The translations under genes and the position numbers were made by a program. Positions 1 to 64,000 of a stretch of 64,000 bases of DNA are shown here, piece after piece. Source of the stretch: a virus (Duplodnaviria > Caudoviricetes); IMG/VR virus record IMGVR_UViG_3300020577_009596, positions 1 through 64,000 of that record, one strand, 5' to 3'. Below the pieces are notes generated by a model. It worked only from the letters and a program-made list of their open reading frames with translations. It did not search any database and was not told where the DNA came from. Each line of letters opens with the position of its first letter. Positions within the stretch are counted from its first letter, which is position 1.

Positions 1-18
1 CGAGGACGACATGAACGG

Positions 19-279
19 TCACAACTTCTCCAAGTCTGCGAGGGCGGCGAGTATGTCGCCGTGACACTGCTTAGGACTACACCAGCATCCGAGAGTCCGT
101 CCTCTCAGCTCTGACAGACTCTCTAGGAGGTCCGGCTGACTCGTAAGCCACGAGCGATACGCATCTAGACACGCCTCTCGGCTGTCGAAGTCCTCGAGCT
201 TGAACGGATTACCCCACTTCGACGGTCTTCCTATGTAGACGTCGTAGGGAGCCTTCTTACAGTGAACAACCGTCGTCAT
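19..279 (-). CDS. DUF4326-family protein
   Basis: VYIGRPSKWGNPF and LRGRTLGCWCSPKQCHGD motifs typical of DUF4326. Confidence 0.85.
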   Translation of the reverse strand: MTTVVHCKKAPYDVYIGRPSKWGNPFKLEDFDSREACLDAYRSWLTSQPDLLESLSELRGRTLGCWCSPKQCHGDILAALADLEKL

Positions 280-1082
280 GACAACTTGACTTGGTTGGAA
301 TCCAGAGCGACGAATGTAGGAGCTAAATCTTCGCCCATGAACTGGTCGATGAGAGCGAGTCCGTCATAGCCGCGACGCTTAAGACCTTCACGAACTGCCG
401 GGATGTATACGAGGTCTTGAATGTTCTCGCCCTCGAATGGCGAATGGCCGGCGATCTCAGGGCAGGAGAACTCGTAGTCGCCTTCGGGGTAGACCTTGAA
501 GTTGATACCTTGGACCCCAGCCTCCCTAGCAATGTCGACCAGCTCTGCGGCTCCCTTCGCGTCGTTGAGACCGAGGTCGAGCGGGTTCTTGATTGAGACG
601 AATCCGCTATACATCCTCGCACCGGGCTGGTCTTCGACGAAAGTATTTGCCGACGACTTCTTTGTCGTGAGGAAGATGGGCGGCTCGTGGTCGTCTTTGT
701 AAGCTCCCCGATATACCTTTGCAGGATTGCCTCGCTTGTCGACGACCTTGGTCCCGGCGAGCCACTCCTGAACCTTTGACTTCTGCTTCGGCTCCCTCAC
801 CCCACCCTCCGGCGGCAGCGGCTTGCCCCGGCTCTCGCCCGACTCGACCGCCCGCCGCTCCTCGGGGCTGGCGTCGACGAGCACCTCCGCCGGGATGAAC
901 TCGCCGCCCTTGTACGTCTTGCCCTTGATCGTCACCCCGCCCTTAGGGGCGTGAGCGTAGAGGGTCGGCGAGACGGGGCGGCCGTACTGGTCCTGGACCT
1001 CAAGGACGGACTGGATCGGGGCGTCCCCGCGGCGGCTGCCGGAGACGAGCGGGGTCGAGAAGATGTCGTCGAGTACGGGCAT
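276..1082 (-). CDS. Polyvalent-protein-type ADP-ribosyltransferase-like (ART-PolyVal) effector with N-terminal HAPKGG tag
   Basis: WLAGTKVVDKRGNPAKVYRG...IFLT...IKNPLD...GYDG pattern; N-terminal AHAPKGG..GGEFIP segment shared with the portal fusion. Confidence 0.6.
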   Translation of the reverse strand: MPVLDDIFSTPLVSGSRRGDAPIQSVLEVQDQYGRPVSPTLYAHAPKGGVTIKGKTYKGGEFIPAEVLVDASPEERRAVESGESRGKPLPPEGGVREPKQKSKVQEWLAGTKVVDKRGNPAKVYRGAYKDDHEPPIFLTTKKSSANTFVEDQPGARMYSGFVSIKNPLDLGLNDAKGAAELVDIAREAGVQGINFKVYPEGDYEFSCPEIAGHSPFEGENIQDLVYIPAVREGLKRRGYDGLALIDQFMGEDLAPTFVALDSNQVKLS

Positions 1083-1096
1083 GAGTAAATCCTACC

Positions 1097-1420
1097 TTAC
1101 AGGGTCGGGACGACCGTCCTGACGACGTACCCGTCCTCGTTCCTCAGTATAGTCCCGTCGGAGGCCCTCACCTCGGCCATCACCAGACGACCGTTCACGA
1201 CGACGGCCTCCTCCGCCCCGGTGCGGCAGTGAGACACACGGTGGCCGTCCCCCTCGCTATGGACGTGGCCGAACCCGCAGAACGCGCACCTCTCAGTCTC
1301 GCTCCGCTCTCCGGGTCTCGTCAAGAGCAGGTAGGCCGTCCCGCCGACGACCTCGTACCGCGGGACTACCGCTCGGCGACGGGCCTCGTGCCTCTTGTCG
1401 AACTTCGCGTCAGTCGTCAT
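1097..1420 (-). CDS. Hypothetical protein, possible Zn-binding (CAFC...H.H...HC)
   Basis: ORF with GGAGG RBS and Cys/His cluster. Confidence 0.55.
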   Translation of the reverse strand: MTTDAKFDKRHEARRRAVVPRYEVVGGTAYLLLTRPGERSETERCAFCGFGHVHSEGDGHRVSHCRTGAEEAVVVNGRLVMAEVRASDGTILRNEDGYVVRTVVPTL

Positions 1421-1518
1421 CTCGAACCTCCGTCTCCTACTATACCGCGAAGCCGGGATAGGCGGGTTAGTCGAGTTTTCTAGGAATAGGGCTATCGCTC
1501 AGTCGCCGCGGTAGCTAA

Positions 1519-1601
1519 GATAGTCGAGTTAGGCGGGTCTCGACGGGGTACCCCCTACCCCTAGCCGGGTGAGTCGGATTAGCCGAGTCTCTACGAGGTA
1601 T
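1519..1601 (+). repeat. Left 83-bp imperfect inverted repeat built of 9-bp TAGNCGRGW units (extra triplet at about 1451-1476)
   Basis: Reverse complement of 2713-2795 matches 21 of the first 22 and 33 of the last 40 nt. Confidence 0.85.
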
Positions 1602-1604
1602 CCC

Positions 1605-2723
1605 ATGCCCCCGATCCGTAAGAAGATCTCCCCCAGCGTCGTAGTCGAAGTCCACCGATTCCTCTCTCGGTACATCGCCCTGAGCGAGACCGAGATCCGT
1701 GTCGCCTCCACCTGGGCTGTCGCAGCTTGGTGCTCTGAAGCGTGGAGCCGGTTCCCCCACCTCGCCGTGACCTCCCCCGAGAAGCGGTGTGGGAAGACCC
1801 GATTCCTCCAGCTCCTCGAGAAGGTCTGTCCTAGGCCCTTCCATACCGCTAGTATCTCACCGGCGGCGATGTACCGGATGATCGAGCAGGAGCGACCGAC
1901 CCTCCTCCTCGACGAGGCCCAGTCGATCAGCCGCCGCGGGTCAGAGTCCTCAGAGGTTCTACGAGAGATCCTCAACGCAGGGATCGACGCCGACTCTGTC
2001 GTCATACGGGTAGGCGGCTCAAACATGGACGAGATCAGAAAGTTCTCCGTCTACAGCCCGAAGGCGATCGCTCTCATCGGGAGTCTCGACGGAGTGCTCG
2101 CCGACCGCTGCCTCCCGATTCACCTCACTCGAAAGACGAAGGACGACAAGGTCGAGTTCTACAACCACCGCGTCGTCATCGAGGAGTCGAAAGGTCTCAA
2201 GGAGAGGCTTGAGAAATGGTCGACCGACAATCTCAAGAAGGTTCAGGAGGAGTACGACCGGACTGAGCCCTTCGAGATCGATAACGACCGCATGGCGGAC
2301 CTCCTCCGCCCCCTCCAGGCGATCCTCGCCGTCACGGAGCCGACTTCGATCGACCTACTGAGAAACTACGCTCAAGTCGCTGAGGAGAAGAACCGCCGGT
2401 CCGAGATGCTGTCTCCAGGGACCTTGGTACTTATCGCCTGTAAGGAGGCGTTCGAGGAGCGGGAGAGGGTCGTCAAGAAGATGGGGAAGCTGGTCGGTAG
2501 CGTCGAGCCCAACTTCCTTCCGACCGACACCCTTATCGAGTACCTCTGTAAGCGGACAGAGGAGCCGTGGTCTCGATGGTCTAAGGGGAACAACATCACC
2601 CCAGAGGCTCTCGCCAACCTCCTTCGCCCCTACGAGGTGAGGTCTGAGAGGAACCGGGATCAGTCGTCTCGGGGTTACTACCGACACCGGTTCGAGACCG
2701 CGTGGAACCGCTATACCCCGTAG
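1605..2723 (+). CDS. DUF3631-family replication-type P-loop NTPase
   Basis: SPEKRCGKT Walker A, LLLDEA Walker B, C-terminal EEPW...LANLLRPYEVRS...RGY...AWNRY; start moved to MPPIRKK (GAGG RBS). Confidence 0.8.
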   Translation: MPPIRKKISPSVVVEVHRFLSRYIALSETEIRVASTWAVAAWCSEAWSRFPHLAVTSPEKRCGKTRFLQLLEKVCPRPFHTASISPAAMYRMIEQERPTLLLDEAQSISRRGSESSEVLREILNAGIDADSVVIRVGGSNMDEIRKFSVYSPKAIALIGSLDGVLADRCLPIHLTRKTKDDKVEFYNHRVVIEESKGLKERLEKWSTDNLKKVQEEYDRTEPFEIDNDRMADLLRPLQAILAVTEPTSIDLLRNYAQVAEEKNRRSEMLSPGTLVLIACKEAFEERERVVKKMGKLVGSVEPNFLPTDTLIEYLCKRTEEPWSRWSKGNNITPEALANLLRPYEVRSERNRDQSSRGYYRHRFETAWNRYTP

Positions 2724-2795
2724 AGACTCGCCTATCCCAACTAACCCAGCTATCCGGGCGGGCGTACCCCTATAGACCCGCCTATCTCGACTATC
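2713..2795 (-). repeat. Right 83-bp imperfect inverted repeat (iteron-like 9-bp units)
   Basis: Mirror of 1519-1601; overlaps the last codons of the DUF3631 gene. Confidence 0.85.
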
Positions 2796-2807
2796 CCGGT
2801 TTCCCGG

Positions 2808-5800
2808 CTACTCCGCCAGCCCTATCCTCTTGAAGTAAGCGTAGCACCGGGGGAACTGACTCCGGAACGTCTCCATCCCGCCCTCGGTCCCGTACGCCAA
2901 CCTGCAAGCCTCCGCGAACCCCTCGACCTCGTCGGTGCGGGCGTAGTTGCTCAGCTGCCCCCGACCCATCTCCGCCCGCCACGCCTGGACGAACTCCGGG
3001 TCGCCACTCAGCTGGAAGTGCTTGCGATCGTCCGACTGGTCGAGAGCGTGACCGACCTCGTGAGCCAGGACGCCCCTCTGGTCCACGCTCGGACCGCCCG
3101 GCCCGGTCACCAGCTCGCCCGTCGCCGGGTCGTAGAAGCCGTAGCAGGTAGTCCACCGGTCCCTCGGCGGCGGGCTCGCCTCCCCGGCGTACCAGGCCTC
3201 CGTCACGGCCTCGGCGGTTGGAGCCTCTGTCAGCTTGGTCACCCGGCCGCTCAGACGCTCGTAGGCGGTCCGGGGGAGCCGCGAGAGGACCGAGGCAGTG
3301 ACGGGCGAGATCGGGTTGGGCGGGGCGAGAGAGGGCTCCTCGGACGGCTCGCTCTGGGTTGCGGGCCTTGATCCGACCATCAGCGGCTCCAAAGCCGGTC
3401 CGAACTCTTTCTGACCGTCGACGTAGGCGAGGAACGCCTCAGACAGGAACTCACCGTAGCTGGTCTTGGCATATCGACCCAACTTGTCGGCTAGATCGGC
3501 GTACTCCTCGGGGACCGGTCCGGCCAGTTCCTTGTTCGTAAGACCGGCGCGGTGCTGTAGAACGTGACCGAACTCGTGAATGATCGTGCTCTCGATCGGG
3601 TCTATGCCGGTCTTCGAGTGCCAGCCGGTCCTGTCCTTGAGAGTCTCGAACTTCTCCTTGGGGAGACCGAAGTGAACTCCCTTGCCGTCAGTCCGGAGAG
3701 CGATCGTGTCACCTTTGTCGATCACTACGAACTTGGGGTCCTTGCCGAGAGTGATCTGGAAGACCTTCTCGCCCTTCGCTTTGAGGTCCTTGGCCTCCTC
3801 CGCCGACACTTGCCGCTTGATTCCGGTCGTCGTCGAGGCCGTGTTAGTCCCTCCGGACTGCCAGACGACCTTGATCGAAGCCGGGTCAATATTGAATCGA
3901 CGGCAGAGATCGTTCAAAGTTCGTTCAACGACCGGAGCGACGGTCTTGTGGACTCGATCGGGAATCTTGACTGAGGTCTTCTCAGAAGCAGGCTCCCCTT
4001 CGACCCTCGCCCTCTCCTCCGGCGTCGCCCGGTCCATCACGTCCGACGGGATGAACTGCCCGCCCGTGAACTGCTTGCCGGCGACGGAGACTCCCCCCTT
4101 CGGAGCGTGAGCCGCGGCGTACTGGGTCTGCGGGACCGTCCCCGGTCCGGTCAGCCGGAGATAGGACTTCGCCTTCTCCGAGTCCGAGTACTCCAGCTCG
4201 TCCACGACCACCCTCAGGTCGAGCGGGGCCAGCAGCTTCGTATACTTTCGTCCCTCGCCCGCCCGCACATACGCCAACGTCGCGTGCGGCTCGTACTCGG
4301 AGTGCGTCGCCGTGTTCGGCAGCCCGCCCAGGATCGAGTTCATCGCCCGGATCTGGGGGCTCGTGACGTCCACCTTCACGACGTCGTAGTCCTTGCCCGA
4401 GTCCTCCCCGTAGAAGCAGCTGACCCCGCCCAGCGTCAGCTCGAACGGACCCTTCCCCCTCAGGGCCTGCTGTACATCGCCCATCGTCACCCCGCCGTGA
4501 AACCCGTAGCGGACTGTGACGTGGGGCTTCTCCTCCCGGCCGTCGTCGGCGAGGTCGCAGTCCCGGACGAGGGCGGCCCGACTCAGCAGCTCGATCGCCG
4601 CCTGACCCTGCAGCGGGACCATGACGCAGCCCAGCTTCTCGCCGTACCGGGTCGGGTCCTGGCCCCGGCTCAGCCTCGTGAACCCGATCTCGGTCTTGTC
4701 GAACTCGGGCAGGTAGGTGTTCGACCCGCCGGGGAAGTACGGGGCGGTTGCGGCTGGAGCGGGGGCCGCGTCGTACTGCTGTGCGGAGTTCTGGGTCGAG
4801 ATCTTTGCGGGGAAGTTCTTCAACGGCTCGGTCAGGGTCGAGTCTGCTGGCGAGAACTCACCGACGTACAGAGCCTTCTCGAAAGCCTGCTGAGCCGGTC
4901 GTTGAGGGAGGTTCTTGTAATCGCCTATCCCGTACTTGAACGGCGTCGGGTCGATGATGTCGCCATCCTCGGTCTCGACCCAGGCGTGAGGAGTCGGGCT
5001 CGCTCTCTTGCTCTCGTCGAACCACTTGTCGCCCGCCGGCTTGCCGTACAAGTTACCTACGACGTACTTCACTGACTCGCCAGCGGCCTTTCTCGTGAGA
5101 TACTCCCTCCGAGCGTTCTCATAGCACTCGTTCGGCAGACCGTCCTTGACGACGGGCTCCGTCAGCCTCTCGACGTCGTTCTCACTCCACTCCTCGACGG
5201 GCTTGTTGCCGTCAGTAGATTTAATTCGACCAGTCTTCGGTCCCTGCGATAGAGGTGAGGAGCCTCCTCCCTGTCCACTTCTGGTGAACTGACCGCCGCC
5301 GGGTCCCGAGCCCTTGTGCTCGTGGCCGCTCGCGTCCGTGACGTAGGGGACCGGCTGGCGTCCAGACGAGTTCTGGGTCGGTTGGGACTGCGACGACGGT
5401 TGCTTGACGACCTGCAGGACGACGTGCAGGACGTCGCCTCGCTGCTCGCTCCTGACCTTCTTGAACGTCGTGTCGCGAGCCAGTATGACCTCGTTACCCC
5501 TCTCTCCGTACGAGGTCGCCATCGTCCCCTCAGGGGCGAGGATCTCGATGGACGCCCGCGGACCGCTCGTCTTCTTGAAGTACCTGTCGTTGTCCTTGGC
5601 CGACGGCGAGACCGACGTGAACGCCGGGTCCGTGAACTCAAACCCGTCGGGTGCGTTCCTCAGAGACTCGATGAACTTGCCGCCGTCTGCCCCGTCCACG
5701 CCCTTGGACACCAAGGCGCGATGGAACTTACAGTTCGACGGGACGGGCCGCATGCAGGCGTCGAGCGACTCAACGACCCTGGCGTAGTACGGGTCGACCT

Positions 5801-7898
5801 TGCCGGACCTCAGTCCGGCATTCACCTCGCGTCCGTCCCTGTTGTACTTGCCGAGGTCGCTCGCCAGCTCGGCCTTCCTGACCAGCTCTGGGGGAGGGGG
5901 CTGCCAGCCGGGGGTCCAGCTCGGGTTGTGCACCCTCGGGAACTCCTCGTCGGTCAGTCGCGGTCCCGCGATCGACCCCAAGATCTCGGACGAGGACAGC
6001 TCCCGGTAGTCGCCGTCGTCGGTCTCTCGGCCGCCCGACGCCTCGTCGCCGGACCGAGCCTCGCGAGGGGCCGTCGGCTTGGGTCCGACCAAGTCGCCCG
6101 TCGACGAGGAGCCACTTTCGGGCGACTTGGTCGGGACGACCCTGCCGCTCTTGAGCTTGAACCACTTCCCAGACGGCCCCTGCCAGACCTCACCCTCCCG
6201 TCGCTGGCCGTAGGCGACCGGCTGCCGCGAGTTGAACGATGGCCCGAACCCGCTCGGAGACTGCGGCGAGGGCTGACCGACGGGAGGCCCGAACCCTCCG
6301 TCCGGACCAACCCGCGTCGGCTGGGCCTGCTGAGGCGCGGGCTGACCGGGCTGGGGCGTCCCCGGAGGGCCTCCCGGCGTCGGGGGAGCCCCTGGACCGC
6401 CCATCCCCATCGGTCCGGCGTTCGGGTCGGGCGGCGGCTGGACGACGTCGTCGCCCTCCTCGGGTCGCGAGTAGCCTGCGGCCTCCCGCAGCTCGTCGAC
6501 CTTGATCGGCACCTTGAGCTCGACCATCGTCTTGCCGCTGGCGACCTTCTTCTCGGCCTCGAGGTCAGGCAGCACGCTCTTGAACCGCACCGGGAACCGA
6601 GCCCACTTGAAGTTGTACTGCTTCAGGGGCTTGATCAGGTCGCGAGTGAGCACCTCGTCCAGGCGGTTGGTGTCGTAGACGAGGATCTCGTCCTTCGTCG
6701 CCTTCGCGAAGTTGGCCCGGCCCGAGCCGCCCAGCCCCGAGTCGTTGTCCGCGCCGGCACTCATGCTCTGGCCGACGATCAGCCGCTCGATGTGGCGGTC
6801 GAAGTACTCGCTGATGAGGTCGTGCAGGGCCTTGAGCCCCGCGTCGTTCATGCTCAGCTGCTCGACCGCGTTCCAGTTGCCCGCCGGGTTCCGGGGCACG
6901 ACGAACGCGGCCTTGCCGATGATCTTGTTGGCGTTGGCCTCCTGCTGCCTCTTGGCCTGGTCGTTCCCCCACGGGAAGTTGAAGATCATCATGTCCATCT
7001 GGCCGACGGACTGCATGTACGCGAGCATCCACGTCAGGGCGTCGGTGCGGATCAGGTAGTGCCAGTAGACGAGCCCGCGGAGGCCGAGGCCCTGGACCGA
7101 CCCGGCCAGCTCGCCCTCGAAGTAGTCCGCCTTCTCACGGATGTGCTGGTGGATCGCGAACCGGTTCCGCCACGTCGGCCGCTGCAGGACGAGGGCCATG
7201 CCGCCGCGGTCGGTCGAGCGGATGTCGCCCCACTGGCCTTGGGTCGCCCCGTTGGACGAGTACCAGCCCGCGGTCATGGCGTCCATGAGGATCGCCGGGA
7301 CGCCGTCGAAGGTGAACTGGATCGAGTCGCCGTGGACCGGGTCCCACCGCCGCAGGCTCCACAGGTCGTTCACGTCCGGGTTCCGCCAGTAGTTCCACTG
7401 GGTCCCGGCCCGGCCGAACCACACGCCGTCGAGGAGTGCTCGCTTGTAGGCGTCGAAGTCGGGGATCGCCTCCACGACCTTCGTCAGGGCGTCCCGCACG
7501 GCCCGCTGGTTGGGGTCGCGGTCGTCGTCCACGTCCAGCTGCCACCGGCGGTTGATCGTCGGGAGGATCCGCTCCTCGAGGAGACCCCGGATGAACGCGT
7601 CGCGACGCATCGCGCGGGCCTTGACCCACGAGTCCCGCATCGCCTCGTCGAACCGGTAGCTGTACGTCCGCGTCGCCGCGTTCAGCACCATGCTGAACTC
7701 TCGGGCGGGCGGGACGAGGTAGCCGTCTGGTCCTGTAAGAGGACTCCCATCTGGGAGCCGAAAGTCCTCGACCTTGAGGTTCTGGTTCGGCGGGACGACC
7801 TTGAACGCGGGCAGGTCCGGCATCGCCCGACCCCCGACCTGGACGGAGGAGGACGAGGAGACGCCGGACGAGCCGGAGGGGATGAACGGGAGCGGCAT
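2808..7898 (-). CDS. Portal protein (DUF935/Mu gp29-like) fused to ART, Cys-protease-like, 2H phosphoesterase and two zincin domains
   Basis: N-terminal ~490 aa portal-like (GLGLRGLVYW...LIVGQSMS...LTRDLIKPL); ART FHRA..FTSVS..NEVIL; C-H-D (ECYENA/PHAWV/IIDPT); HVT and HAT 2H motifs; HEFGH and HEVGH. Confidence 0.75.
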   Translation of the reverse strand: MPLPFIPSGSSGVSSSSSVQVGGRAMPDLPAFKVVPPNQNLKVEDFRLPDGSPLTGPDGYLVPPAREFSMVLNAATRTYSYRFDEAMRDSWVKARAMRRDAFIRGLLEERILPTINRRWQLDVDDDRDPNQRAVRDALTKVVEAIPDFDAYKRALLDGVWFGRAGTQWNYWRNPDVNDLWSLRRWDPVHGDSIQFTFDGVPAILMDAMTAGWYSSNGATQGQWGDIRSTDRGGMALVLQRPTWRNRFAIHQHIREKADYFEGELAGSVQGLGLRGLVYWHYLIRTDALTWMLAYMQSVGQMDMMIFNFPWGNDQAKRQQEANANKIIGKAAFVVPRNPAGNWNAVEQLSMNDAGLKALHDLISEYFDRHIERLIVGQSMSAGADNDSGLGGSGRANFAKATKDEILVYDTNRLDEVLTRDLIKPLKQYNFKWARFPVRFKSVLPDLEAEKKVASGKTMVELKVPIKVDELREAAGYSRPEEGDDVVQPPPDPNAGPMGMGGPGAPPTPGGPPGTPQPGQPAPQQAQPTRVGPDGGFGPPVGQPSPQSPSGFGPSFNSRQPVAYGQRREGEVWQGPSGKWFKLKSGRVVPTKSPESGSSSTGDLVGPKPTAPREARSGDEASGGRETDDGDYRELSSSEILGSIAGPRLTDEEFPRVHNPSWTPGWQPPPPELVRKAELASDLGKYNRDGREVNAGLRSGKVDPYYARVVESLDACMRPVPSNCKFHRALVSKGVDGADGGKFIESLRNAPDGFEFTDPAFTSVSPSAKDNDRYFKKTSGPRASIEILAPEGTMATSYGERGNEVILARDTTFKKVRSEQRGDVLHVVLQVVKQPSSQSQPTQNSSGRQPVPYVTDASGHEHKGSGPGGGQFTRSGQGGGSSPLSQGPKTGRIKSTDGNKPVEEWSENDVERLTEPVVKDGLPNECYENARREYLTRKAAGESVKYVVGNLYGKPAGDKWFDESKRASPTPHAWVETEDGDIIDPTPFKYGIGDYKNLPQRPAQQAFEKALYVGEFSPADSTLTEPLKNFPAKISTQNSAQQYDAAPAPAATAPYFPGGSNTYLPEFDKTEIGFTRLSRGQDPTRYGEKLGCVMVPLQGQAAIELLSRAALVRDCDLADDGREEKPHVTVRYGFHGGVTMGDVQQALRGKGPFELTLGGVSCFYGEDSGKDYDVVKVDVTSPQIRAMNSILGGLPNTATHSEYEPHATLAYVRAGEGRKYTKLLAPLDLRVVVDELEYSDSEKAKSYLRLTGPGTVPQTQYAAAHAPKGGVSVAGKQFTGGQFIPSDVMDRATPEERARVEGEPASEKTSVKIPDRVHKTVAPVVERTLNDLCRRFNIDPASIKVVWQSGGTNTASTTTGIKRQVSAEEAKDLKAKGEKVFQITLGKDPKFVVIDKGDTIALRTDGKGVHFGLPKEKFETLKDRTGWHSKTGIDPIESTIIHEFGHVLQHRAGLTNKELAGPVPEEYADLADKLGRYAKTSYGEFLSEAFLAYVDGQKEFGPALEPLMVGSRPATQSEPSEEPSLAPPNPISPVTASVLSRLPRTAYERLSGRVTKLTEAPTAEAVTEAWYAGEASPPPRDRWTTCYGFYDPATGELVTGPGGPSVDQRGVLAHEVGHALDQSDDRKHFQLSGDPEFVQAWRAEMGRGQLSNYARTDEVEGFAEACRLAYGTEGGMETFRSQFPRCYAYFKRIGLAE

Positions 7899-7942
7899 CG
7901 CGGTGCCCGGACGAGGAGCACCCTGGCATCAGACGGACTGAC

Positions 7943-8173
7943 TTACTTCTTCTTATTGGTCTCGGTCGGCTTCGACTCCTCGAGGCCCTTCAGGTGGGCG
8001 ACGACGGCTCGGAACAGGTCCGAAGCCCGGCCGAAGAAGAACACGGGGTTGGGGTGCCCCTGGAAGGCGTTGCGGCCGTTCTTGGCCATGGCCTCCTGGG
8101 CCATCCCGTCGGCCATCTCCTCGCACTGTTGGCGGAGGACGGCGGGGTCGGTGAGGTCGGGTCGCTCGTTCAA
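7943..8173 (-). CDS. Hypothetical protein
   Basis: ORF in a coupled minus-strand gene chain. Confidence 0.55.
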   Translation of the reverse strand: MNERPDLTDPAVLRQQCEEMADGMAQEAMAKNGRNAFQGHPNPVFFFGRASDLFRAVVAHLKGLEESKPTETNKKK

Positions 8174-8358
8174 CGGTCTTCTCCCTGAGGTTCATTCAGA
8201 CCGAGCCAGATCTTCTCGTTCTCGGTCAGGGGCTTGACTCCGACGCCGCTCCTCGCGTCTTTACGACGACTGAGGAACGACGAGAAGATTCTCAACTCGT
8301 CCCGATCTGACTCGGGGAGTTTCTTCTCTTCCATCAGCTTCTCGAGTTCAATACTCAT
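8170..8358 (-). CDS. Hypothetical protein
   Basis: Overlapping stop/start with neighbour. Confidence 0.5.
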   Translation of the reverse strand: MSIELEKLMEEKKLPESDRDELRIFSSFLSRRKDARSGVGVKPLTENEKIWLGLNEPQGEDR

Positions 8359-8367
8359 ACAGCGTAC

Positions 8368-8562
8368 TCACTCGTCTCGGGCACCAGCGACGAACTGGAG
8401 GCAATTGCCGCTGTTCAAGAGGGCGTTGACGATCTCCGTCGCCAGCTTGGGCGACAGGGTCGTCGGCTCGTTCTGGCGGTCGCCCGCGATCGTCGGGTCG
8501 CACAGCTTCCGCGCGAGCTCGATGTCGATCTGGGCCTGGCGTCCGATCTCTTCCTTCGTCAC
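8368..8562 (-). CDS. Hypothetical protein
   Basis: GTGA overlap with upstream gene. Confidence 0.5.
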   Translation of the reverse strand: MTKEEIGRQAQIDIELARKLCDPTIAGDRQNEPTTLSPKLATEIVNALLNSGNCLQFVAGARDE

Positions 8563-8939
8563 AGCTCGATCCCCTGGGCCTTGATGAAGTCCACGAACGC
8601 TCGCTCGGCATTCGACCCCGGCGTGAGCTCCTCGGCGACCTTGGCCAGCCCCTCGACCTGCTCCGCCTGTCGCCTATATCCTACGGCCTTCTCCCTCAGC
8701 CGAGCCGCGACGGTCTTGACCCCGCACTCGACGACGAGGTCGGAGGGCTTCTCGGCCACGACCTCCTCCTGAGGGTGGCACCGCGGGCACGGCACCGCCT
8801 TGACGAAGTCCGTCATGGGGTCCGGTCCGGCCCTCGGCCGGTTCTCCCAATCCTCCCACGCGGGCTTGGGGAACTGCGGGAGGTCAGCCACTCGGCCGCA
8901 CCCCTTGCACTGCGGGCAGTCCGGATCAGTCGGCATCAC
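8559..8939 (-). CDS. Zn-finger protein (CPQCKGCG...CPRC)
   Basis: DnaJ-type CxxCxGxG motif. Confidence 0.6.
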   Translation of the reverse strand: MMPTDPDCPQCKGCGRVADLPQFPKPAWEDWENRPRAGPDPMTDFVKAVPCPRCHPQEEVVAEKPSDLVVECGVKTVAARLREKAVGYRRQAEQVEGLAKVAEELTPGSNAERAFVDFIKAQGIEL

Positions 8940-8985
8940 AGCCTCGAGAGTCGTTGGTAGGCACGGACTTATCGTGAATCACTTC
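8936..8985 (-). pseudogene. Stranded original 3' end of gene 9602..10069 (EVIHDKSVP/YQRLSRL*, 1-nt deletion)
   Basis: Translates to a near-duplicate of the current C-terminus EVVLNKSVPYQRLSRL*. Confidence 0.85.
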
Positions 8986-9503
8986 AAATGCTTCCAGGTG
9001 GTGCGATTGAGTACAGCTGTAATAGCTCCGTACTTCACTCCAAACTTGTCAGCGAGATCGTATCGAGTCATGTCGCCTCGATAGTTTCGTATGAACTTGA
9101 CGTCCTCGTCAGTCAGTTTGGCGTTGCGGTGCCTCTCTCCTCTCGCCGACCTGTCTTTTGACTTCATGTCGTCGAAATTGTCTTGATGAGTTCCTAAGAA
9201 CAGATGGCCAGGGTTGACACATTCGCGGTTATCGCACTTGTGACAGACGACCAAGTTGTCTGGAAGATCGCCGCGATGATAACGGTACGACCATCTGTGA
9301 GCCTTCCAAGGTTTACCGGCGTCGCTTATGATTCCGTAGCCCCACTGCTTCACTCCAGTCCAGACCCAGCATCTCGTACCGAGAATCTGATGAATCGGTC
9401 CGTTCTTCTCGACGTGACTCCAAAACCGATGCTCGGCGGAGGTCCAGCGACTCTTAGTTACCTTGATGACTCCGCTCTTGACGAGCGTATACACGTCAGA
9501 CAT
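8979..9503 (-). CDS. HNH homing endonuclease (HNH_3 plus C-terminal HTH)
   Basis: RFWS..CWVWTG..YG..KAHR..VCHKCDNRECVNPGHLFLGT..DN. Confidence 0.9.
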   Translation of the reverse strand: MSDVYTLVKSGVIKVTKSRWTSAEHRFWSHVEKNGPIHQILGTRCWVWTGVKQWGYGIISDAGKPWKAHRWSYRYHRGDLPDNLVVCHKCDNRECVNPGHLFLGTHQDNFDDMKSKDRSARGERHRNAKLTDEDVKFIRNYRGDMTRYDLADKFGVKYGAITAVLNRTTWKHLK

Positions 9504-9598
9504 CAGTCGTCTCCCATAACGACTTCCCTGAGAGGTAGGCTGAGGACAGAACAGCAGGGAATACTGTCTCTTCGGTAGCGAGCCTAGTCCTCAACCTA
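9504..9598 (-). ncRNA. Candidate cis-regulatory three-way-junction RNA plus RBS-occluding hairpin (copy 1)
   Basis: P1 UAGGUUGAGGAC/GUCCUCAGCCUA, UA-P2-GAA-GA-P3-CU junction; same architecture at 52146-52205 and 58083-58126. Confidence 0.6.
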
Positions 9599-9601
9599 AT
9601 C

Positions 9602-10069
9602 TTATAGCCGCGAGAGTCTCTGATACGGAACTGATTTGTTTAGAACTACCTCTGGGTAGAGAACTTCGGAATACGGATGGGGAGACGTCTTCATCCGCTC
9701 GAAGACACTTCTTCCCAAGTCGTGAGAGTTGTAGTAGTACGCATACTCGCTGTCCTCGCCCCGGCCGCCCTTCCCCTTGAAGACGACCCGCAGCTCGCTC
9801 GCGCCGGAGGAGAACGGGTTGCTCGACCCGCCCTCCCCGTACCGACGTCCGAACTTCCGCTGGAGGCTGTTCTCGCGGGCGTCGACGTACATGAACCGGG
9901 CGATGTGGCTCGTCGGCGGAGCCGTCACCCACTCCTCGGTCGGGGGAGAGGGCGTCTCGTTGAACGGTCGGTCCGACGGGATGCCCTGCTCGAACCGCGG
10001 GGACCAGCCGGTCTCCTGTCGGGGCAGCACCTCGCTCGTCGGCCGGTCCCACGGGTGTCTCTCGCTCAT
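9602..10069 (-). CDS. Hypothetical protein (weakly KTSC-like), with AT-richer replacement C-terminus
   Basis: TSHIARF.Y...ELRVVFK...EYAYY..VFERM pattern. Confidence 0.55.
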   Translation of the reverse strand: MSERHPWDRPTSEVLPRQETGWSPRFEQGIPSDRPFNETPSPPTEEWVTAPPTSHIARFMYVDARENSLQRKFGRRYGEGGSSNPFSSGASELRVVFKGKGGRGEDSEYAYYYNSHDLGRSVFERMKTSPHPYSEVLYPEVVLNKSVPYQRLSRL

Positions 10070-10103
10070 CGCGTCCTCCTGCCCGAATTATAGGTCCGAC
10101 GAG

Positions 10104-10964
10104 TCACTTGCGACCCTTCCTCGGCAGGTCGCCCTGACTGAACTCGCGGATCATCGCGTCGAGGGACCTCTCGTCGGGCGTGTCGAAGTAGCCGACCAGA
10201 TACACTCTCCCGCCCGACCGGAACAGGATCGCTGGATCGCCCTCGACGCGAGGGGGCTCCTTGGACGCGACCCACCGGTCGGGACTCGGACACCACAACA
10301 GGCCGAACTCGTCCCGCTCACGCTCGAGCCGCCCCTCGATCCCACGGTCGAGCAGGTAGACCCCGAACATCCTGCTGAACGCCTTCGCCTTCCGCATCCG
10401 GTCGAACATCTCGGATGTGATCCCGTCCGGATACTTGGTAGTGACGTAGACGCGGGTCCGGGAGTAGTGGACTCCGCCGACCCGCACCGGAGGCAGGTCG
10501 TACCCGCTCCGCTGGTTTGCGGAGTAGACCGACTCACGGGCGTTCCAGCCGGTGGCCTCGGAGTAGCGGCTTTGCCAGTCTCTCAGATCGTCCCAGACCG
10601 TGACGTACTCGGGCAGCTGGACGACCGTCTCGGTCTTCTTGGGCACGTAGTCGTCGGAGACGAGTCCCCTCATCACGACCTGGTCCGGTCGGCTCTCGTC
10701 CCGGCCGACGAGATAGCTCAGACTCCTCTGAGCGAACGAGAGGTCGATCGAGGCGTAGCGGGTCATCATCCAGCGGTACTCGGCCGCCGCGACCAGCCGC
10801 TCGCGGAGCGAGTCGCACTCCTCGGCGTTGAGACCGATGTCGCGAGCCTTCGCGGTCACCTCGCCGATCCTTTCCTTGAGCTGGTCGACGATGCCGGCGA
10901 GGTCATCCTCGCGAGGCTTCTCCGTCTGGGCGTCGACTACCGTGCGGAACTCAGCTGTCGTCAT
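10104..10964 (-). CDS. Hypothetical protein
   Basis: 286-aa ORF with phage-like codon usage and GGAG RBS. Confidence 0.65.
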   Translation of the reverse strand: MTTAEFRTVVDAQTEKPREDDLAGIVDQLKERIGEVTAKARDIGLNAEECDSLRERLVAAAEYRWMMTRYASIDLSFAQRSLSYLVGRDESRPDQVVMRGLVSDDYVPKKTETVVQLPEYVTVWDDLRDWQSRYSEATGWNARESVYSANQRSGYDLPPVRVGGVHYSRTRVYVTTKYPDGITSEMFDRMRKAKAFSRMFGVYLLDRGIEGRLERERDEFGLLWCPSPDRWVASKEPPRVEGDPAILFRSGGRVYLVGYFDTPDERSLDAMIREFSQGDLPRKGRK

Positions 10965-11202
10965 GGCATTCTCCCTGGGTTGGTGCTTCGGTCAGGTTCT
11001 CCAGCGTCTCCTCCAGGATCTGGTCGAGCCACTGACGGACGCACTCGGTCCCGAACCGCCGGACGACGGCGCGGACCATGAGGTTGCACTCGCTCTCCAC
11101 GAGCGGGCGGACGTTGGGGGCGATCTTGAGGATCGTCCGGAGCCTCTTGGCGGAGTCGGCCATGCGGCAGTCGTCGAGGCTCCGGTACGGGGCGAAGGAC
11201 AT
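10951..11202 (-). CDS. Hypothetical protein
   Basis: Start MSFAPY after GGAG RBS and GGTTATACT motif. Confidence 0.55.
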   Translation of the reverse strand: MSFAPYRSLDDCRMADSAKRLRTILKIAPNVRPLVESECNLMVRAVVRRFGTECVRQWLDQILEETLENLTEAPTQGECHDDS

Positions 11203-11239
11203 AGTGCGGTCTCCCTGGTGAGGATTTAAGTATAACCTA

Positions 11240-13345
11240 TCAGTCCGGCTTGATGCCGAGGGCGATCTCCGTGTCGCGGATCGAGGTCGTCCTCGCGTCC
11301 TCGCTCTCCGGCACGTCCCTGAGGGCCGCATCGACCTCCTGAATGCTCAGCCGGTGGATCCGGCAGCAGGTGTCGTCGATCCCGAGGGCGAGCCACCAGC
11401 TGCCGTAGGCGAGGACCGCCCCGCCCGGCCACACGACGTACCGCTTGACGACCGTCTCGTCGATCGCCGGCAGGTCCGGCCAGATCAGCGGCGTCGGGGT
11501 CTGGCGGAGGACCCGGTACGGCGGTCGCCCCTCCGTGACGAGGCAGCCGACCGTGTAGACCGTCCCCTGAGGCCGCTTCAGGGCACCGTGGAAGAAGTAG
11601 TACAGGACCTCGCCGTCCCCGAGGTCGATCCGGACCGGAGCCGCCCCGCCGCGAATCACCCCGCCGGTCCAGGGGAGGGGGTTCGGAGTCGCGTGGGTCG
11701 TGACGTCGGGGATCTCGTCGGACGGGTGTGAGAAGTCCCCCGGCTCGATCACGACGTGGTACGGCTTCCAGGCGTACGACCACTTCAGCTGCCGCTCGTT
11801 CGGGTCCCAGAACGGGATCCAGTTCTTCTCGTACAGGTTCCCCGGCGGGCTCTTGAACACCTCCGTGTGCTCGATCCGCTGGAGGTCCTCGCTGAACACG
11901 ACGTAGCCGACCTGGACCAGCTTCGGGGGGTAGCCGTCGGGCAGGTTGAACATCGAGCACAGCCGCCGCTCGGAGTCCGGGGTCGGCCAGGGCATCGTGA
12001 ACAGGCGGGGGTCCTCTAGCCGCGGGGCCTCCGGGTGGTCCGAGCCGACCGAGCTGACGGGCTCGCAGACCCACTCGGGGTCGTCGTAGGTGATGTGCTG
12101 GACGTCGGGGAGGCCTCCCTTGCCCTCGAGGCTGACGGCGTCGATCCTCGCCCCCCACTGGGGTAGCGGGCTCTTGAGGTCCCACAGGGCGACCTTGCTG
12201 TGCCCCCAGCTGTCGCGGGTCGCGAGGATCATCCGGCCCCGGTAGACGCACAGGCTCGGGTTGAAGTGCCCCTCGGGGAGCGGCAGGCGGGGCCGGACGC
12301 GGTCGGCGGGGGCCATCTCGGCGCGGAGCTCGCACGTCTCGCACGGGGTGGCGACGGCCTGGCGTCCGACCGCGTCGTTGAACGTGACCGGCAGGGACTG
12401 GCGGCGGCTGAAGCAAGGGCGGTTGAGGCGTGCGCACTGGTCGAGGGGGATCGACCGGCTCCCGACCGACCCGACGATCTCGAGGCTCTCGCCGCGGTAG
12501 ATGCACGGGAACGGGTCGGTCAGCCGGAGGCTCGCCGCGAGGACGTCCGCCGACTGCTCGACCGGCCGCTGCTCCCTCTTGGCCTCGGTCTCGACGTACC
12601 TCGCCGCGGCAGACGAGTCCCGGTCGGGGCCGTCCGCCTCGCTCACGGTCGACGGTGCCCACTCCGGCGTGCCCGTGCCCTCGTGGTCGTAGGTCCGCTG
12701 CCGGACGAGCGAGGGGAGCACCGCGCACCAGTTCAGTAGACCCCTGCTCAGGACCCGCTCGTACAGCTGCTGGTCGACGTTCCGCTCGGCGAAGGCCATG
12801 TTGTCGAGCAGGACCGGCAGGGCGCGGCGGCGGACCATGTAGGCGTGCGTCCCCCACGGCCACTCGAGGCGGCACAGGCGGGAACCCGGCGGCCCGATCC
12901 GCTCCGTGATCTTGTTCCAGACCCGCGGACCCTCCGGCTCGGCCAGGCCGAGGAAGACGAAGTCCCAGTCGGGGTTGTATTGGTTGAGTTGGTGGGAGAC
13001 CTCGCTCTGGATCGCTCCGAGAGAGGCGTGAGGAATGTAGACGTCGTCCTCCAATACGATCCAGGCGTCAATCGAGGTAAGGGATGAGCACTTACCCCCG
13101 CCGTACTGGGGAGGAAGGTTCAAGAGATGGTTCCACAGCGTCCAGTGGCCGAGCAGGAGGCCGACGTGGCCTGGGCTGATCCGCCGCCCGGCGTCGTACT
13201 CCCGGACGGTCTCGAGCCCCCACGTCTTGCCGTGGACGCTCCTCCACCAGACGGGGTCGACTCCGACGGACCGGAGGTGGTCGAGGCAGAGCTGCTTGCG
13301 ACGAGGGAGCTCCTCGCAGCCGAGAACGTACACAGGTAGGGGCAC
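11240..13345 (-). CDS. Glycosyltransferase family 25 fused to GH130/GH43-like beta-propeller glycosidase
   Basis: GHVGLLLGH..IVLEDD..GTHAYMV (GT25); FNPS..LEDPRL..EKNWIPF..RGGA..VVWPGG..GIDD (propeller). Confidence 0.75.
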   Translation of the reverse strand: MPLPVYVLGCEELPRRKQLCLDHLRSVGVDPVWWRSVHGKTWGLETVREYDAGRRISPGHVGLLLGHWTLWNHLLNLPPQYGGGKCSSLTSIDAWIVLEDDVYIPHASLGAIQSEVSHQLNQYNPDWDFVFLGLAEPEGPRVWNKITERIGPPGSRLCRLEWPWGTHAYMVRRRALPVLLDNMAFAERNVDQQLYERVLSRGLLNWCAVLPSLVRQRTYDHEGTGTPEWAPSTVSEADGPDRDSSAAARYVETEAKREQRPVEQSADVLAASLRLTDPFPCIYRGESLEIVGSVGSRSIPLDQCARLNRPCFSRRQSLPVTFNDAVGRQAVATPCETCELRAEMAPADRVRPRLPLPEGHFNPSLCVYRGRMILATRDSWGHSKVALWDLKSPLPQWGARIDAVSLEGKGGLPDVQHITYDDPEWVCEPVSSVGSDHPEAPRLEDPRLFTMPWPTPDSERRLCSMFNLPDGYPPKLVQVGYVVFSEDLQRIEHTEVFKSPPGNLYEKNWIPFWDPNERQLKWSYAWKPYHVVIEPGDFSHPSDEIPDVTTHATPNPLPWTGGVIRGGAAPVRIDLGDGEVLYYFFHGALKRPQGTVYTVGCLVTEGRPPYRVLRQTPTPLIWPDLPAIDETVVKRYVVWPGGAVLAYGSWWLALGIDDTCCRIHRLSIQEVDAALRDVPESEDARTTSIRDTEIALGIKPD

Positions 13346-13378
13346 GGCGAGTTCCTGAGGGAAAGGGTTATATCTTAA

Positions 13379-14185
13379 CTACTCCGGCATCACGAACTCC
13401 ACCCCCGGCCAATCCTCGCACTCCCACAGGTTCAGCGGGTTGCCGCGGCATGAGCATGGGGCTAAGTATCCATGTGCTTCCGACTGGTAAGTGCCCCGCC
13501 CATCGCACACGTCGCACTTCACGCGGTCGAAGCGGTAGCCATTGATGATGAAGTAGTCATCGGAACCTCCAGCCCAATAGCCTTCCGGCCACGTCGTCAG
13601 CCGCACCGTCTCCAGCGGTTGGCAGGAGGCCACGAACGGGCGTTGCACCTTGCCGGTGCCTCTCTTCCCTGTTCCCGACACGCCGCCGCATCTTTTGCAT
13701 TCCGCCTCTGAGCAGTCTGCGTATGCGCCATGCCCGCCACATTCGTCGCACGCCACAGTCTGCCTCGAGCTCCAAAACAGCCCGGCGTGGTGACGCAGCC
13801 AGGATGACCAATCGAGCGTGACGGATCGCAAAAAACCCCGCCGCCAATCGTCCGGGGTCGCAACGTGAGCCGGAAAGGTGTAGTCGGGAACGCCATTCTT
13901 CGGCCAATGCCAGAGGATAAGACTCCGGCTAGTGAGGTACTCGCGACGGCGCAGAACGCACACGTCGCCACGGCAATGTGCAGTAAAGTGGCGTTGCTTG
14001 TTCTGAACCTTCTCACATCGGTTGCACATGAGATTGCGGCGTCTCGCCAACTCGCACTGCACGCGGATGAACTCAGCCCGCTCAGCCTCCCCCGCCTCAT
14101 CCAGCCAGTCGGCATAGATGAGCCGGGGAAGGTCTTCCCGTGGGTTCTCGATGATGGAGCGGAGCAAGGCGTCACTCTGGTTCAT
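13379..14185 (-). CDS. TIGR02996-domain protein with CxxCxGxG zinc fingers
   Basis: ALLRSIIENPREDLPRLIYADWLDEAG..RAEFIRVQCEL. Confidence 0.85.
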   Translation of the reverse strand: MNQSDALLRSIIENPREDLPRLIYADWLDEAGEAERAEFIRVQCELARRRNLMCNRCEKVQNKQRHFTAHCRGDVCVLRRREYLTSRSLILWHWPKNGVPDYTFPAHVATPDDWRRGFLRSVTLDWSSWLRHHAGLFWSSRQTVACDECGGHGAYADCSEAECKRCGGVSGTGKRGTGKVQRPFVASCQPLETVRLTTWPEGYWAGGSDDYFIINGYRFDRVKCDVCDGRGTYQSEAHGYLAPCSCRGNPLNLWECEDWPGVEFVMPE

Positions 14186-14362
14186 CGCTTCCTCCGTGCT
14201 TGCTTCGCTATTGCAACCAGGCACCAGTAGACCATGAGTCGTCGCCGGTTCATGTTCGATCCCGATTGGGGTAGAAAAACTCCACGATCTTGATGATCAG
14301 CATGGCGGCCATGACTACCACAACAAGACCGCCGCTTATGACAGCCAGTAAACTTTCATCGC

Positions 14363-14965
14363 TCATAGCGTCTCCCCCTCCATCGCCACCGCCTTCCGCA
14401 GTGCGTCCAACTCGGCCTCGTCCTCCGGGGAGAGGGGTAGGGGCCGCCAGTGAGTTGGATTCCATGTGATGTCCCGAGGGTGCAACTTGAAGACGATGAC
14501 TTCTTCCCACTGAAGAACGCCGTCAACACTTCCGCAGGAACGCTTGGACGGCTTCATCGCACCGAACACCGGAACGCCACACTTGTACGCCATGAACAGC
14601 GACCCGTCTTTCGGTGCCGTCTCGATCGGCCGCCACCGCTCGTCCACCTCCACGCGGGTCAGCAGGTTACGGAGCCGAGCGTTCTCGGTTTCGAGGGTGG
14701 CAATCGTTGCGTCAGATCGGCCTCTTTCGGAAGCCGCCGCCAACGACTCTTCCTTGAGCCGGGTGACTTCGGCGAGGGCCGCATCGTGTTCAGCCCGCAG
14801 TGCGGTGGCTTCCTCGGCGGCGGCGAGCAGGGCGACATAGGCTTCGCGAGATACATTCCCGAACCGATAGTGGTAGTGCCCCTCGCCCGTGTCCATCCAC
14901 GGCGTTGAGTCGCTTGTGGCTCGCAACTCCGCGATCCGCTCCGGTGTCAGCGCGGTGTCACTCAT
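14363..14965 (-). CDS. DUF551-like phage protein with coiled coil
   Basis: WRPIETAPKDG...PTHWRPLP. Confidence 0.7.
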   Translation of the reverse strand: MSDTALTPERIAELRATSDSTPWMDTGEGHYHYRFGNVSREAYVALLAAAEEATALRAEHDAALAEVTRLKEESLAAASERGRSDATIATLETENARLRNLLTRVEVDERWRPIETAPKDGSLFMAYKCGVPVFGAMKPSKRSCGSVDGVLQWEEVIVFKLHPRDITWNPTHWRPLPLSPEDEAELDALRKAVAMEGETL

Positions 14966-15240
14966 GACGTTCCTCCGTGTAGTTCGTTGAACAATGCCGT
15001 GTCGTTCGCGACGCACGCTTCCAACTCCGCCACCCGCTCACGCAGGCTCGCGATCTCCTCGGCTTGCCGCCGCACCTCGGCCACGAGAGCGAGGCATGTC
15101 TCGCGGTCGAATCGCACCACAGGCTTGATCCCGTGCTTAGCAAGCCACTTCGCGTCCGCCCCGCACGGCTGCTCTTCTGCCACTCGCTCCAACTCGCTCA
15201 GCGGGATCACGCGGCCGTCCGCCGTGATGGTGTCGCTCAC
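14962..15240 (-). CDS. Ead/Ea22-like protein
   Basis: FDRETCLALVAEVRR, shared with 22223..22831. Confidence 0.5.
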   Translation of the reverse strand: MSDTITADGRVIPLSELERVAEEQPCGADAKWLAKHGIKPVVRFDRETCLALVAEVRRQAEEIASLRERVAELEACVANDTALFNELHGGTS

Positions 15241-15430
15241 TTCATTGCCTCCATGAATGCAGAGACTCCGAGAAGAACACCCATCGCCAGAAACGTGGGC
15301 ACGAGTATCCACGACAGGATGCGAATCGACCGCCAAGAGTCATGAGTCGCGTCGTACAGATTCTTGGCAGCGGCAAGCCCGCATATCAGACTGCCGAAGG
15401 CGAACACGACGACATCAGGCTGTGTGGTCA

Positions 15431-15700
15431 CTACTCGCTCCTGTTGAGAATCGCTGCGGCAAGCGCGGCGGCCGTGACTGACTTGTGCCACTGAATGCGT
15501 CCGTCAAACTCGGCCCCGTCACGCATGAATGTTTGCTCTCTTGCCCGTCGCATATCAGCTTCGTCGCTACACACCTTCGCACACGCCTTCCTCTCAGCAC
15601 GCACAGCCGCGTCGATGGCCTGTCGCAGCCGGTCGCGAGCATCGTAATACAGGGCAGTCCGAATAACCCGCAGGTGCCGGTCCAGTTCGTCGTCGCTCAT
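15431..15700 (-). CDS. Hypothetical protein
   Basis: AVRAERKACAKVC...AAAILNR motif common in small phage proteins. Confidence 0.55.
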   Translation of the reverse strand: MSDDELDRHLRVIRTALYYDARDRLRQAIDAAVRAERKACAKVCSDEADMRRAREQTFMRDGAEFDGRIQWHKSVTAAALAAAILNRSE

Positions 15701-16185
15701 GATGCGTTGCCCTCTCCACGACTGATCGCAAGGTCTTCCAGAAACAACACAAACGACACTCGCAATTCGTCGTCTCGCGTGGTGCTTAGCAATTTCTCAG
15801 CAATCGCGATGCACTTCGCGGTTCGCTCAAGGTGCATGTTCCCACGATTGAGGCTGGACACCTCGAACAGCAGACCACGCAAGGCTTGCAGTTCATCCCA
15901 CCTGTCCTCCGGCCAGTTCAGCGTCACCTTCATCTCAGCACCCTCCACAGCACCCACGCCGCCAACCCGATCCCACAACACCACGCGGCGGCGATGACCG
16001 TGGCGAGCGTGTATAGCCGTTTCATGATGCCCGCCTGACTTCAGACGCTGAGCCATCTCATACGCTTCATCCAGCGGCCACGACGCAAGGCAAGACGGCG
16101 GATGCCACCAACCGCGAAGGTTTTGCAGCCATCCGCCTTCGATCAGGTACAGGACCTTTTCTTCGCCCGTGATAGTCGCCATCAC
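15697..16185 (-). CDS. Hypothetical protein (may be two merged small ORFs)
   Basis: ORF downstream of GGTTATACT motif; internal RBS and ATG near 15933. Confidence 0.4.
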   Translation of the reverse strand: MMATITGEEKVLYLIEGGWLQNLRGWWHPPSCLASWPLDEAYEMAQRLKSGGHHETAIHARHGHRRRVVLWDRVGGVGAVEGAEMKVTLNWPEDRWDELQALRGLLFEVSSLNRGNMHLERTAKCIAIAEKLLSTTRDDELRVSFVLFLEDLAISRGEGNAS

Positions 16186-16233
16186 TTCACCTCCGTCAGT
16201 GGCTGCATACGCGGCATCCAGTTTAAGTATAAC

Positions 16234-18231
16234 CTAATCGTCCCGCCCGACCACCTGCGGGCTCCAGTCGGGGACGCGGTGGTGGCTGAGGAGGAAGGCG
16301 TCCGCGTCGTCGGGGCTGCGTCGGAGCCGCTTCTTGACCTCGTCCTTGCTCTCGACGAACCGGCAGCCGTTCCCGCGGACCTCGTAGAACGGGGTGAGCA
16401 GCTGGATCTTCATCCGGTCGAGGACCTCCGGCGGGAGGCGGCTGAGGTCGATCAGGCCCGCCGCGCCGAGGGCCGCCCCCTCGCACCAGATCTCGGACCG
16501 CGTGTTGTAGTACATCGGCATCCCGGTCGGGCTGATCATGCCGGACGAGGAGCCGACCGTCACCATCCGCCAGCCCTCGAACTCGTCGCGGTGCGAGTGG
16601 ATCCCGATCCCGTAGCCGCCGTCGCCCTCGAGCACGACCACGACCTCCTCCGGCCTCAGCTTGGGCGCGCCGGGGAACGTCGCCCACGAGTCGTAGAGGG
16701 AGGCGTACTCCCGGCACAGCTCCTTCAGCCGACCCGCGCTGCGGCCGGGGCTCCAGCCGTTGTGGGCCTCGTGGTGGAGGCTGACCGGCCCGCTCCGGAC
16801 GTGGAACACGGTGTCGTCGTCGCCGTAGCCGCTCGCGTCGACTCCGATCGTGACGCCATGCCGCTGCAGCCAGCACGAGACCAGCTGCTGCCGGGGGTCG
16901 GGTCGGGGCGTGACGCAGACCGTCCAGACGTCCTCGCCCCAGACCGTGTCGATCCCGCCCGTCGGCCGGACGCCCATGCACGCCGCTAGGAACCACGGGC
17001 CGGGTCGCCACCACTTGCCGCCTCCGACGACGCCAGATCCGTCGCAGTCCGGACATCGCTGATCCGCCACCGGACCGGTCGTCCCGCTCGACTCAGTACC
17101 GTCTCCAGATGGTCCCTCGCCTCCCCCTCGCTGTAGAAGTATCGGCGGTGAGACAGCCTGCCCTCGTTCCACATCAGACGGAAGACCGGCTGCTCGCTCC
17201 TCTCCTCCCAACCGATCACCGTCCCGCCACTCTCTGCGACTGACTTCAGCTTCTCCTCCAGACGCTCCCGTGTCCCCTCCGGTCCGGTCCCCCAGACCGT
17301 GAGATGGTCCTCCGCGTTCCTGTACCTCAGACGGAATTGACTCATCTCTCGCTCCTCTGCACTTCGGACACGGCCGCGCGGGGGGCCACTCGACGTCTCG
17401 CGGCTTGACGTCGGCGGGGTCTACGGGCGTACAGCGGGAGTGGACCCACTGGTCGACCTGGTGGACGGAGACTGCGTTGGGGACGACGGGCGGCAGGCCG
17501 TCCAGCTCGGCTCGGATGTTCGGGTGATTGAGGGCGGAGAGGCTGATCACGTCCCACTTCGGGTTCCCGTCGCGGTCGGTCGCGAGGTCCTCGAGGTAGC
17601 TCTGCGTGCTCGTCGTGTACGGGTTGCCGATGGCGAGCCAGGCGTGGTCCTGGCCGGGAATGTACATCGTGTCGGTCGCGTTCCAGTAGACCGCGTCCAC
17701 GCCCTCGGCCTCGTCGAAGACGAACAGCATGTTCGGGCGGTGACGACCGTGGAACCCCTCGCGGCTCGCCGCCGTGATGCCCTCCGCCCAGTGGTCCGGG
17801 TGGTCGTACAGCTTGGGGGCCTTGGGCATCAGGAACGTCGGGAGCGGGACCCTCGCCCGCATGATCAGGAGGCGGACCTCCGTCCACAGCACCGTCTCGA
17901 CGTGGGCGCGGGTCGGGGCCGTCGTCACCGCCACGCCGGGGTCCCGCGTGTAGAACCACCAGACGATCGCGCAGGCTGCGACGAACGACTTCCCCAGCGA
18001 GTGACCAGAGTTCACCTTGACCCGCCGCCCCTTGGCGAGCTGGGACAGCACCCTCTCCTGGTCCGGGGTCAGCGTGACGCCGAGGACGTCCCGGCAGAAG
18101 CCGACGGGGTCGTACCGGTACTTGGTCAGGTCGGGGAGGTCCTGCCCCGCCGGTCCCTCCAGGACGGCGAGGATCCGCCTCTTGGGGTAGAGGCGGCGGA
18201 GGTGCTTGGCGAGTCTCTCGGCGGGCGTCAT
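16234..18231 (-). CDS. terL: Terminase large subunit with in-frame insertion
   Basis: SGHSLGKS Walker A, VFDEAEGV Walker B, AIGNP coupling motif, IGVDASGYGDD and RSPDDADA nuclease motifs. Confidence 0.9.
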   Translation of the reverse strand: MTPAERLAKHLRRLYPKRRILAVLEGPAGQDLPDLTKYRYDPVGFCRDVLGVTLTPDQERVLSQLAKGRRVKVNSGHSLGKSFVAACAIVWWFYTRDPGVAVTTAPTRAHVETVLWTEVRLLIMRARVPLPTFLMPKAPKLYDHPDHWAEGITAASREGFHGRHRPNMLFVFDEAEGVDAVYWNATDTMYIPGQDHAWLAIGNPYTTSTQSYLEDLATDRDGNPKWDVISLSALNHPNIRAELDGLPPVVPNAVSVHQVDQWVHSRCTPVDPADVKPRDVEWPPARPCPKCRGARDESIPSEVQERGGPSHGLGDRTGGDTGASGGEAEVSRREWRDGDRLGGEERAAGLPSDVERGQAVSPPILLQRGGGEGPSGDGTESSGTTGPVADQRCPDCDGSGVVGGGKWWRPGPWFLAACMGVRPTGGIDTVWGEDVWTVCVTPRPDPRQQLVSCWLQRHGVTIGVDASGYGDDDTVFHVRSGPVSLHHEAHNGWSPGRSAGRLKELCREYASLYDSWATFPGAPKLRPEEVVVVLEGDGGYGIGIHSHRDEFEGWRMVTVGSSSGMISPTGMPMYYNTRSEIWCEGAALGAAGLIDLSRLPPEVLDRMKIQLLTPFYEVRGNGCRFVESKDEVKKRLRRSPDDADAFLLSHHRVPDWSPQVVGRDD
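16986..17345 (-). CDS. Putative nested gene inside the terL insertion
   Basis: AGGAG RBS 7 nt before ATG; protein-like composition while the terL frame here is low-complexity. Confidence 0.5.
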   Translation of the reverse strand: MSQFRLRYRNAEDHLTVWGTGPEGTRERLEEKLKSVAESGGTVIGWEERSEQPVFRLMWNEGRLSHRRYFYSEGEARDHLETVLSRAGRPVRWRISDVRTATDLASSEAASGGDPARGS

Positions 18232-18249
18232 ACCGCTAGTCTAGCGGTT

Positions 18250-18459
18250 CTAGAAGATCATCCAATCGATCGGATCGTCCTCCGAGGTGATCGTCGCGAC
18301 GAGGTACTCCTTGAGGATCTCCTCACTGATCATCTGCCAGCCCTCGCAAGACTCGTCCCCGCACCGACACGGGAACGCTCGCCTCCCAGTCGCGTGGAGC
18401 TGCTCGACGGTCTTCCCAGACCGTTCGGCGTAGCCCTGCTCGAACTCGTCAAGCGTCAT
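18250..18459 (-). CDS. Hypothetical Cys-rich protein
   Basis: EFEQGYAERSG...PCRCGDESCEGWQM. Confidence 0.6.
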   Translation of the reverse strand: MTLDEFEQGYAERSGKTVEQLHATGRRAFPCRCGDESCEGWQMISEEILKEYLVATITSEDDPIDWMIF

Positions 18460-18854
18460 CCTCGTCCCCCGCCCTCGTCACGGACCCACTTGAGGCTCGG
18501 GACGTAACGCCCGCGTCCGGTCGCCGCTCGCTGGAGGAGGCCGTCTCGGACCATCCTCTTGACGATGCCCGCGACGGTCTGGTTGGTCACTCCGAGGCGG
18601 CGAGCGATCTGTCTCTGGTCGGCCCCCTGGCCGAGCATGGCTACGACGACCGACCGGCTCTTGGCGTCGGGTGAGCCCTTGACCACCGACCGCCAGCCCT
18701 CGCGGGACATCAGGCACTCGACCGCGTGCGGGCTCCGGGACGTCCCGAACCGCTCGCCGACCTCCTCGGCGACCTCCTCGCGAGAGTAGCCGAGCGAGAC
18801 CAGCTCACGGACCGCCTCCCGCTCCGCCTCCGTCCAGGACGGCCCCCGAGACAT
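18456..18854 (-). CDS. Double-HTH DNA-binding protein
   Basis: WTEAE..GYSREEVAEE (Myb/GcrA-like) and QRQIARRLGVTNQTV. Confidence 0.7.
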   Translation of the reverse strand: MSRGPSWTEAEREAVRELVSLGYSREEVAEEVGERFGTSRSPHAVECLMSREGWRSVVKGSPDAKSRSVVVAMLGQGADQRQIARRLGVTNQTVAGIVKRMVRDGLLQRAATGRGRYVPSLKWVRDEGGGRG

Positions 18855-18861
18855 CGGCACC

Positions 18862-19506
18862 TCACCCCACCGTCGTCGTGTAGTAGCCGGACGTCCGACC
18901 CACCCATCCCGACTGCAGCATCCGCTCGAAGTCGTAGCTGTACCGGTCGAGGTACTCCCCGGCCCGCTTGGCGAGGGCCAGCTCACCCCTGAGGTGGTCC
19001 TGCTGCGTCGTCAGGTTCTCGACGTGGGTGCGAGCCGCCGAGCCGACCAGGTTCTCGCCCTCTCCGACCCTGAGCCTGCCCGTCGCCTCCGCGTAGAACG
19101 CGAGGACCCTCTCGATCTTCTTGAGCGTCTTCTCCCGCTGGCCCCTGGCGTCCCGGAGCCACTCCCTCATGTGCCGGACGACGTCGACCGACTGGGCTCG
19201 CTGCCCCTGCTCGACGAGCTGGTCCACGACCTGGCTCAGGCACGCGCTGAGGACGGGGACGAGGTCCGCGTCGGGGTGCTGGGTCGCCCGCGGCTGACTC
19301 GCGTCGCCCGTCTCGTCGTACCGGCGTCGGCGGTCCGGGTCGCGAAGGAGGTCGTACGCCCGCTGGACCGCCTCGAACCGGGCCGCGGCCTCGGGGTCGC
19401 CGGGGTTCCGGTCGGGGTGGCTCGCCATCGCCAGCCGACGATACGCTTTGGTGATCGTTTTGAGCGAGGCGTTGCGGCGGACCTCGAGGGTCTCGTACGG
19501 ATTCAT
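18862..19506 (-). CDS. J-domain (DnaJ-like) protein
   Basis: NPYETLEV...KAYRRLA..HPDRNPGD..RRRYD. Confidence 0.9.
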   Translation of the reverse strand: MNPYETLEVRRNASLKTITKAYRRLAMASHPDRNPGDPEAAARFEAVQRAYDLLRDPDRRRRYDETGDASQPRATQHPDADLVPVLSACLSQVVDQLVEQGQRAQSVDVVRHMREWLRDARGQREKTLKKIERVLAFYAEATGRLRVGEGENLVGSAARTHVENLTTQQDHLRGELALAKRAGEYLDRYSYDFERMLQSGWVGRTSGYYTTTVG

Positions 19507-19520
19507 GTGAGGAGTATAAC

Positions 19521-20189
19521 CTATTCGGTCAGCGGGTCGGGGACGAGACGACGCTGCAGGCGACGGACGGCCTGGTTGATCAGCTGCCGGATCCGCTCCG
19601 AGCTGACCCCGAGGCGGTCGCCGATCTGCCTGTAGGTGAGCCGGTCGTGGAAGGACTGACGCACGGCCTCGTACTCGCGAGGAGGCAGGACCGACCGTAC
19701 TCGCTCCCACAGGTCTGAGTCCGGCCTCCTCCGGTCGGGCTCGTCTCCGACCGTGGTCGGGTCGGGGAAGGAGTCGAGCAGACCGTCGGTCTCGCGGCCG
19801 TGGGCGTACGACGTCTCGTAGTTGACGTAAGGGAGCGGCCTCGCTCGAGCGTCCGCCTCGCCCGGAATAAACTTCTCCCTCGGGAACCGTCTCCGCAGAG
19901 GCCCGAGTCGCTGGTCCTCCTCGTGGATCAGGTCCCGGATGCGGTTCTCGGACCACCACCTCGCGTAGGTGCTGAACTTGATCCCGCGACGGACGTCGAA
20001 CAGCCGGACCGCCTCGACGAACCCGAGACAGGCCGCCGCGAACACGTCGTCGTACGGGATGCGGCGGTTCCGTCGGTGCCACTTCCCGGCGATGATGTGG
20101 AGGAGCGGCCAGTTCGTCCGCACCTCGCGGTCGAGGTCCTCGGGAGTCAGGCGGTGCTCTACCGGAACGTCGGGCAGCTTCTCAGCCAT
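19521..20189 (-). CDS. Sigma-70 family sigma factor
   Basis: AVRLFDVRRGIKFSTYARWW (region 2); TYRQIGDRLGVSSERIRQ (region 4). Confidence 0.9.
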   Translation of the reverse strand: MAEKLPDVPVEHRLTPEDLDREVRTNWPLLHIIAGKWHRRNRRIPYDDVFAAACLGFVEAVRLFDVRRGIKFSTYARWWSENRIRDLIHEEDQRLGPLRRRFPREKFIPGEADARARPLPYVNYETSYAHGRETDGLLDSFPDPTTVGDEPDRRRPDSDLWERVRSVLPPREYEAVRQSFHDRLTYRQIGDRLGVSSERIRQLINQAVRRLQRRLVPDPLTE

Positions 20190-20781
20190 CGGCGAACTCC
20201 GCGAGGGCGGGCCGCAGCTTCTCGACGGCCGACTGGTGGAGCAGCCACGCCCGCTCCTTGGAGACGCCCATCGCCCGGCCCGCGGCCGAGAACGGCATCC
20301 CCTCGAGGTAGACCCGGCGGAGGATCCAGTACTCCCGGTGGCTCAGCACCCGCTCGGCGACCGACCAGACCTCCTCCGCCTCCCGCTCCGTCAGGGCCGG
20401 ACAGTCCACGGCCAGCACGTCCGGCTCGTCGCTCCCGTCCGGGACGAGGCCGTCCTCGACCAGCGAGTAGGTCCGCCCGTCCCGCCCGAGACGCCTCTGG
20501 TAGTTGACGAGCGCGTTGTGGACCGCCCGGCCGAGGTACGCCCCGAACGAGTAGGGTCGGCCGGACGCGGGGTTGATCTTGCGGGGGTCGTAGCCGCGGG
20601 CCGCCGCGACCAGGGCCTCGAACCCGGCGAGGTCGAGCTCCCGACGATTACGGACGAGGGCGTTGTGTCTCCTGCAGAACTTGGAGACGAGCTTGCGGAC
20701 GAGGGCGTTGTGCCTGCGGTACAGGTCCTCGACCCGGTCCCGCTGCTCGGCGGTGAGGGGTCGCGGGGCGGCGACGGGCAT
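20182..20781 (-). CDS. Sigma-70 family sigma factor (second paralogue)
   Basis: ALVAAARGYDP...SFGAY; FSAAGRAMGVSKERAW. Confidence 0.85.
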   Translation of the reverse strand: MPVAAPRPLTAEQRDRVEDLYRRHNALVRKLVSKFCRRHNALVRNRRELDLAGFEALVAAARGYDPRKINPASGRPYSFGAYLGRAVHNALVNYQRRLGRDGRTYSLVEDGLVPDGSDEPDVLAVDCPALTEREAEEVWSVAERVLSHREYWILRRVYLEGMPFSAAGRAMGVSKERAWLLHQSAVEKLRPALAEFADG

Positions 20782-20811
20782 GGCGACGGGTCCCTGGAGT
20801 TGGTCGATCGG

Positions 20812-22191
20812 TCACCGACGGCAGGCTGCGAGCGACTCCCGCATCCTGCGGATCCCCGGACCGAACCGGCCGCCGAGGAAGTCGCCCTCCGGCACGGCGT
20901 TCATCGGTCCCTGGATCCGACCGTCGGGGTTCTTCGGGTAGCTGTACGGCATCTGGTTCGCCGCGGTCCGCTCCTGAAGGTGCTGCCGGAGCCACAGCTG
21001 GCGGAGCGTGTCGTTGAGCGATGAGCTGGGGTCGATCGGTCCGGGACGCTCGGCGAACGAGTCGTATGTGTCCAGCGGCTGGGGCTGACCGGCCAGGGGC
21101 GGGATCTCGCCGGTCGGCTGGCCCATGAACGACGGGCAGTAGGGGGACGGCGGGCGGCAGCTGGCGAGGGCCTCCCTCATGCCGGCACACGGGTCGGTCA
21201 TGACGTCGCGGGGCAGGGCCGGAGGGATCGTGTCGCCGGGATACTCGACCCTCGGGAGCGGAGAAGCCGCCTCGTACCGCGAGTTCTGGGTCGGCGACTG
21301 GAGACTCTTCGAGTGCCGGGCAGCCAGCATGTCAATCGCGTCCGCTCTCTTCTCGACTCTGGTAGCCACTCGGTTCCCCTCGGGGTCCAATACTACCCAG
21401 CCCTCCTTCTGAGTTATCTGGTTGGCTCCGTTGACGGTCTTGAATCCCGTGTATCTCTCCTTGACCAGTCTGCCGATCGGCTTCCCGTCGTGCGACACAT
21501 CGAATCCACCGTCCCCCGCGGGGGTCAGCTTGGAGGACGCGGCGATCGCCATCGGGGACTTCGGGTCCTTGAGCATCTTGAGTCGGTCCTGCTCCTTCAC
21601 AAGCGGGGCGATGATTTTCATCCTCGCCTTGACCACCTTTGCCGAGTTGCCCTTGCCGTCGTTGACGATCTGCATGATCCTTTGATTGATAGCCTCGATC
21701 TGCGAGTCCACAGAACCGGAGGAGTCTCCAGTATGCGGCGTGGAAGCGGACGACCCTTGACCCTTACCGTTGTCTGACGACCCGCCAGAGCCGCTTCCGC
21801 TCGTGAACTGACCACCGCCCGGTCCTGACTCCTTGTGCTCGTGGCCTGACGAGTCGGTCACGTACATCTGAGGACCCCCGCAAGCCGCGAGCGTCTCCCG
21901 CATTCCGGCACAGGGGTCCGGCGGGGCGGCGAAGTTGGCCTCGATCGCCCGGCCCTCCGGGTACGAGCCGACGCTGTATTGCGGGCTCTGAGGCGGGGTG
22001 CCGACGTTGCCGCCCTCGAACGGGTTCTCGCCGTAGGGGGCCGGGGGCTGCGGGGGGTGACGGTCGATCGGGTTGCACCGGTTGAGTGCCCGCGTCAGCC
22101 GCTTCATCTGGAAGGCGGAGGCGAGGTCCCCGGCGACGGCGGAGGCCTCGGACAGGTGCATCTTGGCTGCGTTCAGGTGGGCGTCGGACAC
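20812..22191 (-). CDS. Pro-rich repeat protein carrying a GHEHK-tag/TQNS cargo module
   Basis: Three MRE(T/A/S)LA(A/S)C repeats; YVTDSSGHEHKESGPGGGQFT and SPTQNSRY shared with the portal fusion. Confidence 0.7.
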   Translation of the reverse strand: MSDAHLNAAKMHLSEASAVAGDLASAFQMKRLTRALNRCNPIDRHPPQPPAPYGENPFEGGNVGTPPQSPQYSVGSYPEGRAIEANFAAPPDPCAGMRETLAACGGPQMYVTDSSGHEHKESGPGGGQFTSGSGSGGSSDNGKGQGSSASTPHTGDSSGSVDSQIEAINQRIMQIVNDGKGNSAKVVKARMKIIAPLVKEQDRLKMLKDPKSPMAIAASSKLTPAGDGGFDVSHDGKPIGRLVKERYTGFKTVNGANQITQKEGWVVLDPEGNRVATRVEKRADAIDMLAARHSKSLQSPTQNSRYEAASPLPRVEYPGDTIPPALPRDVMTDPCAGMREALASCRPPSPYCPSFMGQPTGEIPPLAGQPQPLDTYDSFAERPGPIDPSSSLNDTLRQLWLRQHLQERTAANQMPYSYPKNPDGRIQGPMNAVPEGDFLGGRFGPGIRRMRESLAACRR

Positions 22192-22222
22192 GGCTGGGCT
22201 CCTCGCTGGGGGTACGCCTATC

Positions 22223-22831
22223 CTAACCCTCGCCGGACGGTCGGGCTAGGGCGGCTCCTTTCAAAGCGGCAAGTTCGGCTTCGAGTGTCGCGATGCACGG
22301 GTGCGTTTCCTCGGCGTCTTCCTTGCGATACTCGGGCCTCAACTTGATTTCGTAATCGTCTCGCAGGTCGTGGATGGTGCCGCAGTGACAGCACTTGACG
22401 CAATCAATATCGACGCCCGTGAGGTCGTTTGTGTCGCCGTTGCTCCACATGATCCTCTTTCCGCACGCGGTGCATCGCCATTCGCACCATGTATTGCCGT
22501 CGGGATGCTGGATATGAGCCTGCTTCTCTTGCATCCGGTTCACCCACGCCTTGAGCATGTCGTGCTCGGTCATGCTCTGGAGCCGCTTCACCTCAGCCTC
22601 CAACGCCGCCACGCGGTCAGCCGCGTCCAGCAACGCAAGGCACGTCTCACGGTCGAACGCGGCGATGTAAGCAGCGTCCTCGTCAGGAAGCCCCTCGCAC
22701 AAATACAGGTTCAGCGGCATCAACCACGACTCGTACTCGTCGGCGATGTCTCGCCGCAACTGAATGTGTCGCGGTCCCGGCGTCGCCGCCTCCGCAATCC
22801 GCCGCAACTCCGCACGTCGCTCCTCGTTCAT
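22223..22831 (-). CDS. Ead/Ea22-like protein with Zn-ribbon
   Basis: ELRRIAEAATPGP...DAAYIAAFDRETCLALLD; CTAC/CCHC. Confidence 0.65.
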   Translation of the reverse strand: MNEERRAELRRIAEAATPGPRHIQLRRDIADEYESWLMPLNLYLCEGLPDEDAAYIAAFDRETCLALLDAADRVAALEAEVKRLQSMTEHDMLKAWVNRMQEKQAHIQHPDGNTWCEWRCTACGKRIMWSNGDTNDLTGVDIDCVKCCHCGTIHDLRDDYEIKLRPEYRKEDAEETHPCIATLEAELAALKGAALARPSGEG

Positions 22832-23217
22832 CGCGTCACCTCGTTCAAGAACTCCTCGACAGCCCGAATCGCCGCCTCGACCTCGGGGGTGAACTCCTCC
22901 TTGGCCTCGACGATCCTGGTCTGGAGCACTCGCAGGCTGCCCCCTGAGACCGCCTCGACCCGCACCGCGACCGGCATCTCGACCAGAGGCTTGACCTCCT
23001 CGCCACCCTTGTCGTGACGGGTCTCGTGGGCCAGCCTCCAACGACCGTCGACCTTCGCGAGGCCGATCGAGAACGTCCTCCACCCTTCATACCGGTATGA
23101 CACCCAGACGTCGTGAGGCGGCCTCATCGCCTTGAGCCTCGCCTCCGCCAGAGCGATCGCCTGGTTCAGGGCGTCGAACCGCCTCGCCAGGGTCGCGTCG
23201 ATCTCCTTCTTAGTCAC
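22828..23217 (-). CDS. Hypothetical protein (paralogue-like to 58134..58469)
   Basis: GLAKVDGRWRL..KPLVE versus GYRRVGSRWRI..RPLSD. Confidence 0.55.
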   Translation of the reverse strand: MTKKEIDATLARRFDALNQAIALAEARLKAMRPPHDVWVSYRYEGWRTFSIGLAKVDGRWRLAHETRHDKGGEEVKPLVEMPVAVRVEAVSGGSLRVLQTRIVEAKEEFTPEVEAAIRAVEEFLNEVTR

Positions 23218-23432
23218 GACCCGTCCCTCCCGTTCACGCCGAAGTTGACCGGCTCGTGCCTCTTGTTGACGTGAGCCTTGCAGCCCTCGGTCGGGCACAG
23301 GAGGTAGCCCACGGAGCACGGCCGGTCGTCGTAGGTCAGCTCCTCCGGCTCGACCTCGATCACGCAACCACAGACGTGACACTCGAGAGTCAGGGTCCGC
23401 GGCTTGACCTTGCCGTTCTTGATGATCTTCAC
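23214..23432 (-). CDS. Small Zn-ribbon protein
   Basis: MKIIKNG...CHVCGC...CPTEGC. Confidence 0.6.
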   Translation of the reverse strand: MKIIKNGKVKPRTLTLECHVCGCVIEVEPEELTYDDRPCSVGYLLCPTEGCKAHVNKRHEPVNFGVNGRDGS

Positions 23433-23578
23433 GACTTCCTCCTCCAGTACCACTTCTTCTCGAGCGTGACCGCGTCGACCAGCTCGGTCAGGCCTCAGCC
23501 CGCGAACGTACATGAGGTCGGCCTGGCTCAGCCGTCCGGAGCGGAACAGGGCCAGGACCTCGGGTCGGGCTCGACGTC

Positions 23579-24436
23579 TCATCTCTGCGACTCCTCTGCC
23601 CTCGGGCTCGATAGTAACTCTCGCCGCTCGGCCTCCCGACGGAGGACGTAGGCGGCCCCGACCCGCCACCCCGGCGTCCGTTCGCACATCGCGACGGCGT
23701 TGAGCAGGTGGCCGTCCCCCATCTCGCTGACGAACGTCCGGCGGCCGTCGCGGCACTCCCACCGGGCGTCGAGAAGGACGTCGTCGGGGAGGTACCCGGC
23801 CTCGACCCGCTCCTCGACGGAGTCCCACGCCCCCGTCAGGACGATCCGGGTCACGGGGTGCAGGCGGCAGACCTCGCGGACCCAGAGGTCGTCGTCGAGG
23901 ATGATCACCCCGAGAGTCGAGACCAGCCCTCGAGAGACGATCGCCCTCAGGCCCGGCCGGTACTCCAACCCGACGTCGGTCACGTCCAGCTGCTCGGGGA
24001 CCGCCTCGCGGACGACCTCGCCCTCCCGCCACAGCTGCCTCGTCCGCTCCCGCAGCTCCCTCCGGCGGACGCGGTCCCGACTGCTCTTGAGGCCGTCCTT
24101 GATCACCCGGCCCTCGACCTCGAGGATTCTCGGCGACGCGGTCAGGACCTCGATCGTGAGGGTCCGGCCGCTGTCGTAGTGGACGTCGACCTCCTCGCCC
24201 GCCTCGACCCGTCGCTTGGTCCGGAACCGGATCAGGTGGCCGACCTTACTCTCAGGACGCCAGCGGAGGTCCAGAGCCCTCGCCTGGGGCAGCCGGGCCA
24301 TCTCGACCTGAGCCCGCACGAACTCGGCGTAGAGAGCTCGGCCCCCGTCCTCGTGCCAGTCGGCCCAGATCAGCCGAGGGGTGTCGTCGCTCGGGGCCTC
24401 GCGGATCGCGGCGAGGAGGGCGGCTCGGTCGGTCAC
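23579..24436 (-). CDS. TIGR02996-domain protein
   Basis: DRAALLAAIREAPSDDTPRLIWADWHEDGG..AEFVRAQVE. Confidence 0.85.
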   Translation of the reverse strand: MTDRAALLAAIREAPSDDTPRLIWADWHEDGGRALYAEFVRAQVEMARLPQARALDLRWRPESKVGHLIRFRTKRRVEAGEEVDVHYDSGRTLTIEVLTASPRILEVEGRVIKDGLKSSRDRVRRRELRERTRQLWREGEVVREAVPEQLDVTDVGLEYRPGLRAIVSRGLVSTLGVIILDDDLWVREVCRLHPVTRIVLTGAWDSVEERVEAGYLPDDVLLDARWECRDGRRTFVSEMGDGHLLNAVAMCERTPGWRVGAAYVLRREAERRELLSSPRAEESQR

Positions 24437-24605
24437 GACGCCCTCCTCTGGCCGTGGATCCGGCCCTCGTGAGTCACGAACATGGGGCGGGGCGGTCGGC
24501 CCCGGTAGAACGACTTGACGAGCAGGACCAGCCCCTCGTCGACGTGGTCGACCCGCCAGCCGTGGTCCTGGGCGCGGCGGATGACCTCGAGCAGCCTCGC
24601 GTTCA

Positions 24606-24890
24606 TCACTTGCCTCCCGTCTTGCGGCGAGTCCCGACCGGGACCATCTTTGATCGGGCGTCGGTTCCGGTCTCGTTGCGGCTCGTCTCGGCGAGGGCGG
24701 CGATCCCCTCCTCGGTCGGGACGTAGACCTGATCAAGGCCCTCGGCCTTCAGCGAGGCGTACCCGAGACGGCACAGCCCCTGAAGGGCGACGTGATAGCG
24801 ACCCCCGAGGCTGACCTTGCTCTTCGGCACCCGGCCGTGAGCGATCAGGATCCCGAGGAAGTTCGACTCCGTGACGTTCATCTTCGGCAT
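24606..24890 (-). CDS. Hypothetical, winged-helix-like
   Basis: LQGLCRLGY...YVPTEEG; follows promoter repeat. Confidence 0.55.
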   Translation of the reverse strand: MPKMNVTESNFLGILIAHGRVPKSKVSLGGRYHVALQGLCRLGYASLKAEGLDQVYVPTEEGIAALAETSRNETGTDARSKMVPVGTRRKTGGK

Positions 24891-24905
24891 GGCGTTCTCC
24901 CGTTC

Positions 24906-24946
24906 AGGTAATAAGAGTATAACCTATGAACAGCGAGAAGTAAAGC
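24906..24946 (-). promoter_or_regulatory. Phage early-type promoter repeat (TTTACT-N17-TATACT)
   Basis: GCTTTACTTC...GGTTATACTCTTA on the minus strand. Confidence 0.75.
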
Positions 24947-24953
24947 GGAATCC

Positions 24954-25154
24954 TCAAGAATCCTCGAGGTCCTCCGGAGAGTACAGCCAGTCCACGGCGT
25001 CGACCGTCCTCTGCAGGTCGGCCAGCTGCCGCTCAAGGTCCGCCTGACGGGCGAGGAGGTCTCGGTTGCCGCCCTCCCGCCCGACCCCGTACCCGTAGAG
25101 GTAACCCGCGAGCCACGCGGCGGCCCCGACCCCGAAGACCCAGTACCAGCTCAT
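24954..25154 (-). CDS. Small membrane protein
   Basis: N-terminal TM helix plus coiled coil. Confidence 0.55.
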   Translation of the reverse strand: MSWYWVFGVGAAAWLAGYLYGYGVGREGGNRDLLARQADLERQLADLQRTVDAVDWLYSPEDLEDS

Positions 25155-25217
25155 CGCTTGGCCTCCCTCGCAGCCTTGAGGTTTGCGCCGCGGCTGAGGC
25201 GACGATCTAGTTATACC

Positions 25218-25445
25218 TTAACTCCCGGCGGCGACCTTCTTCGCCTCGAGCATGGCGTCGGCTTGCCGATAGCAGTCCTCGGCCATCCGCTCCCAAGACG
25301 TGGATCCGGATCGTGCAGAGAGTCCCGCCAACGCCTGTCCTGCGAACCAGTCGCGGAGAGTCATGCCGTACTCGTACCCTGAGAGAGTATCGCCTTGATC
25401 GTTTCGGTCGATCTGTCTTGGAAATGCATACCCGCCGTCGTCCAT
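25218..25445 (-). CDS. Conserved phage protein (GGPAFP...GMTLRDWFA type)
   Basis: GGYAFP...GMTLRDWFAGQAL...YRQADAML. Confidence 0.75.
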   Translation of the reverse strand: MDDGGYAFPRQIDRNDQGDTLSGYEYGMTLRDWFAGQALAGLSARSGSTSWERMAEDCYRQADAMLEAKKVAAGS

Positions 25446-25523
25446 GTCCTTCTCCTCGGTTTGAGTCGGGAAGCCCTACCTTTCACGACCCGACGACGTA
25501 TATTAACCGCTTAAGGAGGCCCT

Positions 25524-25749
25524 ATGCGACCCAAGTCCCCGTATCCGCCGCGACGCTGCCGCCTACAAGTCCTCTTGACTGAGGAGGAGTCCGTGGCGTT
25601 CGAGAAGAAGTGCCGTGAGGAGAACACGAGCCGGGTTCGCGGACCGAACCGTACGAGGCGTTCTCGATGAACTCGGAGTCATCCGCCGTCAGGAGCGGTT
25701 CGAGGGAAAGGGAGGGATCAAGGCCCACTACTGGACCTTACCCGACTAG
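25524..25749 (+). pseudogene. Internally deleted RHH + Rep/ATPase cassette remnant
   Basis: RHH-like start RLQVLLTEEESVAFEKKC joined out of frame to a wHTH-like tail GFADRTVRGVLDELGV...HYWTLPD*. Confidence 0.55.
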
Positions 25750-25817
25750 CCTCTAAGCCGGTAAGCCTCTAATGATTTCAGGAGTTTTACTTACCGGCTT
25801 AGAGGCTTATCGGCTGA
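25748..25817. repeat. Iteron-like 8-bp units in an 18-bp inverted repeat around an AT-rich spacer
   Basis: AGCCTCTAAGCCGGTAAG (25748-25765) / CTTACCGGCTTAGAGGCT (25790-25807). Confidence 0.8.
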
Positions 25818-25947
25818 CGATAATCGCAGAAGTGCTAGGACGACTTCACTTCCGGTCAGTCACGTCCCCTCCTCGCGTCACGGGCGACCGGGGCAGTACC
25901 AGCCTGCCGTCTCGCCCCTGTTTCCGTTGGACGAATCGGGCTCGTCT

Positions 25948-26235
25948 TCACTCGTCGTCATAACCGGTCGCCTTCTGGATCTCCTCGACGCTCCAGTTCT
26001 TCAGCACCGTCCTGAAGGTCGACTGGGCGATCTCCCTCGCCGCCGCCCGCTTCTCAGCCAGCACCCTCTCGGCCTGCTTGATCTCCTTGAGGGCGGTGGC
26101 GTGCTTGGCGACGACCACTCGTAGGCCGTTCTCGGGGAGGTCGAGCAGTCGCTTCATCAGCTCGCCGGAGAACTCCGGGTCGCCGAGAGTGCTGCCGAAC
26201 TCCATCAGCCCTTTGGGAAGGTCCTTATCGGTCAT
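25948..26235 (-). CDS. Hypothetical protein
   Basis: ORF directly downstream of promoter repeat. Confidence 0.6.
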   Translation of the reverse strand: MTDKDLPKGLMEFGSTLGDPEFSGELMKRLLDLPENGLRVVVAKHATALKEIKQAERVLAEKRAAAREIAQSTFRTVLKNWSVEEIQKATGYDDE

Positions 26236-26250
26236 GGCTAACTCCGGGTC

Positions 26251-26314
26251 AGGTAATAAGAGTATAACCTATTCCGAGAGGAAGTAAAGCCCGGCCGGAG
26301 GATTTTGTTCAAGA
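26251..26314 (-). promoter_or_regulatory. Phage early-type promoter repeat
   Basis: TCTTGAACAAAA...GCTTTACTTC-N-GGTTATACTCTTA, 16-nt spacer. Confidence 0.8.
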
Positions 26315-26318
26315 AAGT

Positions 26319-26630
26319 TCAGGAGGTGAGGAGGGGGCAGGTCCAGCCCGGTCGGGTCAGGCCCCAGTAGGTCGTGCCGCCCACGGTCCCGGTCGCCGCC
26401 AGGCCAAGAGTCACCAGCTCGCCCAGGACGGTCCGGAGCGTCGCCAGGTCCACCCCGTTCGGGTAGGTCGCCGAGGGCACGACCCGGAAGTACCCCGCCC
26501 AGGTCGTGGCGACGCCCACCTGGCCCTGGATCGCGTCGAGGGTCGCGCAACGCTGGTTCCCCACCGCGCCGGTGAGGGCGGACAGGGCGGCCTGCTGCCG
26601 GTACGTCAGCTCGCCTTGGCTCTCAGGCAT
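26319..26630 (-). CDS. Hypothetical, winged-helix-like
   Basis: LGELVTLGLA...YWGLT; coupled to terS. Confidence 0.5.
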   Translation of the reverse strand: MPESQGELTYRQQAALSALTGAVGNQRCATLDAIQGQVGVATTWAGYFRVVPSATYPNGVDLATLRTVLGELVTLGLAATGTVGGTTYWGLTRPGWTCPLLTS

Positions 26631-27316
26631 CACTTGGTCTCCTTGCTCCCCTTGCGGGCCATCGCCTCCCGGACCTCGGCCCGGACGTCCTCGGGGAGCA
26701 TCGCCATCAGGGCCTCGAGCGGGGTGATCTCCGTCTCCAGCCCCAGGTGCTTCATCAGCTTGCCGAGGGCCGCGTTCTTGTCCCACAGCTTGTACCGCAG
26801 GACCGACTCCTCCGTGGTGACCCCCGTCTCCTTGTCCGTGTAGGTCCTCACCCGGCTCACGTCGACCCCGGCGATGGCCTTGCGGACCTCGACCGGGACG
26901 TCCCTCAGCTTGCGGATGTTCCCCTCGTCGTCCTGCAGCTCCTCGGGGTCCACGAAGGCGATGCGGCCGATCTCCTTGAGCACCCGGTCGGCCGTGATCT
27001 TGGTCCGCTCGCACTGGGCCTTGACATACGCCTGTATCTCGGCCTTGACCTTATCCTTCTTTAACAAGTTGCAGGCCGCCACCCCCATGGCCCCGTATGA
27101 TGTACCGCCGTACACCTTCCGGTACGCCCGGAGGCCGTTCCGATGCACGAGGAACTCGTTGACGAACAGCCTCTCCTGGACCGTCAACGGGTCCTCCTCG
27201 GGGGGAGGCGTCGCGATCGCGGTCTCGAGGGGCGGGCGGTCCTTGGTGCCCTTCTTCCGCCCGTCGGCCCTCGGATCACGCCCGCCCCTGCCCTTGTCCC
27301 TCTTGTCCTTCGCCAC
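26630..27316 (-). CDS. terS: Terminase small subunit
   Basis: LTVQERLFVNEFL..NGLRAY..NLLKK..ITADRVLKEI.RIAF.D..KLWDKNAAL. Confidence 0.9.
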   Translation of the reverse strand: MAKDKRDKGRGGRDPRADGRKKGTKDRPPLETAIATPPPEEDPLTVQERLFVNEFLVHRNGLRAYRKVYGGTSYGAMGVAACNLLKKDKVKAEIQAYVKAQCERTKITADRVLKEIGRIAFVDPEELQDDEGNIRKLRDVPVEVRKAIAGVDVSRVRTYTDKETGVTTEESVLRYKLWDKNAALGKLMKHLGLETEITPLEALMAMLPEDVRAEVREAMARKGSKETK

Positions 27317-27361
27317 GTCACACCCGCGTCAGGCACCCCTGGCTGAGGTCCTCGGCGACGG

Positions 27362-27565
27362 TCACTCACCCTCGGCGACCACTCTCCACTTGCGGGGAGC
27401 CCCGTACTCCCGGATCCACTCCCTCGCCCCCTCCAGACTGTCGAAGGAGGCCGTCGACTCGTCCATCAGCACCACGTCCCGCCACCAGGTCCACCACAGG
27501 AACCTGTCGAGGTGCTGGACGACGAACCGGCGGCCGTCGGTGACGATCCTGAACTCTCGAGCCAT
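27362..27565 (-). CDS. Hypothetical protein
   Basis: FRIV..F.VQ..FLWW.W pattern, RBS. Confidence 0.55.
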   Translation of the reverse strand: MAREFRIVTDGRRFVVQHLDRFLWWTWWRDVVLMDESTASFDSLEGAREWIREYGAPRKWRVVAEGE

Positions 27566-27575
27566 AGTCTCCCCC

Positions 27576-27788
27576 TCATCCCTTCAGACAGAACTTGTCG
27601 ACGCCCCTCCGGTCCGGCTGCTCCGTCAGGGTCCAACCCTCGGCGAGCATCCTCCCGACCTGGCTCAGCGTCTCCTCGACCATCTCGCGGTCGTCGGAAT
27701 CGTGGAGCAGGATCGTCCACTTGAGGTCGCCCCGCTCCAGCCTCCACCGCAGGTCGAGACCGAGCCTCACTCGCAACCAAGTCCACAT
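27576..27788 (-). CDS. Hypothetical protein
   Basis: ORF with GGAGG RBS. Confidence 0.5.
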   Translation of the reverse strand: MWTWLRVRLGLDLRWRLERGDLKWTILLHDSDDREMVEETLSQVGRMLAEGWTLTEQPDRRGVDKFCLKG

Positions 27789-27947
27789 CGCCCGGCCTCC
27801 TCACTCGAGTATCCACTTCCGGAAGATCACGACCCCGACCGCGGCGACCGTCGCTCCCCGAGTCGCACCACCGGGCCGCCGTTCGCGGTGCCACCCCGGT
27901 CACCCGAGCGACCGCGCCCGTCGTCAGAGGCTTGGGAGTCGTCTCGG

Positions 27948-28244
27948 TCACTTGAGCACCCTCGCGAGGTTGGCGACCCAGCCCCTGTAAGCCGTCACCG
28001 CGTTCTCGAGCGTCAGCTCCCGACGCCCCTGCCCGTCGTCCTCCAGCTCGCCGATCTCGCCGCCGTTCTCGCTCTCCCACACGCAGCACTCGCCGACTCT
28101 GAGCCACGACGTGTCGTTCGCGTAGCCGACCTCGACCGGCGGGGGCGTTCCGTCAGTCTCGTAGAACTGCGGGAGCCAGTCCCTCAGCTGGGAGGCGACC
28201 TCGTGGAGGCGGGAGTCCGGAGGCATGCTCAGAGCGTCGTGCAT
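27948..28244 (-). CDS. Hypothetical protein
   Basis: Coupled TGATG start. Confidence 0.55.
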   Translation of the reverse strand: MHDALSMPPDSRLHEVASQLRDWLPQFYETDGTPPPVEVGYANDTSWLRVGECCVWESENGGEIGELEDDGQGRRELTLENAVTAYRGWVANLARVLK

Positions 28245-29251
28245 CACCCGACCTCCTTGTTGCCGACGAACTTCTCGTCGTTGCCCAAGAACTTGTTCCC
28301 GTTCGCCTGGTAGTACCGGTTCTCCTCGCTCCACACCGGCCGGATCAGCTCCAGCACCTGGCCCGGAGGCACCGGCGGGAACGAGTCGTGGCGGAGCGTG
28401 AACACGAACATCCGCAGCATCGGGTCGTCGTGGACCTCGAGGATCTCCGCGTCCTCGGGGATGTCTCCCGTGACGTACCGACAGCCCTTGGTCAGGAACT
28501 CCAGCACCCGGCCCCGGTCGACGCCGAACGCCTTGAGACGACGCTGTCGGGACTCGAGGTATCTCCTCGCCACTTGCTCTCCCTGCTCGAAGGCCTCGCG
28601 AGCCTCAGCGAGGACCCTCCGCACCCTCCTGTCGGTCTCCGTCTCGCTCTGAGTGAGAGTCGTCAGCCCTGTCATCTCGACGTGCCTCGCCGCCCGGTAC
28701 GTCCCTCTCCGCGAGTCCGGCTCCGAGACCTCGACGAGCATCTCGCCCCGCCTCAACGCACAGGCGTCGATCCGTCCCCGGCTCCACTCGGTGATCGGGA
28801 CGAGGGTCGGCTCGTCGCCCGGCTCGTCTGGCGGCATCTCGCGGACGACCCTCACCGCCAGGACCTGACTGCCGTGCCGGACCTTGCTCCGGACGAACGA
28901 CTCGACGACCCGCTCGCTGGTCAGGTCGATCCGGCCGTCCTCGCCCCTCGCGTCGCGGAACTCGACCCCGTACAGGAGCCTACCAGGCATGACGACCGGC
29001 CTCGACGAGCACCGGATCGACTCGAGCGGGGCCTTCGAGTTCGCGATCTGCTCGTAGCTCATCGTGACGACCGGGACCCGCTCCCCCTCCGCCGTCGCGA
29101 CGCACATACCCTCAGCCGCAGCCTCCTGCCAAGAGGTCAGGAACCCCTGACTCTCGAGGCGTCGGTCTAGGTCCTCGCCCCGGCACGGCCCGCACAGGCC
29201 CTCCGTGAGGTCGGCCTCTCCGGTCGGCAGCTGACATCTCGAGCAGATCAT
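28244..29251 (-). CDS. Hypothetical protein with N-terminal CxxC...CxxC
   Basis: Start MICSRC after GGAGG RBS; the longer ORF-track start is spurious. Confidence 0.6.
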   Translation of the reverse strand: MICSRCQLPTGEADLTEGLCGPCRGEDLDRRLESQGFLTSWQEAAAEGMCVATAEGERVPVVTMSYEQIANSKAPLESIRCSSRPVVMPGRLLYGVEFRDARGEDGRIDLTSERVVESFVRSKVRHGSQVLAVRVVREMPPDEPGDEPTLVPITEWSRGRIDACALRRGEMLVEVSEPDSRRGTYRAARHVEMTGLTTLTQSETETDRRVRRVLAEAREAFEQGEQVARRYLESRQRRLKAFGVDRGRVLEFLTKGCRYVTGDIPEDAEILEVHDDPMLRMFVFTLRHDSFPPVPPGQVLELIRPVWSEENRYYQANGNKFLGNDEKFVGNKEVG

Positions 29252-29271
29252 CTCTCGCCCTCCTATAAGAG

Positions 29272-29619
29272 TTATACCCGCCTCCGGCCCCGCCGGTAGA
29301 GCGGGACGAGGCCCTTGCGGTGCTGGGACTTGGTCTTGCGCTGGCTCTCGAACCAGTCGAGAGGGAGCACGCTGACGATCGTCGTGAACGAGACCCCCAC
29401 CTCGGGGACGTCCCTCACCGCCACGATCATCACCGTCGTCCCCTCGACGACCGCGGTCTTGTCGACCATCTCGGTCTGACTGACCTGCTTGCGGATCCAC
29501 GCCGGGGCGGGCGAGCTCCGGCGGAACATCGCCACGACCTCCTCGGTCATCGACCGCGGCCCGAACCGCTCGCGGTACCGCTGGAGGGCGTGGTCGGACA
29601 CCTTGACGACCTGCTGCAT
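29272..29619 (-). CDS. Hypothetical (SDHALQRYRER, RelE-like fold)
   Basis: Motif common in phage RelE-like small proteins. Confidence 0.5.
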   Translation of the reverse strand: MQQVVKVSDHALQRYRERFGPRSMTEEVVAMFRRSSPAPAWIRKQVSQTEMVDKTAVVEGTTVMIVAVRDVPEVGVSFTTIVSVLPLDWFESQRKTKSQHRKGLVPLYRRGRRRV

Positions 29620-29640
29620 GGGAGAGACTCCGAGTCACGG

Positions 29641-30423
29641 TCACGGGATCAAGATTCCGCCGCCCCCGCCCGTGAGTCCCGTCCCGCCGAGGACGTCGCT
29701 CGGCAGGTAGACCATCGAGCCGAAGTCCCACGTCACCAGTCCGAGCTGCTGGACCGGGCAGGTGATCGTCAGGGACGACCCGGAGAGCGGCCAGTTCGGC
29801 AGGTTCACGCTCCTGGCGTACAGCGTGCCGTGGTTCGCGACGCTGCCCTGGGACCCGCTGACTGACGAGACCGGTGCCTGCACGAGGGCGAGGAACCCCG
29901 GCACGGACTCGACGGTCCCGTAGTTGAGCAGGATCGCGGGCGACGACGAGCTCTGCAGGGTGAGCACGTCCGTCATCCGCATCGTACCGCTGTTCGTCAC
30001 CATCAGGCTGTCGATCGTGACGGTGCCGACTCCCCACGTCGTGCCGGAGTCGATCGTGATCGAGCCGTTCGAGCCGGTCTTGGTGTAACGCTCCGTGCTC
30101 CCGACCCAGACCCCGCCGCTGAACGTCAGGGTCGACGCCACCGCGAACTGCATGCCCCGCGGCACGCCCGAGGCGATCGTCACCGGGCTGTTCACCAGCA
30201 GCCACGTCGTCAGTCCCTGGTTGTCCAGTGCCCCGACCTGCACGGTATGGTCCGCGGTCACGTCGCCTGTCCCGAGCGGGAAGGTCACGTCCGCTCCGCT
30301 CGCAGGGACCACGCCTCCGACCCACTTGGTCGCGTCCGACCAGTTGCCGCTGCTGCCGCCCCAAGTCGCCGGGACGTCCCGCTCCTCGAGGCTCTCCACC
30401 GCCAGTCGCATCCTCTTCATCAC
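29641..30423 (-). CDS. Planctomycete-type secreted beta-helix protein
   Basis: N-terminal RLAVESLEERDVPA motif, WGGSSGNWSDATKW autotransporter-like repeat. Confidence 0.75.
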   Translation of the reverse strand: MMKRMRLAVESLEERDVPATWGGSSGNWSDATKWVGGVVPASGADVTFPLGTGDVTADHTVQVGALDNQGLTTWLLVNSPVTIASGVPRGMQFAVASTLTFSGGVWVGSTERYTKTGSNGSITIDSGTTWGVGTVTIDSLMVTNSGTMRMTDVLTLQSSSSPAILLNYGTVESVPGFLALVQAPVSSVSGSQGSVANHGTLYARSVNLPNWPLSGSSLTITCPVQQLGLVTWDFGSMVYLPSDVLGGTGLTGGGGGILIP

Positions 30424-30770
30424 GATCTCCCTGGGTTGATAGGCCGTCCGTATCCTACCGCGGAGGTCACCACCTGACGTGGAGGCGGCACCATCGTCCG
30501 TCGACGAAGTACAGGCCCCGGAGCAGGTGGCCGTGCGTCGGGTGGGGCTCCAGCGTCCGGAGGTACCGGAGCTGCTGGCACAGGCTCGTCCACGGGTCTC
30601 CTCGCATCGCTCGCCTCCTCTACACGACTCGCTGGAAGTAGACCCGGCGCGAGCCGTACGCGGACATCGTCCGGTCGACGTACCGCCAGACGGCGTCAGG
30701 GTCTGAGAACCGACGGGTCCAGGGCGGGATCGGGTCCCCGTCGATCGAGAGCGAGTAGGTCACGGCCACC

Positions 30771-31223
30771 TCACTTGACGAAGATGTGCATGTACCGTCG
30801 GCCGTCCGCCCCGTAAGCGACCGCGGCCCCGGCTCGAGCGTAGCCGTCGTACGTGCAGCAGGACGCCCATCCCCAGCTCGGGTCCAACGCCCCGCACCCC
30901 GCAGCCGAGGCCGACGAGCCCGGAGGCAGGAAGCTGAAGTCGTTCTTGGTGTGTCCCGCGATCCGGAGAGACGCCCGGAAGGACGCGGCCCGCTCGGCGG
31001 CGAGGGTCAGCCCCTCGTCCCTCAGGTACGGCCTCAGCCCCCGAGCGGCGCGGGCCGCGTTAACCTCGGACAGGGCGTCGCCGGAGGGTGCCGGAGTGGT
31101 CGCCCCGACGTACTCGACGGCTCGAGGGGCCTCGCAGGAGGCGACGCGGCGGGACCGGCGGCCGAGGGCCGGGGAGTCGCCCGCGACGAGCGAGAGGGCG
31201 ACGAGGGCGGTCAGGAGACGCAT
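30771..31223 (-). CDS. Secreted CAP/SCP-domain protein
   Basis: Signal peptide; VNAARAARGLRP..DEGLTLAA...GH. Confidence 0.7.
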   Translation of the reverse strand: MRLLTALVALSLVAGDSPALGRRSRRVASCEAPRAVEYVGATTPAPSGDALSEVNAARAARGLRPYLRDEGLTLAAERAASFRASLRIAGHTKNDFSFLPPGSSASAAGCGALDPSWGWASCCTYDGYARAGAAVAYGADGRRYMHIFVK

Positions 31224-31262
31224 GGGGAGTCCTCATAGGAAGACGAGTTGGTCGGTTAAGAC

Positions 31263-31598
31263 TCACTTACCGATCTTTTCTCTGAGCACGTCCGCCTCGA
31301 GTCGCGACCGAGCGGCAGCCTTCTCAGCCATCATCCACACAGCGACCTGCGCACCGACTTTGGTCCTGTAGACGTGGCCGCGACCGACAGGAGTGCTATC
31401 GTTGATCGTGAGCCCGTCGTGAGATGGATACCGAAACCACAGGTCTGGCTGACCCGGATTGGCGTCACGCTTGATGACCTCGGCTTGCCACACGTCACCG
31501 TACCCGGTCTGGCTTGTGAGCCAGAACTTATCGCCCACTTCTGGGCGAAAATCTGCGGGTAGTGGAGCAAATAGAAACAGAACGATCGACGCGACCAT
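31263..31598 (-). CDS. Hypothetical protein
   Basis: ORF with hydrophobic N-terminus. Confidence 0.45.
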   Translation of the reverse strand: MVASIVLFLFAPLPADFRPEVGDKFWLTSQTGYGDVWQAEVIKRDANPGQPDLWFRYPSHDGLTINDSTPVGRGHVYRTKVGAQVAVWMMAEKAAARSRLEADVLREKIGK

Positions 31599-31700
31599 CC
31601 GATTCACCTCTCTACTTAGGGAGACGGGGTCGGAGCCGCCCACCGACTGGGAGACCCCGACCCCGAGGGAAGGGCGACCGTCAGACTGGGATCACCTCCT

Positions 31701-31970
31701 TCAACGGGTGAAGAATCGGAATCGGGTCGACGTGGAGGTCCGGCAGCTCCCCGACGAGCATCCGGACGCGAGGGCGGTCGGTGCCGCGACCGGGGCTGCC
31801 GTCTTGGGCTCGGCCTTCGGCGCGGGGGTCTTGGGGGCCGGCGCCGGCGAGGTCTGAACCGTCACGACCTTATTCGTCGTCACGCTCCGAGACCGGCTCG
31901 CGAGGCGGCACTTGGCGTCGGCTGCGGTCCCGGTCAGGAGCACTGTGGCCAGGGTCAGGATCGTCTTCAT
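31701..31970 (-). CDS. Small secreted Cys-motif peptide
   Basis: Signal peptide; C-terminal SGCSSGSC...RFRFFTR. Confidence 0.65.
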   Translation of the reverse strand: MKTILTLATVLLTGTAADAKCRLASRSRSVTTNKVVTVQTSPAPAPKTPAPKAEPKTAAPVAAPTALASGCSSGSCRTSTSTRFRFFTR

Positions 31971-32137
31971 CGTCTTCTCCTCCAGAGGGTACAGGGTGTC
32001 CCGTCAGCCGTGACGGGAAGCGATCTGCGTCTCTCCGCTGATCAGTACGCCACGTCTACATTCTCGGCAGGCGGGAGCTCCGAACTCGCCGTCTCACCGA
32101 CTTGGCTCCGGGACGTTCCGGAGTGCTCTCACGTGAG

Positions 32138-32437
32138 TCAGGCCGCCACCGCCGCGAGGGCCTTGAACTCCTTCCGCTCCTGGCCCTCCATCTTGACGAG
32201 GCCGTTGGTCTCGACGTGACCGACCATCTTCTCGACGATCAGTCGGCGGAGCGGCTTGCCCTTGAGCTGCTCTCGTGCCGAGTTCAGGAGGGAGACCGAG
32301 TCCTTCTGCTTGTCTCCGGTCAGCGTCAGGTTCTTCGACACCTTGTTGAACAGGCTGTCCAGCAACTTCTTCAGCAGCTCCCCGAGGAGCGGTCCGAAGA
32401 TCTTCATCAGCTCGGCGATGATCGCAACCCAGGTCAT
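32138..32437 (-). CDS. Amphipathic small protein (possible lysis accessory)
   Basis: N-terminal amphipathic helix. Confidence 0.55.
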   Translation of the reverse strand: MTWVAIIAELMKIFGPLLGELLKKLLDSLFNKVSKNLTLTGDKQKDSVSLLNSAREQLKGKPLRRLIVEKMVGHVETNGLVKMEGQERKEFKALAAVAA

Positions 32438-32479
32438 CTGATCTCCTCGTTGTGGTTGGGCGACGAGACTATCCTACCC

Positions 32480-32959
32480 TCACCAGCGGCGGAAGAACCC
32501 GCGGGAGTAGGTCACGCGGCCGGAGGAGCACTGGCCGCTCGCACAGCCGCTAGTGGTGCCAGGACTGGCCGCAGCGGGGACAGGAGTGGACGTGACCTCC
32601 GGGGACGTACCCGCGGACGACCCAGGTCCCGCTCCCGGCGGCTGAGGTGTGCCCGCACCGAGGGCAGGTATGGTCTGCGTGGTAGCCGAACGGAGTTTTC
32701 CCGCTTGCGTCGGGGTACCTCCGGACCCCAGCCCGCAGGCGCGGCACTCGCACTCGCCCTTGTAGCAGAGACAGTCCCCCGTCCTCGCGCAGCCGCAGCT
32801 GGTCCGGACGACGGGGGTCGGCTTGGCGGGCTGGGGGGCGGTGGACGCCTCGCGGAGTCGACGGGCGCGGCTCAGCTCGAGGAGGACGGCCGGGTCCGGC
32901 GGCTCGGCGAGGGCCGCAGACGGGACGAGGAGGGCGAGGGCGGTCAGCAGTCGACGCAT
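32480..32959 (-). CDS. Secreted Cys-rich protein with candidate -1 frameshift
   Basis: Signal peptide, CGC..CLC..CECRAC, in-frame G GGA AAA at 32696-32702. Confidence 0.65.
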   Translation of the reverse strand: MRRLLTALALLVPSAALAEPPDPAVLLELSRARRLREASTAPQPAKPTPVVRTSCGCARTGDCLCYKGECECRACGLGSGGTPTQAGKLRSATTQTIPALGAGTPQPPGAGPGSSAGTSPEVTSTPVPAAASPGTTSGCASGQCSSGRVTYSRGFFRRW

Positions 32960-33037
32960 GGCGAGACCCCGTGCGGGTCCCCCTGGCACCCTCTATAGTA
33001 GCGTCTCCGACCCCGATCTGGAAAAGTTTCAGACTCC

Positions 33038-33073
33038 GGCTTTACTTCTCCCGATTAAGGGTTATACTCTTAG
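33038..33073 (+). promoter_or_regulatory. Phage early-type promoter repeat
   Basis: GCTTTACTTCTCCCGATTAAGGGTTATACTCTTA, identical core to the copies near 63.1 and 63.8 kb. Confidence 0.85.
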
Positions 33074-33107
33074 GTAGTACGAGCGACACCTGACCAGGAG
33101 ACGAGCC

Positions 33108-33347
33108 ATGAACGCGAACATCAAAGCCGCCGAACTCAAGACCCGCCTGTTCAACCTGATCGCGGAATACAAGACGCTTCAACTCGCCGTGAACGTGGCG
33201 GAAGCCGACTTCGACGCGAAGCTCGAGGCTGGCCAGCAGATTGACGCGACGGCGGCGGCTCTGGCGAACGTCTACGAGAACCTCGGCGACCTGTTCCACG
33301 ACGCGGCCCGCGATCCGAAGGACCAGTCGTTCGCATTCTCAATCTGA
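33108..33347 (+). CDS. Hypothetical early protein
   Basis: AGGAG RBS, first gene after promoter. Confidence 0.6.
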   Translation: MNANIKAAELKTRLFNLIAEYKTLQLAVNVAEADFDAKLEAGQQIDATAAALANVYENLGDLFHDAARDPKDQSFAFSI

Positions 33348-33428
33348 GGCCGAAACCGGGTCCGCCCGGTCCACCCGTGAGGCGGGTGCTGATGAGGCCG
33401 AATCACCCCGAACAAACTGGAGACGACA

Positions 33429-33613
33429 TGACGACGACGAGTATCAAGATTCGTGTCGAGAAGTGCATTGACTCGGATGAATGGGTCTGGTCGCTATTGG
33501 ACGAGTACAACGGCGTCCGCCGAGACGGTTACTCGGCAACCGAAGCCCAAGCATACCGAGACGCAAAGCAAGCCCGTCAGGAAGAGATGGAATGGCTGAA
33601 CTCGGATAACTGA
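33429..33613 (+). CDS. Hypothetical early protein
   Basis: GGAG RBS; WVWSL...GYSATEAQA. Confidence 0.55.
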
Positions 33614-33668
33614 TCCGCCTCATTTCACGCCGCCGGCAACGCGCCGGTGGCATTACAAGGAGCGAAAC

Positions 33669-33866
33669 GTGACCAAGAAGGCATCCACCATCAGAAACAT
33701 CAAGGTTCACGGCGCAGACCGGCGTGCGGTCTTCACGCCCGCCCACGGCGGGTACGAGTATGCCGTAAGCGGCCCCGTTTCGACCATCGAAGGATGGGTT
33801 CAGGGCGACATCAAGGACGCAGTGGCCGAAGCTGTCAAACACGCCGAAGAGAAAATCCCGAAGTGA
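33669..33866 (+). CDS. Hypothetical early protein
   Basis: AAGGAG RBS. Confidence 0.55.
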   Translation: MTKKASTIRNIKVHGADRRAVFTPAHGGYEYAVSGPVSTIEGWVQGDIKDAVAEAVKHAEEKIPK

Positions 33867-34204
33867 TCCCCGTGCCGTCAGCGACCGCGCCCCGGTGCAA
33901 CGCCGGGGCATTGTGGACGAACACCCAACCGGAGAACGACGATGCCGAAACTTGTAGCCCTTGACTCTGGCGAACGTCTGGAATGCGGCAAGGAGACGAA
34001 CGACGGCGTGTGGACCGACGCCGGTCTCATCCCGTGGGAATGGGTGGATGGGTTCTTCTGCTGGCACTGCGTGACCGGCCGCTATATGTTCGTCCCGAAG
34101 TGATTCCCCTTTACCCGCTTCACAGAGGCCAAGGAAGCGGGTAAGGCGTACTCCCGAATCTACGTCGGGAGTCGGTCGTCGCTGATAATAGATCCCAGAT
34201 CTCA

Positions 34205-35179
34205 TCAGACGTACCAGCTGAAGACGTCCTGCACCTCCGGCTGCACAACCACTCCGCCCTCGAGGTGGCTCAGGGCGAACACCTCCGCGTCGTAGCCGAA
34301 CATCCGCTTGAAGTCGTCCTCGAGCACGAACGTCGAGTTGACGGTCTGGTCCGGCAGGGTCGGGTAGACCGACCGGGGCCAGTTGTTGCCGACCTTGTAC
34401 ATCGGCCCTAGGACCGCGTCGTCGACCACGCCCGTGCAGTACTGCTGGTGGCCACCGCTGCTGTCCCACTTGCCGACGACGTACCGCTTGCCGCCCGCCC
34501 CGGCCACGATCCGGCCGTTGCCGATGTACCGCGAGCAGGCGACCGTCAGCGGACTCCCGTTGGCGAGGGCGGCGCGGGCCTGGACGACGTCCCGGACCTC
34601 CTGACCCGACCCGAGCGGACGCGGCAGGGCCTCGTCGTCGTACGAGGCGACCAGCTGCGAGCCGCCGTCCGACCAGTCCAGCTCCTGTTTGCTCGTCAGC
34701 ACGAGGCCGTCGTCGGCCTTGAATCCGGGCACGCCCTGGGCGACCGCCTCCCGAGCGTCCGGCACGCCGTACCGCTTGAGGGCCTGGAAGAACGTCGAGC
34801 CGAGGCTCCCCTCGCCCCGGCCGCGGAACCCGGCGATGAACCGGCTCCGGCCGTAAGGGTGAGGCCACCACGGGAGGAACGCCCGCGTCGCACCCTTGGT
34901 GAGGAGTCGCTGGACGCATATCAGGGTGAAGAGGGCGTTGCCGCCTCCCGCCCCGACGCAGCTCCCCGTCAGCTGGTGGAACCGGTCGAAGGCGAGGCCG
35001 ACGTCGGCCACCACGTCCGGGTGCGACCAGCCCATGTCGAGCTGGATGTTCAGCGGCCCCGTCGGGATGTCCGACGCGCCGAGGGCGAACTTTGGCATCG
35101 CAGCCATCGCCGCGTCGTGGGCGTCCGACTGCTCCTTGGTGCGGTCCTTGGGCTCGATCCAGCCGAGGTTCGGGTTCAT
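34205..35179 (-). CDS. Papain-like (C1-type) cysteine peptidase
   Basis: QLTGSCVG catalytic Cys, GGHQQY His, VGNNW Asn. Confidence 0.7.
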   Translation of the reverse strand: MNPNLGWIEPKDRTKEQSDAHDAAMAAMPKFALGASDIPTGPLNIQLDMGWSHPDVVADVGLAFDRFHQLTGSCVGAGGGNALFTLICVQRLLTKGATRAFLPWWPHPYGRSRFIAGFRGRGEGSLGSTFFQALKRYGVPDAREAVAQGVPGFKADDGLVLTSKQELDWSDGGSQLVASYDDEALPRPLGSGQEVRDVVQARAALANGSPLTVACSRYIGNGRIVAGAGGKRYVVGKWDSSGGHQQYCTGVVDDAVLGPMYKVGNNWPRSVYPTLPDQTVNSTFVLEDDFKRMFGYDAEVFALSHLEGGVVVQPEVQDVFSWYV

Positions 35180-35285
35180 AAGAGGCTCCTGATCAGGCGG
35201 TTGAGGTAGAGGACGACGATCGTCATCGACGCCGCAGCGAGTGCCGCGACGTAGACGATCAGCAGCAGGTGCTTGACCCGACGGA

Positions 35286-35999
35286 TCACTTGGCGAGGGC
35301 CTCCAGCGCGGAGGCCACCGCCCCGAACTCGGCCGCGGCCAGCTTCCGGTCGAGGACGGTCTTGCGGTCGGTCGGGATGCGGCCGTCGAGGTGCTTGGCG
35401 ATCACGAGCCGGACCCCTTGCAGGTCGGTCTGGCCCATCAGCTTGGCGTTGGTCGTCGAGACGTCGGTGAATACGTCGGCCCAGGTCGACCCCGGCTTGT
35501 ACTCGGCGAGGTACTCGGGGGACGCCGTCGCCCGCCAGAGCTGGGCCAGCTTCTTAGCGAGCACCGCCTTGGCCAGCGGCTCGGTCGAGTCCCGGTCGTA
35601 GGCGGCCTTGACGTCCGAGTTGAGGGTCGACGCCGGTCCGGGCGGTCCGACCGACCCCGTGATCGTCACCGTCACGTCCGCGAGGGCCACGTCGTCGCCG
35701 CTCGGGGCGAGGGCCGTCAGCGAGTAGGTCCCCGGCAACGCCCAGACGCCCAGACTCTTGCCGTCCGGGGACAAGGGGACCGCGTCGACCCCCGCCGGGA
35801 ACCGCCACGTGACCTTCTTCGCGGTCGTCTTCACCGTCACGACGCACTTCTTGCCGACGTCCGCGGTCACGGGCTGGACGGCCTCGATCGTCACCAGAGC
35901 GGCGACCGGCGGCACGTCGGACTTCGGGATCGGGTCGGCCCCGCGGGCGAGGGCCACCACGGTCAGGGCCGTGGCGACCGCCAGATACAGCTTCCTCAC
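35286..35999 (-). CDS. Secreted protein with Ig-like N-terminal region
   Basis: Signal peptide, PGTYSL motif, Pro linker. Confidence 0.6.
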   Translation of the reverse strand: MRKLYLAVATALTVVALARGADPIPKSDVPPVAALVTIEAVQPVTADVGKKCVVTVKTTAKKVTWRFPAGVDAVPLSPDGKSLGVWALPGTYSLTALAPSGDDVALADVTVTITGSVGPPGPASTLNSDVKAAYDRDSTEPLAKAVLAKKLAQLWRATASPEYLAEYKPGSTWADVFTDVSTTNAKLMGQTDLQGVRLVIAKHLDGRIPTDRKTVLDRKLAAAEFGAVASALEALAK

Positions 36000-36126
36000 T
36001 GACTCTCTCCCTGGTCTGGGCCGCCCTAACTCGTTGCCGGGCGGCGGGTTACGGAAACTTTGAGAAAATACCCGGAATGCGCGGCGTGTTCCGGGTCCGT
36101 TTTACGTTGAGAAGGGGTGCCGGAGG

Positions 36127-36540
36127 TCACTCCGCGGTCCACTCCCACCGCTCCCCCGCGGGCTTGGTCGGGTCCCAGGTCGGGTAGCACTTGACGAGCG
36201 GCTTGGTCGAGTTCTTGAGGAAGTCCAGGTACGACTTCACGAACGGGTCGGAGCAGTTGCACGGGTCGGGGTCGGCCGGAGGCGGCGGAGGGGGCGGGGG
36301 TCCGACCGGCGGGTCCGTCGGGGGAGGCCCGATCGGAGGCGGCGGTGGCGGGACGAGGGGCGGGTCCTCGCCGATCACCACCGAGGAGTCCAGCGGGGCC
36401 GCGGGTGCGGGCTCGGCCTTCGCCGCGTTCGCGATCAGGGTGACCTGGTCGACCAGCTCCCGCAGGACGGGCTCGAGCAGGTGCTGCTTGGGCTTGGTGG
36501 GTACTCTCTTCTTCACTGGCTTCTGAGGTGTCTTCGCCAT
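36127..36540 (-). CDS. Pro-rich hypothetical protein
   Basis: Poly-Pro linker, AAGGAG upstream. Confidence 0.55.
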   Translation of the reverse strand: MAKTPQKPVKKRVPTKPKQHLLEPVLRELVDQVTLIANAAKAEPAPAAPLDSSVVIGEDPPLVPPPPPPIGPPPTDPPVGPPPPPPPPADPDPCNCSDPFVKSYLDFLKNSTKPLVKCYPTWDPTKPAGERWEWTAE

Positions 36541-36955
36541 GGCGTTCTTCGCTCGCTCCTTGATGACGGTACTGGTCAGCCTGGCCTGTCTCGGCTGCGG
36601 TCCGGGGAGGCCGACCGGTTCCCCCCGGATCCATCGCGTGTCGCTCTCCGAGCTGGTGCGGGCCTATCGTACCTCTGGCTCCGAGCGGCGGTACGACGGC
36701 CTCACGATCCAGGTCCACGTCCCCTCGGGCGGCTGGGTCCGTCACGACGACCGGGTCGAGGCCCACCGGATCTTCGAGCACCGGCCGTACTGCGTACACC
36801 TGAGGTGCGACGCTCGCAGGCTCGACCCCTCGTCCGGCCTCGTCGTCACCGGCGTCTGCCGCGGCGTCGTCCGCGACGGGGAGGCCCGCGGGTCCGGGAT
36901 CGACTGGTACCTCGTCGTCGACGAGTGCCGGGTCACTGAGCTGCCCGACGACTGA
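36539..36955 (+). CDS. OB-fold (tRNA_anti-like) lipoprotein
   Basis: Lipobox LACLGC; VSLSELVRAY..RRYDG.TIQV..VTGVC. Confidence 0.55.
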   Translation: MAFFARSLMTVLVSLACLGCGPGRPTGSPRIHRVSLSELVRAYRTSGSERRYDGLTIQVHVPSGGWVRHDDRVEAHRIFEHRPYCVHLRCDARRLDPSSGLVVTGVCRGVVRDGEARGSGIDWYLVVDECRVTELPDD

Positions 36956-36956
36956 C

Positions 36957-37379
36957 CTACTTCTTCTCCCACCGGTCGATCGCCCGCTCGAGCCGTCCGA
37001 TCCCGTCGAGGACGGCCTTGTTCTGCTCGCGGGCCTTGCTCCGCTCCTCGCGGTACATGGACCGGTCCATCTCGCGCTGGTCCTCGTTCGACCGGATCCA
37101 CTCGTTCTGCATCTCCCGCTGGGACTGCGGGTGGACCCAGACGACCCCGTACACGAGGGCACCCACGACCCCGAGGAGGCCGAGGAGCATCAGGGTCTGG
37201 AGCGGGACCCCGCCCATCACCCGGAGCAGCCCCCCGGACTCCCGGAGTACCGAGGGGACCACTCCGTTGGGCGGGGCCTCCTGCTGCTGTTGCTGGAACG
37301 GCGGCACGTACTGGGGCGTCGTCGGCTGAGGGTACTGTGGGGGACGTTCGGTCGTCGGTGCGGGGGCGGTGTCGGGCAT
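36957..37379 (-). CDS. Single-TM protein with coiled coil (holin-like)
   Basis: LMLLGLLGVVGALVYGVVW TM segment. Confidence 0.5.
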   Translation of the reverse strand: MPDTAPAPTTERPPQYPQPTTPQYVPPFQQQQQEAPPNGVVPSVLRESGGLLRVMGGVPLQTLMLLGLLGVVGALVYGVVWVHPQSQREMQNEWIRSNEDQREMDRSMYREERSKAREQNKAVLDGIGRLERAIDRWEKK

Positions 37380-37437
37380 GAGCGGTGTCCGGCAGAGTCC
37401 CCCTGGCTTCCGACTATCTTACGGTACGGCCTCCCGC

Positions 37438-38304
37438 CTAGTAGTTCGTCCACACGCATTCCGTCATGATCCGCTTCTTCTTCCCGCCCGCCGCGTGGTT
37501 GTGGATGGCCTTCTCGTGACGCCTCCAACCGAACCGCGCGGCGTAGGAGTCGTAAAGATCGCTGCGATAGCCGCTGAGAAGGAATCGTCCTTGGAGCGAG
37601 CCTCCGGATTCCCGCGACGACACAAGTGCATTGAGCAGAGCTGCGTGCTCACCTTCCGTCATCTCGTGCTCGTATTCGCCCGTGGTCGGGTCGAGGTAGA
37701 ACAGCGTTCGCGGGCCGTCCTGCGAGCGGATCACTTCAAGAGCCGGTCGGTTCAGGATCAGGACCCTCCTCATCCGGGCGTGAACCTCAGGCAGTCCCTC
37801 GACGCAGCTCAGCCACGCGGACACCTCGGCGTTCATCCCGCGGCGAACTCGCGTCTTCGTGACCGCGGTGAACTCCTTCATCCTCCCGGCGTAGGACTGA
37901 CGGCACCGGACGAAGAATGTGGCCGCTCTGTGAACCGTCTCCCCGTAGCCGTCCGCTCGAAGTATCGAATTGACGGTCGCCTCGTCGTACTCGGCTTGGC
38001 TGAACGGTATCGCGTCGACCAGTCTCTTGAACTGGTTGAACCCCTCGGTAGACTGGAGAGTTCTCCAGAAGTCAGTCAGCCCGCCGTTCAAGTCGTTGGC
38101 GACCTCGCTGATCCCCTCCGGGTCGTTCTGGAGGAGGACGCTGCCACCGCCGAAGTACGGTTCGACGTAGTGGAGGTATCCGTCCGAGTCGCCCCGCGGA
38201 GGCATCAGCGAGATGATCCACTCGGTGAGGTAGTGTTTGCCGCCATGCCACTTGAGCGGCGGCGAGACGGGTCGGTACGGAGCCTTCTTGACGAACGGCG
38301 GCAT
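37438..38304 (-). CDS. DNA adenine methyltransferase (Dam/D12 type) with damaged DPPY motif
   Basis: LKWHGGK, YVEPYFGGGSV, EVANDL; motif IV reads FYLDPTTGEY. Confidence 0.8.
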   Translation of the reverse strand: MPPFVKKAPYRPVSPPLKWHGGKHYLTEWIISLMPPRGDSDGYLHYVEPYFGGGSVLLQNDPEGISEVANDLNGGLTDFWRTLQSTEGFNQFKRLVDAIPFSQAEYDEATVNSILRADGYGETVHRAATFFVRCRQSYAGRMKEFTAVTKTRVRRGMNAEVSAWLSCVEGLPEVHARMRRVLILNRPALEVIRSQDGPRTLFYLDPTTGEYEHEMTEGEHAALLNALVSSRESGGSLQGRFLLSGYRSDLYDSYAARFGWRRHEKAIHNHAAGGKKKRIMTECVWTNY

Positions 38305-38885
38305 CACTCCCCCTTGACCTGCTCTTCCAGCTTGGCTCCGCACGCACAGGTCGGGACCCCGACCTCGCTCACCCACTTGCGGCTCGTCGAGCAGCGGAAC
38401 CCGCAGTCGCAGACAAGCGTGACTCCGGTCGGCTGCCGCTTGGCCTCGACCGTCTTGAGCTGCATGACCTCGTGCGGGTACTTCCCGAGCCTCCCGACGA
38501 TCCGCTTGAGGGACTCCTCGAGCCGCTCTCCGGGCATCACCGAGGTCGGCTTGCCCCGCGTCAGCCCGACGTGACGACAGACCTTGACGAAGCCCCGGCC
38601 GTGAGCCGCCTCGACCCCGGCCGCGACGTGGGCCAGCTCGTGACAGACGACCCCGGCGACCTGGATCGGGTCGGCGATGAGGGGCGTGATGAAGATCTCG
38701 TTGAGTCCGGCCGTCGAGGACTCGAGGGCGTGGCACTCACCGAGCACCTGACGCTTGCCCGGACGACCGCGGCTGATCGGCCACCCGACCGTCAGGCGGA
38801 ACGGCTTGAGGGCGAACCCCTTGAATAGGGGCGTCACCTCGGTCGACAGGTCGGTCAGCCACTGCTCGCGGTTCATCGTCGCCAC
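38304..38885 (-). CDS. SprT-like zinc metalloprotease
   Basis: NREQWL, VCHELAH, HGRGF, CDCG...CACG. Confidence 0.8.
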   Translation of the reverse strand: MATMNREQWLTDLSTEVTPLFKGFALKPFRLTVGWPISRGRPGKRQVLGECHALESSTAGLNEIFITPLIADPIQVAGVVCHELAHVAAGVEAAHGRGFVKVCRHVGLTRGKPTSVMPGERLEESLKRIVGRLGKYPHEVMQLKTVEAKRQPTGVTLVCDCGFRCSTSRKWVSEVGVPTCACGAKLEEQVKGE

Positions 38886-39256
38886 GTCAATCCCTCCCTC
38901 CTCGCCTTCCTGCCCAGCGGCTTCTCGTCCCCCGGCGTATACACCCGTCCGAGGAGGACCCAGTTCGGGTCAGTCTCCATGCTCTTCAGATCGCTCCACC
39001 CGCCGTCCTCGAACGTGACCCGGTCCTCACGACGGTTGACCGACTTGACTACGTCGACCGCGGCGTAGCCTCTGTGCGCCTTCCTCCCGGTCCTCTTGTC
39101 AGCTCGGCGAGGAGGCTGCCAGTTCGCGACATACATCCACGTGTCGCCGACGCAGACCCTCGCTCGGAGATTGAGAAGGGTCTGAGCGACTCGCAGGTCG
39201 TTCACGACCCTCTCGTGAGCGTCGACCAGCTCTTTGACAGCCTTTACTAGGTTCAT
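38873..39256 (-). CDS. Hypothetical protein
   Basis: ORF downstream of GTTATACT motif. Confidence 0.55.
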   Translation of the reverse strand: MNLVKAVKELVDAHERVVNDLRVAQTLLNLRARVCVGDTWMYVANWQPPRRADKRTGRKAHRGYAAVDVVKSVNRREDRVTFEDGGWSDLKSMETDPNWVLLGRVYTPGDEKPLGRKARREGLTWRR

Positions 39257-39270
39257 GGGTTCTAGTATAA

Positions 39271-39534
39271 CTACTTGGCCTCCTCGTCCGGAGTCGCGTC
39301 GAACCGCTCCTTGGACGCCTCGACGTACCGGCCCCGCTCGTCGTCCCAGACGTAGTAGGTCGTCGGGACCGCGTACTTGCGGAGCCACGTCGCCGGTCGC
39401 TTCTTGTCGTACAGACGGTACTCGACCCTGACGTCGGGCCTCGGCTCCTGCCGGGGCTTGCCGAGGAGGATCGAGACGACCATGATCAGGGCCACAAACC
39501 CCGCGGCCGTCAGCACCTTACCGATCTCAGTCAT
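39271..39534 (-). CDS. Small membrane protein
   Basis: N-terminal TM helix, GGAGG RBS. Confidence 0.55.
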   Translation of the reverse strand: MTEIGKVLTAAGFVALIMVVSILLGKPRQEPRPDVRVEYRLYDKKRPATWLRKYAVPTTYYVWDDERGRYVEASKERFDATPDEEAK

Positions 39535-39728
39535 GACTCGTCGACCTCCTCAACAGTACTCCTCGACCTCCATACCTCGCTTGATCAAGATCTAACTGAT
39601 CTCGCGAATAGCGTCACATGCGTGACAGTCGCAACGCTTGGCCTCGTCCCATCCCCGCCACTTCAAAGCCTTGATGAGGCGGTGGTCGATCTTCTTACGG
39701 TCCTCAGGGGTCAGTCTCTCGTCGTCGA

Positions 39729-41984
39729 TCATGACTTGTCGACCTCCTCCAGGAGGCGGCGGACCCGGTCGGTGAGCACCCACCTCGGCCGCTCGCCCAG
39801 CCCGCTCGCGGTCGTGCTCGGCTCGGTCACGTCCGCCGCCCCGATCTTCTTGAGAAACCGGAGCAGGTCCCGGCAGCGGCCGTCCGAGCTGACCGACGGG
39901 GTCACGGCGGTGAGATACTTGACCTGCTTGCCGAGGAGCCCCGACGGGTCCTCCTTGCTCTTTCGAATGAGGCTCCGGGCGAGGTCGAGCGTGACCCCCG
40001 CCGCGGTGTCGAGGGCGACCTTGCGGACCCGCCGCATCACCTCCTCGTCGACCTCCGTCTTGTTGAGGACGACCGCGAGGCAGTGGGCGAGGCGGGTGAT
40101 CTGGATCGCGAGGCGGGCCGGCATCTCGCGGTTGGCGACCTCCTCCTGCAGCGCACTGGGCCGGGCACGCATGAACGAGACGAGCCGGGCGAGCTGCCCG
40201 CACCTGCGGAGCCGGTCCTCGGGGAACGTCACCCGCGAGGCGAGATCCTTGGCGTTGGTCCGCAGGTAGCCGACGTACCCGCCCGTCAGCTGCATCATCT
40301 CGACCATGTCCGGGTCGTGCTGGCTCTCCAGCGTCCCGTCGGCCTCGAAGGACATGTTGCGGTGGGCGCGGTTGACGACCCGCCAGACGATCTCGTCCTC
40401 GAGGTCCTCGTCGATCCCCGACATGATCGTGCACTTGAGGAACCGCTCGCCCAGCTCGGACTGGTCCATCTGCCGGAGGGAGTCGGTCCCGCACAGGATC
40501 CACACCATCCGGATGCCGGTGTAGTCCCGGCTCGTCATGTTCCGGGCGGAGGTGCGGCTGGAGCCGTCGTAGATGTCGCGGGCCTGGCTGAGGATCCGGC
40601 CGAGGTCGTCGGCCTTGAGGAGCGTGTCGCCGTCCTTGGTGACCAACGCCATGTCGTACAGCTTCTTGACGAGCGAGTGGTCCTCGGTCCCGTCGGCGTC
40701 GGTCTGGTAGTTGCTGTGGAACCCCTTGAACGTGCTCACCGCCTTGACGAACTTGCGGTTGATCGAGAGGGCCTCGCACAGCACAGTCTTTCCTGTCGAC
40801 GGCGGCGAGATGATCATGGGCCAGATCGGGTCGCCGAGCAGCTTGGTCGACGCGATCGAGGCCAGCATGACGGAGAACGCCACGTCGAGCCCGTCCGTCC
40901 ACCGCATCGCCTTCCGGCAGGCCGTCACGAGGCTCCTCCAGTTGTCGCACGGCTTGCAGTGGATCTCGACGTCGCCCTCCGCCGCGGGGGTCTCGCCGTC
41001 CGGGAGCCGCTCGCCAGGAACGAACGCGGACGGAACCGGCTTGACCCGCTCGAGCAGGCCGCCGAGGATCCGTACCCGGTCGGCCGCGTCGGTCCCGTCC
41101 CGCAGGGCGTCCCGGAGGTCGTAGCCGGAGGGCACGTCGGGGTCGAACCCGAGGTCGCCCCAGCGGAGGTAGCGGACCTCCCGTGGGCACTCGTCCGCGG
41201 CCCCGAGGATGCCGACCGCCCGCTTCATCGCCGCGAACCCGGACGGCTCGATCGTCCGCCCCTCGTGCTCGCGGGGGTGGTCCGAGTCGAACATCAGGCT
41301 CACCCGCTTGCCGCCGAGGAGCGGAGCCCACCGCTTCAAGGGCTCGCCCACCGACCCGCAGCCGGGGATCGCCATCACGTTCACCTGCCGGGCCAGCGTC
41401 GACCCGCTCGTCGTGTACGCGAGGCCGTCCGAGTCCCTCCGGGCGTTGCCCATCGCCTCCTGCAGGGCCATCCCGTCCCACGGCCCCTCGACGACCCAGA
41501 CCTCCTGCCGCTTGGCGTCCCACGCCGACCGGTGGAAGCCGTGGCCGAGGGTCGGGGTCGGGTAGAGCGTGCCCTTGCCGGTGACCCGGTCGCGGACGTA
41601 CTTGTAGAGCTGGACCAGCTTCCCCTCGGCGTTGTAGCCTGGGAGCAGCGGGGTTTGGGTCCGGTCGAACCGCACGCCCCACTCGCGGAGCGTCTCCCAC
41701 CGCAGCAGCCCGCGGCCCTCGGCGAGCGTCCGGTACAGGGACTCGTCCTGGCTCGCCCCCTCCCACACGGCGCGGACGAACGTGGTCGCGTTCCCGGCTC
41801 CCTTCTCATTTCCCGTCCCGCAGACGAAGCACTTGAATATCCCGGTCTTGACCTCGACCCGGAGCTTCTTGGCCTTCCCGCAGAACGGGCACTCGCCGGT
41901 CGCCCACTCCGCGTCCCCTTCGTGCTCGAGTCGGACTCCGTGGAACGTGTAGGGCTTGAGCATCTTGGGCACTTCCGTCGTCAT
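39729..41984 (-). CDS. Primase-helicase (Zn finger + TOPRIM + P-loop ATPase)
   Basis: CPFC..CFVC, VVEGPWD, MFDSD, GYDLRD, SPPSTGKT. Confidence 0.85.
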   Translation of the reverse strand: MTTEVPKMLKPYTFHGVRLEHEGDAEWATGECPFCGKAKKLRVEVKTGIFKCFVCGTGNEKGAGNATTFVRAVWEGASQDESLYRTLAEGRGLLRWETLREWGVRFDRTQTPLLPGYNAEGKLVQLYKYVRDRVTGKGTLYPTPTLGHGFHRSAWDAKRQEVWVVEGPWDGMALQEAMGNARRDSDGLAYTTSGSTLARQVNVMAIPGCGSVGEPLKRWAPLLGGKRVSLMFDSDHPREHEGRTIEPSGFAAMKRAVGILGAADECPREVRYLRWGDLGFDPDVPSGYDLRDALRDGTDAADRVRILGGLLERVKPVPSAFVPGERLPDGETPAAEGDVEIHCKPCDNWRSLVTACRKAMRWTDGLDVAFSVMLASIASTKLLGDPIWPMIISPPSTGKTVLCEALSINRKFVKAVSTFKGFHSNYQTDADGTEDHSLVKKLYDMALVTKDGDTLLKADDLGRILSQARDIYDGSSRTSARNMTSRDYTGIRMVWILCGTDSLRQMDQSELGERFLKCTIMSGIDEDLEDEIVWRVVNRAHRNMSFEADGTLESQHDPDMVEMMQLTGGYVGYLRTNAKDLASRVTFPEDRLRRCGQLARLVSFMRARPSALQEEVANREMPARLAIQITRLAHCLAVVLNKTEVDEEVMRRVRKVALDTAAGVTLDLARSLIRKSKEDPSGLLGKQVKYLTAVTPSVSSDGRCRDLLRFLKKIGAADVTEPSTTASGLGERPRWVLTDRVRRLLEEVDKS

Positions 41985-42011
41985 CAGCTAGCCTTTCGCG
42001 TAGTGAGTTCG

Positions 42012-44549
42012 TCACGCCGTAGCAGTCGCTATTCTCAAGAGGTCCGTCAGTGAATCACGAACTCGGTCCGCTGTCCAAGCTACCTCTGCCAGCCGCCGAC
42101 GTTGGGCAGATGCGAGTGAACGTAGACCGATCTCACCCAGTCGTTCTACCGCCGACCGGTCGCTCGCCTTGAGATATGGGTCACCGAGGCAGGCAGCCTC
42201 AGCCGGGTCCGCATTCAGTACACAGCCCGCGTCTGCAGCCATCAAGTACCGTACTCGCCACCATCCGCTCCCGGCGTGAGGGTGCGCCGGGCTGATCACC
42301 CCCCACGCTCGTTCGTAGACGGTGAACAGTTCTGACTCTGGGAGCCGAGGCTGCGCGTTCTCACCGGCAGGGCCGATACCGCCCTCGCTGTGGTCTGAGT
42401 TGCCGTAACCTTCGACCGGCCACGTCGACGCAGTGAGCGGCTTACGGAGTAACGACGCCTGTACCCATCGCTTCTCCTTACTGCCCGCGTAAGTCCTGTC
42501 GTACCTCAACGCGAATGGCGTCGGATCTACGCTGACGACGACGTCCGACGGGATCCCGAGGAGTGAGACATCACCGTCACCGAGGACCGGGACCAGTACC
42601 GATCTCTGCCATCTCTCGGTCATACTGATGACGGTCTCGTGAACGATCGTCTTCGTTCTCTGATCGATGTCAGATCCGCGTAGTCTGAACAGTCTCTCCG
42701 CTGACCTGGCGCACGTCTGTAGTCCTGATATCAATTCGCCGACTTGCCAGTCGTCGATAGCGACTACTGCGTCGGATCGTTGCGACAACGCCCACGCCGC
42801 GCCGTGAAAGTAGTTCGACGTGATCGAGTTCGGCTTGTTAAGACACGCGACGACAGCGTCATAGGCTGACAGGTCTTCTCCGGGCGTCACGGCTCGCCAG
42901 TCCACCGCATAGCCCATCGACTCGAACGCGGCGGCCCAGCAAGACGCTGCGGTGACGATCTTGAGCTGAGTCTTCTTCGATCCGACTTGCATCGGCGTCG
43001 AGCCGGTCAGTAGCAGGGTCGGCTTCCCGTAACCGTCGAACCGCCTTATCGTTGCGGTCCCCAGCGTCTCGCGCGGTTGGGGCGTCCTCGTCACGACTTT
43101 CTTCGGCCACGGCGGGACGTCGGCCGTCCCGGCCTCTACGAGTTTCTTGTAGTTGTAGTAGACGTCGTTTACGCGAGTGGTACGACCTTCCCAGTTTGCG
43201 TGGACTAGTTCTACCAGTCGCTCGGGCGAGTACTGACCAGTCATCCATAGACGTCGGATGAACTCGCCAGACCCTTCGCGGATCTTCGGGCGCTCCGGGT
43301 CGCCGTCGTCCCGAACCGTAGGAGACGAGACGATCGGCTCAGGGTCCGACCGCCGCGAGGTCTTCGTGGGCCGTCGACTATCTCGCTGAGCGACCGCGAT
43401 GGACGTCTCGAGGCAACTATCCAGAGTCGACGAAGAATCGGAGTCGGCGTAGCTGGCCGTCAGGTCGATCGCGTCCAGTCCAGGGCGTCTCAGATCGACT
43501 ACCGTGACGGTCTGGCCATAGTCTACTGAGGACGCTGCCATCGCGGCCCGTACGGACGTCGCGAGCCACTCACCGACGTTTGGCATGACCGCCCGCGCGA
43601 GTAGTGACGCGTGACCTCCCGGCGACCCTTCGAGCCAGAAGTCTTGAGGGTATCCGCACAAGGCTCGCATCTCACGCGTCCCTACGAACCTGTCCTGTTC
43701 AGGGTGCGCGTAGAAGTTACCGATGAACGCTCCCATCGTCTCGTCGTGACGGAGCCGTCGGCAGTTGAAACTCGGACGGCCCGACACCTTTCCTTGGGCA
43801 TTCCGCGTCGGGTTCTCGACCGTCCTGTCAAACACGTCAGAGAGACGTTCGCCGGGTCGGCACTGAGGTATCCACTGAGACGGGTTCGCCCTACCTTTGG
43901 ACGACTTCCCGCACTCGTACTCGCCTGGATCGTCTCCGACTGACGCGAGGACCTCGCCTACCGACGGCGGGTCTGCGAAGTCGAAGTCGAATCGTAAGTC
44001 CAGTTCTGGGCGATAAGCCACGAAGAAGAATCGTTTACGGGACTGAGGGAGCCCAGTCCACTTGGCGTCGATCAGTAAGTGAACGACCGAGTAGCCGTTC
44101 GCGGTAGCTTTCAGGGTGAAGGCGTCGACGACTTCCCTCCCTTTGGTGTAAGCCTGGCATACCGACTCGAGAGCAAACACCTTCGGCCGAACGACATCGA
44201 ACACTCGGAACGCCCGATACCAGCAACCGAGACGCGGGTCTTCCCTCCACGCTTCCGGCCCCCGCGTCGTACTGATCCCCGCGCTACTAAAGATGGCACA
44301 CGGCGGGTTCGACACGAGCAAGTCGGTCCGTCCCGCAAACTCCTCGGGAGACCAGTTCTCGCTTCCCACCCTGACGTCGAGGTCGGGCCAATTCGCCTTG
44401 GCCGTCGCGACCCCATAGTCGGTGTCCTCGAGATGAGCGAGGACGTCGAACCCCGCCGCCTTGACCCCGACGGTGAACCCCCCGGCGAAGATGTGAACTC
44501 CCAAGGCGGTGGGGCGTCTCTCCACAGACTTCTTCACGAACGGCGGCAT
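42012..44549 (-). CDS. C5-cytosine DNA methyltransferase fused to a BGT-like GT-B glycosyltransferase
   Basis: FAGGF, SNPPC, ESV, QSRKRFF, GYPQDF, AVMP; C-terminal LLLTG...AIDDWQ...GWWRVRYLMAADAG. Confidence 0.75.
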   Translation of the reverse strand: MPPFVKKSVERRPTALGVHIFAGGFTVGVKAAGFDVLAHLEDTDYGVATAKANWPDLDVRVGSENWSPEEFAGRTDLLVSNPPCAIFSSAGISTTRGPEAWREDPRLGCWYRAFRVFDVVRPKVFALESVCQAYTKGREVVDAFTLKATANGYSVVHLLIDAKWTGLPQSRKRFFFVAYRPELDLRFDFDFADPPSVGEVLASVGDDPGEYECGKSSKGRANPSQWIPQCRPGERLSDVFDRTVENPTRNAQGKVSGRPSFNCRRLRHDETMGAFIGNFYAHPEQDRFVGTREMRALCGYPQDFWLEGSPGGHASLLARAVMPNVGEWLATSVRAAMAASSVDYGQTVTVVDLRRPGLDAIDLTASYADSDSSSTLDSCLETSIAVAQRDSRRPTKTSRRSDPEPIVSSPTVRDDGDPERPKIREGSGEFIRRLWMTGQYSPERLVELVHANWEGRTTRVNDVYYNYKKLVEAGTADVPPWPKKVVTRTPQPRETLGTATIRRFDGYGKPTLLLTGSTPMQVGSKKTQLKIVTAASCWAAAFESMGYAVDWRAVTPGEDLSAYDAVVACLNKPNSITSNYFHGAAWALSQRSDAVVAIDDWQVGELISGLQTCARSAERLFRLRGSDIDQRTKTIVHETVISMTERWQRSVLVPVLGDGDVSLLGIPSDVVVSVDPTPFALRYDRTYAGSKEKRWVQASLLRKPLTASTWPVEGYGNSDHSEGGIGPAGENAQPRLPESELFTVYERAWGVISPAHPHAGSGWWRVRYLMAADAGCVLNADPAEAACLGDPYLKASDRSAVERLGEIGLRSLASAQRRRLAEVAWTADRVRDSLTDLLRIATATA

Positions 44550-45028
44550 GCGGTCCCTCCCAGGACTGTCTCGGACAAGAGGTCTCTCAGAGCGGCGACC
44601 CGACGCGGGTCGTTCCACCAGCGGTTCAGGCCTGACGGGTGGGGCACCGGGACTACCGGGCGGCCCAGAGCCGGGGCGTGGACGGTCCGACCGTAGACCT
44701 CGGCGAGGGGGTTCCCCCTCCGCACCGCGCTCACGGCCGCGAGGGCGAGCCCTCCCGCGACGTACACGACCGGCCTCTCGGCGACGACGTCGACCAGTCT
44801 CGTCGCGACGCGAGCCGCGAGGTCCGCGTCCCACGGGTCGCCCTGAGACCCCGGCGGGTGGACGTTCAGACGGTCGCAGGCGTCGAGACTGAGGCCGATC
44901 CTGGCCAGCTTGACGCCGTCGGCCTCGTCGAACGCTCCGTCCCCGACGCACGCGGTCGCCCACTCGAGGGCGTCCCACTCCCTCGCCGACGGGCGGTTCC
45001 GCCTCTCGCCGATCAGGAGCGGTCTCAC
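44534..45028 (-). CDS. Uracil-DNA-glycosylase-superfamily protein
   Basis: LLIGE, RLNV, VPHPSGLNRWWN. Confidence 0.7.
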   Translation of the reverse strand: MRPLLIGERRNRPSAREWDALEWATACVGDGAFDEADGVKLARIGLSLDACDRLNVHPPGSQGDPWDADLAARVATRLVDVVAERPVVYVAGGLALAAVSAVRRGNPLAEVYGRTVHAPALGRPVVPVPHPSGLNRWWNDPRRVAALRDLLSETVLGGTACRRS

Positions 45029-45489
45029 AGCCTCTCCCTCCAGCTCGCGACGACGACTCCGGCCCGCCTCAGCACGTCGAGGCCCTCGGGCAGCCGGTAC
45101 TCGTCCCGGTACAGGACGGCGGCGACCGACCCGCTGTTGACGATCGCCCCCGCACACTGCTCGCAGGGCGACGCGGTGACGATCAGGACGAGGTCGGTCC
45201 CCGGCAGTCGCGGCTTGCTCAGCGCGGACGCCTCGCCGTGGCAGCACCCGCATAGCCCCGGCGAGTCGCGACGGCAGCCGTCGTTCGGCAGACCGGCGGG
45301 GGGGCCGTTGTACCCCACCGCGGCGACCGACGACAGGTCCGAGGTCACGGCCACGCAGCCGACCTGAAGTCGCCTGCAGGTCGACAGGGCCGCGAGGCTC
45401 TCGGCCAGCCCGGCGAACGCCCGCAGCTTGGCCCTCAGCCGGTCGTCTCCGGGAGTCCTCCCCGACAGGTAGTCGAGCGTCCTGCTCAC
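45025..45489 (-). CDS. dCMP deaminase-like
   Basis: STC.RLQVGC..GYNG..HGEASA..SPCEQCA. Confidence 0.85.
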   Translation of the reverse strand: MSRTLDYLSGRTPGDDRLRAKLRAFAGLAESLAALSTCRRLQVGCVAVTSDLSSVAAVGYNGPPAGLPNDGCRRDSPGLCGCCHGEASALSKPRLPGTDLVLIVTASPCEQCAGAIVNSGSVAAVLYRDEYRLPEGLDVLRRAGVVVASWRERL

Positions 45490-45827
45490 GGCGAGCCCTC
45501 CTCGACCTTCACTCCCGACTTGGCGGCGAGGTCCTTGACGAGCGCGTCGCCGAGGATCGCGTAGTTGGCCAGGTCGACGAACCGGCCGTGGATCGACTCG
45601 GAGGACACCTTGCCGTCCTTGCTGTACCGCATGATCGCCGTCACGTGCTTCATCATCAGCACCATCCAGGCCTGGAACGGCGTGCAGCCGCTCGCCTGGG
45701 ACAGCTCGTAGTAGTTCCGCATCGCGTCGTCCGTGCCCGCGCTGTAGTCCGCGTTCTTGGCGGCAGTGACGGCCCGCATCTCCTCGGTGAACGCGAGGAC
45801 GTGGGCGGCGTAGTCCGGGTGGGTCAT
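45486..45827 (-). CDS. Nucleotide-modification-associated alpha-helical protein (DUF1599-like)
   Basis: AKNADYS..RNY...ESI..RFVDLANYA. Confidence 0.65.
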   Translation of the reverse strand: MTHPDYAAHVLAFTEEMRAVTAAKNADYSAGTDDAMRNYYELSQASGCTPFQAWMVLMMKHVTAIMRYSKDGKVSSESIHGRFVDLANYAILGDALVKDLAAKSGVKVEEGSP

Positions 45828-46219
45828 CGCGGGAACACCTCCGAGAGCAGGCCGACGTTGTCGGCGTGAGTGGGGGCGACCCAGCCCTCGGGCTTGACGA
45901 GGTCGGGGTGTCCGAACCGGCTGGGACGCTTGGGGTTCGAGCCCGCCATCTTACTCGAGTTCGCGGCCATGACGCGGGACCAGGCCTCGCCGACGTCGAC
46001 TCCGTAGAGGTCGAGCGTGCCGACCGCCACGACGCACAGGTCAATCAGGGCGTCCACGGCGTCACAGGCCGTCGTCGCGGCCTCGAGCTCCCCCAGCTCC
46101 TCCCTGAGGAACGCGACCCGAAACCGGAGGAAGTCGGCCAGGAGGGCCGGATCCATCCCCGAGACGGTGATCCCGAACCTCTCGTGCATGAGGTGTAAGT
46201 CCTTGTGCCAGCTCGTCAT
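45824..46219 (-). CDS. MazG/PRA-PH-like nucleotide pyrophosphohydrolase
   Basis: FLREELGEL..DALIDLCVV..VMAANSSK..DLVKPEGW. Confidence 0.8.
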   Translation of the reverse strand: MTSWHKDLHLMHERFGITVSGMDPALLADFLRFRVAFLREELGELEAATTACDAVDALIDLCVVAVGTLDLYGVDVGEAWSRVMAANSSKMAGSNPKRPSRFGHPDLVKPEGWVAPTHADNVGLLSEVFPR

Positions 46220-46262
46220 GAGGCCAGACCTCCGTGAACTTCAGAGAAAATTGATCCAGTGC

Positions 46263-46303
46263 GCTGTACTTCAACGAGTCACAGGTTATAGTATTATAAC
46301 CTG
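46263..46303. promoter_or_regulatory. Bidirectional promoter (palindromic -10 boxes)
   Basis: CAGGTTATA-GTAT-TATAACCTG; TGTACT-N16-TATAGT on plus, TATAAT on minus. Confidence 0.7.
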
Positions 46304-46366
46304 AGGCGAACGGGCGACCCGACCGGCCCGCCGCCCCCCACAGACCAGGTCGGCCAGGAGACCGAA

Positions 46367-46867
46367 ATGAGCCAGGAGACCGAGACCGCCCAAGCCACCG
46401 TGACTGACAAGGCCGCAGCCGCCGGGATGACCGTCAAGGACGGAGTGCTCCACGGCAAGAACGGTACCCCGATCGGCAAGGTTGCGACCGAGTCGTCCAA
46501 GAAGACCGACCCGACGCCGAAGACGACCTCGCCCAAGCAGTCGTCGCCCAAGCCAAAGACTTCCAAGAAGACTCCCGCCGTCACGGCGAAAGTCCGTAGC
46601 GTCGGCGACACGGACATGAGCCCGACCCAACGACGCCTCGCGGTGATCAAGGCGATGCGGAAGATCGGCGCGGTGTCCGCGACTACGGCCGCGACCGCAG
46701 ACCTCCTCGCCGAGAAATCCGGTCTCACTCGATTCGACGTCTACGGGCAGTTGTATCACGCGAATCCCCTGCAGAAGAACGGGTTCGTCAAGCAGGTCCA
46801 GGTCGAGGGCGTCCGCGGGCTGTCCTACCACCTGACCGCCAAGGGCCAGAAGTCCGACCCGGAATGA
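46367..46867 (+). CDS. Winged-helix protein with K/T/S-rich N-terminus
   Basis: TADLLAEKSGLTRFDV...LQKNGFV...YHLTAKG. Confidence 0.7.
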   Translation: MSQETETAQATVTDKAAAAGMTVKDGVLHGKNGTPIGKVATESSKKTDPTPKTTSPKQSSPKPKTSKKTPAVTAKVRSVGDTDMSPTQRRLAVIKAMRKIGAVSATTAATADLLAEKSGLTRFDVYGQLYHANPLQKNGFVKQVQVEGVRGLSYHLTAKGQKSDPE

Positions 46868-46927
46868 CCCGACCGGACGCCGACTCACCGACCTCCCTCC
46901 AGGGAGGTCCCTCTCGAGGAAACCGCA

Positions 46928-47128
46928 ATGACGACTCTCACGACCGACCTCGCCGAGGAGTTCTCCGTCTGGAGCGGCGGGCACGAGTTCGACGAGGTCC
47001 CTCCCGACGAGCGGGAGTGGTTCGCCGACGGGCGGTCCGAGGAGGACGTCCGCGCGGTGTTCGCCGACCAGCCCGAGGACGTCCTCGAGGGGCTCGTCCT
47101 ACGGCTGGCGGTTGGCGACGAACAGTGA
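46928..47128 (+). CDS. Small acidic protein
   Basis: GAGG RBS; D/E-rich. Confidence 0.5.
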   Translation: MTTLTTDLAEEFSVWSGGHEFDEVPPDEREWFADGRSEEDVRAVFADQPEDVLEGLVLRLAVGDEQ

Positions 47129-47800
47129 CCAGGTCCTCGGGAACAGTCCCGACAGGATCCGGCCCACGGCGTCCGCATAGCAGCGGATCTCCCACTGGGC
47201 CTTCTCGTCCATCCGCAGGGTCAGGAAGGCGAGCCAGTTCCGCAGGTTCGCCGACGCCCTCATCCGCGAGTACCGACCCATGTTGACCGCGAGGCGGGCG
47301 ACCTCCTTCGGGACGCCTCGCCTCAGCCCGCTCTGGTACGTCTCCTCTGCCCTCCGATACAAGTCCGCCAGCTCGGCCAGCCACTCGCGAGCCGACCCCT
47401 CCGTGACCGCCTCCGACCCCCTGACCGCGCCCGCCTGCCGGTTCGTCCCGTGGACGGACAGGCACCGCTCGACCGTCGGCTCGTAGTTCACGTCCGGAAT
47501 CGGCGTGTACCGCCCGCTGAGCTCGTTGTAGCTCTGCGTTCGGTGGCGGTGCCACTCGCGGAAGACGACGATCGGGGCCTGGACCTCGATCACCGCCCCG
47601 GCCATCTCGAACGGCGTCGCGTGTCGGTTCCGGTAGAGGTACTCGAGCAGGCCCGCGTCGCCCCTGGGGTGCCCCTCGTAGGGCTCCCACGACACGAATC
47701 CGGACTCAGTCGACATCCTCGCCGCCTCGATCACTCGCTCGTCGCTGCCCCAGCTCTCGACGAGCTCGACGTAGCCGTGGTCCAGAATCTGCTCCCTCAC
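47099..47800 (-). CDS. thyX: Flavin-dependent thymidylate synthase
   Basis: HATPFE, EWHRHRTQSYNELSGRY, AQWEIR. Confidence 0.95.
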   Translation of the reverse strand: MREQILDHGYVELVESWGSDERVIEAARMSTESGFVSWEPYEGHPRGDAGLLEYLYRNRHATPFEMAGAVIEVQAPIVVFREWHRHRTQSYNELSGRYTPIPDVNYEPTVERCLSVHGTNRQAGAVRGSEAVTEGSAREWLAELADLYRRAEETYQSGLRRGVPKEVARLAVNMGRYSRMRASANLRNWLAFLTLRMDEKAQWEIRCYADAVGRILSGLFPRTWSLFVANRQP

Positions 47801-48807
47801 CGCTGCCTCCTCTCGAGCCACGCTGTCGCTGCCGCACGCCAGTCGTCGGCCATGATCTGAGCAGCGAACTCTGCCGCGAGATCGGACAAACCGTCCCGCC
47901 ACGCCCGATGGGCTAGTAGCGTCGGCTGAGCCACGTCTTGTAGGAACGGCTCATCGAACCTCTCCGGCGGTAGTCTCGCGTGGGAGTAAATCTCGACGAG
48001 TCGCAGTAGCTCCTGATCGAACGTCCTCGACTCGCGAACGAGCGGGACAGTCGCAGGATACGGCTGGTTAGCTGGGCCGGTATCCTCCCACGCCAGCCAC
48101 CTCTCTGGATCGAAGTTGTTCAGGTAAACGTGCAGATTGTTCGAGACCTGCCAGTACCGACCGACTCCGATTCCAAGTTGAGCCGCAACGTACTCCTGGA
48201 GGAAGCTGAAGGTGCAGTAGTCCTCTCCCAGGGTCCCCCAGATCAAGTCGTTCGATCGGTTGAAGACTGTGGCGTCGAGCAGACCCTCGTCGTTGACCGC
48301 AAGCAGGACGCTTAGGTTACAGCACACGTCTTTAGATGAGTCGACCTTAGCCAGGTCGTTCTCAACGTCCCACATCTGAAGTACGGCGCGGCGAGATTCC
48401 GGCTTGTCGTGAAGATGTCTTACCAGGATGTTCAATTGATCGACGAAGCGGTCCTCAGTATGAGACGCCAGCGCAGTCCGCCACCGCCTGCCGTACGAGC
48501 CGTTCGACGTGACCCCGTCGTCAGAGAACGAGGCGTACCGCTTAACATAGCGAGCGGGTGCAGCGACGTCGTCGCGTCCAGCCAAGAGCCAGAGCGAGTG
48601 ATAGAGGTGAAACATGGGGTTGGCGTCTCGTTTCGCATTGAGTAAGACCCTTTCGCGAGGGTGACTGTACTCAATGATCACCGGCTCAGTGACTTGAATG
48701 ACTCTCCCTGCTCGAGAATCAGACTCTCTGGTTGGATACTCTTTTGAATAAAACCCTCTCACAACCCCACTGAATGCGTCATTGATGTTTCGGAACTTGA
48801 GATGCAC
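47797..48807 (-). CDS. Thymidylate-synthase-superfamily pyrimidine hydroxymethylase (predicted dCMP-type)
   Basis: RDANP, SDDG..YG.RW, SRRAV, KDVCCN, NRSNDLIWGTLGED, NLHVY. Confidence 0.75.
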   Translation of the reverse strand: MHLKFRNINDAFSGVVRGFYSKEYPTRESDSRAGRVIQVTEPVIIEYSHPRERVLLNAKRDANPMFHLYHSLWLLAGRDDVAAPARYVKRYASFSDDGVTSNGSYGRRWRTALASHTEDRFVDQLNILVRHLHDKPESRRAVLQMWDVENDLAKVDSSKDVCCNLSVLLAVNDEGLLDATVFNRSNDLIWGTLGEDYCTFSFLQEYVAAQLGIGVGRYWQVSNNLHVYLNNFDPERWLAWEDTGPANQPYPATVPLVRESRTFDQELLRLVEIYSHARLPPERFDEPFLQDVAQPTLLAHRAWRDGLSDLAAEFAAQIMADDWRAAATAWLERRQR

Positions 48808-49423
48808 GTTCGCTCCTCTTCTTAGCAGACTCACTGAGTTTTCGACGGTGCTCAGCCGAGCAAGCCTTACCTTTTCTAGGTGGATTTGTCACGTTCCTGA
48901 CGGCAGCTCGCTCAGCAGACTTCTTACGACACAACTCGCTAGGCTTACGCCCTCTCAACGACTCACTGATCAACTTCTTCGTCTCTTCTGAGAGTGAGGA
49001 TCCTCGGCGTATAGTATTACCCTTCATTCTCTCTGACCTACGGGATCTCTCGTCGTCCGACACTTTACGGTTCTTCGCTGCTTCGCTTATCCGACGTAGT
49101 CCGTCCTCAGTATGCATGCCTTTAAACCCGCCGACGCCGGTCGCCGTATTGAACTTCGGCTTGAGAAGAGCTATCAGCTCTCGCTCTCTAGTTTGAGCTT
49201 GTTCGTCAGTATCAAACGGTTCGATCGACCATTCGATCGCATACCTGTCAGTTTCGAGTATCGCAACGAGACCGGGCGGTCTACCAGACCATGATGACTT
49301 GCCTGTAGGACGACCGCGGTTCCCGCGACCCTTACCTACCCATAGAACGTCTTCACCGATTCGCCACACGTACACGTACGGCTGCTTAGGGTCTTCGAGA
49401 GGTCTCTTTCTAGGCGTCGGCAT
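48779..49423 (-). CDS. GIY-YIG homing endonuclease with NUMOD3 repeats
   Basis: YVY..WVGKG...E.ELI..FN; HTED/SEETKKLIS repeats. Confidence 0.8.
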   Translation of the reverse strand: MPTPRKRPLEDPKQPYVYVWRIGEDVLWVGKGRGNRGRPTGKSSWSGRPPGLVAILETDRYAIEWSIEPFDTDEQAQTRERELIALLKPKFNTATGVGGFKGMHTEDGLRRISEAAKNRKVSDDERSRRSERMKGNTIRRGSSLSEETKKLISESLRGRKPSELCRKKSAERAAVRNVTNPPRKGKACSAEHRRKLSESAKKRSERASQVPKHQ

Positions 49424-49477
49424 AGTTAAACCTCTAGCCACCTCTATAGTAACCAGAAAGTTTAACTGAAACCAATT

Positions 49478-51577
49478 TTATAGCTTGAGTCTCCGGTGCT
49501 CGTCTCGGTCCCAGCTCGTCGGGCAGTACCCGACCGACACACGCAGCGGGACCCCGACGTCCTCGCCGCTCCGCTCCATGAGACGCTGGAGGCGGCGGGC
49601 CTTGGGAAGGTTCCGACGACCGCCCGCGGGCATCTGGAAGACGATCTCGTCGTGGACCTGGAGCGCGATCGTCGCGTCGAACCCGTCCCGACGCCACTCG
49701 CTCAGCTGCTCCTCGCAGCGGATCATGGCCTTGCTCGTACACCACATCGCGGTGGACTGGACGTGGTAGTTCAGGGGGAGCGTAGGGCTTATCCTACCCC
49801 ACTCCGACCGCGAGCACATCACGGGGTAGCCCCTGGCGGACCCGATCGACCGGTCGGGGATCGTCTCGACGTACCCGTGCCGGTTGGCGAACGAGACCCA
49901 CCGGTCCATCAGGGCGAACAGCTTGGTCAGTCGTCCGCGGATCAGGCCGTACGCTCCCGGCTTGTGGGCGGTGGTGTCGAACTTCTTCTCCATGCAGCCG
50001 TAAATCAGGGCGAACCCGGCGTTCTTACACCACTTGTACCAGGTCGACTCGTACCGTCGCTTGAACTCCCCGCGCTGGTCGGCCAGCGGCCAGAACAGGT
50101 CGGGATACATCGCGCTCGCGTTGAGCAGGTGGTACGAGCCGAAGTACGGCGGGTCGTCGGGCCGCTCGAACAGCTCGATCATCGCCTCCTCCTCCGACTC
50201 GTAGCCGGGGATCCGGAGCTCGATGTTCTCGTAGTCCATCGGCCACCACTCGTATCCCGGCGGCGGCCCGAACCCGTAGCGGAGGTTGAACCCCTCCTTC
50301 TTGCTGATGTTCTGCTCGTTCGGGTTCGAGCTGCTGAACCGCAGCGTACCCGTCCCGGTCGCGTTCAGGTTTGGATTGAGACGACAGGTATCCCCGTCGT
50401 TGAGAGGAACCCAGAACCGCCGGTACCCTTCCATGTACTGGACGGCCGTGTCCCGGCTCCGCTTGTCTCCTATTGCCTTTACGAAGTCGAGCTGCGGTCC
50501 TTCAGTCAGAGTCTCGACATAGGTCTGCATAGCCTCCTTGTTCAGGCTCGGCGACCCGCTGTCGGTCCTCGCCGCGATCGGGAGGGCGAGGTACTGCCGA
50601 CCCTTCCCGAGCGTACCGGGGACCTTCTTCCCCCGCTCGTCCCGCAGCGAGTCGCCGAAGCAGAAGTGGAGGAGACTGTCGTTGTTGCCGGACTTCGGGA
50701 GGTCGAGGTCGTACCCGAGCGAGGCCGCGATCTCCCGGCAGCGGTCACCCAGGTCGGCCCCCTCCCGCGAGTACCGGACGACCATCTCCTCGAGACGGCT
50801 CCGGCTCAGCGTGACGCCCCGCCGCTCCATCCCGAACACGACCGGTAGCAGCCTCCGCCGCTCCTGATAGATCTCCCAGAGGCCCCGCTCCCTCAGCCTC
50901 CGCTCCATGACCGGCCAGAGCATGACCGTCGACTCGGAGTCCTCGTTCGCGTACTGGGCCGTCACCGTCCGGTACGGGTGGTCCATCGGCAGCTTGTGGC
51001 GGTTCGCGTAGGCACGGGGCAGCCAGGTGTCCAGCTTCCACGGGCTCTCGTCCTCGCCGCCCTTCGCCCGCTTGGCCTTGTTCGCCTTGCAGGAGGGCAT
51101 GTCGGCCCGGCCCTCCTTGGCGAGAGCCCAGGTCGGGTGCTCCCGGCGGACCCTCCCCCGGACCTCGACGACGACGTCCCGCATCCGCTTCTCGGACGGC
51201 TCTATGTCGATCCCGAGATAAAACAGGACCATATCGGTCAAATTGTGAGGTTGATTACTAGCTAACAGATGTCCAGCTAGTAAGGTGTCCTCTACCTTCT
51301 CCCAATATGTGTCTATGTTAACCAGATCCCACAACCCTATCGAGTCGAGAGCGTGAGTATCGAAGCCGATGTTTTGACCTACGATTCGTTCTTGCTTTGT
51401 CAGCAAATCAGCAATCTTGACTAGGTCTTCTTGAGGGATATTCGGGGTTCGGGTGATCGGATTTACCGGCCAATCCCAAAACACAGGGTCTTTACCGTAC
51501 TCACATGTCGTCACGAGGAACGGCCTCGCCCCATGCCTCCAGTCAGACCCCGTAGTTTCACAGTCCAAAGCCATCAT
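49478..51577 (-). CDS. DNA polymerase family A with 3'-5' exonuclease
   Basis: LDCETTG, QNIGFD, TGTLRFSSSNPNEQN, DYENIELR, KNAGFALIYG, VHDEI. Confidence 0.95.
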   Translation of the reverse strand: MMALDCETTGSDWRHGARPFLVTTCEYGKDPVFWDWPVNPITRTPNIPQEDLVKIADLLTKQERIVGQNIGFDTHALDSIGLWDLVNIDTYWEKVEDTLLAGHLLASNQPHNLTDMVLFYLGIDIEPSEKRMRDVVVEVRGRVRREHPTWALAKEGRADMPSCKANKAKRAKGGEDESPWKLDTWLPRAYANRHKLPMDHPYRTVTAQYANEDSESTVMLWPVMERRLRERGLWEIYQERRRLLPVVFGMERRGVTLSRSRLEEMVVRYSREGADLGDRCREIAASLGYDLDLPKSGNNDSLLHFCFGDSLRDERGKKVPGTLGKGRQYLALPIAARTDSGSPSLNKEAMQTYVETLTEGPQLDFVKAIGDKRSRDTAVQYMEGYRRFWVPLNDGDTCRLNPNLNATGTGTLRFSSSNPNEQNISKKEGFNLRYGFGPPPGYEWWPMDYENIELRIPGYESEEEAMIELFERPDDPPYFGSYHLLNASAMYPDLFWPLADQRGEFKRRYESTWYKWCKNAGFALIYGCMEKKFDTTAHKPGAYGLIRGRLTKLFALMDRWVSFANRHGYVETIPDRSIGSARGYPVMCSRSEWGRISPTLPLNYHVQSTAMWCTSKAMIRCEEQLSEWRRDGFDATIALQVHDEIVFQMPAGGRRNLPKARRLQRLMERSGEDVGVPLRVSVGYCPTSWDRDEHRRLKL

Positions 51578-52116
51578 AGAAGATTCCTCCAAGTCCTTTT
51601 CTTGACAGCGTCTGCTAAAGCATGTTCAGAGACTTTGGGCTTAGTTACGGCGTAGATACGCGAAATAGACCATCCTTTCGAGTACAAGAATCTAGCTATT
51701 TTGACTTGTTCCTCGGTCATCCTCGCGTTGCCGTTCGCCGCCCCAGGACAAGGAGTACCCGTACCGGCTCTACTTTGACGTCCCTTTGACACCATGTCGT
51801 CAGAATTATCTTGGACCGTACCTTGGAATAAGTGATCCGGTCTCACGCAGCGGGGGGTGTCGCATTTATGAAGAACGAACAGCCCCGACTTGATGACATT
51901 CCCGGTTAGTTCGTAGGCTATCCTATGTGCTTTCTTTTCCCTGAAATGTCCGTAGCCGTTGACGGTGGCTGCGATCCACACCCAGCACTTACCGTGAACC
52001 GGATGGATTGGACCGTTCTCCTTATCTACTCTCATCCAGAACAGTCGCTCAACGTCAGTACCGCGATTGTTGGAGTGCTTCGAGAACTCTCCACGAACGT
52101 AGACACCCTTCGGCAT
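51574..52116 (-). CDS. HNH homing endonuclease
   Basis: CWVW..GYG..KAHR..LHKCDTPRCVRPDHL..DN. Confidence 0.9.
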   Translation of the reverse strand: MPKGVYVRGEFSKHSNNRGTDVERLFWMRVDKENGPIHPVHGKCWVWIAATVNGYGHFREKKAHRIAYELTGNVIKSGLFVLHKCDTPRCVRPDHLFQGTVQDNSDDMVSKGRQSRAGTGTPCPGAANGNARMTEEQVKIARFLYSKGWSISRIYAVTKPKVSEHALADAVKKRTWRNLL

Positions 52117-52205
52117 GACTCCGCTCCTTCAGCGGTCCTTAAGAGTTGGTGACGGCAGGCGAGTAAGGTTCTCGCTCTTCGACTGGCCGGTCTAGCCGTC
52201 ACCAA
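52117..52205 (-). ncRNA. Candidate three-way-junction RNA plus RBS hairpin (copy 2)
   Basis: P1 UUGGUGACGGC/GCCGUCACCAA, UA-GAC..GUC-GAA-GA-GCGAG..CUCGC-CU. Confidence 0.65.
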
Positions 52206-52221
52206 TATCATAGCGTACTCG

Positions 52222-52398
52222 TCACGCCTTGCCCTCGAGATTCCGCTCTCCGGTCCCGCCGCACCTCTTGCACTTCGTATTGTTCGGCGTCCGCCCCAGC
52301 CCGTCGCAGGTCGGGCACGGCCAGAGCGGGAGCTTCCTCTCGGCCTCGGGCTTCGGCTCGGGGGACGGCTTGGGAGGGAAGTGACGGAACGGGGGCAT
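52222..52398 (-). CDS. Small DnaJ-type zinc-finger protein
   Basis: MPPFRHF...CPTCDGLG...CKRCGGTG. Confidence 0.6.
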   Translation of the reverse strand: MPPFRHFPPKPSPEPKPEAERKLPLWPCPTCDGLGRTPNNTKCKRCGGTGERNLEGKA

Positions 52399-52555
52399 AG
52401 CGTACCCGACGTGAGTTGAGAGGCGTCTGACGCAGGCTGGTAAGTACTTTCGAGGTCTAGAACTCCCGCCAGTTCCTGCGTCAGACATGGGTAGGGCGTC
52501 CGTGCCCCGAGGACTCCTGTCAGCCGTCCGTGAACGTGTGAGCCATCGCCCGGAT

Positions 52556-53689
52556 TCACGCCGGGACCGACAGCTCGCTGAACTTGATGCCCTTCACGAC
52601 CGCCTTGGTGTCCGACCGCTTGGCCGTCACCGTCTCCGTCTTGGCGTCGACGCCGGTGATCTCGACCTCGACGGCCTTCTTCAACGGCTTCTTGGTCTTG
52701 GGGTCGACCGGGAACCACTCGTACACGTCGCCCTTCGCCGGGACCGGGGGAGCCTCCTCCGCGGCCTCCCCGCCACCCTCTCCGGACTGCCGGGCCTCGA
52801 TCAGGTCGGCCGCCGCCCCGAAGTTGGGGGTCGCGCCCCACTCCTCCTCGCTGATGCCGAGGGCGAGGGCGATGTCCTGGAGCTTCTGGACCGCGCCGTC
52901 ATCGCCGTTCTCGGCCATCGTCGCCAGCTCGCGGACGTCGTCGGGCAGCTCGGCCGCCTCGGGCTCGGGGGCGGGTGCCGGAGCGGGCTTGGACGCCGGA
53001 GGCTTCGCGGGGGACTTCGCCGCCGGGGGCGGAGCGGGCTTGGTCGGAGGGGCCTTGCCGGTGTCGTCGGTCGTGCCGGGGGTCGGACCCTCGGGCGGCG
53101 GCTCGTACCCCTCCATCCCGCGGGTGCCGTACCAGTTCTCCCAGACGCGGGGGTTCGGGTACTGGGGCGTCGGCTCGCTCTGGCTCGTCTCGAACTTGAA
53201 GTGCGGGGCCGCTTCCTGCAGCATCGCCGCGATCCCCTCCAGGGCCGCAGCCCCCTGCTCGAACTCCGAGTTGGGGACGCCGAACCGCTTCATCTCGTTC
53301 TCGATCCGCTCGATGTTGGCCTCCATCGAGGTGATCTCGCCCTTGGCGTTCTTCGTGTCGATCACCGGGATCATGATCGAGGTCTGGAGCCCCTTGACCG
53401 TGATCTTGCGTCCGTCCTTGTCGACGATGTGGTCGGGCTCGACCACCACCCCGACCGCCCGGAAGTAGTACTCGCCGACGGCCGAGGAGCCGTCGACCTT
53501 CTTCATGTTCGAGCCCTCCTTGTAGGTCTCGAACGCCATCGTCACCAGCCGGGCCACGCCGTTCTTGATCCCGCCGGGGATCTGCTGGAAGCCGTACGAC
53601 ACCTCCTTCCCGCTGGCCTGCTTCGCCGCCGCGTCGAGCCGCGAGCCGTACTTCTTGAACAGTCCACCGCCGCCGGTCTGCGTCGCCAT
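52556..53689 (-). CDS. Putative ssDNA-binding/replication protein
   Basis: Position between AAA ATPase and PolA; OB-like N-terminus, Pro/Ala linker, acidic region. Confidence 0.5.
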   Translation of the reverse strand: MATQTGGGGLFKKYGSRLDAAAKQASGKEVSYGFQQIPGGIKNGVARLVTMAFETYKEGSNMKKVDGSSAVGEYYFRAVGVVVEPDHIVDKDGRKITVKGLQTSIMIPVIDTKNAKGEITSMEANIERIENEMKRFGVPNSEFEQGAAALEGIAAMLQEAAPHFKFETSQSEPTPQYPNPRVWENWYGTRGMEGYEPPPEGPTPGTTDDTGKAPPTKPAPPPAAKSPAKPPASKPAPAPAPEPEAAELPDDVRELATMAENGDDGAVQKLQDIALALGISEEEWGATPNFGAAADLIEARQSGEGGGEAAEEAPPVPAKGDVYEWFPVDPKTKKPLKKAVEVEITGVDAKTETVTAKRSDTKAVVKGIKFSELSVPA

Positions 53690-53746
53690 TCGTCGCCTCC
53701 TCACTCAGGTGATTGGATAGATAGTTATACCGTTACCCCGGCCCCG

Positions 53747-53992
53747 TCAGCTCGGGGTGAGGTTGACGATCTTGCGGATCTCGTAGCCGTACTCCCTCAT
53801 CTCCTCCTCGTCGTACAGCCCGACGGCCGTCGGCGAGTAGTCTCCGTCCTTCTTGAGCACCGCCTCGGTCGCCTCGACCCGACCCACCGCCTTGCCAACG
53901 GCAAGGCCGTTGCGGTCCGCGTTGAGGACGACCGTCGCCTCCGGGGGGAGCGTCCGGAGACGCTCGATCAGCTCGATGACGGTCACGGTCAC
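53747..53992 (-). CDS. Hypothetical (MTV.ELIE.L..LPPE family)
   Basis: Same N-terminal motif as 55495..55875. Confidence 0.6.
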   Translation of the reverse strand: MTVTVIELIERLRTLPPEATVVLNADRNGLAVGKAVGRVEATEAVLKKDGDYSPTAVGLYDEEEMREYGYEIRKIVNLTPS

Positions 53993-54084
53993 TCCCCGTA
54001 CACGAGGCCCTTGATCTTGTCGTACGACGGGTCCTCGACGTACTCCGGCAGCTCGCTCCCCTTGGGGATCCGGAACTTCGTCAG
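53989..54084 (-). pseudogene. Stranded original 3' end of the AAA ATPase gene
   Basis: [31 protein letters not shown] versus current LTKFRLPKGIELPEYLEDPSYEKVMNLVTG*. Confidence 0.9.
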
Positions 54085-54623
54085 TCCTTGACATGCTTCC
54101 ACTGCTTCCTCTTACCAATATTGGCAACTTGAACTCGAGATATCCCGAACTTCTCAGCTAGCTTCTCAGCGGTTCCCGGTTTGTTAGGAGCCTTTCCAAC
54201 TCTGAAGTGCTTACGAATGTACCTGACATCGTCTTCCGTAAGCCTAGCCAGATTGTGTTCAATTCCCTTCTTACCGCGAGATCCGTAGTTGAATCTTCCT
54301 TTCTTGATACAGTCGTGAATATTGTCTCGGTAGGTCCCTAGAAATAAATGCTTGGGATTAACGCAGGCCGGATTATCACAGGTATGACATACGAGCAGCT
54401 TCCTGCTTCGGCTCCGGTCTTCCAGCTCTGGTCGAGTTCCGTAATGAAGTATCCAGCTGTAGACCGGAGCGTAATAGACCCTTTTGTTAACCGAAATGTA
54501 TCCTCTTTTGTTGGTGGCTTCGGTCGGCTTCCACCACCAACAACCTTTGGTTTTCCTCACTCGAGCCCAGAATCGAACTTCTGGAGGAACTGTCTTGTCG
54601 TGGTCCTTGAAAGTAATCTTCAT
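54081..54623 (-). CDS. HNH homing endonuclease
   Basis: [32 protein letters not shown]. Confidence 0.9.
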
Positions 54624-54671
54624 CCCTAGCCTCCTTTTAAGACGCTACGATGAAGTTTACTATAAACTTCG

Positions 54672-55541
54672 TCACCCAGTTACGAGATTCATTACCTTTT
54701 CGTATGAAGGGTCTTCGAGATACTCAGGTAACTCGATCCCTTTTGGAAGCCTGAATTTCGTCAGGAAGGTGTCGTGCGGGGCGGTCCGGAGACAGTACAC
54801 CACGCCGGGCACCCGCTCCTGCGACCGCATCTCCTTACCCCCGATCGTCCGGACCCGCTCCTCCGTCCGACCCTTCTTGAACATCTGGACCACGAAGTCG
54901 CACGCCGGGGCGAGCCACCCCGCGACGGACGGGCTCAGTGCCGCGCCGACCGTCGGCCGGAGCAGGTCCGGGTCGCCGCCGTCCTCCCGGCCTCCGAACG
55001 TCCGCTGCTGGGCGACGATCACGACGTTCGCGTCGAGGTTGAGGAGGGCGCGGAACAGGGTCTTGAGCTGCAACGCCTGCTGGCCGTACTGCTGCTGGCT
55101 CGCCATCCCCCAGCCCTTCTGGGCCGGGATCTCGTCGAGTCCGAGGATCTCCTTCAGGGCGTCGTCGGCCAGCCCGCTGGCGTGGTCGAGCACGACCGTC
55201 TGGAACTTGCCCGTCTGCCGGACGTGCTCGCACAGCTCCTTGACCTCGTTCGTCTGCCGGAGGACGACCTTCGTGATCTTCCCCCGCTCGGAGTGGGGGA
55301 CCGACTGGAGCTCGCCGGGACGCATGCTCCCGCTGCTCACGATCCACAGCACTGGGCCGGGGAACGTCGAGGCGAACACGGTCTTGCCGCTTCCGCTCTC
55401 GCCGTACACCAGCATCTTCATCGGGCCGACCGAGTCCTCGACGGGCTCGAGACGGCTGAGCACCGGGCCGTCCATCGACGGTCGCGGGCGGGTCTCAGTC
55501 TTGGTCACGACCGGGGCCGTGGCCCTCTTCAGCGGGGGCAT
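54672..55541 (-). CDS. AAA_24/Sak4-like ATPase
   Basis: LVYGESGSGKT, TVVLD, VVIVA. Confidence 0.8.
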   Translation of the reverse strand: MPPLKRATAPVVTKTETRPRPSMDGPVLSRLEPVEDSVGPMKMLVYGESGSGKTVFASTFPGPVLWIVSSGSMRPGELQSVPHSERGKITKVVLRQTNEVKELCEHVRQTGKFQTVVLDHASGLADDALKEILGLDEIPAQKGWGMASQQQYGQQALQLKTLFRALLNLDANVVIVAQQRTFGGREDGGDPDLLRPTVGAALSPSVAGWLAPACDFVVQMFKKGRTEERVRTIGGKEMRSQERVPGVVYCLRTAPHDTFLTKFRLPKGIELPEYLEDPSYEKVMNLVTG

Positions 55542-55875
55542 TCAGCTCCTCCTTGGGTTCTGGGTCCTTGTGGGCTCGGATCATCATCGGCCGCCAGTTC
55601 TGACAGCCACAGGACTCGGAGTAGACCTGCAGCTTCTCCTTGCCGCAGTACTGGCACCGCCACATGACGGGCTTCGGCTCTGCGGCCCTCTGGGCGGGCG
55701 TCGGCTCGACCTCGTACTCGCTATCTCCAATACGCAGCTCGACGTGCTCGACGCCGTTCCACTCTTTGACGACGTCCACCTGAGGAGTCCATAGTCCCCA
55801 CTCACAGTCGTCAACCGCTACTCCCATCTCAGGCGGTAGGGTCTTCAGCTTCTCGATCAGCTCTGCTACGGTCAT
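55495..55875 (-). CDS. Hypothetical protein with Zn-ribbon
   Basis: MTVAELIEKLKTLPPE; CQYC..CGC. Confidence 0.6.
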   Translation of the reverse strand: MTVAELIEKLKTLPPEMGVAVDDCEWGLWTPQVDVVKEWNGVEHVELRIGDSEYEVEPTPAQRAAEPKPVMWRCQYCGKEKLQVYSESCGCQNWRPMMIRAHKDPEPKEELNAPAEEGHGPGRDQD

Positions 55876-56092
55876 CTTCGACCTCCGGGTTAGGGTTGCT
55901 TCGGCTTGGGTGGAATCAGTCCGTCCTCGGACAGCTTCTTGTGGAGCCAGTAGTACAGGCCGACCAGCTCGTCCTCTCCGAGGATCATCTCGAGGTGGTC
56001 GTCCGAGTCGTACAGGGTCGCGTCGGCGAACCCGCCGCCCTCGGCCTGAGACGTGAACGACCCTCTCAGGTCGCCTCCGATCACCTCGTAGG

Positions 56093-57385
56093 TCACGACT
56101 TCAGCTCCCCGAACAGCTCGGCCGACCGGACCAGGCCCGCGGTCGAGCCGTTGTCGACATACTCGTCCATGTCGGAGGCCCCGTACTCGTCGATGGTGTT
56201 CGCCGCACCGAACGGGTGCCGCCAATGTAGGCGGTTGTCGTGAAGGTCCCACGGCGAGCAGTCTCGGACTAGACACGCCTTGATCATGTCGTACCAGTCG
56301 CACATCTGCTCGAGGATCGGGTCGAGGCACTCGCGGCGGAACCGCTCGACGTCCCCCGGCCGGACCTCCGCCCGCCATCGGCGGAAGAAGTAGTTCTCGT
56401 CCTCGCGGACCTCCCACTCGGGGCCGGTCGCGTTGCGGATCACCTCGGCGAGGCGGGCCTGGAACTCGGCGTCGGTCTCCGGCGGCTTGGCCCCGACCCG
56501 GCAGGCCCCCTCGCACTTCGGGCAGACCGTCTCGACCTTCGTCCGCTTGTCGGTGAACCGGCCGGTCGCGTCGCACTTGGAGCACTTCGCCCCCTGCGTG
56601 CCCTTCCCCTGCGTGATGCTGCCCTTGCCGCCGCTGAGCGGACGCCGGACGACGTTGTAGCGGACGCCTTTGATGTTTCCTCCGCCAGCGAGGATATGAG
56701 GCTCAAGTATCTCTCTCGCAGCTACCCACTCTGGGGACGGGTCGGACTCTCCTCCGCAACAGCTGAGAGCGACAAGATACATCATCGTCTGCAGGTCCCA
56801 CGTCAGGTTCCGCTGGATCTCGACCTCGTCGACGTCCCCCTTCGTCTTGGTCTCGAACAGATAGACTCCCGCCTCTCGGCCGGTCCCGACTAGGTCGACC
56901 GCGTCGAACTTGCCTCGCAGCCGGACGACGCGACCGGACGGCAGCCGGTACGGGACGTCGAACGGGTACTCCTGTAGGAGCGGCGTCCGCTCGACGACCT
57001 CGGGGTGCTCCCGCCACCACTCGACGTAGATCGGGAACTGGGTCTTGCAGACGCCGTACCAGTGAGTGATCTCGGGCGACTGGAACGGATACTTCTTGAT
57101 CAGGTCGCGGCAGAAGTCCAGCAGCTTGGGCTGCCAGTCCCTGCCCGCGGCGAGGGCCTCCTCACAAGTATGCCACATATCTCCGTACGACATACGGAAG
57201 TGGAACTTGTCGTGAGGTTTCCACCCTTCTATGTACTTGACTCGAAATCTCTCTCGACAAGAAAGCCACGATTTTATGGCTGATTGAGTTACTCCTGAGT
57301 TAGGACCTTCCCCACAAGGGCCTCCCCACAGAGGGCGTTTCTCCTTAGGCTTGACCTTTGCCAGTATCTCTCTCAGCTTGCTCAT
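56093..57385 (-). CDS. PD-(D/E)XK (RecB/Cas4-like) exonuclease with inserted zinc finger
   Basis: QSAI..W.SC, RGKFD, FETKT, QTMMY; CSKC..CPKC insert. Confidence 0.85.
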   Translation of the reverse strand: MSKLREILAKVKPKEKRPLWGGPCGEGPNSGVTQSAIKSWLSCRERFRVKYIEGWKPHDKFHFRMSYGDMWHTCEEALAAGRDWQPKLLDFCRDLIKKYPFQSPEITHWYGVCKTQFPIYVEWWREHPEVVERTPLLQEYPFDVPYRLPSGRVVRLRGKFDAVDLVGTGREAGVYLFETKTKGDVDEVEIQRNLTWDLQTMMYLVALSCCGGESDPSPEWVAAREILEPHILAGGGNIKGVRYNVVRRPLSGGKGSITQGKGTQGAKCSKCDATGRFTDKRTKVETVCPKCEGACRVGAKPPETDAEFQARLAEVIRNATGPEWEVREDENYFFRRWRAEVRPGDVERFRRECLDPILEQMCDWYDMIKACLVRDCSPWDLHDNRLHWRHPFGAANTIDEYGASDMDEYVDNGSTAGLVRSAELFGELKS

Positions 57386-58043
57386 TCTGCTTCCTCAGAA
57401 ATTTAAGTCTTGCTTCTCTCATTTTGTTACGAGATGCTTCTGATCTTTTGCCGCATGCGTTCTTGTTACCTTTCGACTTCTCCGCTAGTATCGCCTTAGT
57501 CTGCTCAGAATGAGACCTACCCGTCAAGGCAATACTCAGATTTCTCTTGAAAGTATCGGTGTAGCCAATAGCTTGTCTCGCTGCTCTGGCTCTTTGTAAC
57601 GCTTCAGCTTGTCTTACGCTCAGCTTCCCTTTCCTTATCGCTGATAGCCTTGCTACGAGTTCTGGAGGTTGCTTTCTGCCTCTGAGTTTTTCTGAAACTG
57701 TCTTACAGAACTCTTCTGTAGGTTTTCTCCCTAAAGCACTTCCTGCCGTAGGGCAGATATTATAACCTTTAACCGTTGCTTCCGTTTTGTCTATCCAGAA
57801 CTGCTCACGAGAAATACAACTCGAAGGAGAACAGTATTCTAGGACAGAGAACTCAAATACCGGACCATATTTGTTCCACGCAGCCTGAAGATGTCTGTTA
57901 TGATGGTGTCCTCCTCTAAGGGTTTGAAAGTGAGACCTTTTCCGGTGCTTGAGAGACTTAGCGGCCGACCCGATATAGAATTTACCGTTCAGAACATTTC
58001 TGATGATGTAGACGCCGGTATTGAAATGCTTAAACGGTGGCAC
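57345..58043 (-). CDS. GIY-YIG homing endonuclease with NUMOD3
   Basis: GVYIIRN..FYIGS..R...H..N.HLQAAWNKYG..REQFWI..GYNI. Confidence 0.9.
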   Translation of the reverse strand: MPPFKHFNTGVYIIRNVLNGKFYIGSAAKSLKHRKRSHFQTLRGGHHHNRHLQAAWNKYGPVFEFSVLEYCSPSSCISREQFWIDKTEATVKGYNICPTAGSALGRKPTEEFCKTVSEKLRGRKQPPELVARLSAIRKGKLSVRQAEALQRARAARQAIGYTDTFKRNLSIALTGRSHSEQTKAILAEKSKGNKNACGKRSEASRNKMREARLKFLRKQNEQAERDTGKGQA

Positions 58044-58132
58044 CGAGGTCACTCCGCTAGTGACTCCGCGAGTAAGAAGGTTGTGGCAACCGGCGCGGGA
58101 CCGGCTTTCGGGTGCCCCCTAGCCACGCTTCT
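58044..58132 (-). ncRNA. Candidate three-way-junction RNA plus RBS hairpin (copy 3)
   Basis: GUGGC-UA-GGG GGCA CCC-GAA-AG CCGG..CCGG UU-GCCAC. Confidence 0.55.
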
Positions 58133-58133
58133 A

Positions 58134-58469
58134 CTATACGCCCTCCTTCGTGAGGCTCGAGGCTGCGTCGACGATGGCTTGAAGTACGGCATCGAGGTGT
58201 CGATGGGCGACCAGCTTCTCCTCCCTCGACAGGTCTGACAGGGGCCGATACTCGGGACTCTCCCCGAACTTGACGATACGCCACCGGCTCCCGACCCTTC
58301 GGTACCCGAACGATCCGTCGTCCCCCGCGTCGACTCTTGCGTTGACCCCGACCCCCATCTCGGTCAGGCGGTCCTCGACCCCCCGAACCTCGGCGGCGAT
58401 CTGATCGCACCTCAAGTTGAGGTCCCCGATCGTATTCTGGAGACGGGTGAACAGCTCTTCTCTGCCCAT
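58134..58469 (-). CDS. Hypothetical protein
   Basis: Resembles 22828..23217. Confidence 0.55.
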   Translation of the reverse strand: MGREELFTRLQNTIGDLNLRCDQIAAEVRGVEDRLTEMGVGVNARVDAGDDGSFGYRRVGSRWRIVKFGESPEYRPLSDLSREEKLVAHRHLDAVLQAIVDAASSLTKEGV

Positions 58470-58514
58470 GACTTGAAGCCCTCTTCGGCTCGGTGTAGGA
58501 CTAGTATAACCCCG

Positions 58515-58709
58515 TCACTTCGAGGCGGCGAGGTCCCTCAGCCGCTCGGCGAGGTCCTCCTCCGACAGCAGCTCCTGACGGATGATCGAGGTGTCGGACG
58601 GGGCGTCGATCCCCAGTCGGACCTTCCCCCTCTCAGTCGTCACGACCTGGATCCGGACTCCCCGGCCGACCCAGATCACCTCGTTCACCTTACGGCTCAG
58701 CACCAGCAT
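58515..58709 (-). CDS. csrA: Carbon storage regulator (RNA-binding)
   Basis: MLVLSRKVNE...VRLGIDAP...I.RQEL. Confidence 0.9.
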   Translation of the reverse strand: MLVLSRKVNEVIWVGRGVRIQVVTTERGKVRLGIDAPSDTSIIRQELLSEEDLAERLRDLAASK

Positions 58710-58726
58710 GACAGACCCTCCTCTGG

Positions 58727-59296
58727 TCAGTTCGATCCCAGGACGTGCTCCTCGACCGCGTTGCGGACCTGGACCACCGCACGCTGGAACATCAGCCCCT
58801 GCTGGGCGATGTTGGCCCGGCCGATCGCGGCGGGGTGGACGGTGTGGATCGTCGGGACCTCGCGGTGCAGCTCGATCCGGACGTACCGGCCCGTCATCAG
58901 GTGGTGCTGGGCGACCTCGCCTAGGCAGACGATCAGCTTTGGGTCGCACAGCTCGACGATCGCTCGGAGCCGGGGCGAGCACTTCTGGACCGCGACGTCG
59001 TCGGGCTTGGTCACCTTGCGGCCGTCCTCGCCGACCGGGCAGCAGCCCACGACGTTCGCGATCGCCCAGCGTACCCCCTCCGGGACCGCCTCGGCGATGA
59101 TGTCGTCCTGCAGCTTGCCCGCGGGTCCGATCATCGGGATGCCGAACACGTCCTCGCTGTGTCCGGGAGCCTCGCCGACGAACAGCACGTCGCACGGGAC
59201 GGACCCGCGGACCATGCACACGTTCTTGCGGCCCTCGGCGAGGTGGCAACGCTGGCAGTCTCGCCAGTCTGAGTAGAGCTGCTGGAGCGGGGTCAT
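58727..59296 (-). CDS. Uracil-DNA glycosylase family 4
   Basis: CQRCHL, FVGEAPG..ED..G.P..GPAG, HPAA. Confidence 0.9.
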   Translation of the reverse strand: MTPLQQLYSDWRDCQRCHLAEGRKNVCMVRGSVPCDVLFVGEAPGHSEDVFGIPMIGPAGKLQDDIIAEAVPEGVRWAIANVVGCCPVGEDGRKVTKPDDVAVQKCSPRLRAIVELCDPKLIVCLGEVAQHHLMTGRYVRIELHREVPTIHTVHPAAIGRANIAQQGLMFQRAVVQVRNAVEEHVLGSN

Positions 59297-59371
59297 CTTC
59301 GACCCTCCCGTGAGGTGAGTGTCGGGGAGTCGGCAGTCCTCCCCTTGCGTGCCAGACGTCTAGATCATACC

Positions 59372-59752
59372 CTACCGGCCGGGCGACCTCCTCCGGCTCC
59401 GCTTCACCCGCTCGAACGCCCGCAGGTACCTCACGATCGCCTCGGCGCGGTCGAGGGTAAGCCAGCGACGGATGAACCTGTTGCAGAAGTTGTGGATGAC
59501 CCCCCGGACGTGAAGCCGTCGCTCCTCGGGAGGCATGACGCGGACTTTGATCGTCTTGCCGTTCTTCGCCTTCCGGCTCTTCCGGGCGCGGAAGCCCTTG
59601 ACGTGCTCGTGGTCGACGACGAGGGGCCGGTCCTCGAACGGCTTGCCGCAGATGACGCAGGTGCAGTCGCAGGCCCGACACATCTCGACCCAGTCAGCCT
59701 CGGTCAGGCCGTAGCTGCGGAGCGTCCCGAGGCTGGGCGGCTTGGGCGTCAC
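59372..59752 (-). CDS. Endonuclease VII-like resolvase
   Basis: YGLT..CVIC..LVVDH.H..VRG.I.N.CN. Confidence 0.8.
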   Translation of the reverse strand: MTPKPPSLGTLRSYGLTEADWVEMCRACDCTCVICGKPFEDRPLVVDHEHVKGFRARKSRKAKNGKTIKVRVMPPEERRLHVRGVIHNFCNRFIRRWLTLDRAEAIVRYLRAFERVKRSRRRSPGR

Positions 59753-59828
59753 TCGGGTCGTCCTCGGGGTCAGAGGCCGGGACGGGGGTCGTCCGCAGGA
59801 CCTCCTCGGTCGTCAGCGTCTGCCTCCC

Positions 59829-60074
59829 TCACTTCCGCTCCATCGTGATCGTGAGGCCGGACTCCCGCACCTCGACGCTGAGGTGGATCGGGTAGCCGAG
59901 CCGGGAGATGCGGTTGCGGATCATCTGCGCCATGCCGTGGGGCTGGCACGAGAAGTCCCTCCCCCGCTGGAGCGTGAGGGTCCGGGTCCGCGTCGAGCCC
60001 TCGATCAGGGACGACGGGATCCACCGCTGCCATGGGTACTTCTGCGGCTTGCCGCGTGTGGGGGCGGTCTTCAT
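59829..60074 (-). CDS. Small basic DNA-binding-like protein
   Basis: RGKPQKYPW motif. Confidence 0.55.
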   Translation of the reverse strand: MKTAPTRGKPQKYPWQRWIPSSLIEGSTRTRTLTLQRGRDFSCQPHGMAQMIRNRISRLGYPIHLSVEVRESGLTITMERK

Positions 60075-60318
60075 GCCTCTACTATAACCCTTATTCGGCT
60101 CGAGCGGTAGTCGTTTTCCCTCTGAGAGCGAGGAAGGTCGAGTACTGCTTCCTCGTCACGATCTTCCCGACGGTCCTAAGTCTCCCGCCGGAGGGTGGAA
60201 CCGGAAGCAACTCATGGCGATCGGAGTCGAGTGGAGAGACGTGAGGCGCGGATGGCTGTCTACCGGCCTCGATCAGGCGACGAGTCAGGACTAACGGTTC
60301 CATCGTTACCCTCCGACC

Positions 60319-60342
60319 TCACCCGTATTATAATACGGGTGA
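60319..60342. promoter_or_regulatory. Perfect 24-bp palindrome containing TATAAT on both strands
   Basis: TCACCCGTATTATAATACGGGTGA. Confidence 0.8.
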
Positions 60343-60354
60343 AGGGAGGTCCAT

Positions 60355-60558
60355 ATGGACGAGCCGGAGATCGTGACCACAGTCGCCGCGCGGGAGGGGG
60401 TCCACCCCGAGACCGTCAAGCGGTGGATCAAGGAGGGCCTCGAGGTCGACGGGGTCGTCGTGCTCCTCGCCCACGTCAGGGTCGGGAGGAGGTACGCCGT
60501 CAGGCCGTCGCAGCTGAGGCAGTTCTACGAGAGGACTGAGGGAGTCCGTCAGAAGTGA
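60355..60558 (+). CDS. Excisionase/MerR-like HTH protein
   Basis: VAAREGVHPETVKRWIKEG...RVGRRY. Confidence 0.8.
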   Translation: MDEPEIVTTVAAREGVHPETVKRWIKEGLEVDGVVVLLAHVRVGRRYAVRPSQLRQFYERTEGVRQK

Positions 60559-60639
60559 GACCGTGAGGGAGTACCGGCTCCCTCACGGTCAGACGCCAGG
60601 GAGCCCGACGCCAGGGAACACCCCACCTGTAGGAGTAGC

Positions 60640-61782
60640 ATGCCCCCGTTCCGTGATTTTACCCCGAGTCTGGCGAGGGAGCCGGACCTCATCGGGGCGA
60701 TCAGTCGCGACGTCGCCGCCCGCGGACTCGTCGGTGAGGAGGACGCCGGTCTGCTGGTCTACCTCGCGTACTCGTCGAGGAAGCTGAGGCACCCCCTCTC
60801 CGTGATCATCCGCGGGCCGTCGGGCTCCGGCAAGGACCAGATCCAACGGATACCGGCGTTTCTGATGCCGCCGAAGTCGATCGTCAACGCGATGCTGCTG
60901 ACCCCGAGAGCTCTCCTCCACGGTAAGAACGGCTGGTTGAGGAACAAGATCATCCTCGGAGGGGAGCGACGGCACGAGCAGGACGACGCCCAGCGAGACC
61001 GAACCCTCGTCCTCAGGATGCTTCTCAGCGAGGGGTACGTCACCCAGAGGTCAGTCGCGGACGGTCAGGCGGTCGTCCAGCGGCAGGACGGACCCGTCTC
61101 GTACTCCGAGACGACGACCCAGAAGTCGGTGTTCCAGGAGGACCTCAACCGCTGCCTGACCGTCCGGACCGACCCGTCTGAGGACCTGACCGGGCGAGTC
61201 GTCGACGCGGTGTTCTCCGAGAAGCTGCCAGGCGAGCGGGGGCAGGACAGTCACGTCTGGCTCGAGAAGACCCATCACGAGTTCCAGGAGTGGCTCAAGC
61301 CGGTCGACGTCCGGATCCCCTACGGGGCGAGACTCGCGAAGCTGCTCCCCAAGAGCAAGATCGACGTCAGGCGAGTCGCCAAGCACCTCCGGTCCCTCAT
61401 CGAGGCGGTCGCCTACGTCCAGCAGGGATCGAGGGAGAGGGACTCGAGCGGGTGCGTACTGGCGACCCTCGACGACTACGCGGTCGCCCGTCGGCTGATC
61501 TCGCGGACGTTCCGAGAGCTACTCGACGGGGACTACAGCGAGAGGGACGACGAGCTCAAGGACCTCCCGGAGCAGTTCACGACGACCGAGGCCAGGGACT
61601 CGGGGCTGATCGGAGTCGCCGGGGCGGTCGACAGGAACCAGGCGAACAAGTGGACCGACCGGCTCGTGGCGGCTGGCCTGATCGTCAAGGTCGGGACCGG
61701 CCCGAGGGGCGTCCACGTCTGGAGGAAGACCCAGAAGCGGCTCGAAGACCTCGTATTACCCGCGGTCGAGGACCTCTCGTAG
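60640..61782 (+). CDS. Rep/primase-associated P-loop ATPase with C-terminal wHTH
   Basis: LVGEE..LLVYLAYSSRKL..PLSVIIRGPSGSGKD; EDLNR. Confidence 0.7.
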   Translation: MPPFRDFTPSLAREPDLIGAISRDVAARGLVGEEDAGLLVYLAYSSRKLRHPLSVIIRGPSGSGKDQIQRIPAFLMPPKSIVNAMLLTPRALLHGKNGWLRNKIILGGERRHEQDDAQRDRTLVLRMLLSEGYVTQRSVADGQAVVQRQDGPVSYSETTTQKSVFQEDLNRCLTVRTDPSEDLTGRVVDAVFSEKLPGERGQDSHVWLEKTHHEFQEWLKPVDVRIPYGARLAKLLPKSKIDVRRVAKHLRSLIEAVAYVQQGSRERDSSGCVLATLDDYAVARRLISRTFRELLDGDYSERDDELKDLPEQFTTTEARDSGLIGVAGAVDRNQANKWTDRLVAAGLIVKVGTGPRGVHVWRKTQKRLEDLVLPAVEDLS

Positions 61783-61784
61783 GC

Positions 61785-62076
61785 CAGCGTATCCAGCGTA
61801 TCACAGCGTATCACCCTCCGATACGCTGAAAACCTTAGAAATCCTAGCGTCTAAGCACTTTTCGGGGTCCAGCGTATCAGCGTATCGGAAAACGCCCCCG
61901 AGGGTCCTCTTAACGTATTTCTGGAAGAAGAATACTAATAAGAGGGGTACGCTGGGCCGGAGACGCGTCCCCCGATACACTGATACGCTGAGGCCGTTTT
62001 CGGACGTAAGTCCTTACCTCTAAACGGGTTACGCAGCGTATCGGCCTCCCTACGCTGCGATACGCTGGATACGCTG
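61785..62076. repeat. Origin-like iteron array (CAGCGTATC/GATACGCTG) in symmetric arrangement
   Basis: About 12 copies arranged FFFR-FF-RR-FRRR with AT-rich spacers. Confidence 0.85.
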
Positions 62077-62083
62077 AGAGGAA

Positions 62084-62140
62084 TCTTGAACAAAATCTCG
62101 GGACCGGCTTTACTTCCCCGGATTATAGGTTATACTCTTA
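62084..62140 (+). promoter_or_regulatory. Phage early-type promoter repeat
   Basis: TCTTGAACAAAA..TTTACT-N16-TATACT. Confidence 0.85.
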
Positions 62141-62173
62141 GTACCTGACCGAGACCCGAACCGGAGACCTGAG

Positions 62174-62392
62174 ATGTCAAAGCGAACGATCAGCGGTAAG
62201 ACGATCCGGTTCAGCGACTGGAAGGCTCGCGTCCTGGCCGAAGCCGACCGCGTGAACCTCTGCGAAGAGGCCCGCGAGCTGGCCAACGAGGCGATGTTGC
62301 GGGACGGGTTCGAGAAGAACGAGACGCCCGCCTACTTCGTTTTCACCGTCCAGAACCTTTACCACGGCGAGTTGGACCTTCCGGTCCGCTGA
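62174..62392 (+). CDS. Hypothetical early protein
   Basis: GGAG RBS after promoter. Confidence 0.6.
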   Translation: MSKRTISGKTIRFSDWKARVLAEADRVNLCEEARELANEAMLRDGFEKNETPAYFVFTVQNLYHGELDLPVR

Positions 62393-62414
62393 ACCCCCTA
62401 CCGAGGAGCCGACG

Positions 62415-62726
62415 ATGGCCGCGACCTGCTCAGCCCGCCGCGAGTATTCGACCCGCGAGTTCACCTGGCACCCCAGCACGAGCACCTTCACCGCCTTCGC
62501 CTCAGACCTGCCCCGGTTCGACCCCGAGCAGGTCTATCCGGACGCCCTCGACGAGGGGATCTGCCTCGTGAGTCACGTCACGGGTCGCAAGGCGTGGTTC
62601 GTCCTCGAGCGGGCTCACGTCAACCGTGAGAACGAGCTGACCCACTGGACGTTCGTCCCCACGGCCGAGGCCCTCCGGGTCGACCGCCGACTGACAGGCG
62701 TCCGCGTCGAGGCGTTCAACGACTGA
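62415..62726 (+). CDS. Hypothetical early protein
   Basis: GAGGAG RBS. Confidence 0.6.
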   Translation: MAATCSARREYSTREFTWHPSTSTFTAFASDLPRFDPEQVYPDALDEGICLVSHVTGRKAWFVLERAHVNRENELTHWTFVPTAEALRVDRRLTGVRVEAFND

Positions 62727-62755
62727 CTTCCCCCTAACCCCTAAGGAGACCCGAC

Positions 62756-63073
62756 ATGTCCACGATCTCAATCGACTACGCGAAGGACGGCAGCGGCCCG
62801 AGCATGACCTACCGCTCGGCGACTAAGGCGGAGGACGAGCCCTGCGGCCTCTACCGGGTGACGATCCTCGTCCCGCGGGTCGGCGACCTTTCGGTGTTCG
62901 ACGTGCAGACCCGATACGTCGTCGCCGCGAGCGAGCGGAGGGCGATCGACGCGGGCCGGTGCGCAGCCGGGGTCGCGAGCTACGACATCCCGCAGGACGT
63001 TTGCAGCCGGGTCGTCGCCTCCGCCGTCCGCGTCCCGCTGACCGTCGCCGGTTGGGGGCGGACCCAGTTCTGA
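62756..63073 (+). CDS. Hypothetical early protein
   Basis: AAGGAG RBS. Confidence 0.55.
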   Translation: MSTISIDYAKDGSGPSMTYRSATKAEDEPCGLYRVTILVPRVGDLSVFDVQTRYVVAASERRAIDAGRCAAGVASYDIPQDVCSRVVASAVRVPLTVAGWGRTQF

Positions 63074-63077
63074 GGAT

Positions 63078-63142
63078 TCTTGAACAAAACCTTCAGGACC
63101 GGCTTTACTTCTCCCGATTAAGGGTTATACTCTTAATACCCT
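63078..63142 (+). promoter_or_regulatory. Phage early-type promoter repeat
   Basis: Near-identical to 63781-63844. Confidence 0.85.
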
Positions 63143-63169
63143 GACCGACAACCCCAAACGGAGACAGCC

Positions 63170-63508
63170 ATGACCGCTACCAAGACCAGCCCCGCCCAAC
63201 TCGCCGCCGACTTCGCCGCCAAGTGCCGCCAGTACGGTTGGAAGTGGACAATCAAGGGTGACACCTGCGTGGAGGTCAGTACGACCTTCGCCCCCGGCGA
63301 CAACGACGCCTACGTCCTCGCGGACAGTATCAGCTACGACCTGCTGGCCCTCGTTCCGCTCAAGGGCGGCTCGATCTGGGGCACGGACGGAGGCTCGGTC
63401 GGCGGGTACGTCGGTCTGCGAGGCGGGTACTATCGTCTGAACAAGTCCGGCACCGGCGGCAAGCGGTTCCTCGCCGAGCTGAAGAAGTTTGAAGGGAGCA
63501 AGGGATGA
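63170..63508 (+). CDS. Hypothetical early protein
   Basis: GGAG RBS; GSIWGTDGGSVGG. Confidence 0.6.
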   Translation: MTATKTSPAQLAADFAAKCRQYGWKWTIKGDTCVEVSTTFAPGDNDAYVLADSISYDLLALVPLKGGSIWGTDGGSVGGYVGLRGGYYRLNKSGTGGKRFLAELKKFEGSKG

Positions 63509-63786
63509 AGGATCCCGCCTATATGTCCTCGGCCGAGATCAACCGCGAGCTGGACCGCCTTCGGGTCCAGTCGTCAGCCTTCTGCGAAGAGATGATCGCT
63601 GCCGGTCGCGGGTACGAGAAGTACACGGACTGGAAGGATAAGACCGACGAGCTGTCCCGCCGCGGCCGAGCCGTCTACGACCGGACGTCCGCCCTCCAGG
63701 TCGAGATTCACGTCCGGTACGGAGACCGCGCTCCGAATCCGCTTCCGACCGGGCGAAAGCACGGACCTCGTAAGGCAGAATCTTGA
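63505..63786 (+). CDS. Hypothetical early protein
   Basis: ATGA coupling. Confidence 0.6.
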   Translation: MKDPAYMSSAEINRELDRLRVQSSAFCEEMIAAGRGYEKYTDWKDKTDELSRRGRAVYDRTSALQVEIHVRYGDRAPNPLPTGRKHGPRKAES

Positions 63787-63844
63787 ACAAAACCTACCCG
63801 GCTGCTTTACTTCTCCCGATTAAGGGTTATACTCTTAATACCCT
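63781..63844 (+). promoter_or_regulatory. Phage early-type promoter repeat
   Basis: TCTTGAACAAAA..GCTTTACTTCTCCCGATTAAGGGTTATACTCTTAATACCCT. Confidence 0.85.
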
Positions 63845-63857
63845 AACGGAGCCGACC

Positions 63858-64000
63858 ATGATCACGAAGACCTTCCTCCTCGCCGGTGACGCCATCTTCA
63901 CGGTCCGGGAGCCCGACGGCTCGCACCACACCTACCGGCTGGAGAAGGTCGAGGCGAGCGACCGCTGGCCCGAGGCGTGGTTCTGCAAGGTCCTGACCGG
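63858..64000 (+). CDS. Partial CDS running off the window (FLLAGDAIFT...VLTG)
   Basis: GGAG RBS, open to the window end. Confidence 0.6.
   Translation, partial: MITKTFLLAGDAIFTVREPDGSHHTYRLEKVEASDRWPEAWFCKVLT

Follow-up and report, generated by a model that had tools for sequence, protein, structure and literature searches.

The 64,000-nucleotide stretch of viral DNA analysed here (the window) encodes a modular set of effectors that is probably carried in the phage head. It includes a predicted Mu-type portal fused to a train of enzyme modules, a known "polyvalent protein", and small separate genes that would each join a constant leader to a variable enzyme. All modules appear to be built to one pattern, in which a junction residue, here Tyr, is followed by one of three short tags (A, B or C), a flexible Gly/Ser/Lys-rich linker and the cargo. 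Profile searches showed the tags to be widespread protein-level modules standing before unrelated predicted cargos on unrelated predicted head carriers. What is new is that these tags are not private to this phage but recur in hundreds of others. We lean towards a reading in which the tagged effectors travel in the head, the tags act as address or handling modules, and cargos are exchanged behind constant blocks.

A Mu-type portal fused to a train of enzyme modules

The contig, a virus record, encodes a large terminase upstream of the portal fusion P0001 (Table 1). Portal assignment came from both Pfam (Portal_Mu, 1.3e-33) and PHROG (5e-26). According to the module map, drawn from comparison with relatives, the order begins with the portal, a PVAY junction, tag C, an ART-like module, a TQNS..PVPY junction and tag A; it continues with a Cys-peptidase-like module, TQNS-AQQY, a spacer, PTRY, a 2H domain, QTQY, tag B, zincin 1 and zincin 2. 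The 2H domain matched 2_5_RNA_ligase2 in Pfam (4.8e-07), and the zincins, with HEFGH and HEVGH motifs, matched ATLF (5.9e-05) and DUF6782 (2.2e-04), both below the curated Pfam cut-offs. The labels "ART-like" and "Cys-peptidase-like" were assigned by eye only, and neither module had a Pfam match. A 2_5_RNA_ligase2 domain and two HExxH metallopeptidase regions in a single 1696-aa ORF, fused to a virion domain, are the make-up of a polyvalent protein, and the close relative P0012 additionally has ART-PolyVal and ParB_N.

Two separate genes contain the same elements. P0002 had no match in Pfam, PHROG or NCBIfam and no relative in Atlas. The leader of P0003 (ORF 276-1082) recurs in P0097, P0091, P0095, P0113 and the L035 partial gene, where it stands before tag A or tag B, and the P0003 cargo matched PF18760 at 7.1e-05 (24 bits, under the Pfam cut-off). 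The coupled DUF4326 gene behind this cargo, for which a role in processing ADP-ribose-linked phosphates has been proposed (Iyer 2022, PMC9503650), is a candidate partner and probably belongs with the cargo to one acquired cassette. It is the only such case: no extra gene was found after the contig-end cargo described below or after the P0097 cargo.

Table 1. Features of the effector region, in plus-strand coordinates of the window.
Feature	Coordinates	Strand	Details
P0001, portal-fused polyvalent protein	2808..7898	-	1696 aa; translation, Pfam, PHROG
Portal_Mu domain, constant N-terminal carrier	6474..7616	-	P0001 residues 95-475
Tag C	6132..6209	-	P0001 residues 564-589, GQRREGEVWQGPSGKWFKLKSGRVVP; directly after PVAY junction
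Tag A copy 1	5283..5345	-	P0001 residues 852-872, YVTDASGHEHKGSGPGGGQFT; then Gly/Ser-rich linker
13-mer for (P)TQNS, end of ART-like module	5368..5380	-	exact match
13-mer for (S)TQNS, end of Cys-peptidase-like module	4786..4798	-	exact match
Tag B in P0001	3999..4118	-	residues 1261-1300, after QTQY junction
Zincin 2, C-terminal	2817..3293	-	HEVGH, P0001 residues 1536-1694
P0002	20812..22191	-	459 aa; N-terminal part, PQMY, tag A, Gly/Ser linker, unassigned cargo, TQNS-RY, Pro-rich C-terminal part
Tag A copy 2	21802..21864	-	P0002 residues 110-130
13-mer for (P)TQNS, end of P0002 cargo	21281..21293	-	exact match
P0003 leader	957..1082	-	residues 1-42, contains DIFSTPLVSGSRRGD; ends PTLY
P0003 tag B and conserved linker	786..956	-	residues 43-99, ends EGGVREPK; GC3 0.95
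P0003 cargo	279..785	-	residues 100-268; weak ART-PolyVal match; GC3 0.67, compositionally foreign
DUF4326 gene	19..279	-	PF14216 5.3e-28; GC3 0.66; translationally coupled to ART-like cargo gene P0003
Glycosyltransferase gene, first codons (VTVHVVL)	1..22	-	right-hand flank of swap site

Conserved tags precede unrelated cargos in many phages

Both tags described in the initial annotation were recovered: tag A, Y-VTD(A/S)SGHEHK.SGPGGGQFT, in P0001 and P0002, whose DNA copies form a 65-nt repeat with 82% identity, and tag B in P0001 and P0003 (113 nt, 70% identity at the DNA level). That annotation had missed two further elements: one is tag B's third copy, located at the contig end, and the other is the third tag. 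This tag C (GEVWQGPSGKWFKLKSGRVVP) is also found in P0012, at another position, and in the large IMG/VR ORFs L045, L062 (twice), L093 and L106.

The search of related phages and the tabulation of adjacent cargos that the initial annotation had suggested revealed wide recurrence. A tag A profile (A3) matched at least 65 proteins, in which the carriers are Phage_portal, Portal_Mu, Phage_portal_2 and MuF and the cargos include ART, topoisomerase IB, RNA ligase, SNF2 helicase, GNAT, ParB, 2H, Zeta toxin, InPase and HNH. The tag B profile matched 756 protein clusters at E<=1e-3 and 346 at E<=1e-10, with up to five copies per protein. Taken together, tagged proteins combine four portal families and MuF as carriers with about 15 unrelated cargo domains. 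At least 150 residues follow the last tag B copy in 177 of 197 tag B proteins. Tag B often lies at the extreme N-terminus of stand-alone proteins, several of which start MAAAHAPKGG, MPAAHAPKGG or MPAEHAPKGG; many of the database entries derive from short contigs and are possibly truncated, which inflates the count of N-terminal tags even though several start with Met.

Even in distant phages, 11-13 residues of the tags are invariant. For tag B the predicted structure is a compact hairpin-plus-helix (pLDDT ~90 over residues 10-40), while the prediction for tag A alone is of such low confidence (pLDDT 61) that calling it a binding module is a guess. No model in Pfam, NCBIfam or PHROG covers tags A, B or C. 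Because they are recurrent yet match no searched family model or paper, the tags may be general labels of proteins that phages carry in their heads. That they serve as packaging or ejection signals, as the initial annotation suggested, is plausible and agrees with where they occur, since the carriers seen are portals or MuF proteins and the tags stand before the cargo.

We propose that a conserved component of the head, or else the packaged DNA, is what the tags bind; each effector would thereby be loaded, kept and released together with the genome. No single partner is obvious, as the tags accompany four different portal families. The portal train would be cut at its junction residues, and each freed enzyme would then begin with its own tag.

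Cargos are exchanged directly behind the tags

Relatives bore out the idea that modules are swapped between carriers. The portal domain of P0001 (GC3 0.95) is 72-79% identical to those of P0012 and P0100, and portal, 2H domain and C-terminal zincin are common to all three proteins; the modules in between are reordered or replaced, with edges at the Tyr/tag joints. The same zincin 2 serves as a tag B cargo in P0084. In a second set, five mutually unrelated cargos (every pairwise E>0.1) follow one leader-tag B-linker block. These N-terminal blocks are 68-100% identical, and all breakpoints fall at EGGV(R/K)EPK, where GC3 steps from 0.95 to 0.67. The initial annotation would have been contradicted had each tag always preceded the same cargo; cargos differ between relatives, and by these comparisons swapping directly behind the tags is real.

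The contig itself captures one exchange site. The third tag B copy (101462-101556) equals positions 787-881 at 94/95 nt, and a different cargo lies behind it. The glycosyltransferase gene also follows this contig-end cassette, so that the two contig ends share both flanks yet carry alternative cassettes.

Cargo DNA had also been described as less GC-skewed than its flanks. This is only partly right: on the coding strand its skew is near 0, compared with +0.1 to +0.18 in the tags, which are rich in Gly, but the portal domain also has a skew of 0.00. The actual difference is in third-position GC, which is 0.67-0.81 in swapped cargos against 0.90-0.97 in constant parts; the swapped cargos are compositionally foreign.

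Junction residues and possible proteolysis

All eight Tyr-ending boundary peptides named in the initial annotation, which took Tyr to mark prohead-protease cleavage, are present. The motif P[TV].Y, a pattern chosen after seeing the data, occurs four times in P0001, P0002 and P0003 against 0.75 expected (P=0.0045); it is not enriched in the other phage genes (9 observed, 6.7 expected), and all four portal-fusion copies lie at module joints. The hydrophobic position before the tags is found in all lineages, occupied by Tyr here and by Y, L, M, F or K elsewhere. Upstream of tag B, position -5 is R and position -4 is Y in 27, L in 17 and M in 12 of 95 cases; upstream of tag A, R stands at -7, F/L/Y/M at -6 and S/A at -5.

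Such a hydrophobic residue, often with Arg before and a small residue after it, is what one would expect if the tags were only recognition sites of a maturation protease (a prohead protease or the fused zincins), that is, polyprotein cut marks with no targeting role, the stand-alone leader being a capsid-targeting peptide removed at the tag. The residue also varies by lineage, as a protease site co-evolving with its enzyme would, Tyr in this lineage precedes tagless modules as well (the 2H domain and the spacer), and processing of polyvalent proteins by their own zincins has been proposed (Iyer 2017, PMC5512222). We nevertheless consider this alternative unlikely. In several stand-alone proteins tag B starts as early as residue 2-5, leaving nothing upstream to remove; as a predicted folding unit of 40 residues it far exceeds the size of a site, and the 11-13 residues held invariant are more than a site requires. 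Nor did any candidate protease that was checked co-occur with the tags. Of the several known prohead-protease families, the three searched (Mu-like_Pro, Peptidase_S78 and Peptidase_S49) had no match at E<=1 in the contig, which may be incomplete (82% by CheckV) and in which most head genes lack a family match. The conserved C-terminal zincin 2 occurs in only 17 of 256 tagged proteins, so no general cutting enzyme emerged. These protease and zincin results also weigh against the cut of the portal train proposed above, as does the uncut packaging of some known polyvalent proteins, the N4 virion RNA polymerase among them (PMC5512222). The predicted fold of tag B and its frequent place at the start of stand-alone proteins favour an address module over a bare cleavage site.

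Quite improbable, in our view, is that the tags act on the cargo rather than on its delivery, either as metal-binding or inhibitory pro-segments that silence the enzymes in the producing cell or as Lys/Gln sites of covalent attachment in the head. The invariant D, H, E, H, K and Q of tag A (D..GHEHK...GGGQF) do resemble ligand or reactive residues, and the P0001 train includes a Cys-His-Asp transglutaminase-like module, recognised by eye only. A specific inhibitory fit is hard to reconcile, however, with one tag standing before enzymes of about 15 unrelated folds and with the long flexible linkers between tag and cargo, and no Cys-peptidase-like module was seen in P0012 and P0100, the two relatives inspected by eye.

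Conservation at the peptide rather than the DNA level

The 13-mer GAGTTCTGGGTCG, which encodes TQNS, was confirmed as an exact match at 4786, 5368 and 21281, where about 0.31 matches are expected with one mismatch allowed. A search of the 101.6-kb contig in all six frames gave no further TQNS, and the peptide is absent from all other fetched proteins, the only near-variants being PTQAS (P0012) and TTQSS (P0089). Identical codons number 12 between the tag A copies (10.6 expected, P=0.32) and 13 between the tag B copies (12.7 expected, P=0.55). The same T, Q and N codons in all three TQNS peptides have a probability of ~0.1, with Ser TC and the preceding CG not multiplied in. The tag copies thus share no more codons than codon usage predicts, so selection acts on the peptide and not on a DNA handle.

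The initial annotation's proposal, in which nucleotide-level selection would keep tag DNA and 13-mer as recombination handles for the shuffling of effector cassettes, is accordingly not supported and highly improbable: cargo exchange directly behind conserved blocks, a 95-nt tract of 94/95 identity connecting two cassettes and the thrice-exact 13-mer all speak for it, but synonymous sites are conserved no more than codon bias gives, TQNS is confined to this contig among the proteins fetched, and the tags are kept as peptides in phages of very different sequence. The visible exchange arms are larger: one comprises the entire leader/tag B block, the other the glycosyltransferase gene downstream. 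In the address-module reading, the constant blocks would serve recombination as ordinary homology arms.

Comparison with known systems

Polyvalent proteins of phages and plasmids combine a virion domain (portal or MuF) with several unrelated effectors, among them ART, 2H phosphoesterase, ParB and zincin-like metallopeptidases, and are presumed to enter the host along with the DNA, possibly with processing by the zincins (Iyer, Burroughs, Anand, de Souza, Aravind 2017, PMC5512222). P0001 resembles them in joining a portal to unrelated effector domains in one polypeptide. It differs in that each module follows a grammar of junction, tag, linker and cargo, which also extends to stand-alone genes; no description of linkers, boundaries or conserved motifs was found in the text of that study (PMC5512222), and both the grammar and its stand-alone use appear to be undescribed.

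MuF polymorphic toxins of temperate phages join a constant head-associated N-terminus to C-terminal toxins or effectors that vary strongly, and a protective gene often lies downstream (Jamet et al. 2017, PMC5576092); no description of a motif, demarcation, linker or junction was found in that text either. The stand-alone genes studied here likewise pair a constant N-terminal part with variable C-terminal cargo, and close relatives show constant N-terminal blocks with sharply demarcated, unrelated C-terminal domains. Unlike those toxins, they lack MuF, the constant part being a block of ~100 residues made up of leader, tag B and linker: PF04233 had no match at E<=0.1 in P0001, P0002 or P0003, whereas MuF carries the same tags in other phages. 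Only one cassette here has a candidate partner (DUF4326) where MuF toxins frequently have a protective gene.

In bacterial polymorphic toxins, the demarcation motifs VENN (CdiA) and PxxxxDPxGL (Rhs) separate a constant delivery part from variable toxins, and homology up to the motif permits cassette replacement. The tags are similar in that a short conserved peptide stands where the constant part yields to variable cargo. The vehicle here would, however, be a phage capsid instead of a bacterial secretion system, the tags of each unit lie before its constant part instead of closing it, several tags alternate in one protein, and they show no extra conservation at the DNA level.

Phage T4 internal proteins and Alt are loaded into proheads by short N-terminal capsid-targeting sequences, and the prohead protease removes the signal. 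In the Dar system of phage P1, the loading of injected enzymes into proheads similarly involves accessory proteins (summarised in PMC5512222). The tags share no sequence similarity with the T4 capsid-targeting sequences or P1 Dar, and a search of the contig for Mu-, S78- and S49-type proteases detected none. Unlike the T4 and P1 signals, the tags are shared by numerous phage lineages with four portal families between them, and they also occur internally and repeatedly.

Tagged modules in three phage genes

The window spans positions 1 to 64,000 of one virus contig of 101,556 bp (65.7% GC), and genes run on the minus strand across its 1-23 kb stretch. Two short conserved peptides described in the initial annotation were recovered where it had placed them: tag A (YVTD[AS]SGHEHK.SGPGGGQFT) in the portal fusion P0001 and in a second product, P0002, the two copies being 82% identical in DNA across 65 nt, and tag B (AHAPKGGV..GK.[FY].GG.FIP...A[ST]PEER) in P0001 and in the stand-alone product P0003. 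The 13-mer encoding TQNS at cargo ends indeed occurs three times exactly, with no further TQNS in six frames of the whole contig, and the Tyr-ending boundary peptides are all present. The pattern P[TV].Y was approximately fivefold enriched in P0001-P0003 (P = 0.0045, for a pattern picked post hoc and relatives that are not independent samples) and showed no enrichment in the remaining phage genes; each of the four copies in the portal protein coincides with a module joint. Two elements had been overlooked, namely tag C (GEVWQGPSGKWFKLKSGRVVP), directly after the portal linker, and a third tag B copy at the extreme contig end.

Along with the domains matched by profile, P0001 carries candidate R-S-E ART-like and Cys-His-Asp peptidase-like modules, which were labelled by eye and neither of which was confirmed by Pfam. 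For P0002, the ESM Atlas yielded neither relatives nor a fold; its modules are flanked by three copies of a Cys-bracketed peptide (DPCAGMRETLAAC, DPCAGMREALASC and RRMRESLAAC). The presumed head genes at the far contig end were almost blank in Pfam and PHROG except for glycosyltransferases.

Several further features of the region were recorded. Two sigma-70-like genes and an HTH protein gene lie between P0002 and the large terminase, and the same pair of sigma genes is found 5' of the terminase in a relative (L034). A DUF3631 gene, the sole plus-strand gene of its block, is bracketed by inverted repeats and looks like an inserted element, because it is missing at the same position in the relative locus L036. 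An AT-richer repeat of ~35-65 nt (core CTTTACTTCTCCCGATTAAGGGTTATACTCTTA), with at least eight intergenic copies on both strands, resembles a promoter or regulatory element specific to this phage.

Features of the portal fusion, its relatives and the surrounding genome (window positions unless stated otherwise)
Feature	Position	Strand	Basis or content
P0001 portal fusion, 1696 aa	2808-7898	-	ORF translation
P0001 Mu-type portal	residues 95-475		Pfam Portal_Mu 1.3e-33; PHROG portal 5e-26
P0001 tag A	residues 852-872		
P0001 spacer module, ~45 residues	4655-4783 (residues 1039-1085)	-	
P0001 2H phosphoesterase			Pfam 2_5_RNA_ligase2, 4.8e-07
P0001 tag B	residues 1261-1300		
P0001 two HExxH metallopeptidase (zincin) regions			Pfam ATLF 5.9e-05 and DUF6782 2.2e-04, both below cut-off
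P0001 module order			portal, tag C, ART-like, tag A, Cys-peptidase-like, spacer, 2H, tag B, zincin 1, zincin 2
P0012 (1875 aa) module order			portal, tag A, another zincin, spacer, tag C, unknown, 2H, tag A, ART-PolyVal, tag B, ParB, zincin 2
P0100 (1332 aa) module order			portal, spacer, truncated tag A, unknown, 2H, tag B, ParB, zincin 2
P0002, 459 aa	20812-22191	-	tag A at residues 110-130; Cys-bracketed peptide at residues ~92-104, 334-346 and C-terminus
P0003	276-1082	-	tag B at residues 43-80
Contig-end cassette	contig 101092-101556 (L033:17092-17556)	-	tag B block, then 123-residue cargo
DUF4326 gene, 86 aa	19-279	-	5.3e-28
DUF3631 gene	1569-2723	+	8.5e-22
Inverted repeats, ~83 nt, 80% identity	1519-1601 and 2713-2795		
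Large terminase	16234-18231		
HTH protein	18456-18986	-	
Sigma-70-like genes (two)	19521-20189 and 20182-20781	-	regions 2 and 4
AT-richer repeat copies	33013-33077, 62081-62145, 63076-63140, 63778-63842, 24888-24927, 26233-26272		
AT-richer repeat, further copies	contig ~64299 and ~70437		

Cargo exchange in portal fusions and stand-alone genes

The proposal that modules are swapped between carriers was borne out: cargo exchange is real, as seen from reordered module trains and from five unrelated cargos behind one constant block. The portal fusion P0001 has two close relatives, P0012 and P0100. The three proteins have in common the portal (72-79% identical), a 2H module and a C-terminal zincin, and they differ in the middle. 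PVxY, PTxY, QTQY and AQ[QR]Y peptides form the block edges in this comparison. A spacer module (Y-DAAPAPA..YFPGGSNTYLP.FD..EIGFTRLS.GQDPTRY) with a Tyr at either boundary is conserved across the three proteins, but at differing positions of the train.

The same behaviour was found in stand-alone genes. A leader (DIFSTPLVSGSRRGD), tag B and a linker (ESGESRGKPLPPEGGV(R/K)EPK) are common to P0003, the contig-end gene and the tagged proteins P0097, P0091 and P0084, with 68-100% identity over these blocks, and the five cargos behind them have no pairwise similarity (every E > 0.1). The P0084 cargo is a homologue of the portal's zincin 2. The labels 'GNAT-like' for the contig-end cargo and 'ParB-like' for P0091 were given by eye only; both cargos were blank in Pfam and NCBIfam, and the latter showed no similarity to the ParB modules of P0012 or P0100. 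In the fetched stretch L035 and in the tagged proteins P0095 and P0113, tag A takes the place of tag B behind this leader. Base composition agrees with cargo exchange: GC3 is 0.90-0.97 in the constant parts versus 0.67-0.81 in the swapped cargos, with a sharp step at EGGVREPK.

The contig ends carry a further instance. The final 95 nt of the contig match window positions 787-881 at 94 of 95 nt, and the 123-residue contig-end cargo, which differs from that of P0003, is followed by a glycosyltransferase gene starting MIVHVVLVAYDN; contig nucleotides 1-22 encode VTVHVVL, the start of that same glycosyltransferase. On the minus strand, the contig start reads ART-like cargo, a coupled DUF4326 gene and then the glycosyltransferase start. 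The relative locus L036 runs in the order portal, small gene, leader-tag B gene and the same glycosyltransferase. Since the same tag B block and glycosyltransferase start occur at both ends, these are alternative cassettes between shared flanks, which suggests either a circular genome with two cargo-cassette alleles in the sample or tandem gene copies. Under either arrangement, the cassette is flanked by two exchange arms, the entire leader/tag block and, at its far side, the gene that follows. The DUF4326 gene and the ART-like cargo gene overlap at the stop of the latter and are similarly low in GC3 (0.66 for DUF4326); the DUF4326 gene may be a partner or antidote co-acquired with the ART cargo. 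Processing of ADP-ribose-linked phosphates has been proposed for DUF4326 (PMC9503650).

Selection acts on the tag peptides

The initial annotation also regarded the conserved tag and TQNS DNA as recombination handles, and a test on synonymous codons did not support this. Against an expectation computed from the phage's own codon usage, identical codons were found at 12 of 19 same-residue positions between the tag A copies (10.6 expected, P = 0.32) and at 13 of 23 between the tag B copies (12.7 expected, P = 0.55). For three TQNS peptides, the same T, Q and N codons would coincide in all of them with a probability of ~0.1 (excluding the 13-mer's Ser TC and preceding CG). Codon identity between copies therefore equals the codon-usage expectation, so selection acts on the peptides. 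TQNS is private to this phage, its only near-variants among the fetched proteins being PTQAS in P0012 and TTQSS in P0089.

The tags are widespread among phages

A degenerate DNA pattern for tag A matched 17 IMG/VR loci, all within large ORFs, with up to four copies per protein. In eight of these ORFs, Pfam identified three portal families and MuF upstream of the tag and topoisomerase IB or ADP-ribosyltransferase downstream. A tag A profile gave at least 65 matches among 5.8 billion proteins, on Phage_portal, Portal_Mu, Phage_portal_2 and MuF carriers and with cargos including ART, topoisomerase I, RNA ligase, SNF2 helicase, GNAT, ParB, 2H, Zeta toxin, InPase, C39-like peptidase and HNH. Tag B was found at 14 IMG/VR loci and in 75 word-indexed matches. 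When 1.84 billion cluster representatives were searched exhaustively with HMMER, it gave 756 matches at E ≤ 1e-3 and 346 at the stricter E ≤ 1e-10, and single proteins had as many as five copies. Tag C is present in five additional large phage ORFs, one of which has two copies.

Among 185,579 bacterial species (one genome each), the exact tag B pattern was present in five genome contigs only. The host may be a planctomycete, as hinted by tag B profile matches to Fimbriiglobus and Gemmata proteins; tag B is present in prophages of Fimbriiglobus ruber (P0085) and Gemmata sp. SH-PL17 (P0094). A tblastn search with tag A or B against 50,697 GenBank phage records, weakened by an active low-complexity filter, gave no match, and text searches for the motif strings returned no phage paper. 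Sequence search of the PDB gave nothing for tag A and for tag B only a chance-level match to ribosomal protein eL43 (E = 0.23).

Position, predicted structure and possible role of the tags

At least 150 residues follow the last tag B copy in 177 of 197 tag B proteins, and tag B therefore precedes a domain. Several stand-alone proteins begin with Met and then tag B immediately (MAAAHAPKGG, MPAAHAPKGG, MPAEHAPKGG), and others have just 15-20 conserved N-terminal residues ahead of it. From a 14-sequence alignment, AlphaFold2 predicted a compact tag B fold made of two hairpins plus two short helices (pLDDT ~90 over residues 10-40). Foldseek against the PDB gave nothing at E ≤ 0.001, and a resemblance to the TFIIE-alpha acidic domain was not meaningful (best VIA-align Z only 3.3). 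Tag A alone was predicted weakly (pLDDT 61) and, as modelled, may resemble a linear motif needing a partner. No homology between the two tags could be demonstrated, as hhalign paired only the GGQF stretch with 4% probability. Upstream of both lies a common extended pattern (hydrophobic, Arg, hydrophobic/aromatic, small). Phages differ at its aromatic position, which can be Y, L, M, F or K and is invariably Tyr in this lineage.

A recurrent grammar, in which a junction residue is followed by a tag, a flexible linker and a cargo, is widely distributed on head-associated carriers, and cargos have indeed been exchanged. We lean slightly towards reading the tags as address or handling modules, as the most likely explanation. 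The tags would bind a conserved head component or DNA, each tagged effector would be loaded, retained and then released along with the genome, and cleavage at the junction residues would divide the portal train. A broader version, in which tags A, B and C are portable, lineage-independent labels such that any bearer is loaded into the head and delivered with the DNA, is more doubtful, as is the placement it would assign to the label, at the N-terminus or after a junction of a portal/MuF polyprotein. The main rival, that the tags are protease sites and nothing else, is less likely: the tags are also found right at protein N-termini, a fold is predicted for tag B, and the invariant residues (HAPKGG; D..GHEHK; GGQF) are too many for a cleavage site.

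As to the enzyme that would cut the portal train, searches for the prohead proteases Mu-like_Pro, S78 and S49 found no match, and a zincin in cis was rejected as the general processing enzyme, being present in just 17 of 256 tagged proteins. Anthrax lethal factor prefers an aromatic residue right after the cut; the weak ATLF likeness of zincin 2 recalls this preference and is, by analogy, only a lead.

Implications and relation to known systems

Phages are known to package enzymes in the head and to inject them before gene expression begins, and to our knowledge no loading signals for such enzymes are known beyond T4 and P1. Here, two or three short modules open each cargo unit across hundreds of phage protein clusters, spanning four portal families and MuF and standing ahead of ~15 enzyme kinds; Pfam, NCBIfam and PHROG hold no model for tags A, B or C. 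If the tags are loading or handling signals, they would allow a simple listing of the injected arsenal of uncultivated phages, reveal injected effectors in metagenomes by their signature, explain the fast reshuffling of such arsenals, and offer a testable peptide handle for loading chosen proteins into capsids. If they are only processing sites, the lineage-specific junction residue would be a route to the responsible protease.

By its architecture, the P0001 carrier is a member of the polyvalent-protein class described by Iyer et al. 2017 (PMC5512222); portal-2H and portal-ART fusions were taken up again in Iyer et al. 2022 (PMC9503650). The stand-alone genes are like polymorphic toxins in their constant N-terminal and variable C-terminal parts, but, unlike the published phage polymorphic-toxin family, are without a MuF domain. 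In the literature searched, there was no description of the three conserved tags ahead of cargos, of different tags alternating in the same protein, of stand-alone genes that use them, or of a junction residue specific to the lineage.

Follow-up and report, generated by a model that had tools for sequence, protein, structure and literature searches.

A Mu-type portal protein continued by a train of five enzyme-like modules in an uncultured phage

The minus-strand gene at positions 2808–7898 of the window, the 64,000-nucleotide stretch of DNA that was analysed, encodes a Mu-type portal protein that is continued, after a Pro/Gly linker, by a tail of ∼1,200 residues comprising five enzyme-like modules. 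The protein (P0001) comes from an uncultured phage whose record spans 101.5 kb and is ∼82% complete. A polyvalent protein is defined by 2–15 unrelated, mostly enzymatic domains in a single polypeptide of a phage or conjugative element, and P0001 joins a portal to five such modules; it is a richly furnished member of a class already on record, the polyvalent effectors predicted to be packaged in phage heads, and not a new kind of system. We consider it probable, though with real reservations, that the portal anchors a polyvalent protein with several effectors, whose train is packaged, cut at its junctions and ejected, and acts early in infection. That the train is encapsidated, cleaved by a particular protease and ejected, and what its modules act on, is proposed here from topology and by analogy. 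The gene is organized as follows.

2808..7898, minus strand: whole gene of the 1696-aa portal-anchored polyvalent protein P0001, a single open frame
6444..7898, minus strand: Mu-type portal domain, aa 1–485 (Pfam Portal_Mu, phrog_113)
6219..6443, minus strand: Pro/Gly-rich low-complexity linker, aa 486–560, read from the translation and present in the consensus of related fusions
5862..6218, minus strand: junction, aa 561–679, in which a Tyr-anchored 'Y..RREGEVWQGPSGKWFKLKSGRVVP' (type C) precedes a probably disordered acidic stretch (same peptide in P0004 and P0005)
5400..5861, minus strand: ADP-ribosyltransferase (ART) fold of the VIP2/C3/ExoT type, aa 680–833 (PF03496-based HMM, PDB profile)
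5208..5399, minus strand: junction with 'PTQNS' and the type A tag 'YVTDASGHEHKGSGPGGGQFT', aa 834–897 (regex and HMM scans)
4806..5207, minus strand: Cys-His-Asp domain, possibly papain/transglutaminase-like, aa 898–1031, with C925, H971 and D983 (invariant triad, AF2 model)
4674..4805, minus strand: junction 'STQNSAQQY...GQDPTRY', aa 1032–1075, a degenerate tag (aligns to the P0003 and P0004 junctions)
4131..4673, minus strand: 2H phosphoesterase, aa 1076–1256, with H1126-V-T and H1205-A-T (Pfam 2_5_RNA_ligase2, HxT motifs)
3999..4130, minus strand: junction with 'TQY' and the type B tag 'AAHAPKGGVSVAGKQFTGGQFIPSDVM..ATPEER', aa 1257–1300 (scans)
3396..3998, minus strand: LF-like zincin 1, aa 1301–1501, with H1441-E-F-G-H1445, Y1476, E1483 and E1487 (LF profile, AF2)
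2811..3308, minus strand: LF-like zincin 2, aa 1531–1696, with H1613-E-V-G-H1617, Y1652, E1659 and E1663 (Pfam ATLF, PDB LF)

The fusion is real, as an earlier sequence-only reading of this DNA had taken it to be. The open reading frame translates without a stop into 1696 residues, and its GC3 lies between 0.72 and 0.99 in all 100-codon blocks. An assembly or frameshift artefact that joined a portal gene to the genes downstream is effectively ruled out by this unbroken frame of uniformly high GC3 and by the same fusion topology in eight other independently assembled contigs, which bring the portal fusions to nine; no point in favor of such an artefact was found, and we give it next to no weight. 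No in-frame X_XXY_YYZ slippery site turned up close to the portal/linker boundary when the frame was scanned, and a short portal made by frameshifting was dropped on that ground; the sole such site, GGGGGGA at aa 1267, falls within the type B tag. The motif coordinates that the sequence-only reading had given (HEFGH, HEVGH, HVT, HAT, the Cys/His/Asp residues and the ART span) are all correct, and the five C-terminal modules belong to the fold classes that it had named, the Cys domain tentatively so.

The N-terminal region, previously described as portal-like, matches the Pfam sequence profile Portal_Mu (PF06074, DUF935) over aa 95–475 with 117 bits against a cut-off of 23.9 (E 1.3e-33), spanning model positions 5–335 of 336, and is thereby placed with the Mu-type portals. 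A six-frame search of the record returned the Portal_Mu match at 121 bits; it is the only one in the 101.5-kb record. The portal family phrog_113 also matches (E 5e-26), and a weak match to a second portal family, phrog_21, lies at aa 569–596. Phage_portal (PF04860) had no match in the 101.5-kb, ∼82%-complete record and, judged by these two Pfam profiles, P0001 is the portal protein of the phage and the sole portal gene found. Over the aligned region, its portal is 64–81% identical to the portal part of P0002–P0004, P0006 and P0007. Sequence searches of the PDB returned no portal, the single-sequence portal search finding nothing useful and a full-length family profile retrieving anthrax LF only. 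In the record, ∼82% complete and from a highly divergent genome, no MuF domain was detected, nor, by Pfam, a Mu-like protease (Mu-like_Pro) or S78 protease; a conventional head protease or MuF protein could sit in the missing part or be too divergent to detect. A collection of cultured phages holds no close relative of P0001, with a portal match of only 24% and no match to the junction tags. Because two scans of genome contigs found no prophage relative, no host can be inferred.

Both zincins possess the HExxH motif (HEFGH at aa 1441–1445, nt 3564–3578; HEVGH at aa 1613–1617, nt 3048–3062), a downstream Tyr and a Glu zinc ligand within 'E-x-F-x-x-E', features shared with the anthrax LF/PPEP (M34-type) zincins and MPTase domains. 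Unlike anthrax LF, they consist of a catalytic core of only ∼170–190 residues, without substrate-recognition or PA-binding domains. A profile of zincin 1 matches anthrax LF at E 4e-9, and its AF2 model superimposes on the LF catalytic domain (1yqy) with a Z of 9.0 and an rmsd of 3.4 Å over 133 aligned residues, the next structural matches being other zincins at Z 7.5; a Foldseek search of the PDB with the same model gave nothing at E ≤ 0.001. Zincin 1 is rare, with one clear homologue (P0087) and no stand-alone homologue of 105–335 aa, and its GC3 is only 0.72–0.76. Zincin 2 scores 25 bits with Pfam ATLF, just under the cut-off of 27.4, and a PDB search matches it to anthrax LF (E 3.6e-4). It keeps all the LF catalytic residues, and these are invariant across its homologues. 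Prediction of a complex between zincin 2 and the type A junction returned a score of 0.16, which speaks neither for nor against an interaction.

The ART segment had no match in a direct Pfam scan at E ≤ 10, and a single-sequence PDB search yielded nothing useful. Its phmmer relatives are all PF03496 proteins, and an HMM built from six of these homologues, with the query left out, scores 71.5 bits on aa 680–833; the segment profile retrieves VIP2, ExoT, CdtA and C3 from the PDB at E 3e-13 (VIP2, E 2.6e-13). The catalytic columns are occupied by K732, S762-V-S764 and G801-N-E803. The sequence-only reading had described an R-S-E enzyme. Its position and a VIP2/C3-type fold hold up, as do the STS-like S-V-S and the catalytic Glu (E803), but the Arg does not: R727, in 'FHR', lies outside the catalytic column, five residues upstream of K732, and both MAFFT and HMMER alignments place K732-G733 under the Arg-Gly of the x-Y/F-R-G motif ('LVSKG' versus 'VVYRG'). 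P0001 further differs from VIP2/C3/ExoT-type enzymes in having G801 at the first Glu/Gln position of the ExE/QxE motif. R727 could replace the catalytic Arg only through local rearrangement. With Lys732 in place of the catalytic Arg and no first Glu in ExE, ART activity is doubtful, and the module may be inactive.

The three catalytic residues of the Cys-His-Asp module (C925, H971 and D983, within nt 4950–5126) are invariant in 19 sequences, and about 20 small stand-alone homologues have the triad. No Pfam family was found for it by direct scan at E ≤ 10. The sequence-only reading had put forward structure prediction as a check, and the AF2 models of this segment and of zincin 1 resemble the expected folds, weakly in the former case. 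The Cys-domain model (pLDDT 85) places the Cys at the start of a helix (31–44). Among its top 50 VIA matches the papain/transglutaminase-like superfamily predominates, but at a Z of only 2.3–4.2, and TglA, PeiW, NTAQ1, NAT, LapG and transglutaminases are represented (Z 3–4.2). Foldseek found nothing in the PDB at E ≤ 0.001 (E ≥ 0.06), and the BFVD matches are uncharacterised phage proteins (E 1e-4). We regard the module as possibly papain/transglutaminase-like on this weak structural match; it defines an uncharacterised, mostly viral protein family that lies outside the four peptidase superfamilies listed by Iyer et al.

The 2H module carries two HxT motifs, HVT at aa 1126–1128 (about nt 4520) and HAT at aa 1205–1207 (about nt 4284), both invariant among 2H homologues. 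Pfam 2_5_RNA_ligase2 is the better model, with 36 bits against a cut-off of 27, whereas Pfam Acb1 (PF23474) gives 17.5 bits against a cut-off of 27 (18–23 bits for homologues). The top three PDB matches of the 2H profile are Acb1 chains at E 1.2e-5 to 1.6e-4 (9q2g, E 1.2e-5; 7t26, E 1.2e-4). The previous likening of this module to Acb1 (T4 gp57B-type anti-CBASS) is partly backed by its 2H fold, HxT motifs and best solved relatives, but not by the Pfam Acb1 score. Acb1 is a free cytoplasmic protein, whereas the 2H domain of P0001 is a module anchored to a predicted virion portal.

Comparison of domain content among portal homologues, likewise suggested by the sequence-only reading, covered P0001 and eight relatives, of which P0002–P0004, P0006 and P0007 were from Logan/ENA and L010–L012 from IMG/VR. 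These independently assembled relatives have the same portal and differing cargo, from none to several modules, including ParB_N, 2H, ART-PolyVal and a GNAT-like tail. Zincin 2 is at or near the C-terminus in seven of the nine fusions, P0001 included; the minimal form, L012, is a portal with zincin 2 only, and P0007 and L011 are portal fusions without it. GC3 is lower in modules that are missing from close relatives (the ART tail/Cys region and zincin 1), consistent with their later insertion. The same modules and tags recur in polyvalent proteins that contain MuF and in others whose genes neighbor a portal gene, which upholds the link to MuF/polyvalent proteins drawn in the sequence-only reading and gives the train, itself fused to a portal, a virion-associated context. 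At the level of sequence, modular evolution of the portal fusion is supported.

The junctions between modules have recurring peptides of their own, matched by no Pfam or PHROG model. The type A tag (consensus 'Y..D..GHEHKG.GPGGGQF') occurs in 47 of 88 collected proteins, at 1–5 copies each. The type B junction ('Y.AHAPKGG....GK....GGQFIP..V...A.PEER') is also present in P0003, P0004, P0006, P0008, P0011 and a window ORF at 276–1082; the type C consensus is 'Y..RREGEVWQGPSG.WF.LK.GRVVP'. Tyr-anchored junction peptides extend to MuF-anchored polyvalent proteins and to two free-standing genes of the source phage, and the free-standing tagged cargo genes lie inside the minus-strand block of packaging genes. 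An LF-like zincin in cis is found in only 9 of the 47 tag-bearing proteins. A tentative proposal, and one we hold to be rather doubtful, is that the peptides are a portable cargo signal for phage heads, common to the portal-anchored, MuF-anchored and free-standing cargo of many uncultured phages, which would mark modules for encapsidation and/or precise proteolytic release. They would then be the phage counterpart of encapsulin cargo-loading peptides or of the T4 capsid-targeting sequence, and modules would be swappable between anchors. 'TQ|N/Y' junctions were also considered as 3C-like (Gln-P1) sites or as substrates of Gln-directed enzymes resembling the Cys domain; nothing supports this, and most relatives with the junction have no Cys module.

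The structure of the protein suggests a model for delivery of the train. In a portal the C-terminal crown points into the capsid, so each of the twelve subunits forming the portal ring would carry its ∼1,200-residue train into the procapsid; together the twelve trains would amount to ∼1.6 MDa, by estimate about the volume of 1 kb of packaged DNA. The train would be cut in the flexible Gly/Ser/Pro-rich junctions marked by the Tyr-anchored peptides. The likeliest cutter would be the LF-like zincin conserved at the C-terminus, working on its own chain or on neighboring ones, with some head protease as the alternative. Since P0007 and L011 have no zincin 2 and so few tag-bearing proteins have an LF-like zincin in cis, the zincin cannot be the universal processing enzyme. 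Freed modules of 15–25 kDa would exit through the portal and tail channel along with the DNA. Early in infection the 2H enzyme would break down RNA ends or signals of the cyclic-oligonucleotide or 2'-5'/2',3'-cyclic phosphate type, and the remaining modules would modify or cleave host proteins; given that the ART deviates both at the Arg column and at the first position of ExE, one or more of the 'effectors' may have no activity.

The train might instead work in the producing cell and never be injected, either because unassembled or newly made portal chains serve as a late multi-enzyme or because its own zincin removes the extension ahead of procapsid assembly or in the course of it, so that the released enzymes would act in the cytoplasm at a late stage and the mature virion would keep a portal of ∼500 aa. 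The Mu portal does shed its C-terminus as the head assembles (PMC11915804), processing of P1 DdrB by its own MPTase ahead of packaging has been discussed (Iyer 2017, PMC5512222), and a 2026 preprint describes T7-like portals that act on host enzymes inside the infected cell; the long Pro/Gly linker immediately after the portal domain would, moreover, be an obvious cut site. An Acb1-like hydrolase of defence signals would, however, bring the greatest benefit at the start of infection, these modules and tags are also joined to MuF, a head-internal protein, and the free-standing tagged cargo genes sit in the minus-strand block of the packaging genes. On balance we find action in the producing cell unlikely, if deserving of some weight.

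The C-terminal zincin could also be primarily the head-maturation protease of this clade, brought to the procapsid by the portal and processing scaffold or capsid proteins, with the variable modules as passengers. No architecture in the family is smaller or better conserved than portal plus zincin 2, and the record yielded no Mu-like_Pro or S78 prohead protease, but a missing Pfam match weighs little in an 82%-complete, highly divergent genome, P0007 and L011 do without the zincin, and among polyvalent proteins generally, those of plasmids included, the most frequent hub domain is the LF-like MPTase. To our knowledge, known prohead proteases are serine enzymes, and a metalloprotease in that role would be unusual; we judge this improbable. 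Slightly more improbable still is that the train is mostly a non-catalytic internal head protein, an inner-body-like filler or ejection aid derived from decayed enzyme domains. The two deviant catalytic positions of the ART and the long low-complexity segments between domains would fit such a protein, whereas the catalytic residues of the 2H module, the Cys module and both zincins are invariant across homologues. We retain as the preferred reading a train that is packaged, cut and injected.

Fusions of 2H, PBECR, InPase, NUDIX and ART domains to portal or MuF have been described, and head packaging, injection and autoprocessing by an LF-like MPTase predicted for them (Iyer et al., 2017, PMC5512222; 2022, PMC9503650). 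P0001 resembles those proteins in combining several unrelated enzyme domains in one polypeptide within the packaging-gene strand block, in its LF-like zincin hub, in its ART and 2H modules and in its portal anchor, one of the portal/MuF anchors used; it departs from them in that the portal fusions quoted there are the 'simplest architectures' with one effector, whereas P0001 has five modules and no detected MuF. The Portal_Mu family also contains Mu gp29 (gpH), whose last 124 residues are missing from the virion, a loss attributed to cleavage by protease I; the ring does not need this C-terminal part, which is cut away as the head assembles (PMC11915804). The tail removed in Mu is short and non-enzymatic, and Mu has a separate MuF (gp30) and protease I, whereas P0001 bears 1,200 residues of enzyme-like modules with neither MuF nor Mu-like_Pro detected. 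In T4, Alt (an ART) and small internal proteins are packaged in the head, released there by proteolysis and injected with the DNA. That cargo is encoded by separate genes and targeted to the scaffold core, whereas in P0001 cargo and portal are covalently joined.

Polyvalent proteins are a large and almost wholly computational prediction, very few having been shown to be packaged, processed or injected, and P0001 offers a compact test case in which a portal anchor would fix the copy number at twelve, at one vertex. The portal-fusion family supplies natural cargo-swap variants, from portal and zincin alone up to portal and five modules, with sharply conserved junction peptides suited to mutagenesis or mapping. 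Should the 2H module prove to be an Acb1-like enzyme delivered by the virion, it would show that phages can pre-load an anti-CBASS or anti-signal activity in advance of all phage gene expression.

The gene at 2808-7898 (-) is a single frame of 1696 codons in the window, which takes up the first 64 kb of a linear 101.5-kb record with a CheckV completeness estimate of 82%. GC3 is 0.72-0.99 in each 100-codon block, so the entire ORF looks like true coding sequence in frame. The sequence-only reading had placed a portal at its N-terminus, which is borne out by Pfam Portal_Mu and by PHROG 113 ('portal protein', E 5e-26), both matching aa 95-475 of the 1696-aa protein. In six-frame searches of the whole record, this ORF gave the one Portal_Mu match and Phage_portal gave none; sequence searches of the PDB with the portal region reached no solved portal. 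The motif coordinates of that reading were all correct.

Features of the protein encoded at 2808-7898 (minus strand)
aa 95-475 (-): portal; Portal_Mu, 117 bits, E 1.3e-33, positions 5-335 of the 336-position model
aa 563-588 (-): type C tag, 'Y..RREGEVWQGPSGKWFKLKSGRVVP'
aa 680-833 (-): ART; HMM of PF03496 relatives and PDB profile matches
aa 852-872 (-): type A tag, 'YVTDxxGHEHKGxGPGGGQFT'
aa 898-1031 (-): Cys-His-Asp domain; C925, H971, D983
aa 1076-1256 (-): 2H phosphoesterase; Pfam 2_5_RNA_ligase2, 36 bits (cut-off 27)
aa 1260-1296 (-): type B tag, 'Y.AAHAPKGGVxVxGKxFxGGQFIPxxVMxxATPEER'
aa 1301-1501 (-): zincin 1; anthrax lethal factor (LF) profile match and AF2 model
aa 1531-1696 (-): zincin 2; Pfam ATLF, 25 bits (cut-off 27.4)

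Directly downstream of the portal gene, a DUF3631 gene on the opposite strand (1569-2723 (+), E 8.5e-22) breaks the minus-strand block; just upstream, an HNH endonuclease gene (8979-9503 (-); HNH_3, E 3.5e-13) lies among small genes.

The fusion of portal and enzyme train is genuine, and it is modular. With a length-matched search, five further portal fusions (P0002-P0004, P0006 and P0007) were recovered from independent assemblies. Their portals are 64-81% identical to that of the studied protein (P0001) over the aligned region, and their cargo differs, with ParB_N, 2H and ART-PolyVal domains in varying orders. Three more were found in IMG/VR: L012 (854 aa) has the portal and zincin 2 only, L010 has these two plus a GNAT-like tail, and L011 the portal and an unrelated tail. 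Eight independent relatives with the same portal anchor, together with the continuous frame and its GC3, show that the fusion is not an artefact. Zincin 2 lies at or near the C-terminus in seven of the nine portal fusions, P0001 counted, and is missing from P0007 and L011. The evolutionary pattern is clear, with the anchor fixed, the cargo variable and the zincin terminal. Searches of 185,579 species genomes yielded no prophage relative, and the cultured phages searched included no close one. Within P0001, GC3 is lower in the parts that close relatives lack (ART tail/Cys, 0.74-0.81; zincin 1, 0.72-0.76) than elsewhere (portal, 0.88-0.99; 2H, 0.90-0.94; zincin 2, 0.89), and GC dips to 0.57-0.59 at zincin 1 (3396-3998) and 0.60-0.63 at ART tail/Cys (4806-5500). 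These lower values fit later insertion and suggest that ART tail/Cys and zincin 1 were acquired after the portal, 2H and zincin 2.

Both predicted HExxH zincins are LF-like. A zincin 1 profile matches the LF catalytic core with E 4e-9, and its HEFGH, Y1476 and E1483 align with the LF HExxH, Tyr and Glu catalytic positions, H686/E687/H690, Y728 and E735. LF gives the best superposition of the AF2 model (Z 9.0; rmsd 3.4 A over 133 aligned residues), ahead of other zincins at Z <= 7.5. Homologues of zincin 1 are rare, the one clear case being P0087 (1784 aa, L002:5290-10644), which is encoded immediately after, and overlapping, a Phage_portal gene, has no Pfam domains on record and is probably an unfused polyvalent protein. 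As a single sequence, zincin 2 retrieves LF from the PDB (E 3.6e-4), and its catalytic residues are all invariant among relatives.

The 2H assignment stands on its Pfam match and two invariant HxT motifs, and the proposed Acb1 type holds in part. The three best solved matches of a five-sequence 2H profile are Acb1 chains (E 1.2e-5 to 1.6e-4), with plant CPDase ranking after them, but the Pfam Acb1 model scores 17.5 bits, under its cut-off. 'Acb1-like' is a fair description of the predicted module, and membership in the Acb1 family is unproven. The same pair of modules, 2H and then Cys-His-Asp, is found in a MuF-anchored polyvalent protein, P0012 (L015:388-9031), whose gene follows a Phage_portal gene and a Zeta_toxin-domain gene; P0013 (465 aa, on 11 contigs) consists of just 2H and the Cys domain.

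No direct Pfam match was obtained for aa 680-833, yet by profile evidence the fold is that of an ART. Every relative found by exhaustive phmmer search is a PF03496 (ADPrib_exo_Tox) protein; an HMM of six of these, with the query left out, scores 71.5 bits, and a small profile retrieves VIP2, ExoT, CdtA, iota and C3 from the PDB (best E 2.6e-13). The catalytic Arg proposed earlier, R727, did not hold up, as it lies five residues upstream of K732, outside the catalytic column. In both MAFFT and HMMER alignments K732-G733 falls under the family R-G, a register made firm by matching flanks ('GVDGADGGKFIESL' vs 'GMHGAEVRRIWEGL'), and the ExE position reads G801-N-E803. Catalytic competence is therefore doubtful.

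The Cys-His-Asp domain belongs to no Pfam family, and no Pfam or PHROG model matched this family or the junction peptides. Its homologues include about twenty stand-alone, mostly viral proteins of 130-170 aa, in which C925, H971 and D983 are invariant. AF2 modelled the domain with confidence (pLDDT 85); Foldseek against the PDB returned nothing significant, and BFVD returned uncharacterised phage proteins. A full VIA scan reached only Z 2.3-4.2, with a list made up nearly entirely of papain/transglutaminase-like enzymes (TglA, PeiW/PeiP, NTAQ1, arylamine N-acetyltransferases, LapG, transglutaminases, protein glutaminase, staphopain and cathepsin B). The invariant triad and this list agree with the earlier papain/transglutaminase-like proposal, which is reasonable but not strong; peptidase, deamidase and acyl transfer are candidate chemistries. 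Such an assignment would differ from the four peptidase superfamilies listed for polyvalent proteins, none of which is papain-like (Iyer et al., 2017, PMC5512222). The 2H and Cys-His-Asp modules seem to travel together.

The segments between modules are rich in Gly, Ser, Pro and Gln and hold sharply conserved Tyr-anchored peptides (tags); 'PTQNS' or 'TQY' comes after several of the module ends. With an HMM of type A, one to five copies were found in 47 of the collected proteins. The collection was partly recruited via the tag, so that these counts describe how the tag is distributed and give no estimate of frequency. The type A tag usually lies 10-50 residues ahead of a module and, in large proteins, often within the first 80 residues. 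Several tag-bearing proteins hold MuF plus ART-PolyVal, GNAT or 2H domains, and only 9 of the 47 carry an LF-like zincin in cis. P0048, a metagenomic tag-bearing polyvalent protein of 1971 aa with a NUDIX domain, also matches Intein_splicing below threshold (aa 638-911). Two other window genes bear tags.

Other tag-bearing genes in the window
276-1082 (-): free-standing, 268 aa; ~41-aa leader, type B tag 'YAHAPKGGVTIKGKTYKGGEFIPAEVL..ASPEER', weak ART-PolyVal match (24 bits, cut-off 31.2)
20812-22191 (-): 459 aa; type A tag at aa 107-132, 'SPTQNSRY' near aa 300, and a Cys-containing motif three times ('DPCAGMRETLAAC', 'DPCAGMREALASC' and C-terminal 'RRMRESLAAC')

With the first, the phage would have another ART-like cargo candidate, encoded as a gene of its own downstream of the portal gene.

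The best-supported reading, one that earlier authors put forward for fusions of this type, is that the portal would position the cargo within the procapsid, proteolysis would release the modules and the freed cargo would exit along with the DNA; packaging, cleavage and ejection, like the identity of the protease and of every substrate, are inferred. Support comes from several directions. The C-termini of portals point to the capsid interior. The last 124 residues of Mu gp29 are missing in the virion, which is attributed to protease I (PMC11915804). Portal or MuF fusions to 2H, PBECR, InPase, NUDIX and ART have been described with injection predicted, and the LF-like zincin of polyvalent proteins (MPTase) has been unified with LF, with autoprocessing proposed (Iyer et al., PMC5512222, PMC9503650). 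Further support lies in the lack of any match to MuF (Phage_Mu_F), Mu-like_Pro or Peptidase_S78 in the 101.5-kb record, that of a divergent genome at 82% completeness. This result is compatible with, and weak evidence for, a portal that stands in for MuF as anchor and a zincin that does the processing; a head protease and any MuF-like protein may either be present undetected or lie within the missing ~18% of the genome. Capacity is no obstacle to portal-borne cargo, since twelve trains, calculated at about 1.6 MDa, would take up an estimated <1% of the volume of a capsid sized for a ~120-kb genome.

Systems of this kind, in which a polyvalent effector protein is anchored in the head, are already known, and portal anchors have been explicitly described. 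P0001 is an unusually rich instance, carried on the sole portal found in its record, and its Cys-His-Asp family and junction peptides are the parts most worth pursuing.

Follow-up and report, generated by a model that had tools for sequence, protein, structure and literature searches.

Three RNA junctions and their endonuclease genes

The window analysed here is a stretch of 64,000 nt (positions 1 to 64,000) of the viral record IMGVR_UViG_3300020577_009596. The complete record (101,556 bp) represents an apparently lytic phage of high GC content (65.7%) and is 82% complete. Copies 1-3 of a three-way-junction RNA lie on the minus strand of the window, directly 5' of two HNH_3 genes and one GIY-YIG gene. 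Their features are listed below, each unit in the direction of its gene.

9601-9606, minus strand: copy 1, -10-like hexamer TATAAG, overlapping the stop codon of the upstream gene (TAA, 9604-9602)
9536-9598, minus strand: copy 1, three-way junction (P1, 9598-9587 with 9547-9536; UA, 9586-9585; P2, 9584-9574, 2 bp; GAAGA, 9573-9569; P3 and loop L3, 9568-9550; CU, 9549-9548)
9524-9530, minus strand: copy 1, box A (CAGGGAA), a 7-bp complement of L3 UUCCCUG (9561-9555)
9506-9523, minus strand: copy 1, hairpin P4 (GUCGU / ACGAC), its loop holding the SD box UGGGAG
8979-9503, minus strand: HNH_3 endonuclease gene, 174 aa (Pfam PF13392, E 3.5e-13; PHROG endonuclease families)
52207-52212, minus strand: copy 2, -10-like hexamer TATGAT, 10 nt past the stop codon of the upstream gene (TGA, 52224-52222)
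52146-52205, minus strand: copy 2, three-way junction (P1, 52205-52195 with 52156-52146; P2, 52192-52181; GAAGA, 52180-52176; P3 and L3, 52175-52159)
52137-52141, minus strand: copy 2, box A (UAAGG), a 5-bp complement of L3 CCUUA (-4.3 kcal/mol)
52121-52135, minus strand: copy 2, hairpin P4 (CCGCU / AGCGG), the SD box GAAGGAG spanning its loop and 3' arm
51574-52116, minus strand: HNH_3 endonuclease gene, 180 aa (Pfam and PHROG), a paralogue of the gene at 8979-9503
58133-58138, minus strand: copy 3, -10-like hexamer TATAGT, overlapping the stop codon of the upstream gene (TAG, 58136-58134)
58083-58126, minus strand: copy 3, three-way junction (short P1 of 5 bp; P2, 58119-58110; GAAAG, 58109-58105; P3 and L3, 58104-58090)
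58066-58070, minus strand: copy 3, box A (CGCGG), a 5-bp complement of L3 CCGCG (-9.0 kcal/mol)
58048-58064, minus strand: copy 3, hairpin P4 (GUCAC / GUGAC), with the SD box GCGGAG (58057-58052) in its loop
57345-58043, minus strand: GIY-YIG homing endonuclease gene, likely start (Pfam PF01541, E 9e-13; PHROG homing endonuclease)

The positions and sequences of the three junctions agree with those of the original prediction. When both strands of the full record were searched, a strict descriptor (P1, at least 5 bp; C-UA-G; P2; C-GAA plus 2 nt; P3, at least 4 bp; 1-3 nt; P1') matched at these three sites and nowhere else; in unrelated phage loci totalling 589 kb it matched once, spuriously. 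Minimum-free-energy folding gives the junction for copy 2 (z -4.9) and for copy 3; for copy 1 it gives P1 and P3 only, P2 being weak at just 2 bp (GG/CC). U-G and G-U wobbles in P1 and P3 of copy 1 and in P3 of copy 3 are compatible with the minus strand only, as had been proposed. The longest ORF of the GIY-YIG gene (57345-58052) begins at GUG 58052, within the 3' arm of P4, and the gene likely starts at GUG 58043, judging from the spacing by analogy with the family layout.

Assignment to the int-alpA family

The junction had been considered not assignable to a named Rfam family, yet it matches RF02996 (int-alpA). Copy 2 scores 48.3 bits against a curated gathering score of 35.8 bits; copy 3 lies under that cut-off (27.8 bits, E 5.7e-4, local search), and the search with copy 1 gave no match at E<=10. 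When RF02996 was calibrated on foreign instances, 4 of 15 descriptor-positive ones also scored under the cut-off. A covariance model built from 53 foreign phage instances only (R1), run over the 64-kb window with filters off, ranked copies 2, 1 and 3 at the top with 54.9, 28.7 (E 3.5e-5) and 19.5 bits (E 0.0085), the next match scoring 11.9 bits. All three carry C-UA-G after P1, C-GAA after P2 and a 2-nt J3/1 before P1'; these junction columns are invariant across 57 aligned sequences, and the stems vary. The loop and tail trait of RF02996 (loop CCuU, tail AAgGG) is also present. Neither PF00589 nor PF05930, representing the integrase/alpA context, had a match in the 101.5 kb record (82% complete), and genomic context plays no part in the RF02996 model.

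Judged by these matches, copies 1-3 are new, divergent members of int-alpA, an orphan family already known, and do not constitute a new RNA class; with a match to RF02996, the element is not novel by the standard that the original prediction had set itself. As the Rfam model misses divergent members (copies 1 and 3), the int-alpA family is larger than catalogued. The family is widespread, with instances here both in phage contigs and among bacterial genomes (Pseudomonadota, Acidobacteriota, Planctomycetota, Bacteroidota, Nitrospirota and others). The motif reportedly comes from a survey of 224 motifs by Weinberg et al. in 2017. It is not discussed in the main text of PMC5737381.

Covariation and family-wide layout

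The comparison set (about 60 phage and 24 bacterial instances) was selected with a pattern and a pairing descriptor, so that the share of paired positions is overstated, though the range of pair types is not. Over 57 sequences, 98% of the cells of the three-way junction were paired, a value inflated in this descriptor-chosen set, and double changes were seen in 13 of the 15 pairs. The covariation score of the junction was 0.632, compared with 0.126 for shuffled data (0 of 500) and 0.04-0.07 when the partners were slid. This covariation of the helices, together with the RF02996 and R1 matches, bears out the earlier view of one covarying RNA family.

Covariation extends beyond the junction. In each of copies 1-3, L3 is complementary to box A (7, 5 and 5 bp, respectively) and to the SD box (4 bp each). 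Among 42 distinct loops, the own loop outdid other loops as a partner of the tail in both windows (0 of 2000 permutations each), and both complementary sites were present for 18 of them, compared with 2.8% of mismatched loop-tail combinations. Two related loci (L135 and L139) differ by a triple compensatory change spanning L3, box A and the SD box, and the P4 stems flanking the SD box covary as well (0 of 2000 permutations). In 35 of 51 instances 13-17 nt separate the junction from box A, even with P1 lengths of 5-12 bp. Hexamers of the TANNNT or -10-like type are enriched 9-13 nt 5' of CUAG across the family; a two-hexamer sigma-70 scan called no promoter at copies 1 (TATAAG), 2 or 3. The shared design of the family is thus a -10-like hexamer just 5' of P1, the junction, an L3 complementary to box A and SD box, and an SD box displayed in the loop of hairpin P4. 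A hairpin does follow each junction, as originally predicted, but it does not bury the RBS in the way supposed, the SD bases lying mainly in its loop and not in its stem.

Downstream genes and cassettes

The three endonucleases had been described as unrelated members of two families. Pfam confirms the two families (HNH_3 twice, GIY-YIG once); the two HNH proteins (8979-9503 and 51574-52116) are paralogous (37% identity, E 3e-31), so that the genes are not three unrelated ones. The same phage has two further HNH_3 genes without the element (54081-54623, and 84234-84761 beyond the window), and that these two do without it counts against the leader explanation.

In the present phage the RNA is a leader of selfish nuclease genes, but the proposed association with endonucleases does not hold for int-alpA at large, a family without specificity for endonucleases. 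Of 58 non-redundant genes lying downstream of it in phage contigs, about 12 (~20%) encode HNH, GIY-like or treble-clef nucleases, and the remainder include Rha, antirepressor, DUF1376, Dam, integrase and replication genes, among others. None of 108 IMG/VR loci with the closest homologues of the three endonucleases carries the element. In three related phages (L111-L113) the HNH and GIY genes are absent at the same junctions and RF02996 has no match. The GC content of the cassettes is 0.475-0.52, compared with 0.585-0.68 for the flanks. By composition and context, the putative promoter, leader and nuclease gene together are a low-GC cassette that is absent from the same gene junctions in related phages.

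Proposed function

The original prediction envisaged a cis-regulatory, processing or self-cleaving RNA; the anatomy points to cis control of translation, and self-cleavage is unsupported, without a match to a ribozyme family. On balance we lean towards copies 1-3 being int-alpA leaders of their own small transcription units, each holding translation initiation at a low or conditional rate. Throttling of translation by a leader close to the promoter would be the most likely role, and the int-alpA design suggests that it limits the amount of each enzyme made. Each unit would begin with the -10-like hexamer, the three-way junction from about +1 and 13-17 nt comprising the P1 3' strand and a linker, and continue with box A, a short P4 with the SD box in its loop and the start codon of the nuclease gene. 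Transcription is predicted to start within the first bases of P1 in copy 1 (TATAAG) and at the first base of P1 in copy 3 (TATAGT). L3 could then mask the SD through a loop-loop contact or, alternatively, be parked on box A, a slightly more stable decoy, and the potentially harmful nuclease would be throttled independently of its genomic neighbourhood. Family membership, layout and the covariation of every pairing are observed here, and what the model says on where transcription starts, on toggling and on translational output is inferred.

The pairing of L3 is more stable with box A than with the SD box in all three copies; for copy 1 the values are -9.8 and -6.6 kcal/mol, the latter for a 4-bp complement, and P4 has -5.6 kcal/mol. 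Since L3:SD comprises only 4 bp and is always weaker than L3:box A here, the default state may simply be 'on', with the toggle never operating. The invariant junction bases, UA, GAA(A/G)(A/G) and CU/UU, are unexplained by a pure anti-SD model; they may point to a tertiary fold or to a factor bound there.

Other explanations fit parts of these data. The junction might be released by termination or processing and act in trans as a stable small antisense RNA, L3 pairing with box A and SD of other transcripts, and each copy would repress only its own nuclease. This is unlikely in our view, even if the single loop with two target boxes, the mutual orthogonality of loop and box sequences among the three copies and the Rfam type of RF02996 ('Gene; sRNA') are in keeping with it. 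Some family members do have a U-run right after P1 and the tail of the Rfam consensus is U-rich, but copies 1-3 have neither U-run nor terminator there. The many downstream Rha, antirepressor and KilA-N genes recall the c4-icd-ant operon, and P1/P7 c4 RNA, P4 CI RNA and Gifsy-1 IsrK are precedents (PMC4825925, PMC5499578, PMC8201110); against this, the C4 model (RF01695) matched nowhere in the record at E<=10, nor in the window at its gathering threshold. The constrained distance of 13-17 nt between junction and box A also suits an intramolecular fold better. A sensor RNA, either a riboswitch or a protein-binding leader in which a junction ligand directs L3 either to box A or to the SD, is marginally less probable again. 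A three-way junction with a pseudoknot and an SD is a typical layout of translational riboswitches, which the present one resembles, and the junction bases never vary, in contrast to every stem. The functional heterogeneity of the controlled genes argues against a metabolite ligand. A CsrA-domain protein encoded two genes upstream of copy 3 (58515-59681, E 3.6e-17) is a candidate binder because all six boxes here contain GGA, and these lie 13-15 nt apart; however, the boxes of most family members lack GGA (e.g., GACGA or GAACAUGA), and the CsrA-domain gene is also found in two of the relatives without the leader (L111 and L112).

We give little weight to a passive 5' cap, in which the junction would guard the mRNA against 5'-end-dependent RNases and isolate the gene from its context, with no switching. 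The stems are stable, and a start at the first bases of P1, as predicted, would leave the 5' end base-paired; a simple hairpin would suffice for this, and a cap would leave unexplained the invariant junction and the complementarity, with covariation, between L3 and two boxes further downstream. The least probable role, and a very improbable one, is that of a self-cleaving or processing ribozyme or of a DNA-level homing or recombination site. A leader module of ~125 nt, 94-100% identical, stands before different nuclease ORFs in differing upstream contexts within one phage group, which could reflect recombination at the leader. The G-U wobbles and strand-specific covariation, on the other hand, speak for a single-stranded RNA of the gene's sense strand. 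No ribozyme family of Rfam was matched at gathering threshold in the window or at E<=10 around copies 1 and 3, so nothing supports the self-cleavage once considered, and from a reading of the sequences we know of no resemblance of the junction loops to hammerhead, twister or hatchet cores.

A translational leader remains the preferred reading. A broader proposal, which is possible but more doubtful, is that int-alpA RNAs are portable, programmable self-targeting throttles, with a conserved scaffold and a variable loop toggling between decoy box and SD, exchanged as a module across phyla and perhaps trans-acting or factor-sensing. If so, a promoter-leader module would be exchanged among selfish nucleases, antirepressors and other accessory genes in many bacterial phyla, and int-alpA might act in trans like P1 c4 and P4 CI or sense a factor via the invariant junction. 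One phage genome offers three natural, mutually orthogonal versions, each before a nuclease gene. Combined with the covariation seen throughout the family in loop, decoy box, SD box and hairpin, they provide a concrete model, testable by mutation, of how selfish endonuclease and other risky accessory genes might be kept at low expression.

Comparison with known leader RNAs

The three copies share with int-alpA the junction P1-C UA G-P2-C GAA(A/G)(A/G)-P3-CU-P1' and a 3' tail complementary to the P3 loop. They differ in that copy 1, under the Rfam cut-off, combines a long P1 and a larger L3 with a P2 of 2 bp, that copy 3 is under the cut-off with a P1 of 5 bp, and that the phage record has neither integrase nor AlpA gene, the cargo being homing-endonuclease genes.

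Endonuclease genes of phage T4, such as I-TevI, have RBS-sequestering hairpins, in which a stem that forms only in early read-through transcripts contains the SD, and a late promoter lies within the structure. Common to both systems is a leader RNA structure of a phage homing-endonuclease gene that is presumed to limit translation. A T4-type occluding hairpin, as assumed in the original prediction, was rejected here: the SD boxes are in P4 loops, the -10-like hexamers lie upstream of P1 and so 5' of the whole fold, and the telling feature is an L3 complementary to decoy and SD boxes, which makes the distant loop of a conserved three-way junction the putative masking partner.

The P1/P7 c4, P4 CI and Gifsy-1 IsrK RNAs are leader-encoded and pair with the transcript of their own operon, P4 CI RNA at two complementary sites, seqA and seqC (PMC4825925, PMC5499578, PMC8201110). 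Like these, the int-alpA copies are promoter-proximal structured RNAs in the leader of the genes presumably controlled, with a loop complementary to two sites of the same transcript, one of them at the RBS, and in the family as a whole the cargo is frequently an antirepressor-type gene. The c4, CI and IsrK RNAs, however, are cut out by RNase P, act in trans and have at least one target upstream of the RNA, whereas both boxes of the int-alpA copies lie downstream at a fixed short distance.

The junction RNAs and their genes

The phage record (IMG/VR) is linear, 101,556 bp long and 82% complete, with a GC content of 65.7%; the window covers its first 64 kb. The three sequences described in the original prediction are present on the minus strand, as had been stated, and were located by sequence reading. 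These junctions and the endonuclease genes of the phage are:

9536–9598, minus strand, three-way junction, copy 1
52146–52205, minus strand, three-way junction, copy 2
58083–58126, minus strand, three-way junction, copy 3
8979–9503, HNH_3 endonuclease gene downstream of copy 1
51574–52116, HNH_3 endonuclease gene downstream of copy 2
57345–58052, GIY-YIG gene downstream of copy 3
54081–54623, further HNH_3 gene inside the window, leader a simple hairpin
84234–84761, further HNH_3 gene outside the window, leader a simple hairpin

In each copy the closing helix P1 leads into C-UA-G and a small hairpin (P2); C-GAA, two purines and a second hairpin (P3) come next, and two pyrimidines precede the returning P1 strand. 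When this layout was searched for with a strict descriptor, exactly three sites, copies 1–3, turned up over both strands of the entire record; in 589 kb of unrelated phage DNA the descriptor gave one spurious match. The minimum-energy fold (RNAfold) is the junction for copies 2 and 3; only P1 and P3 were recovered for copy 1, because its P2 has just two pairs. A search for tRNA-like RNAs and tmRNA found none, and megablast of the 50–60 kb region found nothing among phage GenBank records.

The three endonucleases, thought to be unrelated, are indeed of the HNH type twice and GIY-YIG once, but the HNH proteins behind copies 1 and 2 are paralogues (37% identity). Judged by family spacing, the start codon of the GIY-YIG gene is probably GUG 58043 rather than GUG 58052. 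The leaders of the remaining two HNH_3 genes were inspected for a degenerate or permuted junction and showed simple hairpins alone, so the element is present at three of the five endonuclease genes. Both of these leaders contain a lone -10-like hexamer (TATAGT in window 54624–54700, minus strand; TATACT in G000:C1:84085–84233, plus strand), and the hairpin loop of the 84-kb leader carries CCACCUCC, which is complementary to a downstream GGAGG. The window also encodes a 388-aa protein (58515–59681, minus strand) with a C-terminal CsrA domain (Pfam PF02599, E = 3.6e-17; PHROG 'CsrA-like regulator'), the CsrA part of which has homologues in the relatives L111 and L112.

Family membership

The original prediction could not assign the junction to a named Rfam family. 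A cmscan of the window against Rfam 15, however, returned one match above the gathering score (35.8 bits), that of RF02996 (int-alpA) to copy 2, at 48.3 bits. Since the element is a named, catalogued family, the claim of novelty fails, the original prediction having itself made it depend on this point. Copy 3 scored 27.8 bits against RF02996, below threshold, and copy 1 gave no match to it at E ≤ 10. Membership was assessed without circularity using foreign instances. Scanning IMG/VR with a pattern yielded 80 loci and about 66 descriptor-positive elements, and 11 of the 15 foreign loci checked passed the RF02996 cut-off. A covariance model (R1) was built from 53 distinct foreign instances (alignment A4), and with filters off its top three matches in the window were copies 2, 1 and 3 (54.9, 28.7 and 19.5 bits, in that order), the next scoring 11.9 bits. 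A MAFFT alignment of the three copies alone (A1) misaligned copy 3 and was left unused. In a 57-sequence alignment including all three (A3), CUAG and CGAA are invariant, as predicted for the junction, and the stems covary strongly: the score was 0.632 compared with 0.126 in shuffles (0/500) and 0.04–0.07 with partners slid. Double changes occur at 13 of 15 pairs and 98% of helix cells are paired, a percentage that is partly built in, as the descriptor that picked the sequences demands pairing; this does not apply to the variety of pair types.

Int-alpA is a known family; a literature search turned up no paper dealing with its function, and the main text of PMC5737381 does not mention the motif. 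New at this locus are the three divergent members, of which two score under the Rfam cut-off. No integrase or AlpA genes were found in this apparently lytic, high-GC phage. One otherwise unrelated viral contig with an int-alpA leader also carries a Proteo-phage-1 RNA (RF03044, 69 bits; L149 2653–2735, minus strand) next to a tRNA gene.

Sites complementary to the P3 loop

Read across all instances, the tails share a design with two sites complementary to L3, the apical loop of P3. These are box A, about 22–29 nt before the start codon, and a Shine-Dalgarno site (SD box), about 11–13 nt before it. The same double-box design is seen in about 24 true instances from bacterial genomes of many phyla. 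The L3/box A pairings in this phage are:

Copy 1, UUCCCUG/CAGGGAA, 7 bp
Copy 2, CCUUA/UAAGG, 5 bp
Copy 3, CCGCG/CGCGG, 5 bp

Each L3 also matches its own SD box over 4 bp. Among 42 distinct loops, own loops matched better than foreign loops in both tail windows (0/2000 permutations each), and both sites are present for 18 of the 42, compared with 2.8% of mismatched combinations. Between the related loci L135 and L139, L3, box A and the SD box have changed in a matched way. A short hairpin (P4) follows each junction, its 5' arm lying directly after box A and its 3' arm ending 2–5 nt before the start codon, and its arms covary (0/2000 permutations). The original prediction was right about this hairpin but had it burying the ribosome binding site; as the SD box lies in the P4 loop, it is displayed rather than enclosed in a stem. 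The distance from junction to box A is 13–17 nt in 35 of 51 instances, while P1 spans 5 to 12 bp, and the summed lengths of P1 and linker are 17, 15 and 17 nt in copies 1, 2 and 3. In all three copies L3 is predicted to pair more stably with box A than with the SD box (-9.8 vs. -6.6, -4.3 vs. -3.9 and -9.0 vs. -7.9 kcal/mol, respectively).

In copy 1 (window 9501–9517, minus strand), a four-codon mini-ORF (AUG GGA GAC GAC UGA) begins at an AUG within the P4 loop. Its stop and the HNH start codon share bases (UGAUG), box A is at SD distance from its AUG, and translational coupling of the two is possible.

Transcription signals

In copies 1, 2 and 3, the -10-like hexamer (TATAAG, TATGAT and TATAGT, respectively) ends 13, 11 and 10 nt ahead of the C of CUAG; two of the three hexamers share bases with the stop codon of the gene upstream. 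In a set of 64 instances, TANNNT hexamers cluster at offsets of 9–13 nt and are nearly absent farther upstream. Judged by the hexamer positions, transcripts would begin within the first few bases of P1; this start site is an inference, because a simple two-hexamer sigma-70 scan called no promoter ahead of any of the three copies. SSTATAAT-like -10 elements that stand alone, with no -35 box, recur just upstream of other phage genes (window 1446, 10094, 59371 and 62129, minus strand; 25497 and 49008, plus strand), and the pattern suggests that the phage relies on -10-only promoters. A minus-strand terminator scan near the copies gave a single terminator-like call (58091–58079), which is part of P3/P1 of copy 3; the number of calls equals shuffle expectation.

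Downstream genes and mobility

Pfam searches of 58 non-redundant genes located downstream of foreign phage instances identified nucleases in roughly a fifth (HNH_3, 5; HNH/HNH_5, 3; MUG113/T5orf172, 2; DUF4379, 2). Others were Rha (5), DUF1376 (3), KilA-N, P22 antirepressor, Dam and an integrase, and many had no family. The leader was absent from the closest IMG/VR homologues of the three endonucleases (108 loci; one spurious descriptor match). Because the cargo is diverse and these homologues lack it, int-alpA is a general leader of phage accessory genes; the proposed endonuclease association holds in that nuclease genes often use it, but it is not specific to them.

Cassette GC is 0.475–0.52, against 0.585–0.68 in the flanks. 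A DNA polymerase search found three relatives only, in which flanking gene order is kept, the HNH and GIY genes are absent at those junctions and RF02996 has no match; as they are distant (41–46% amino acid identity), exact cassette borders cannot be drawn. Two of four sequencing runs compared over 49000–60000 carry the identical phage and may be its source sample, and no contig joint skips a nuclease cassette, which says nothing on mobility. Nine IMG/VR contigs (L114, L119, L123, L136, L165, L167, L168, L184 and L192) share a module of about 125 nt that begins at the -10-like element, stops shortly ahead of the start codon and is 94–100% identical between them. Its surroundings vary: the upstream flanks differ, and the nuclease ORF behind it is HNH_3 in L114, L119 and L184 and different in the other six, which argues for a portable promoter-leader unit. 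Int-alpA occurs a second time in these contigs, as the leader of the next gene.

Possible function

The best-supported reading of these sequence patterns is that int-alpA is a cis-acting leader controlling translation initiation, in which L3 could either cover the SD displayed in the P4 loop or sit on box A instead. This model does not account for the invariant junction bases. A rival is a sensor, either a riboswitch or a protein-binding leader. GGA is the CsrA recognition core and occurs in all six boxes of this phage, and the gene for a CsrA-domain protein lies two genes upstream of copy 3, but the boxes of most family members lack GGA. A passive 5' protective structure without switching is a further rival. 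Rfam searches of the window and around copies 1 and 3 gave no support to a ribozyme, so that the suggested self-cleavage is not borne out, and a DNA site is equally without support.

An antisense RNA derived from the leader and acting in trans is also a rival, and an attractive one, although the spacing looks intramolecular, no terminator follows P1 in these three copies and the C4 model gave no match. One loop facing two targets, and three mutually orthogonal loops within one phage, would fit such an RNA, the precedents for which are the leader-derived antisense RNAs P1 c4, P4 CI and IsrK (PMC8201110, PMC5499578, PMC4825925).
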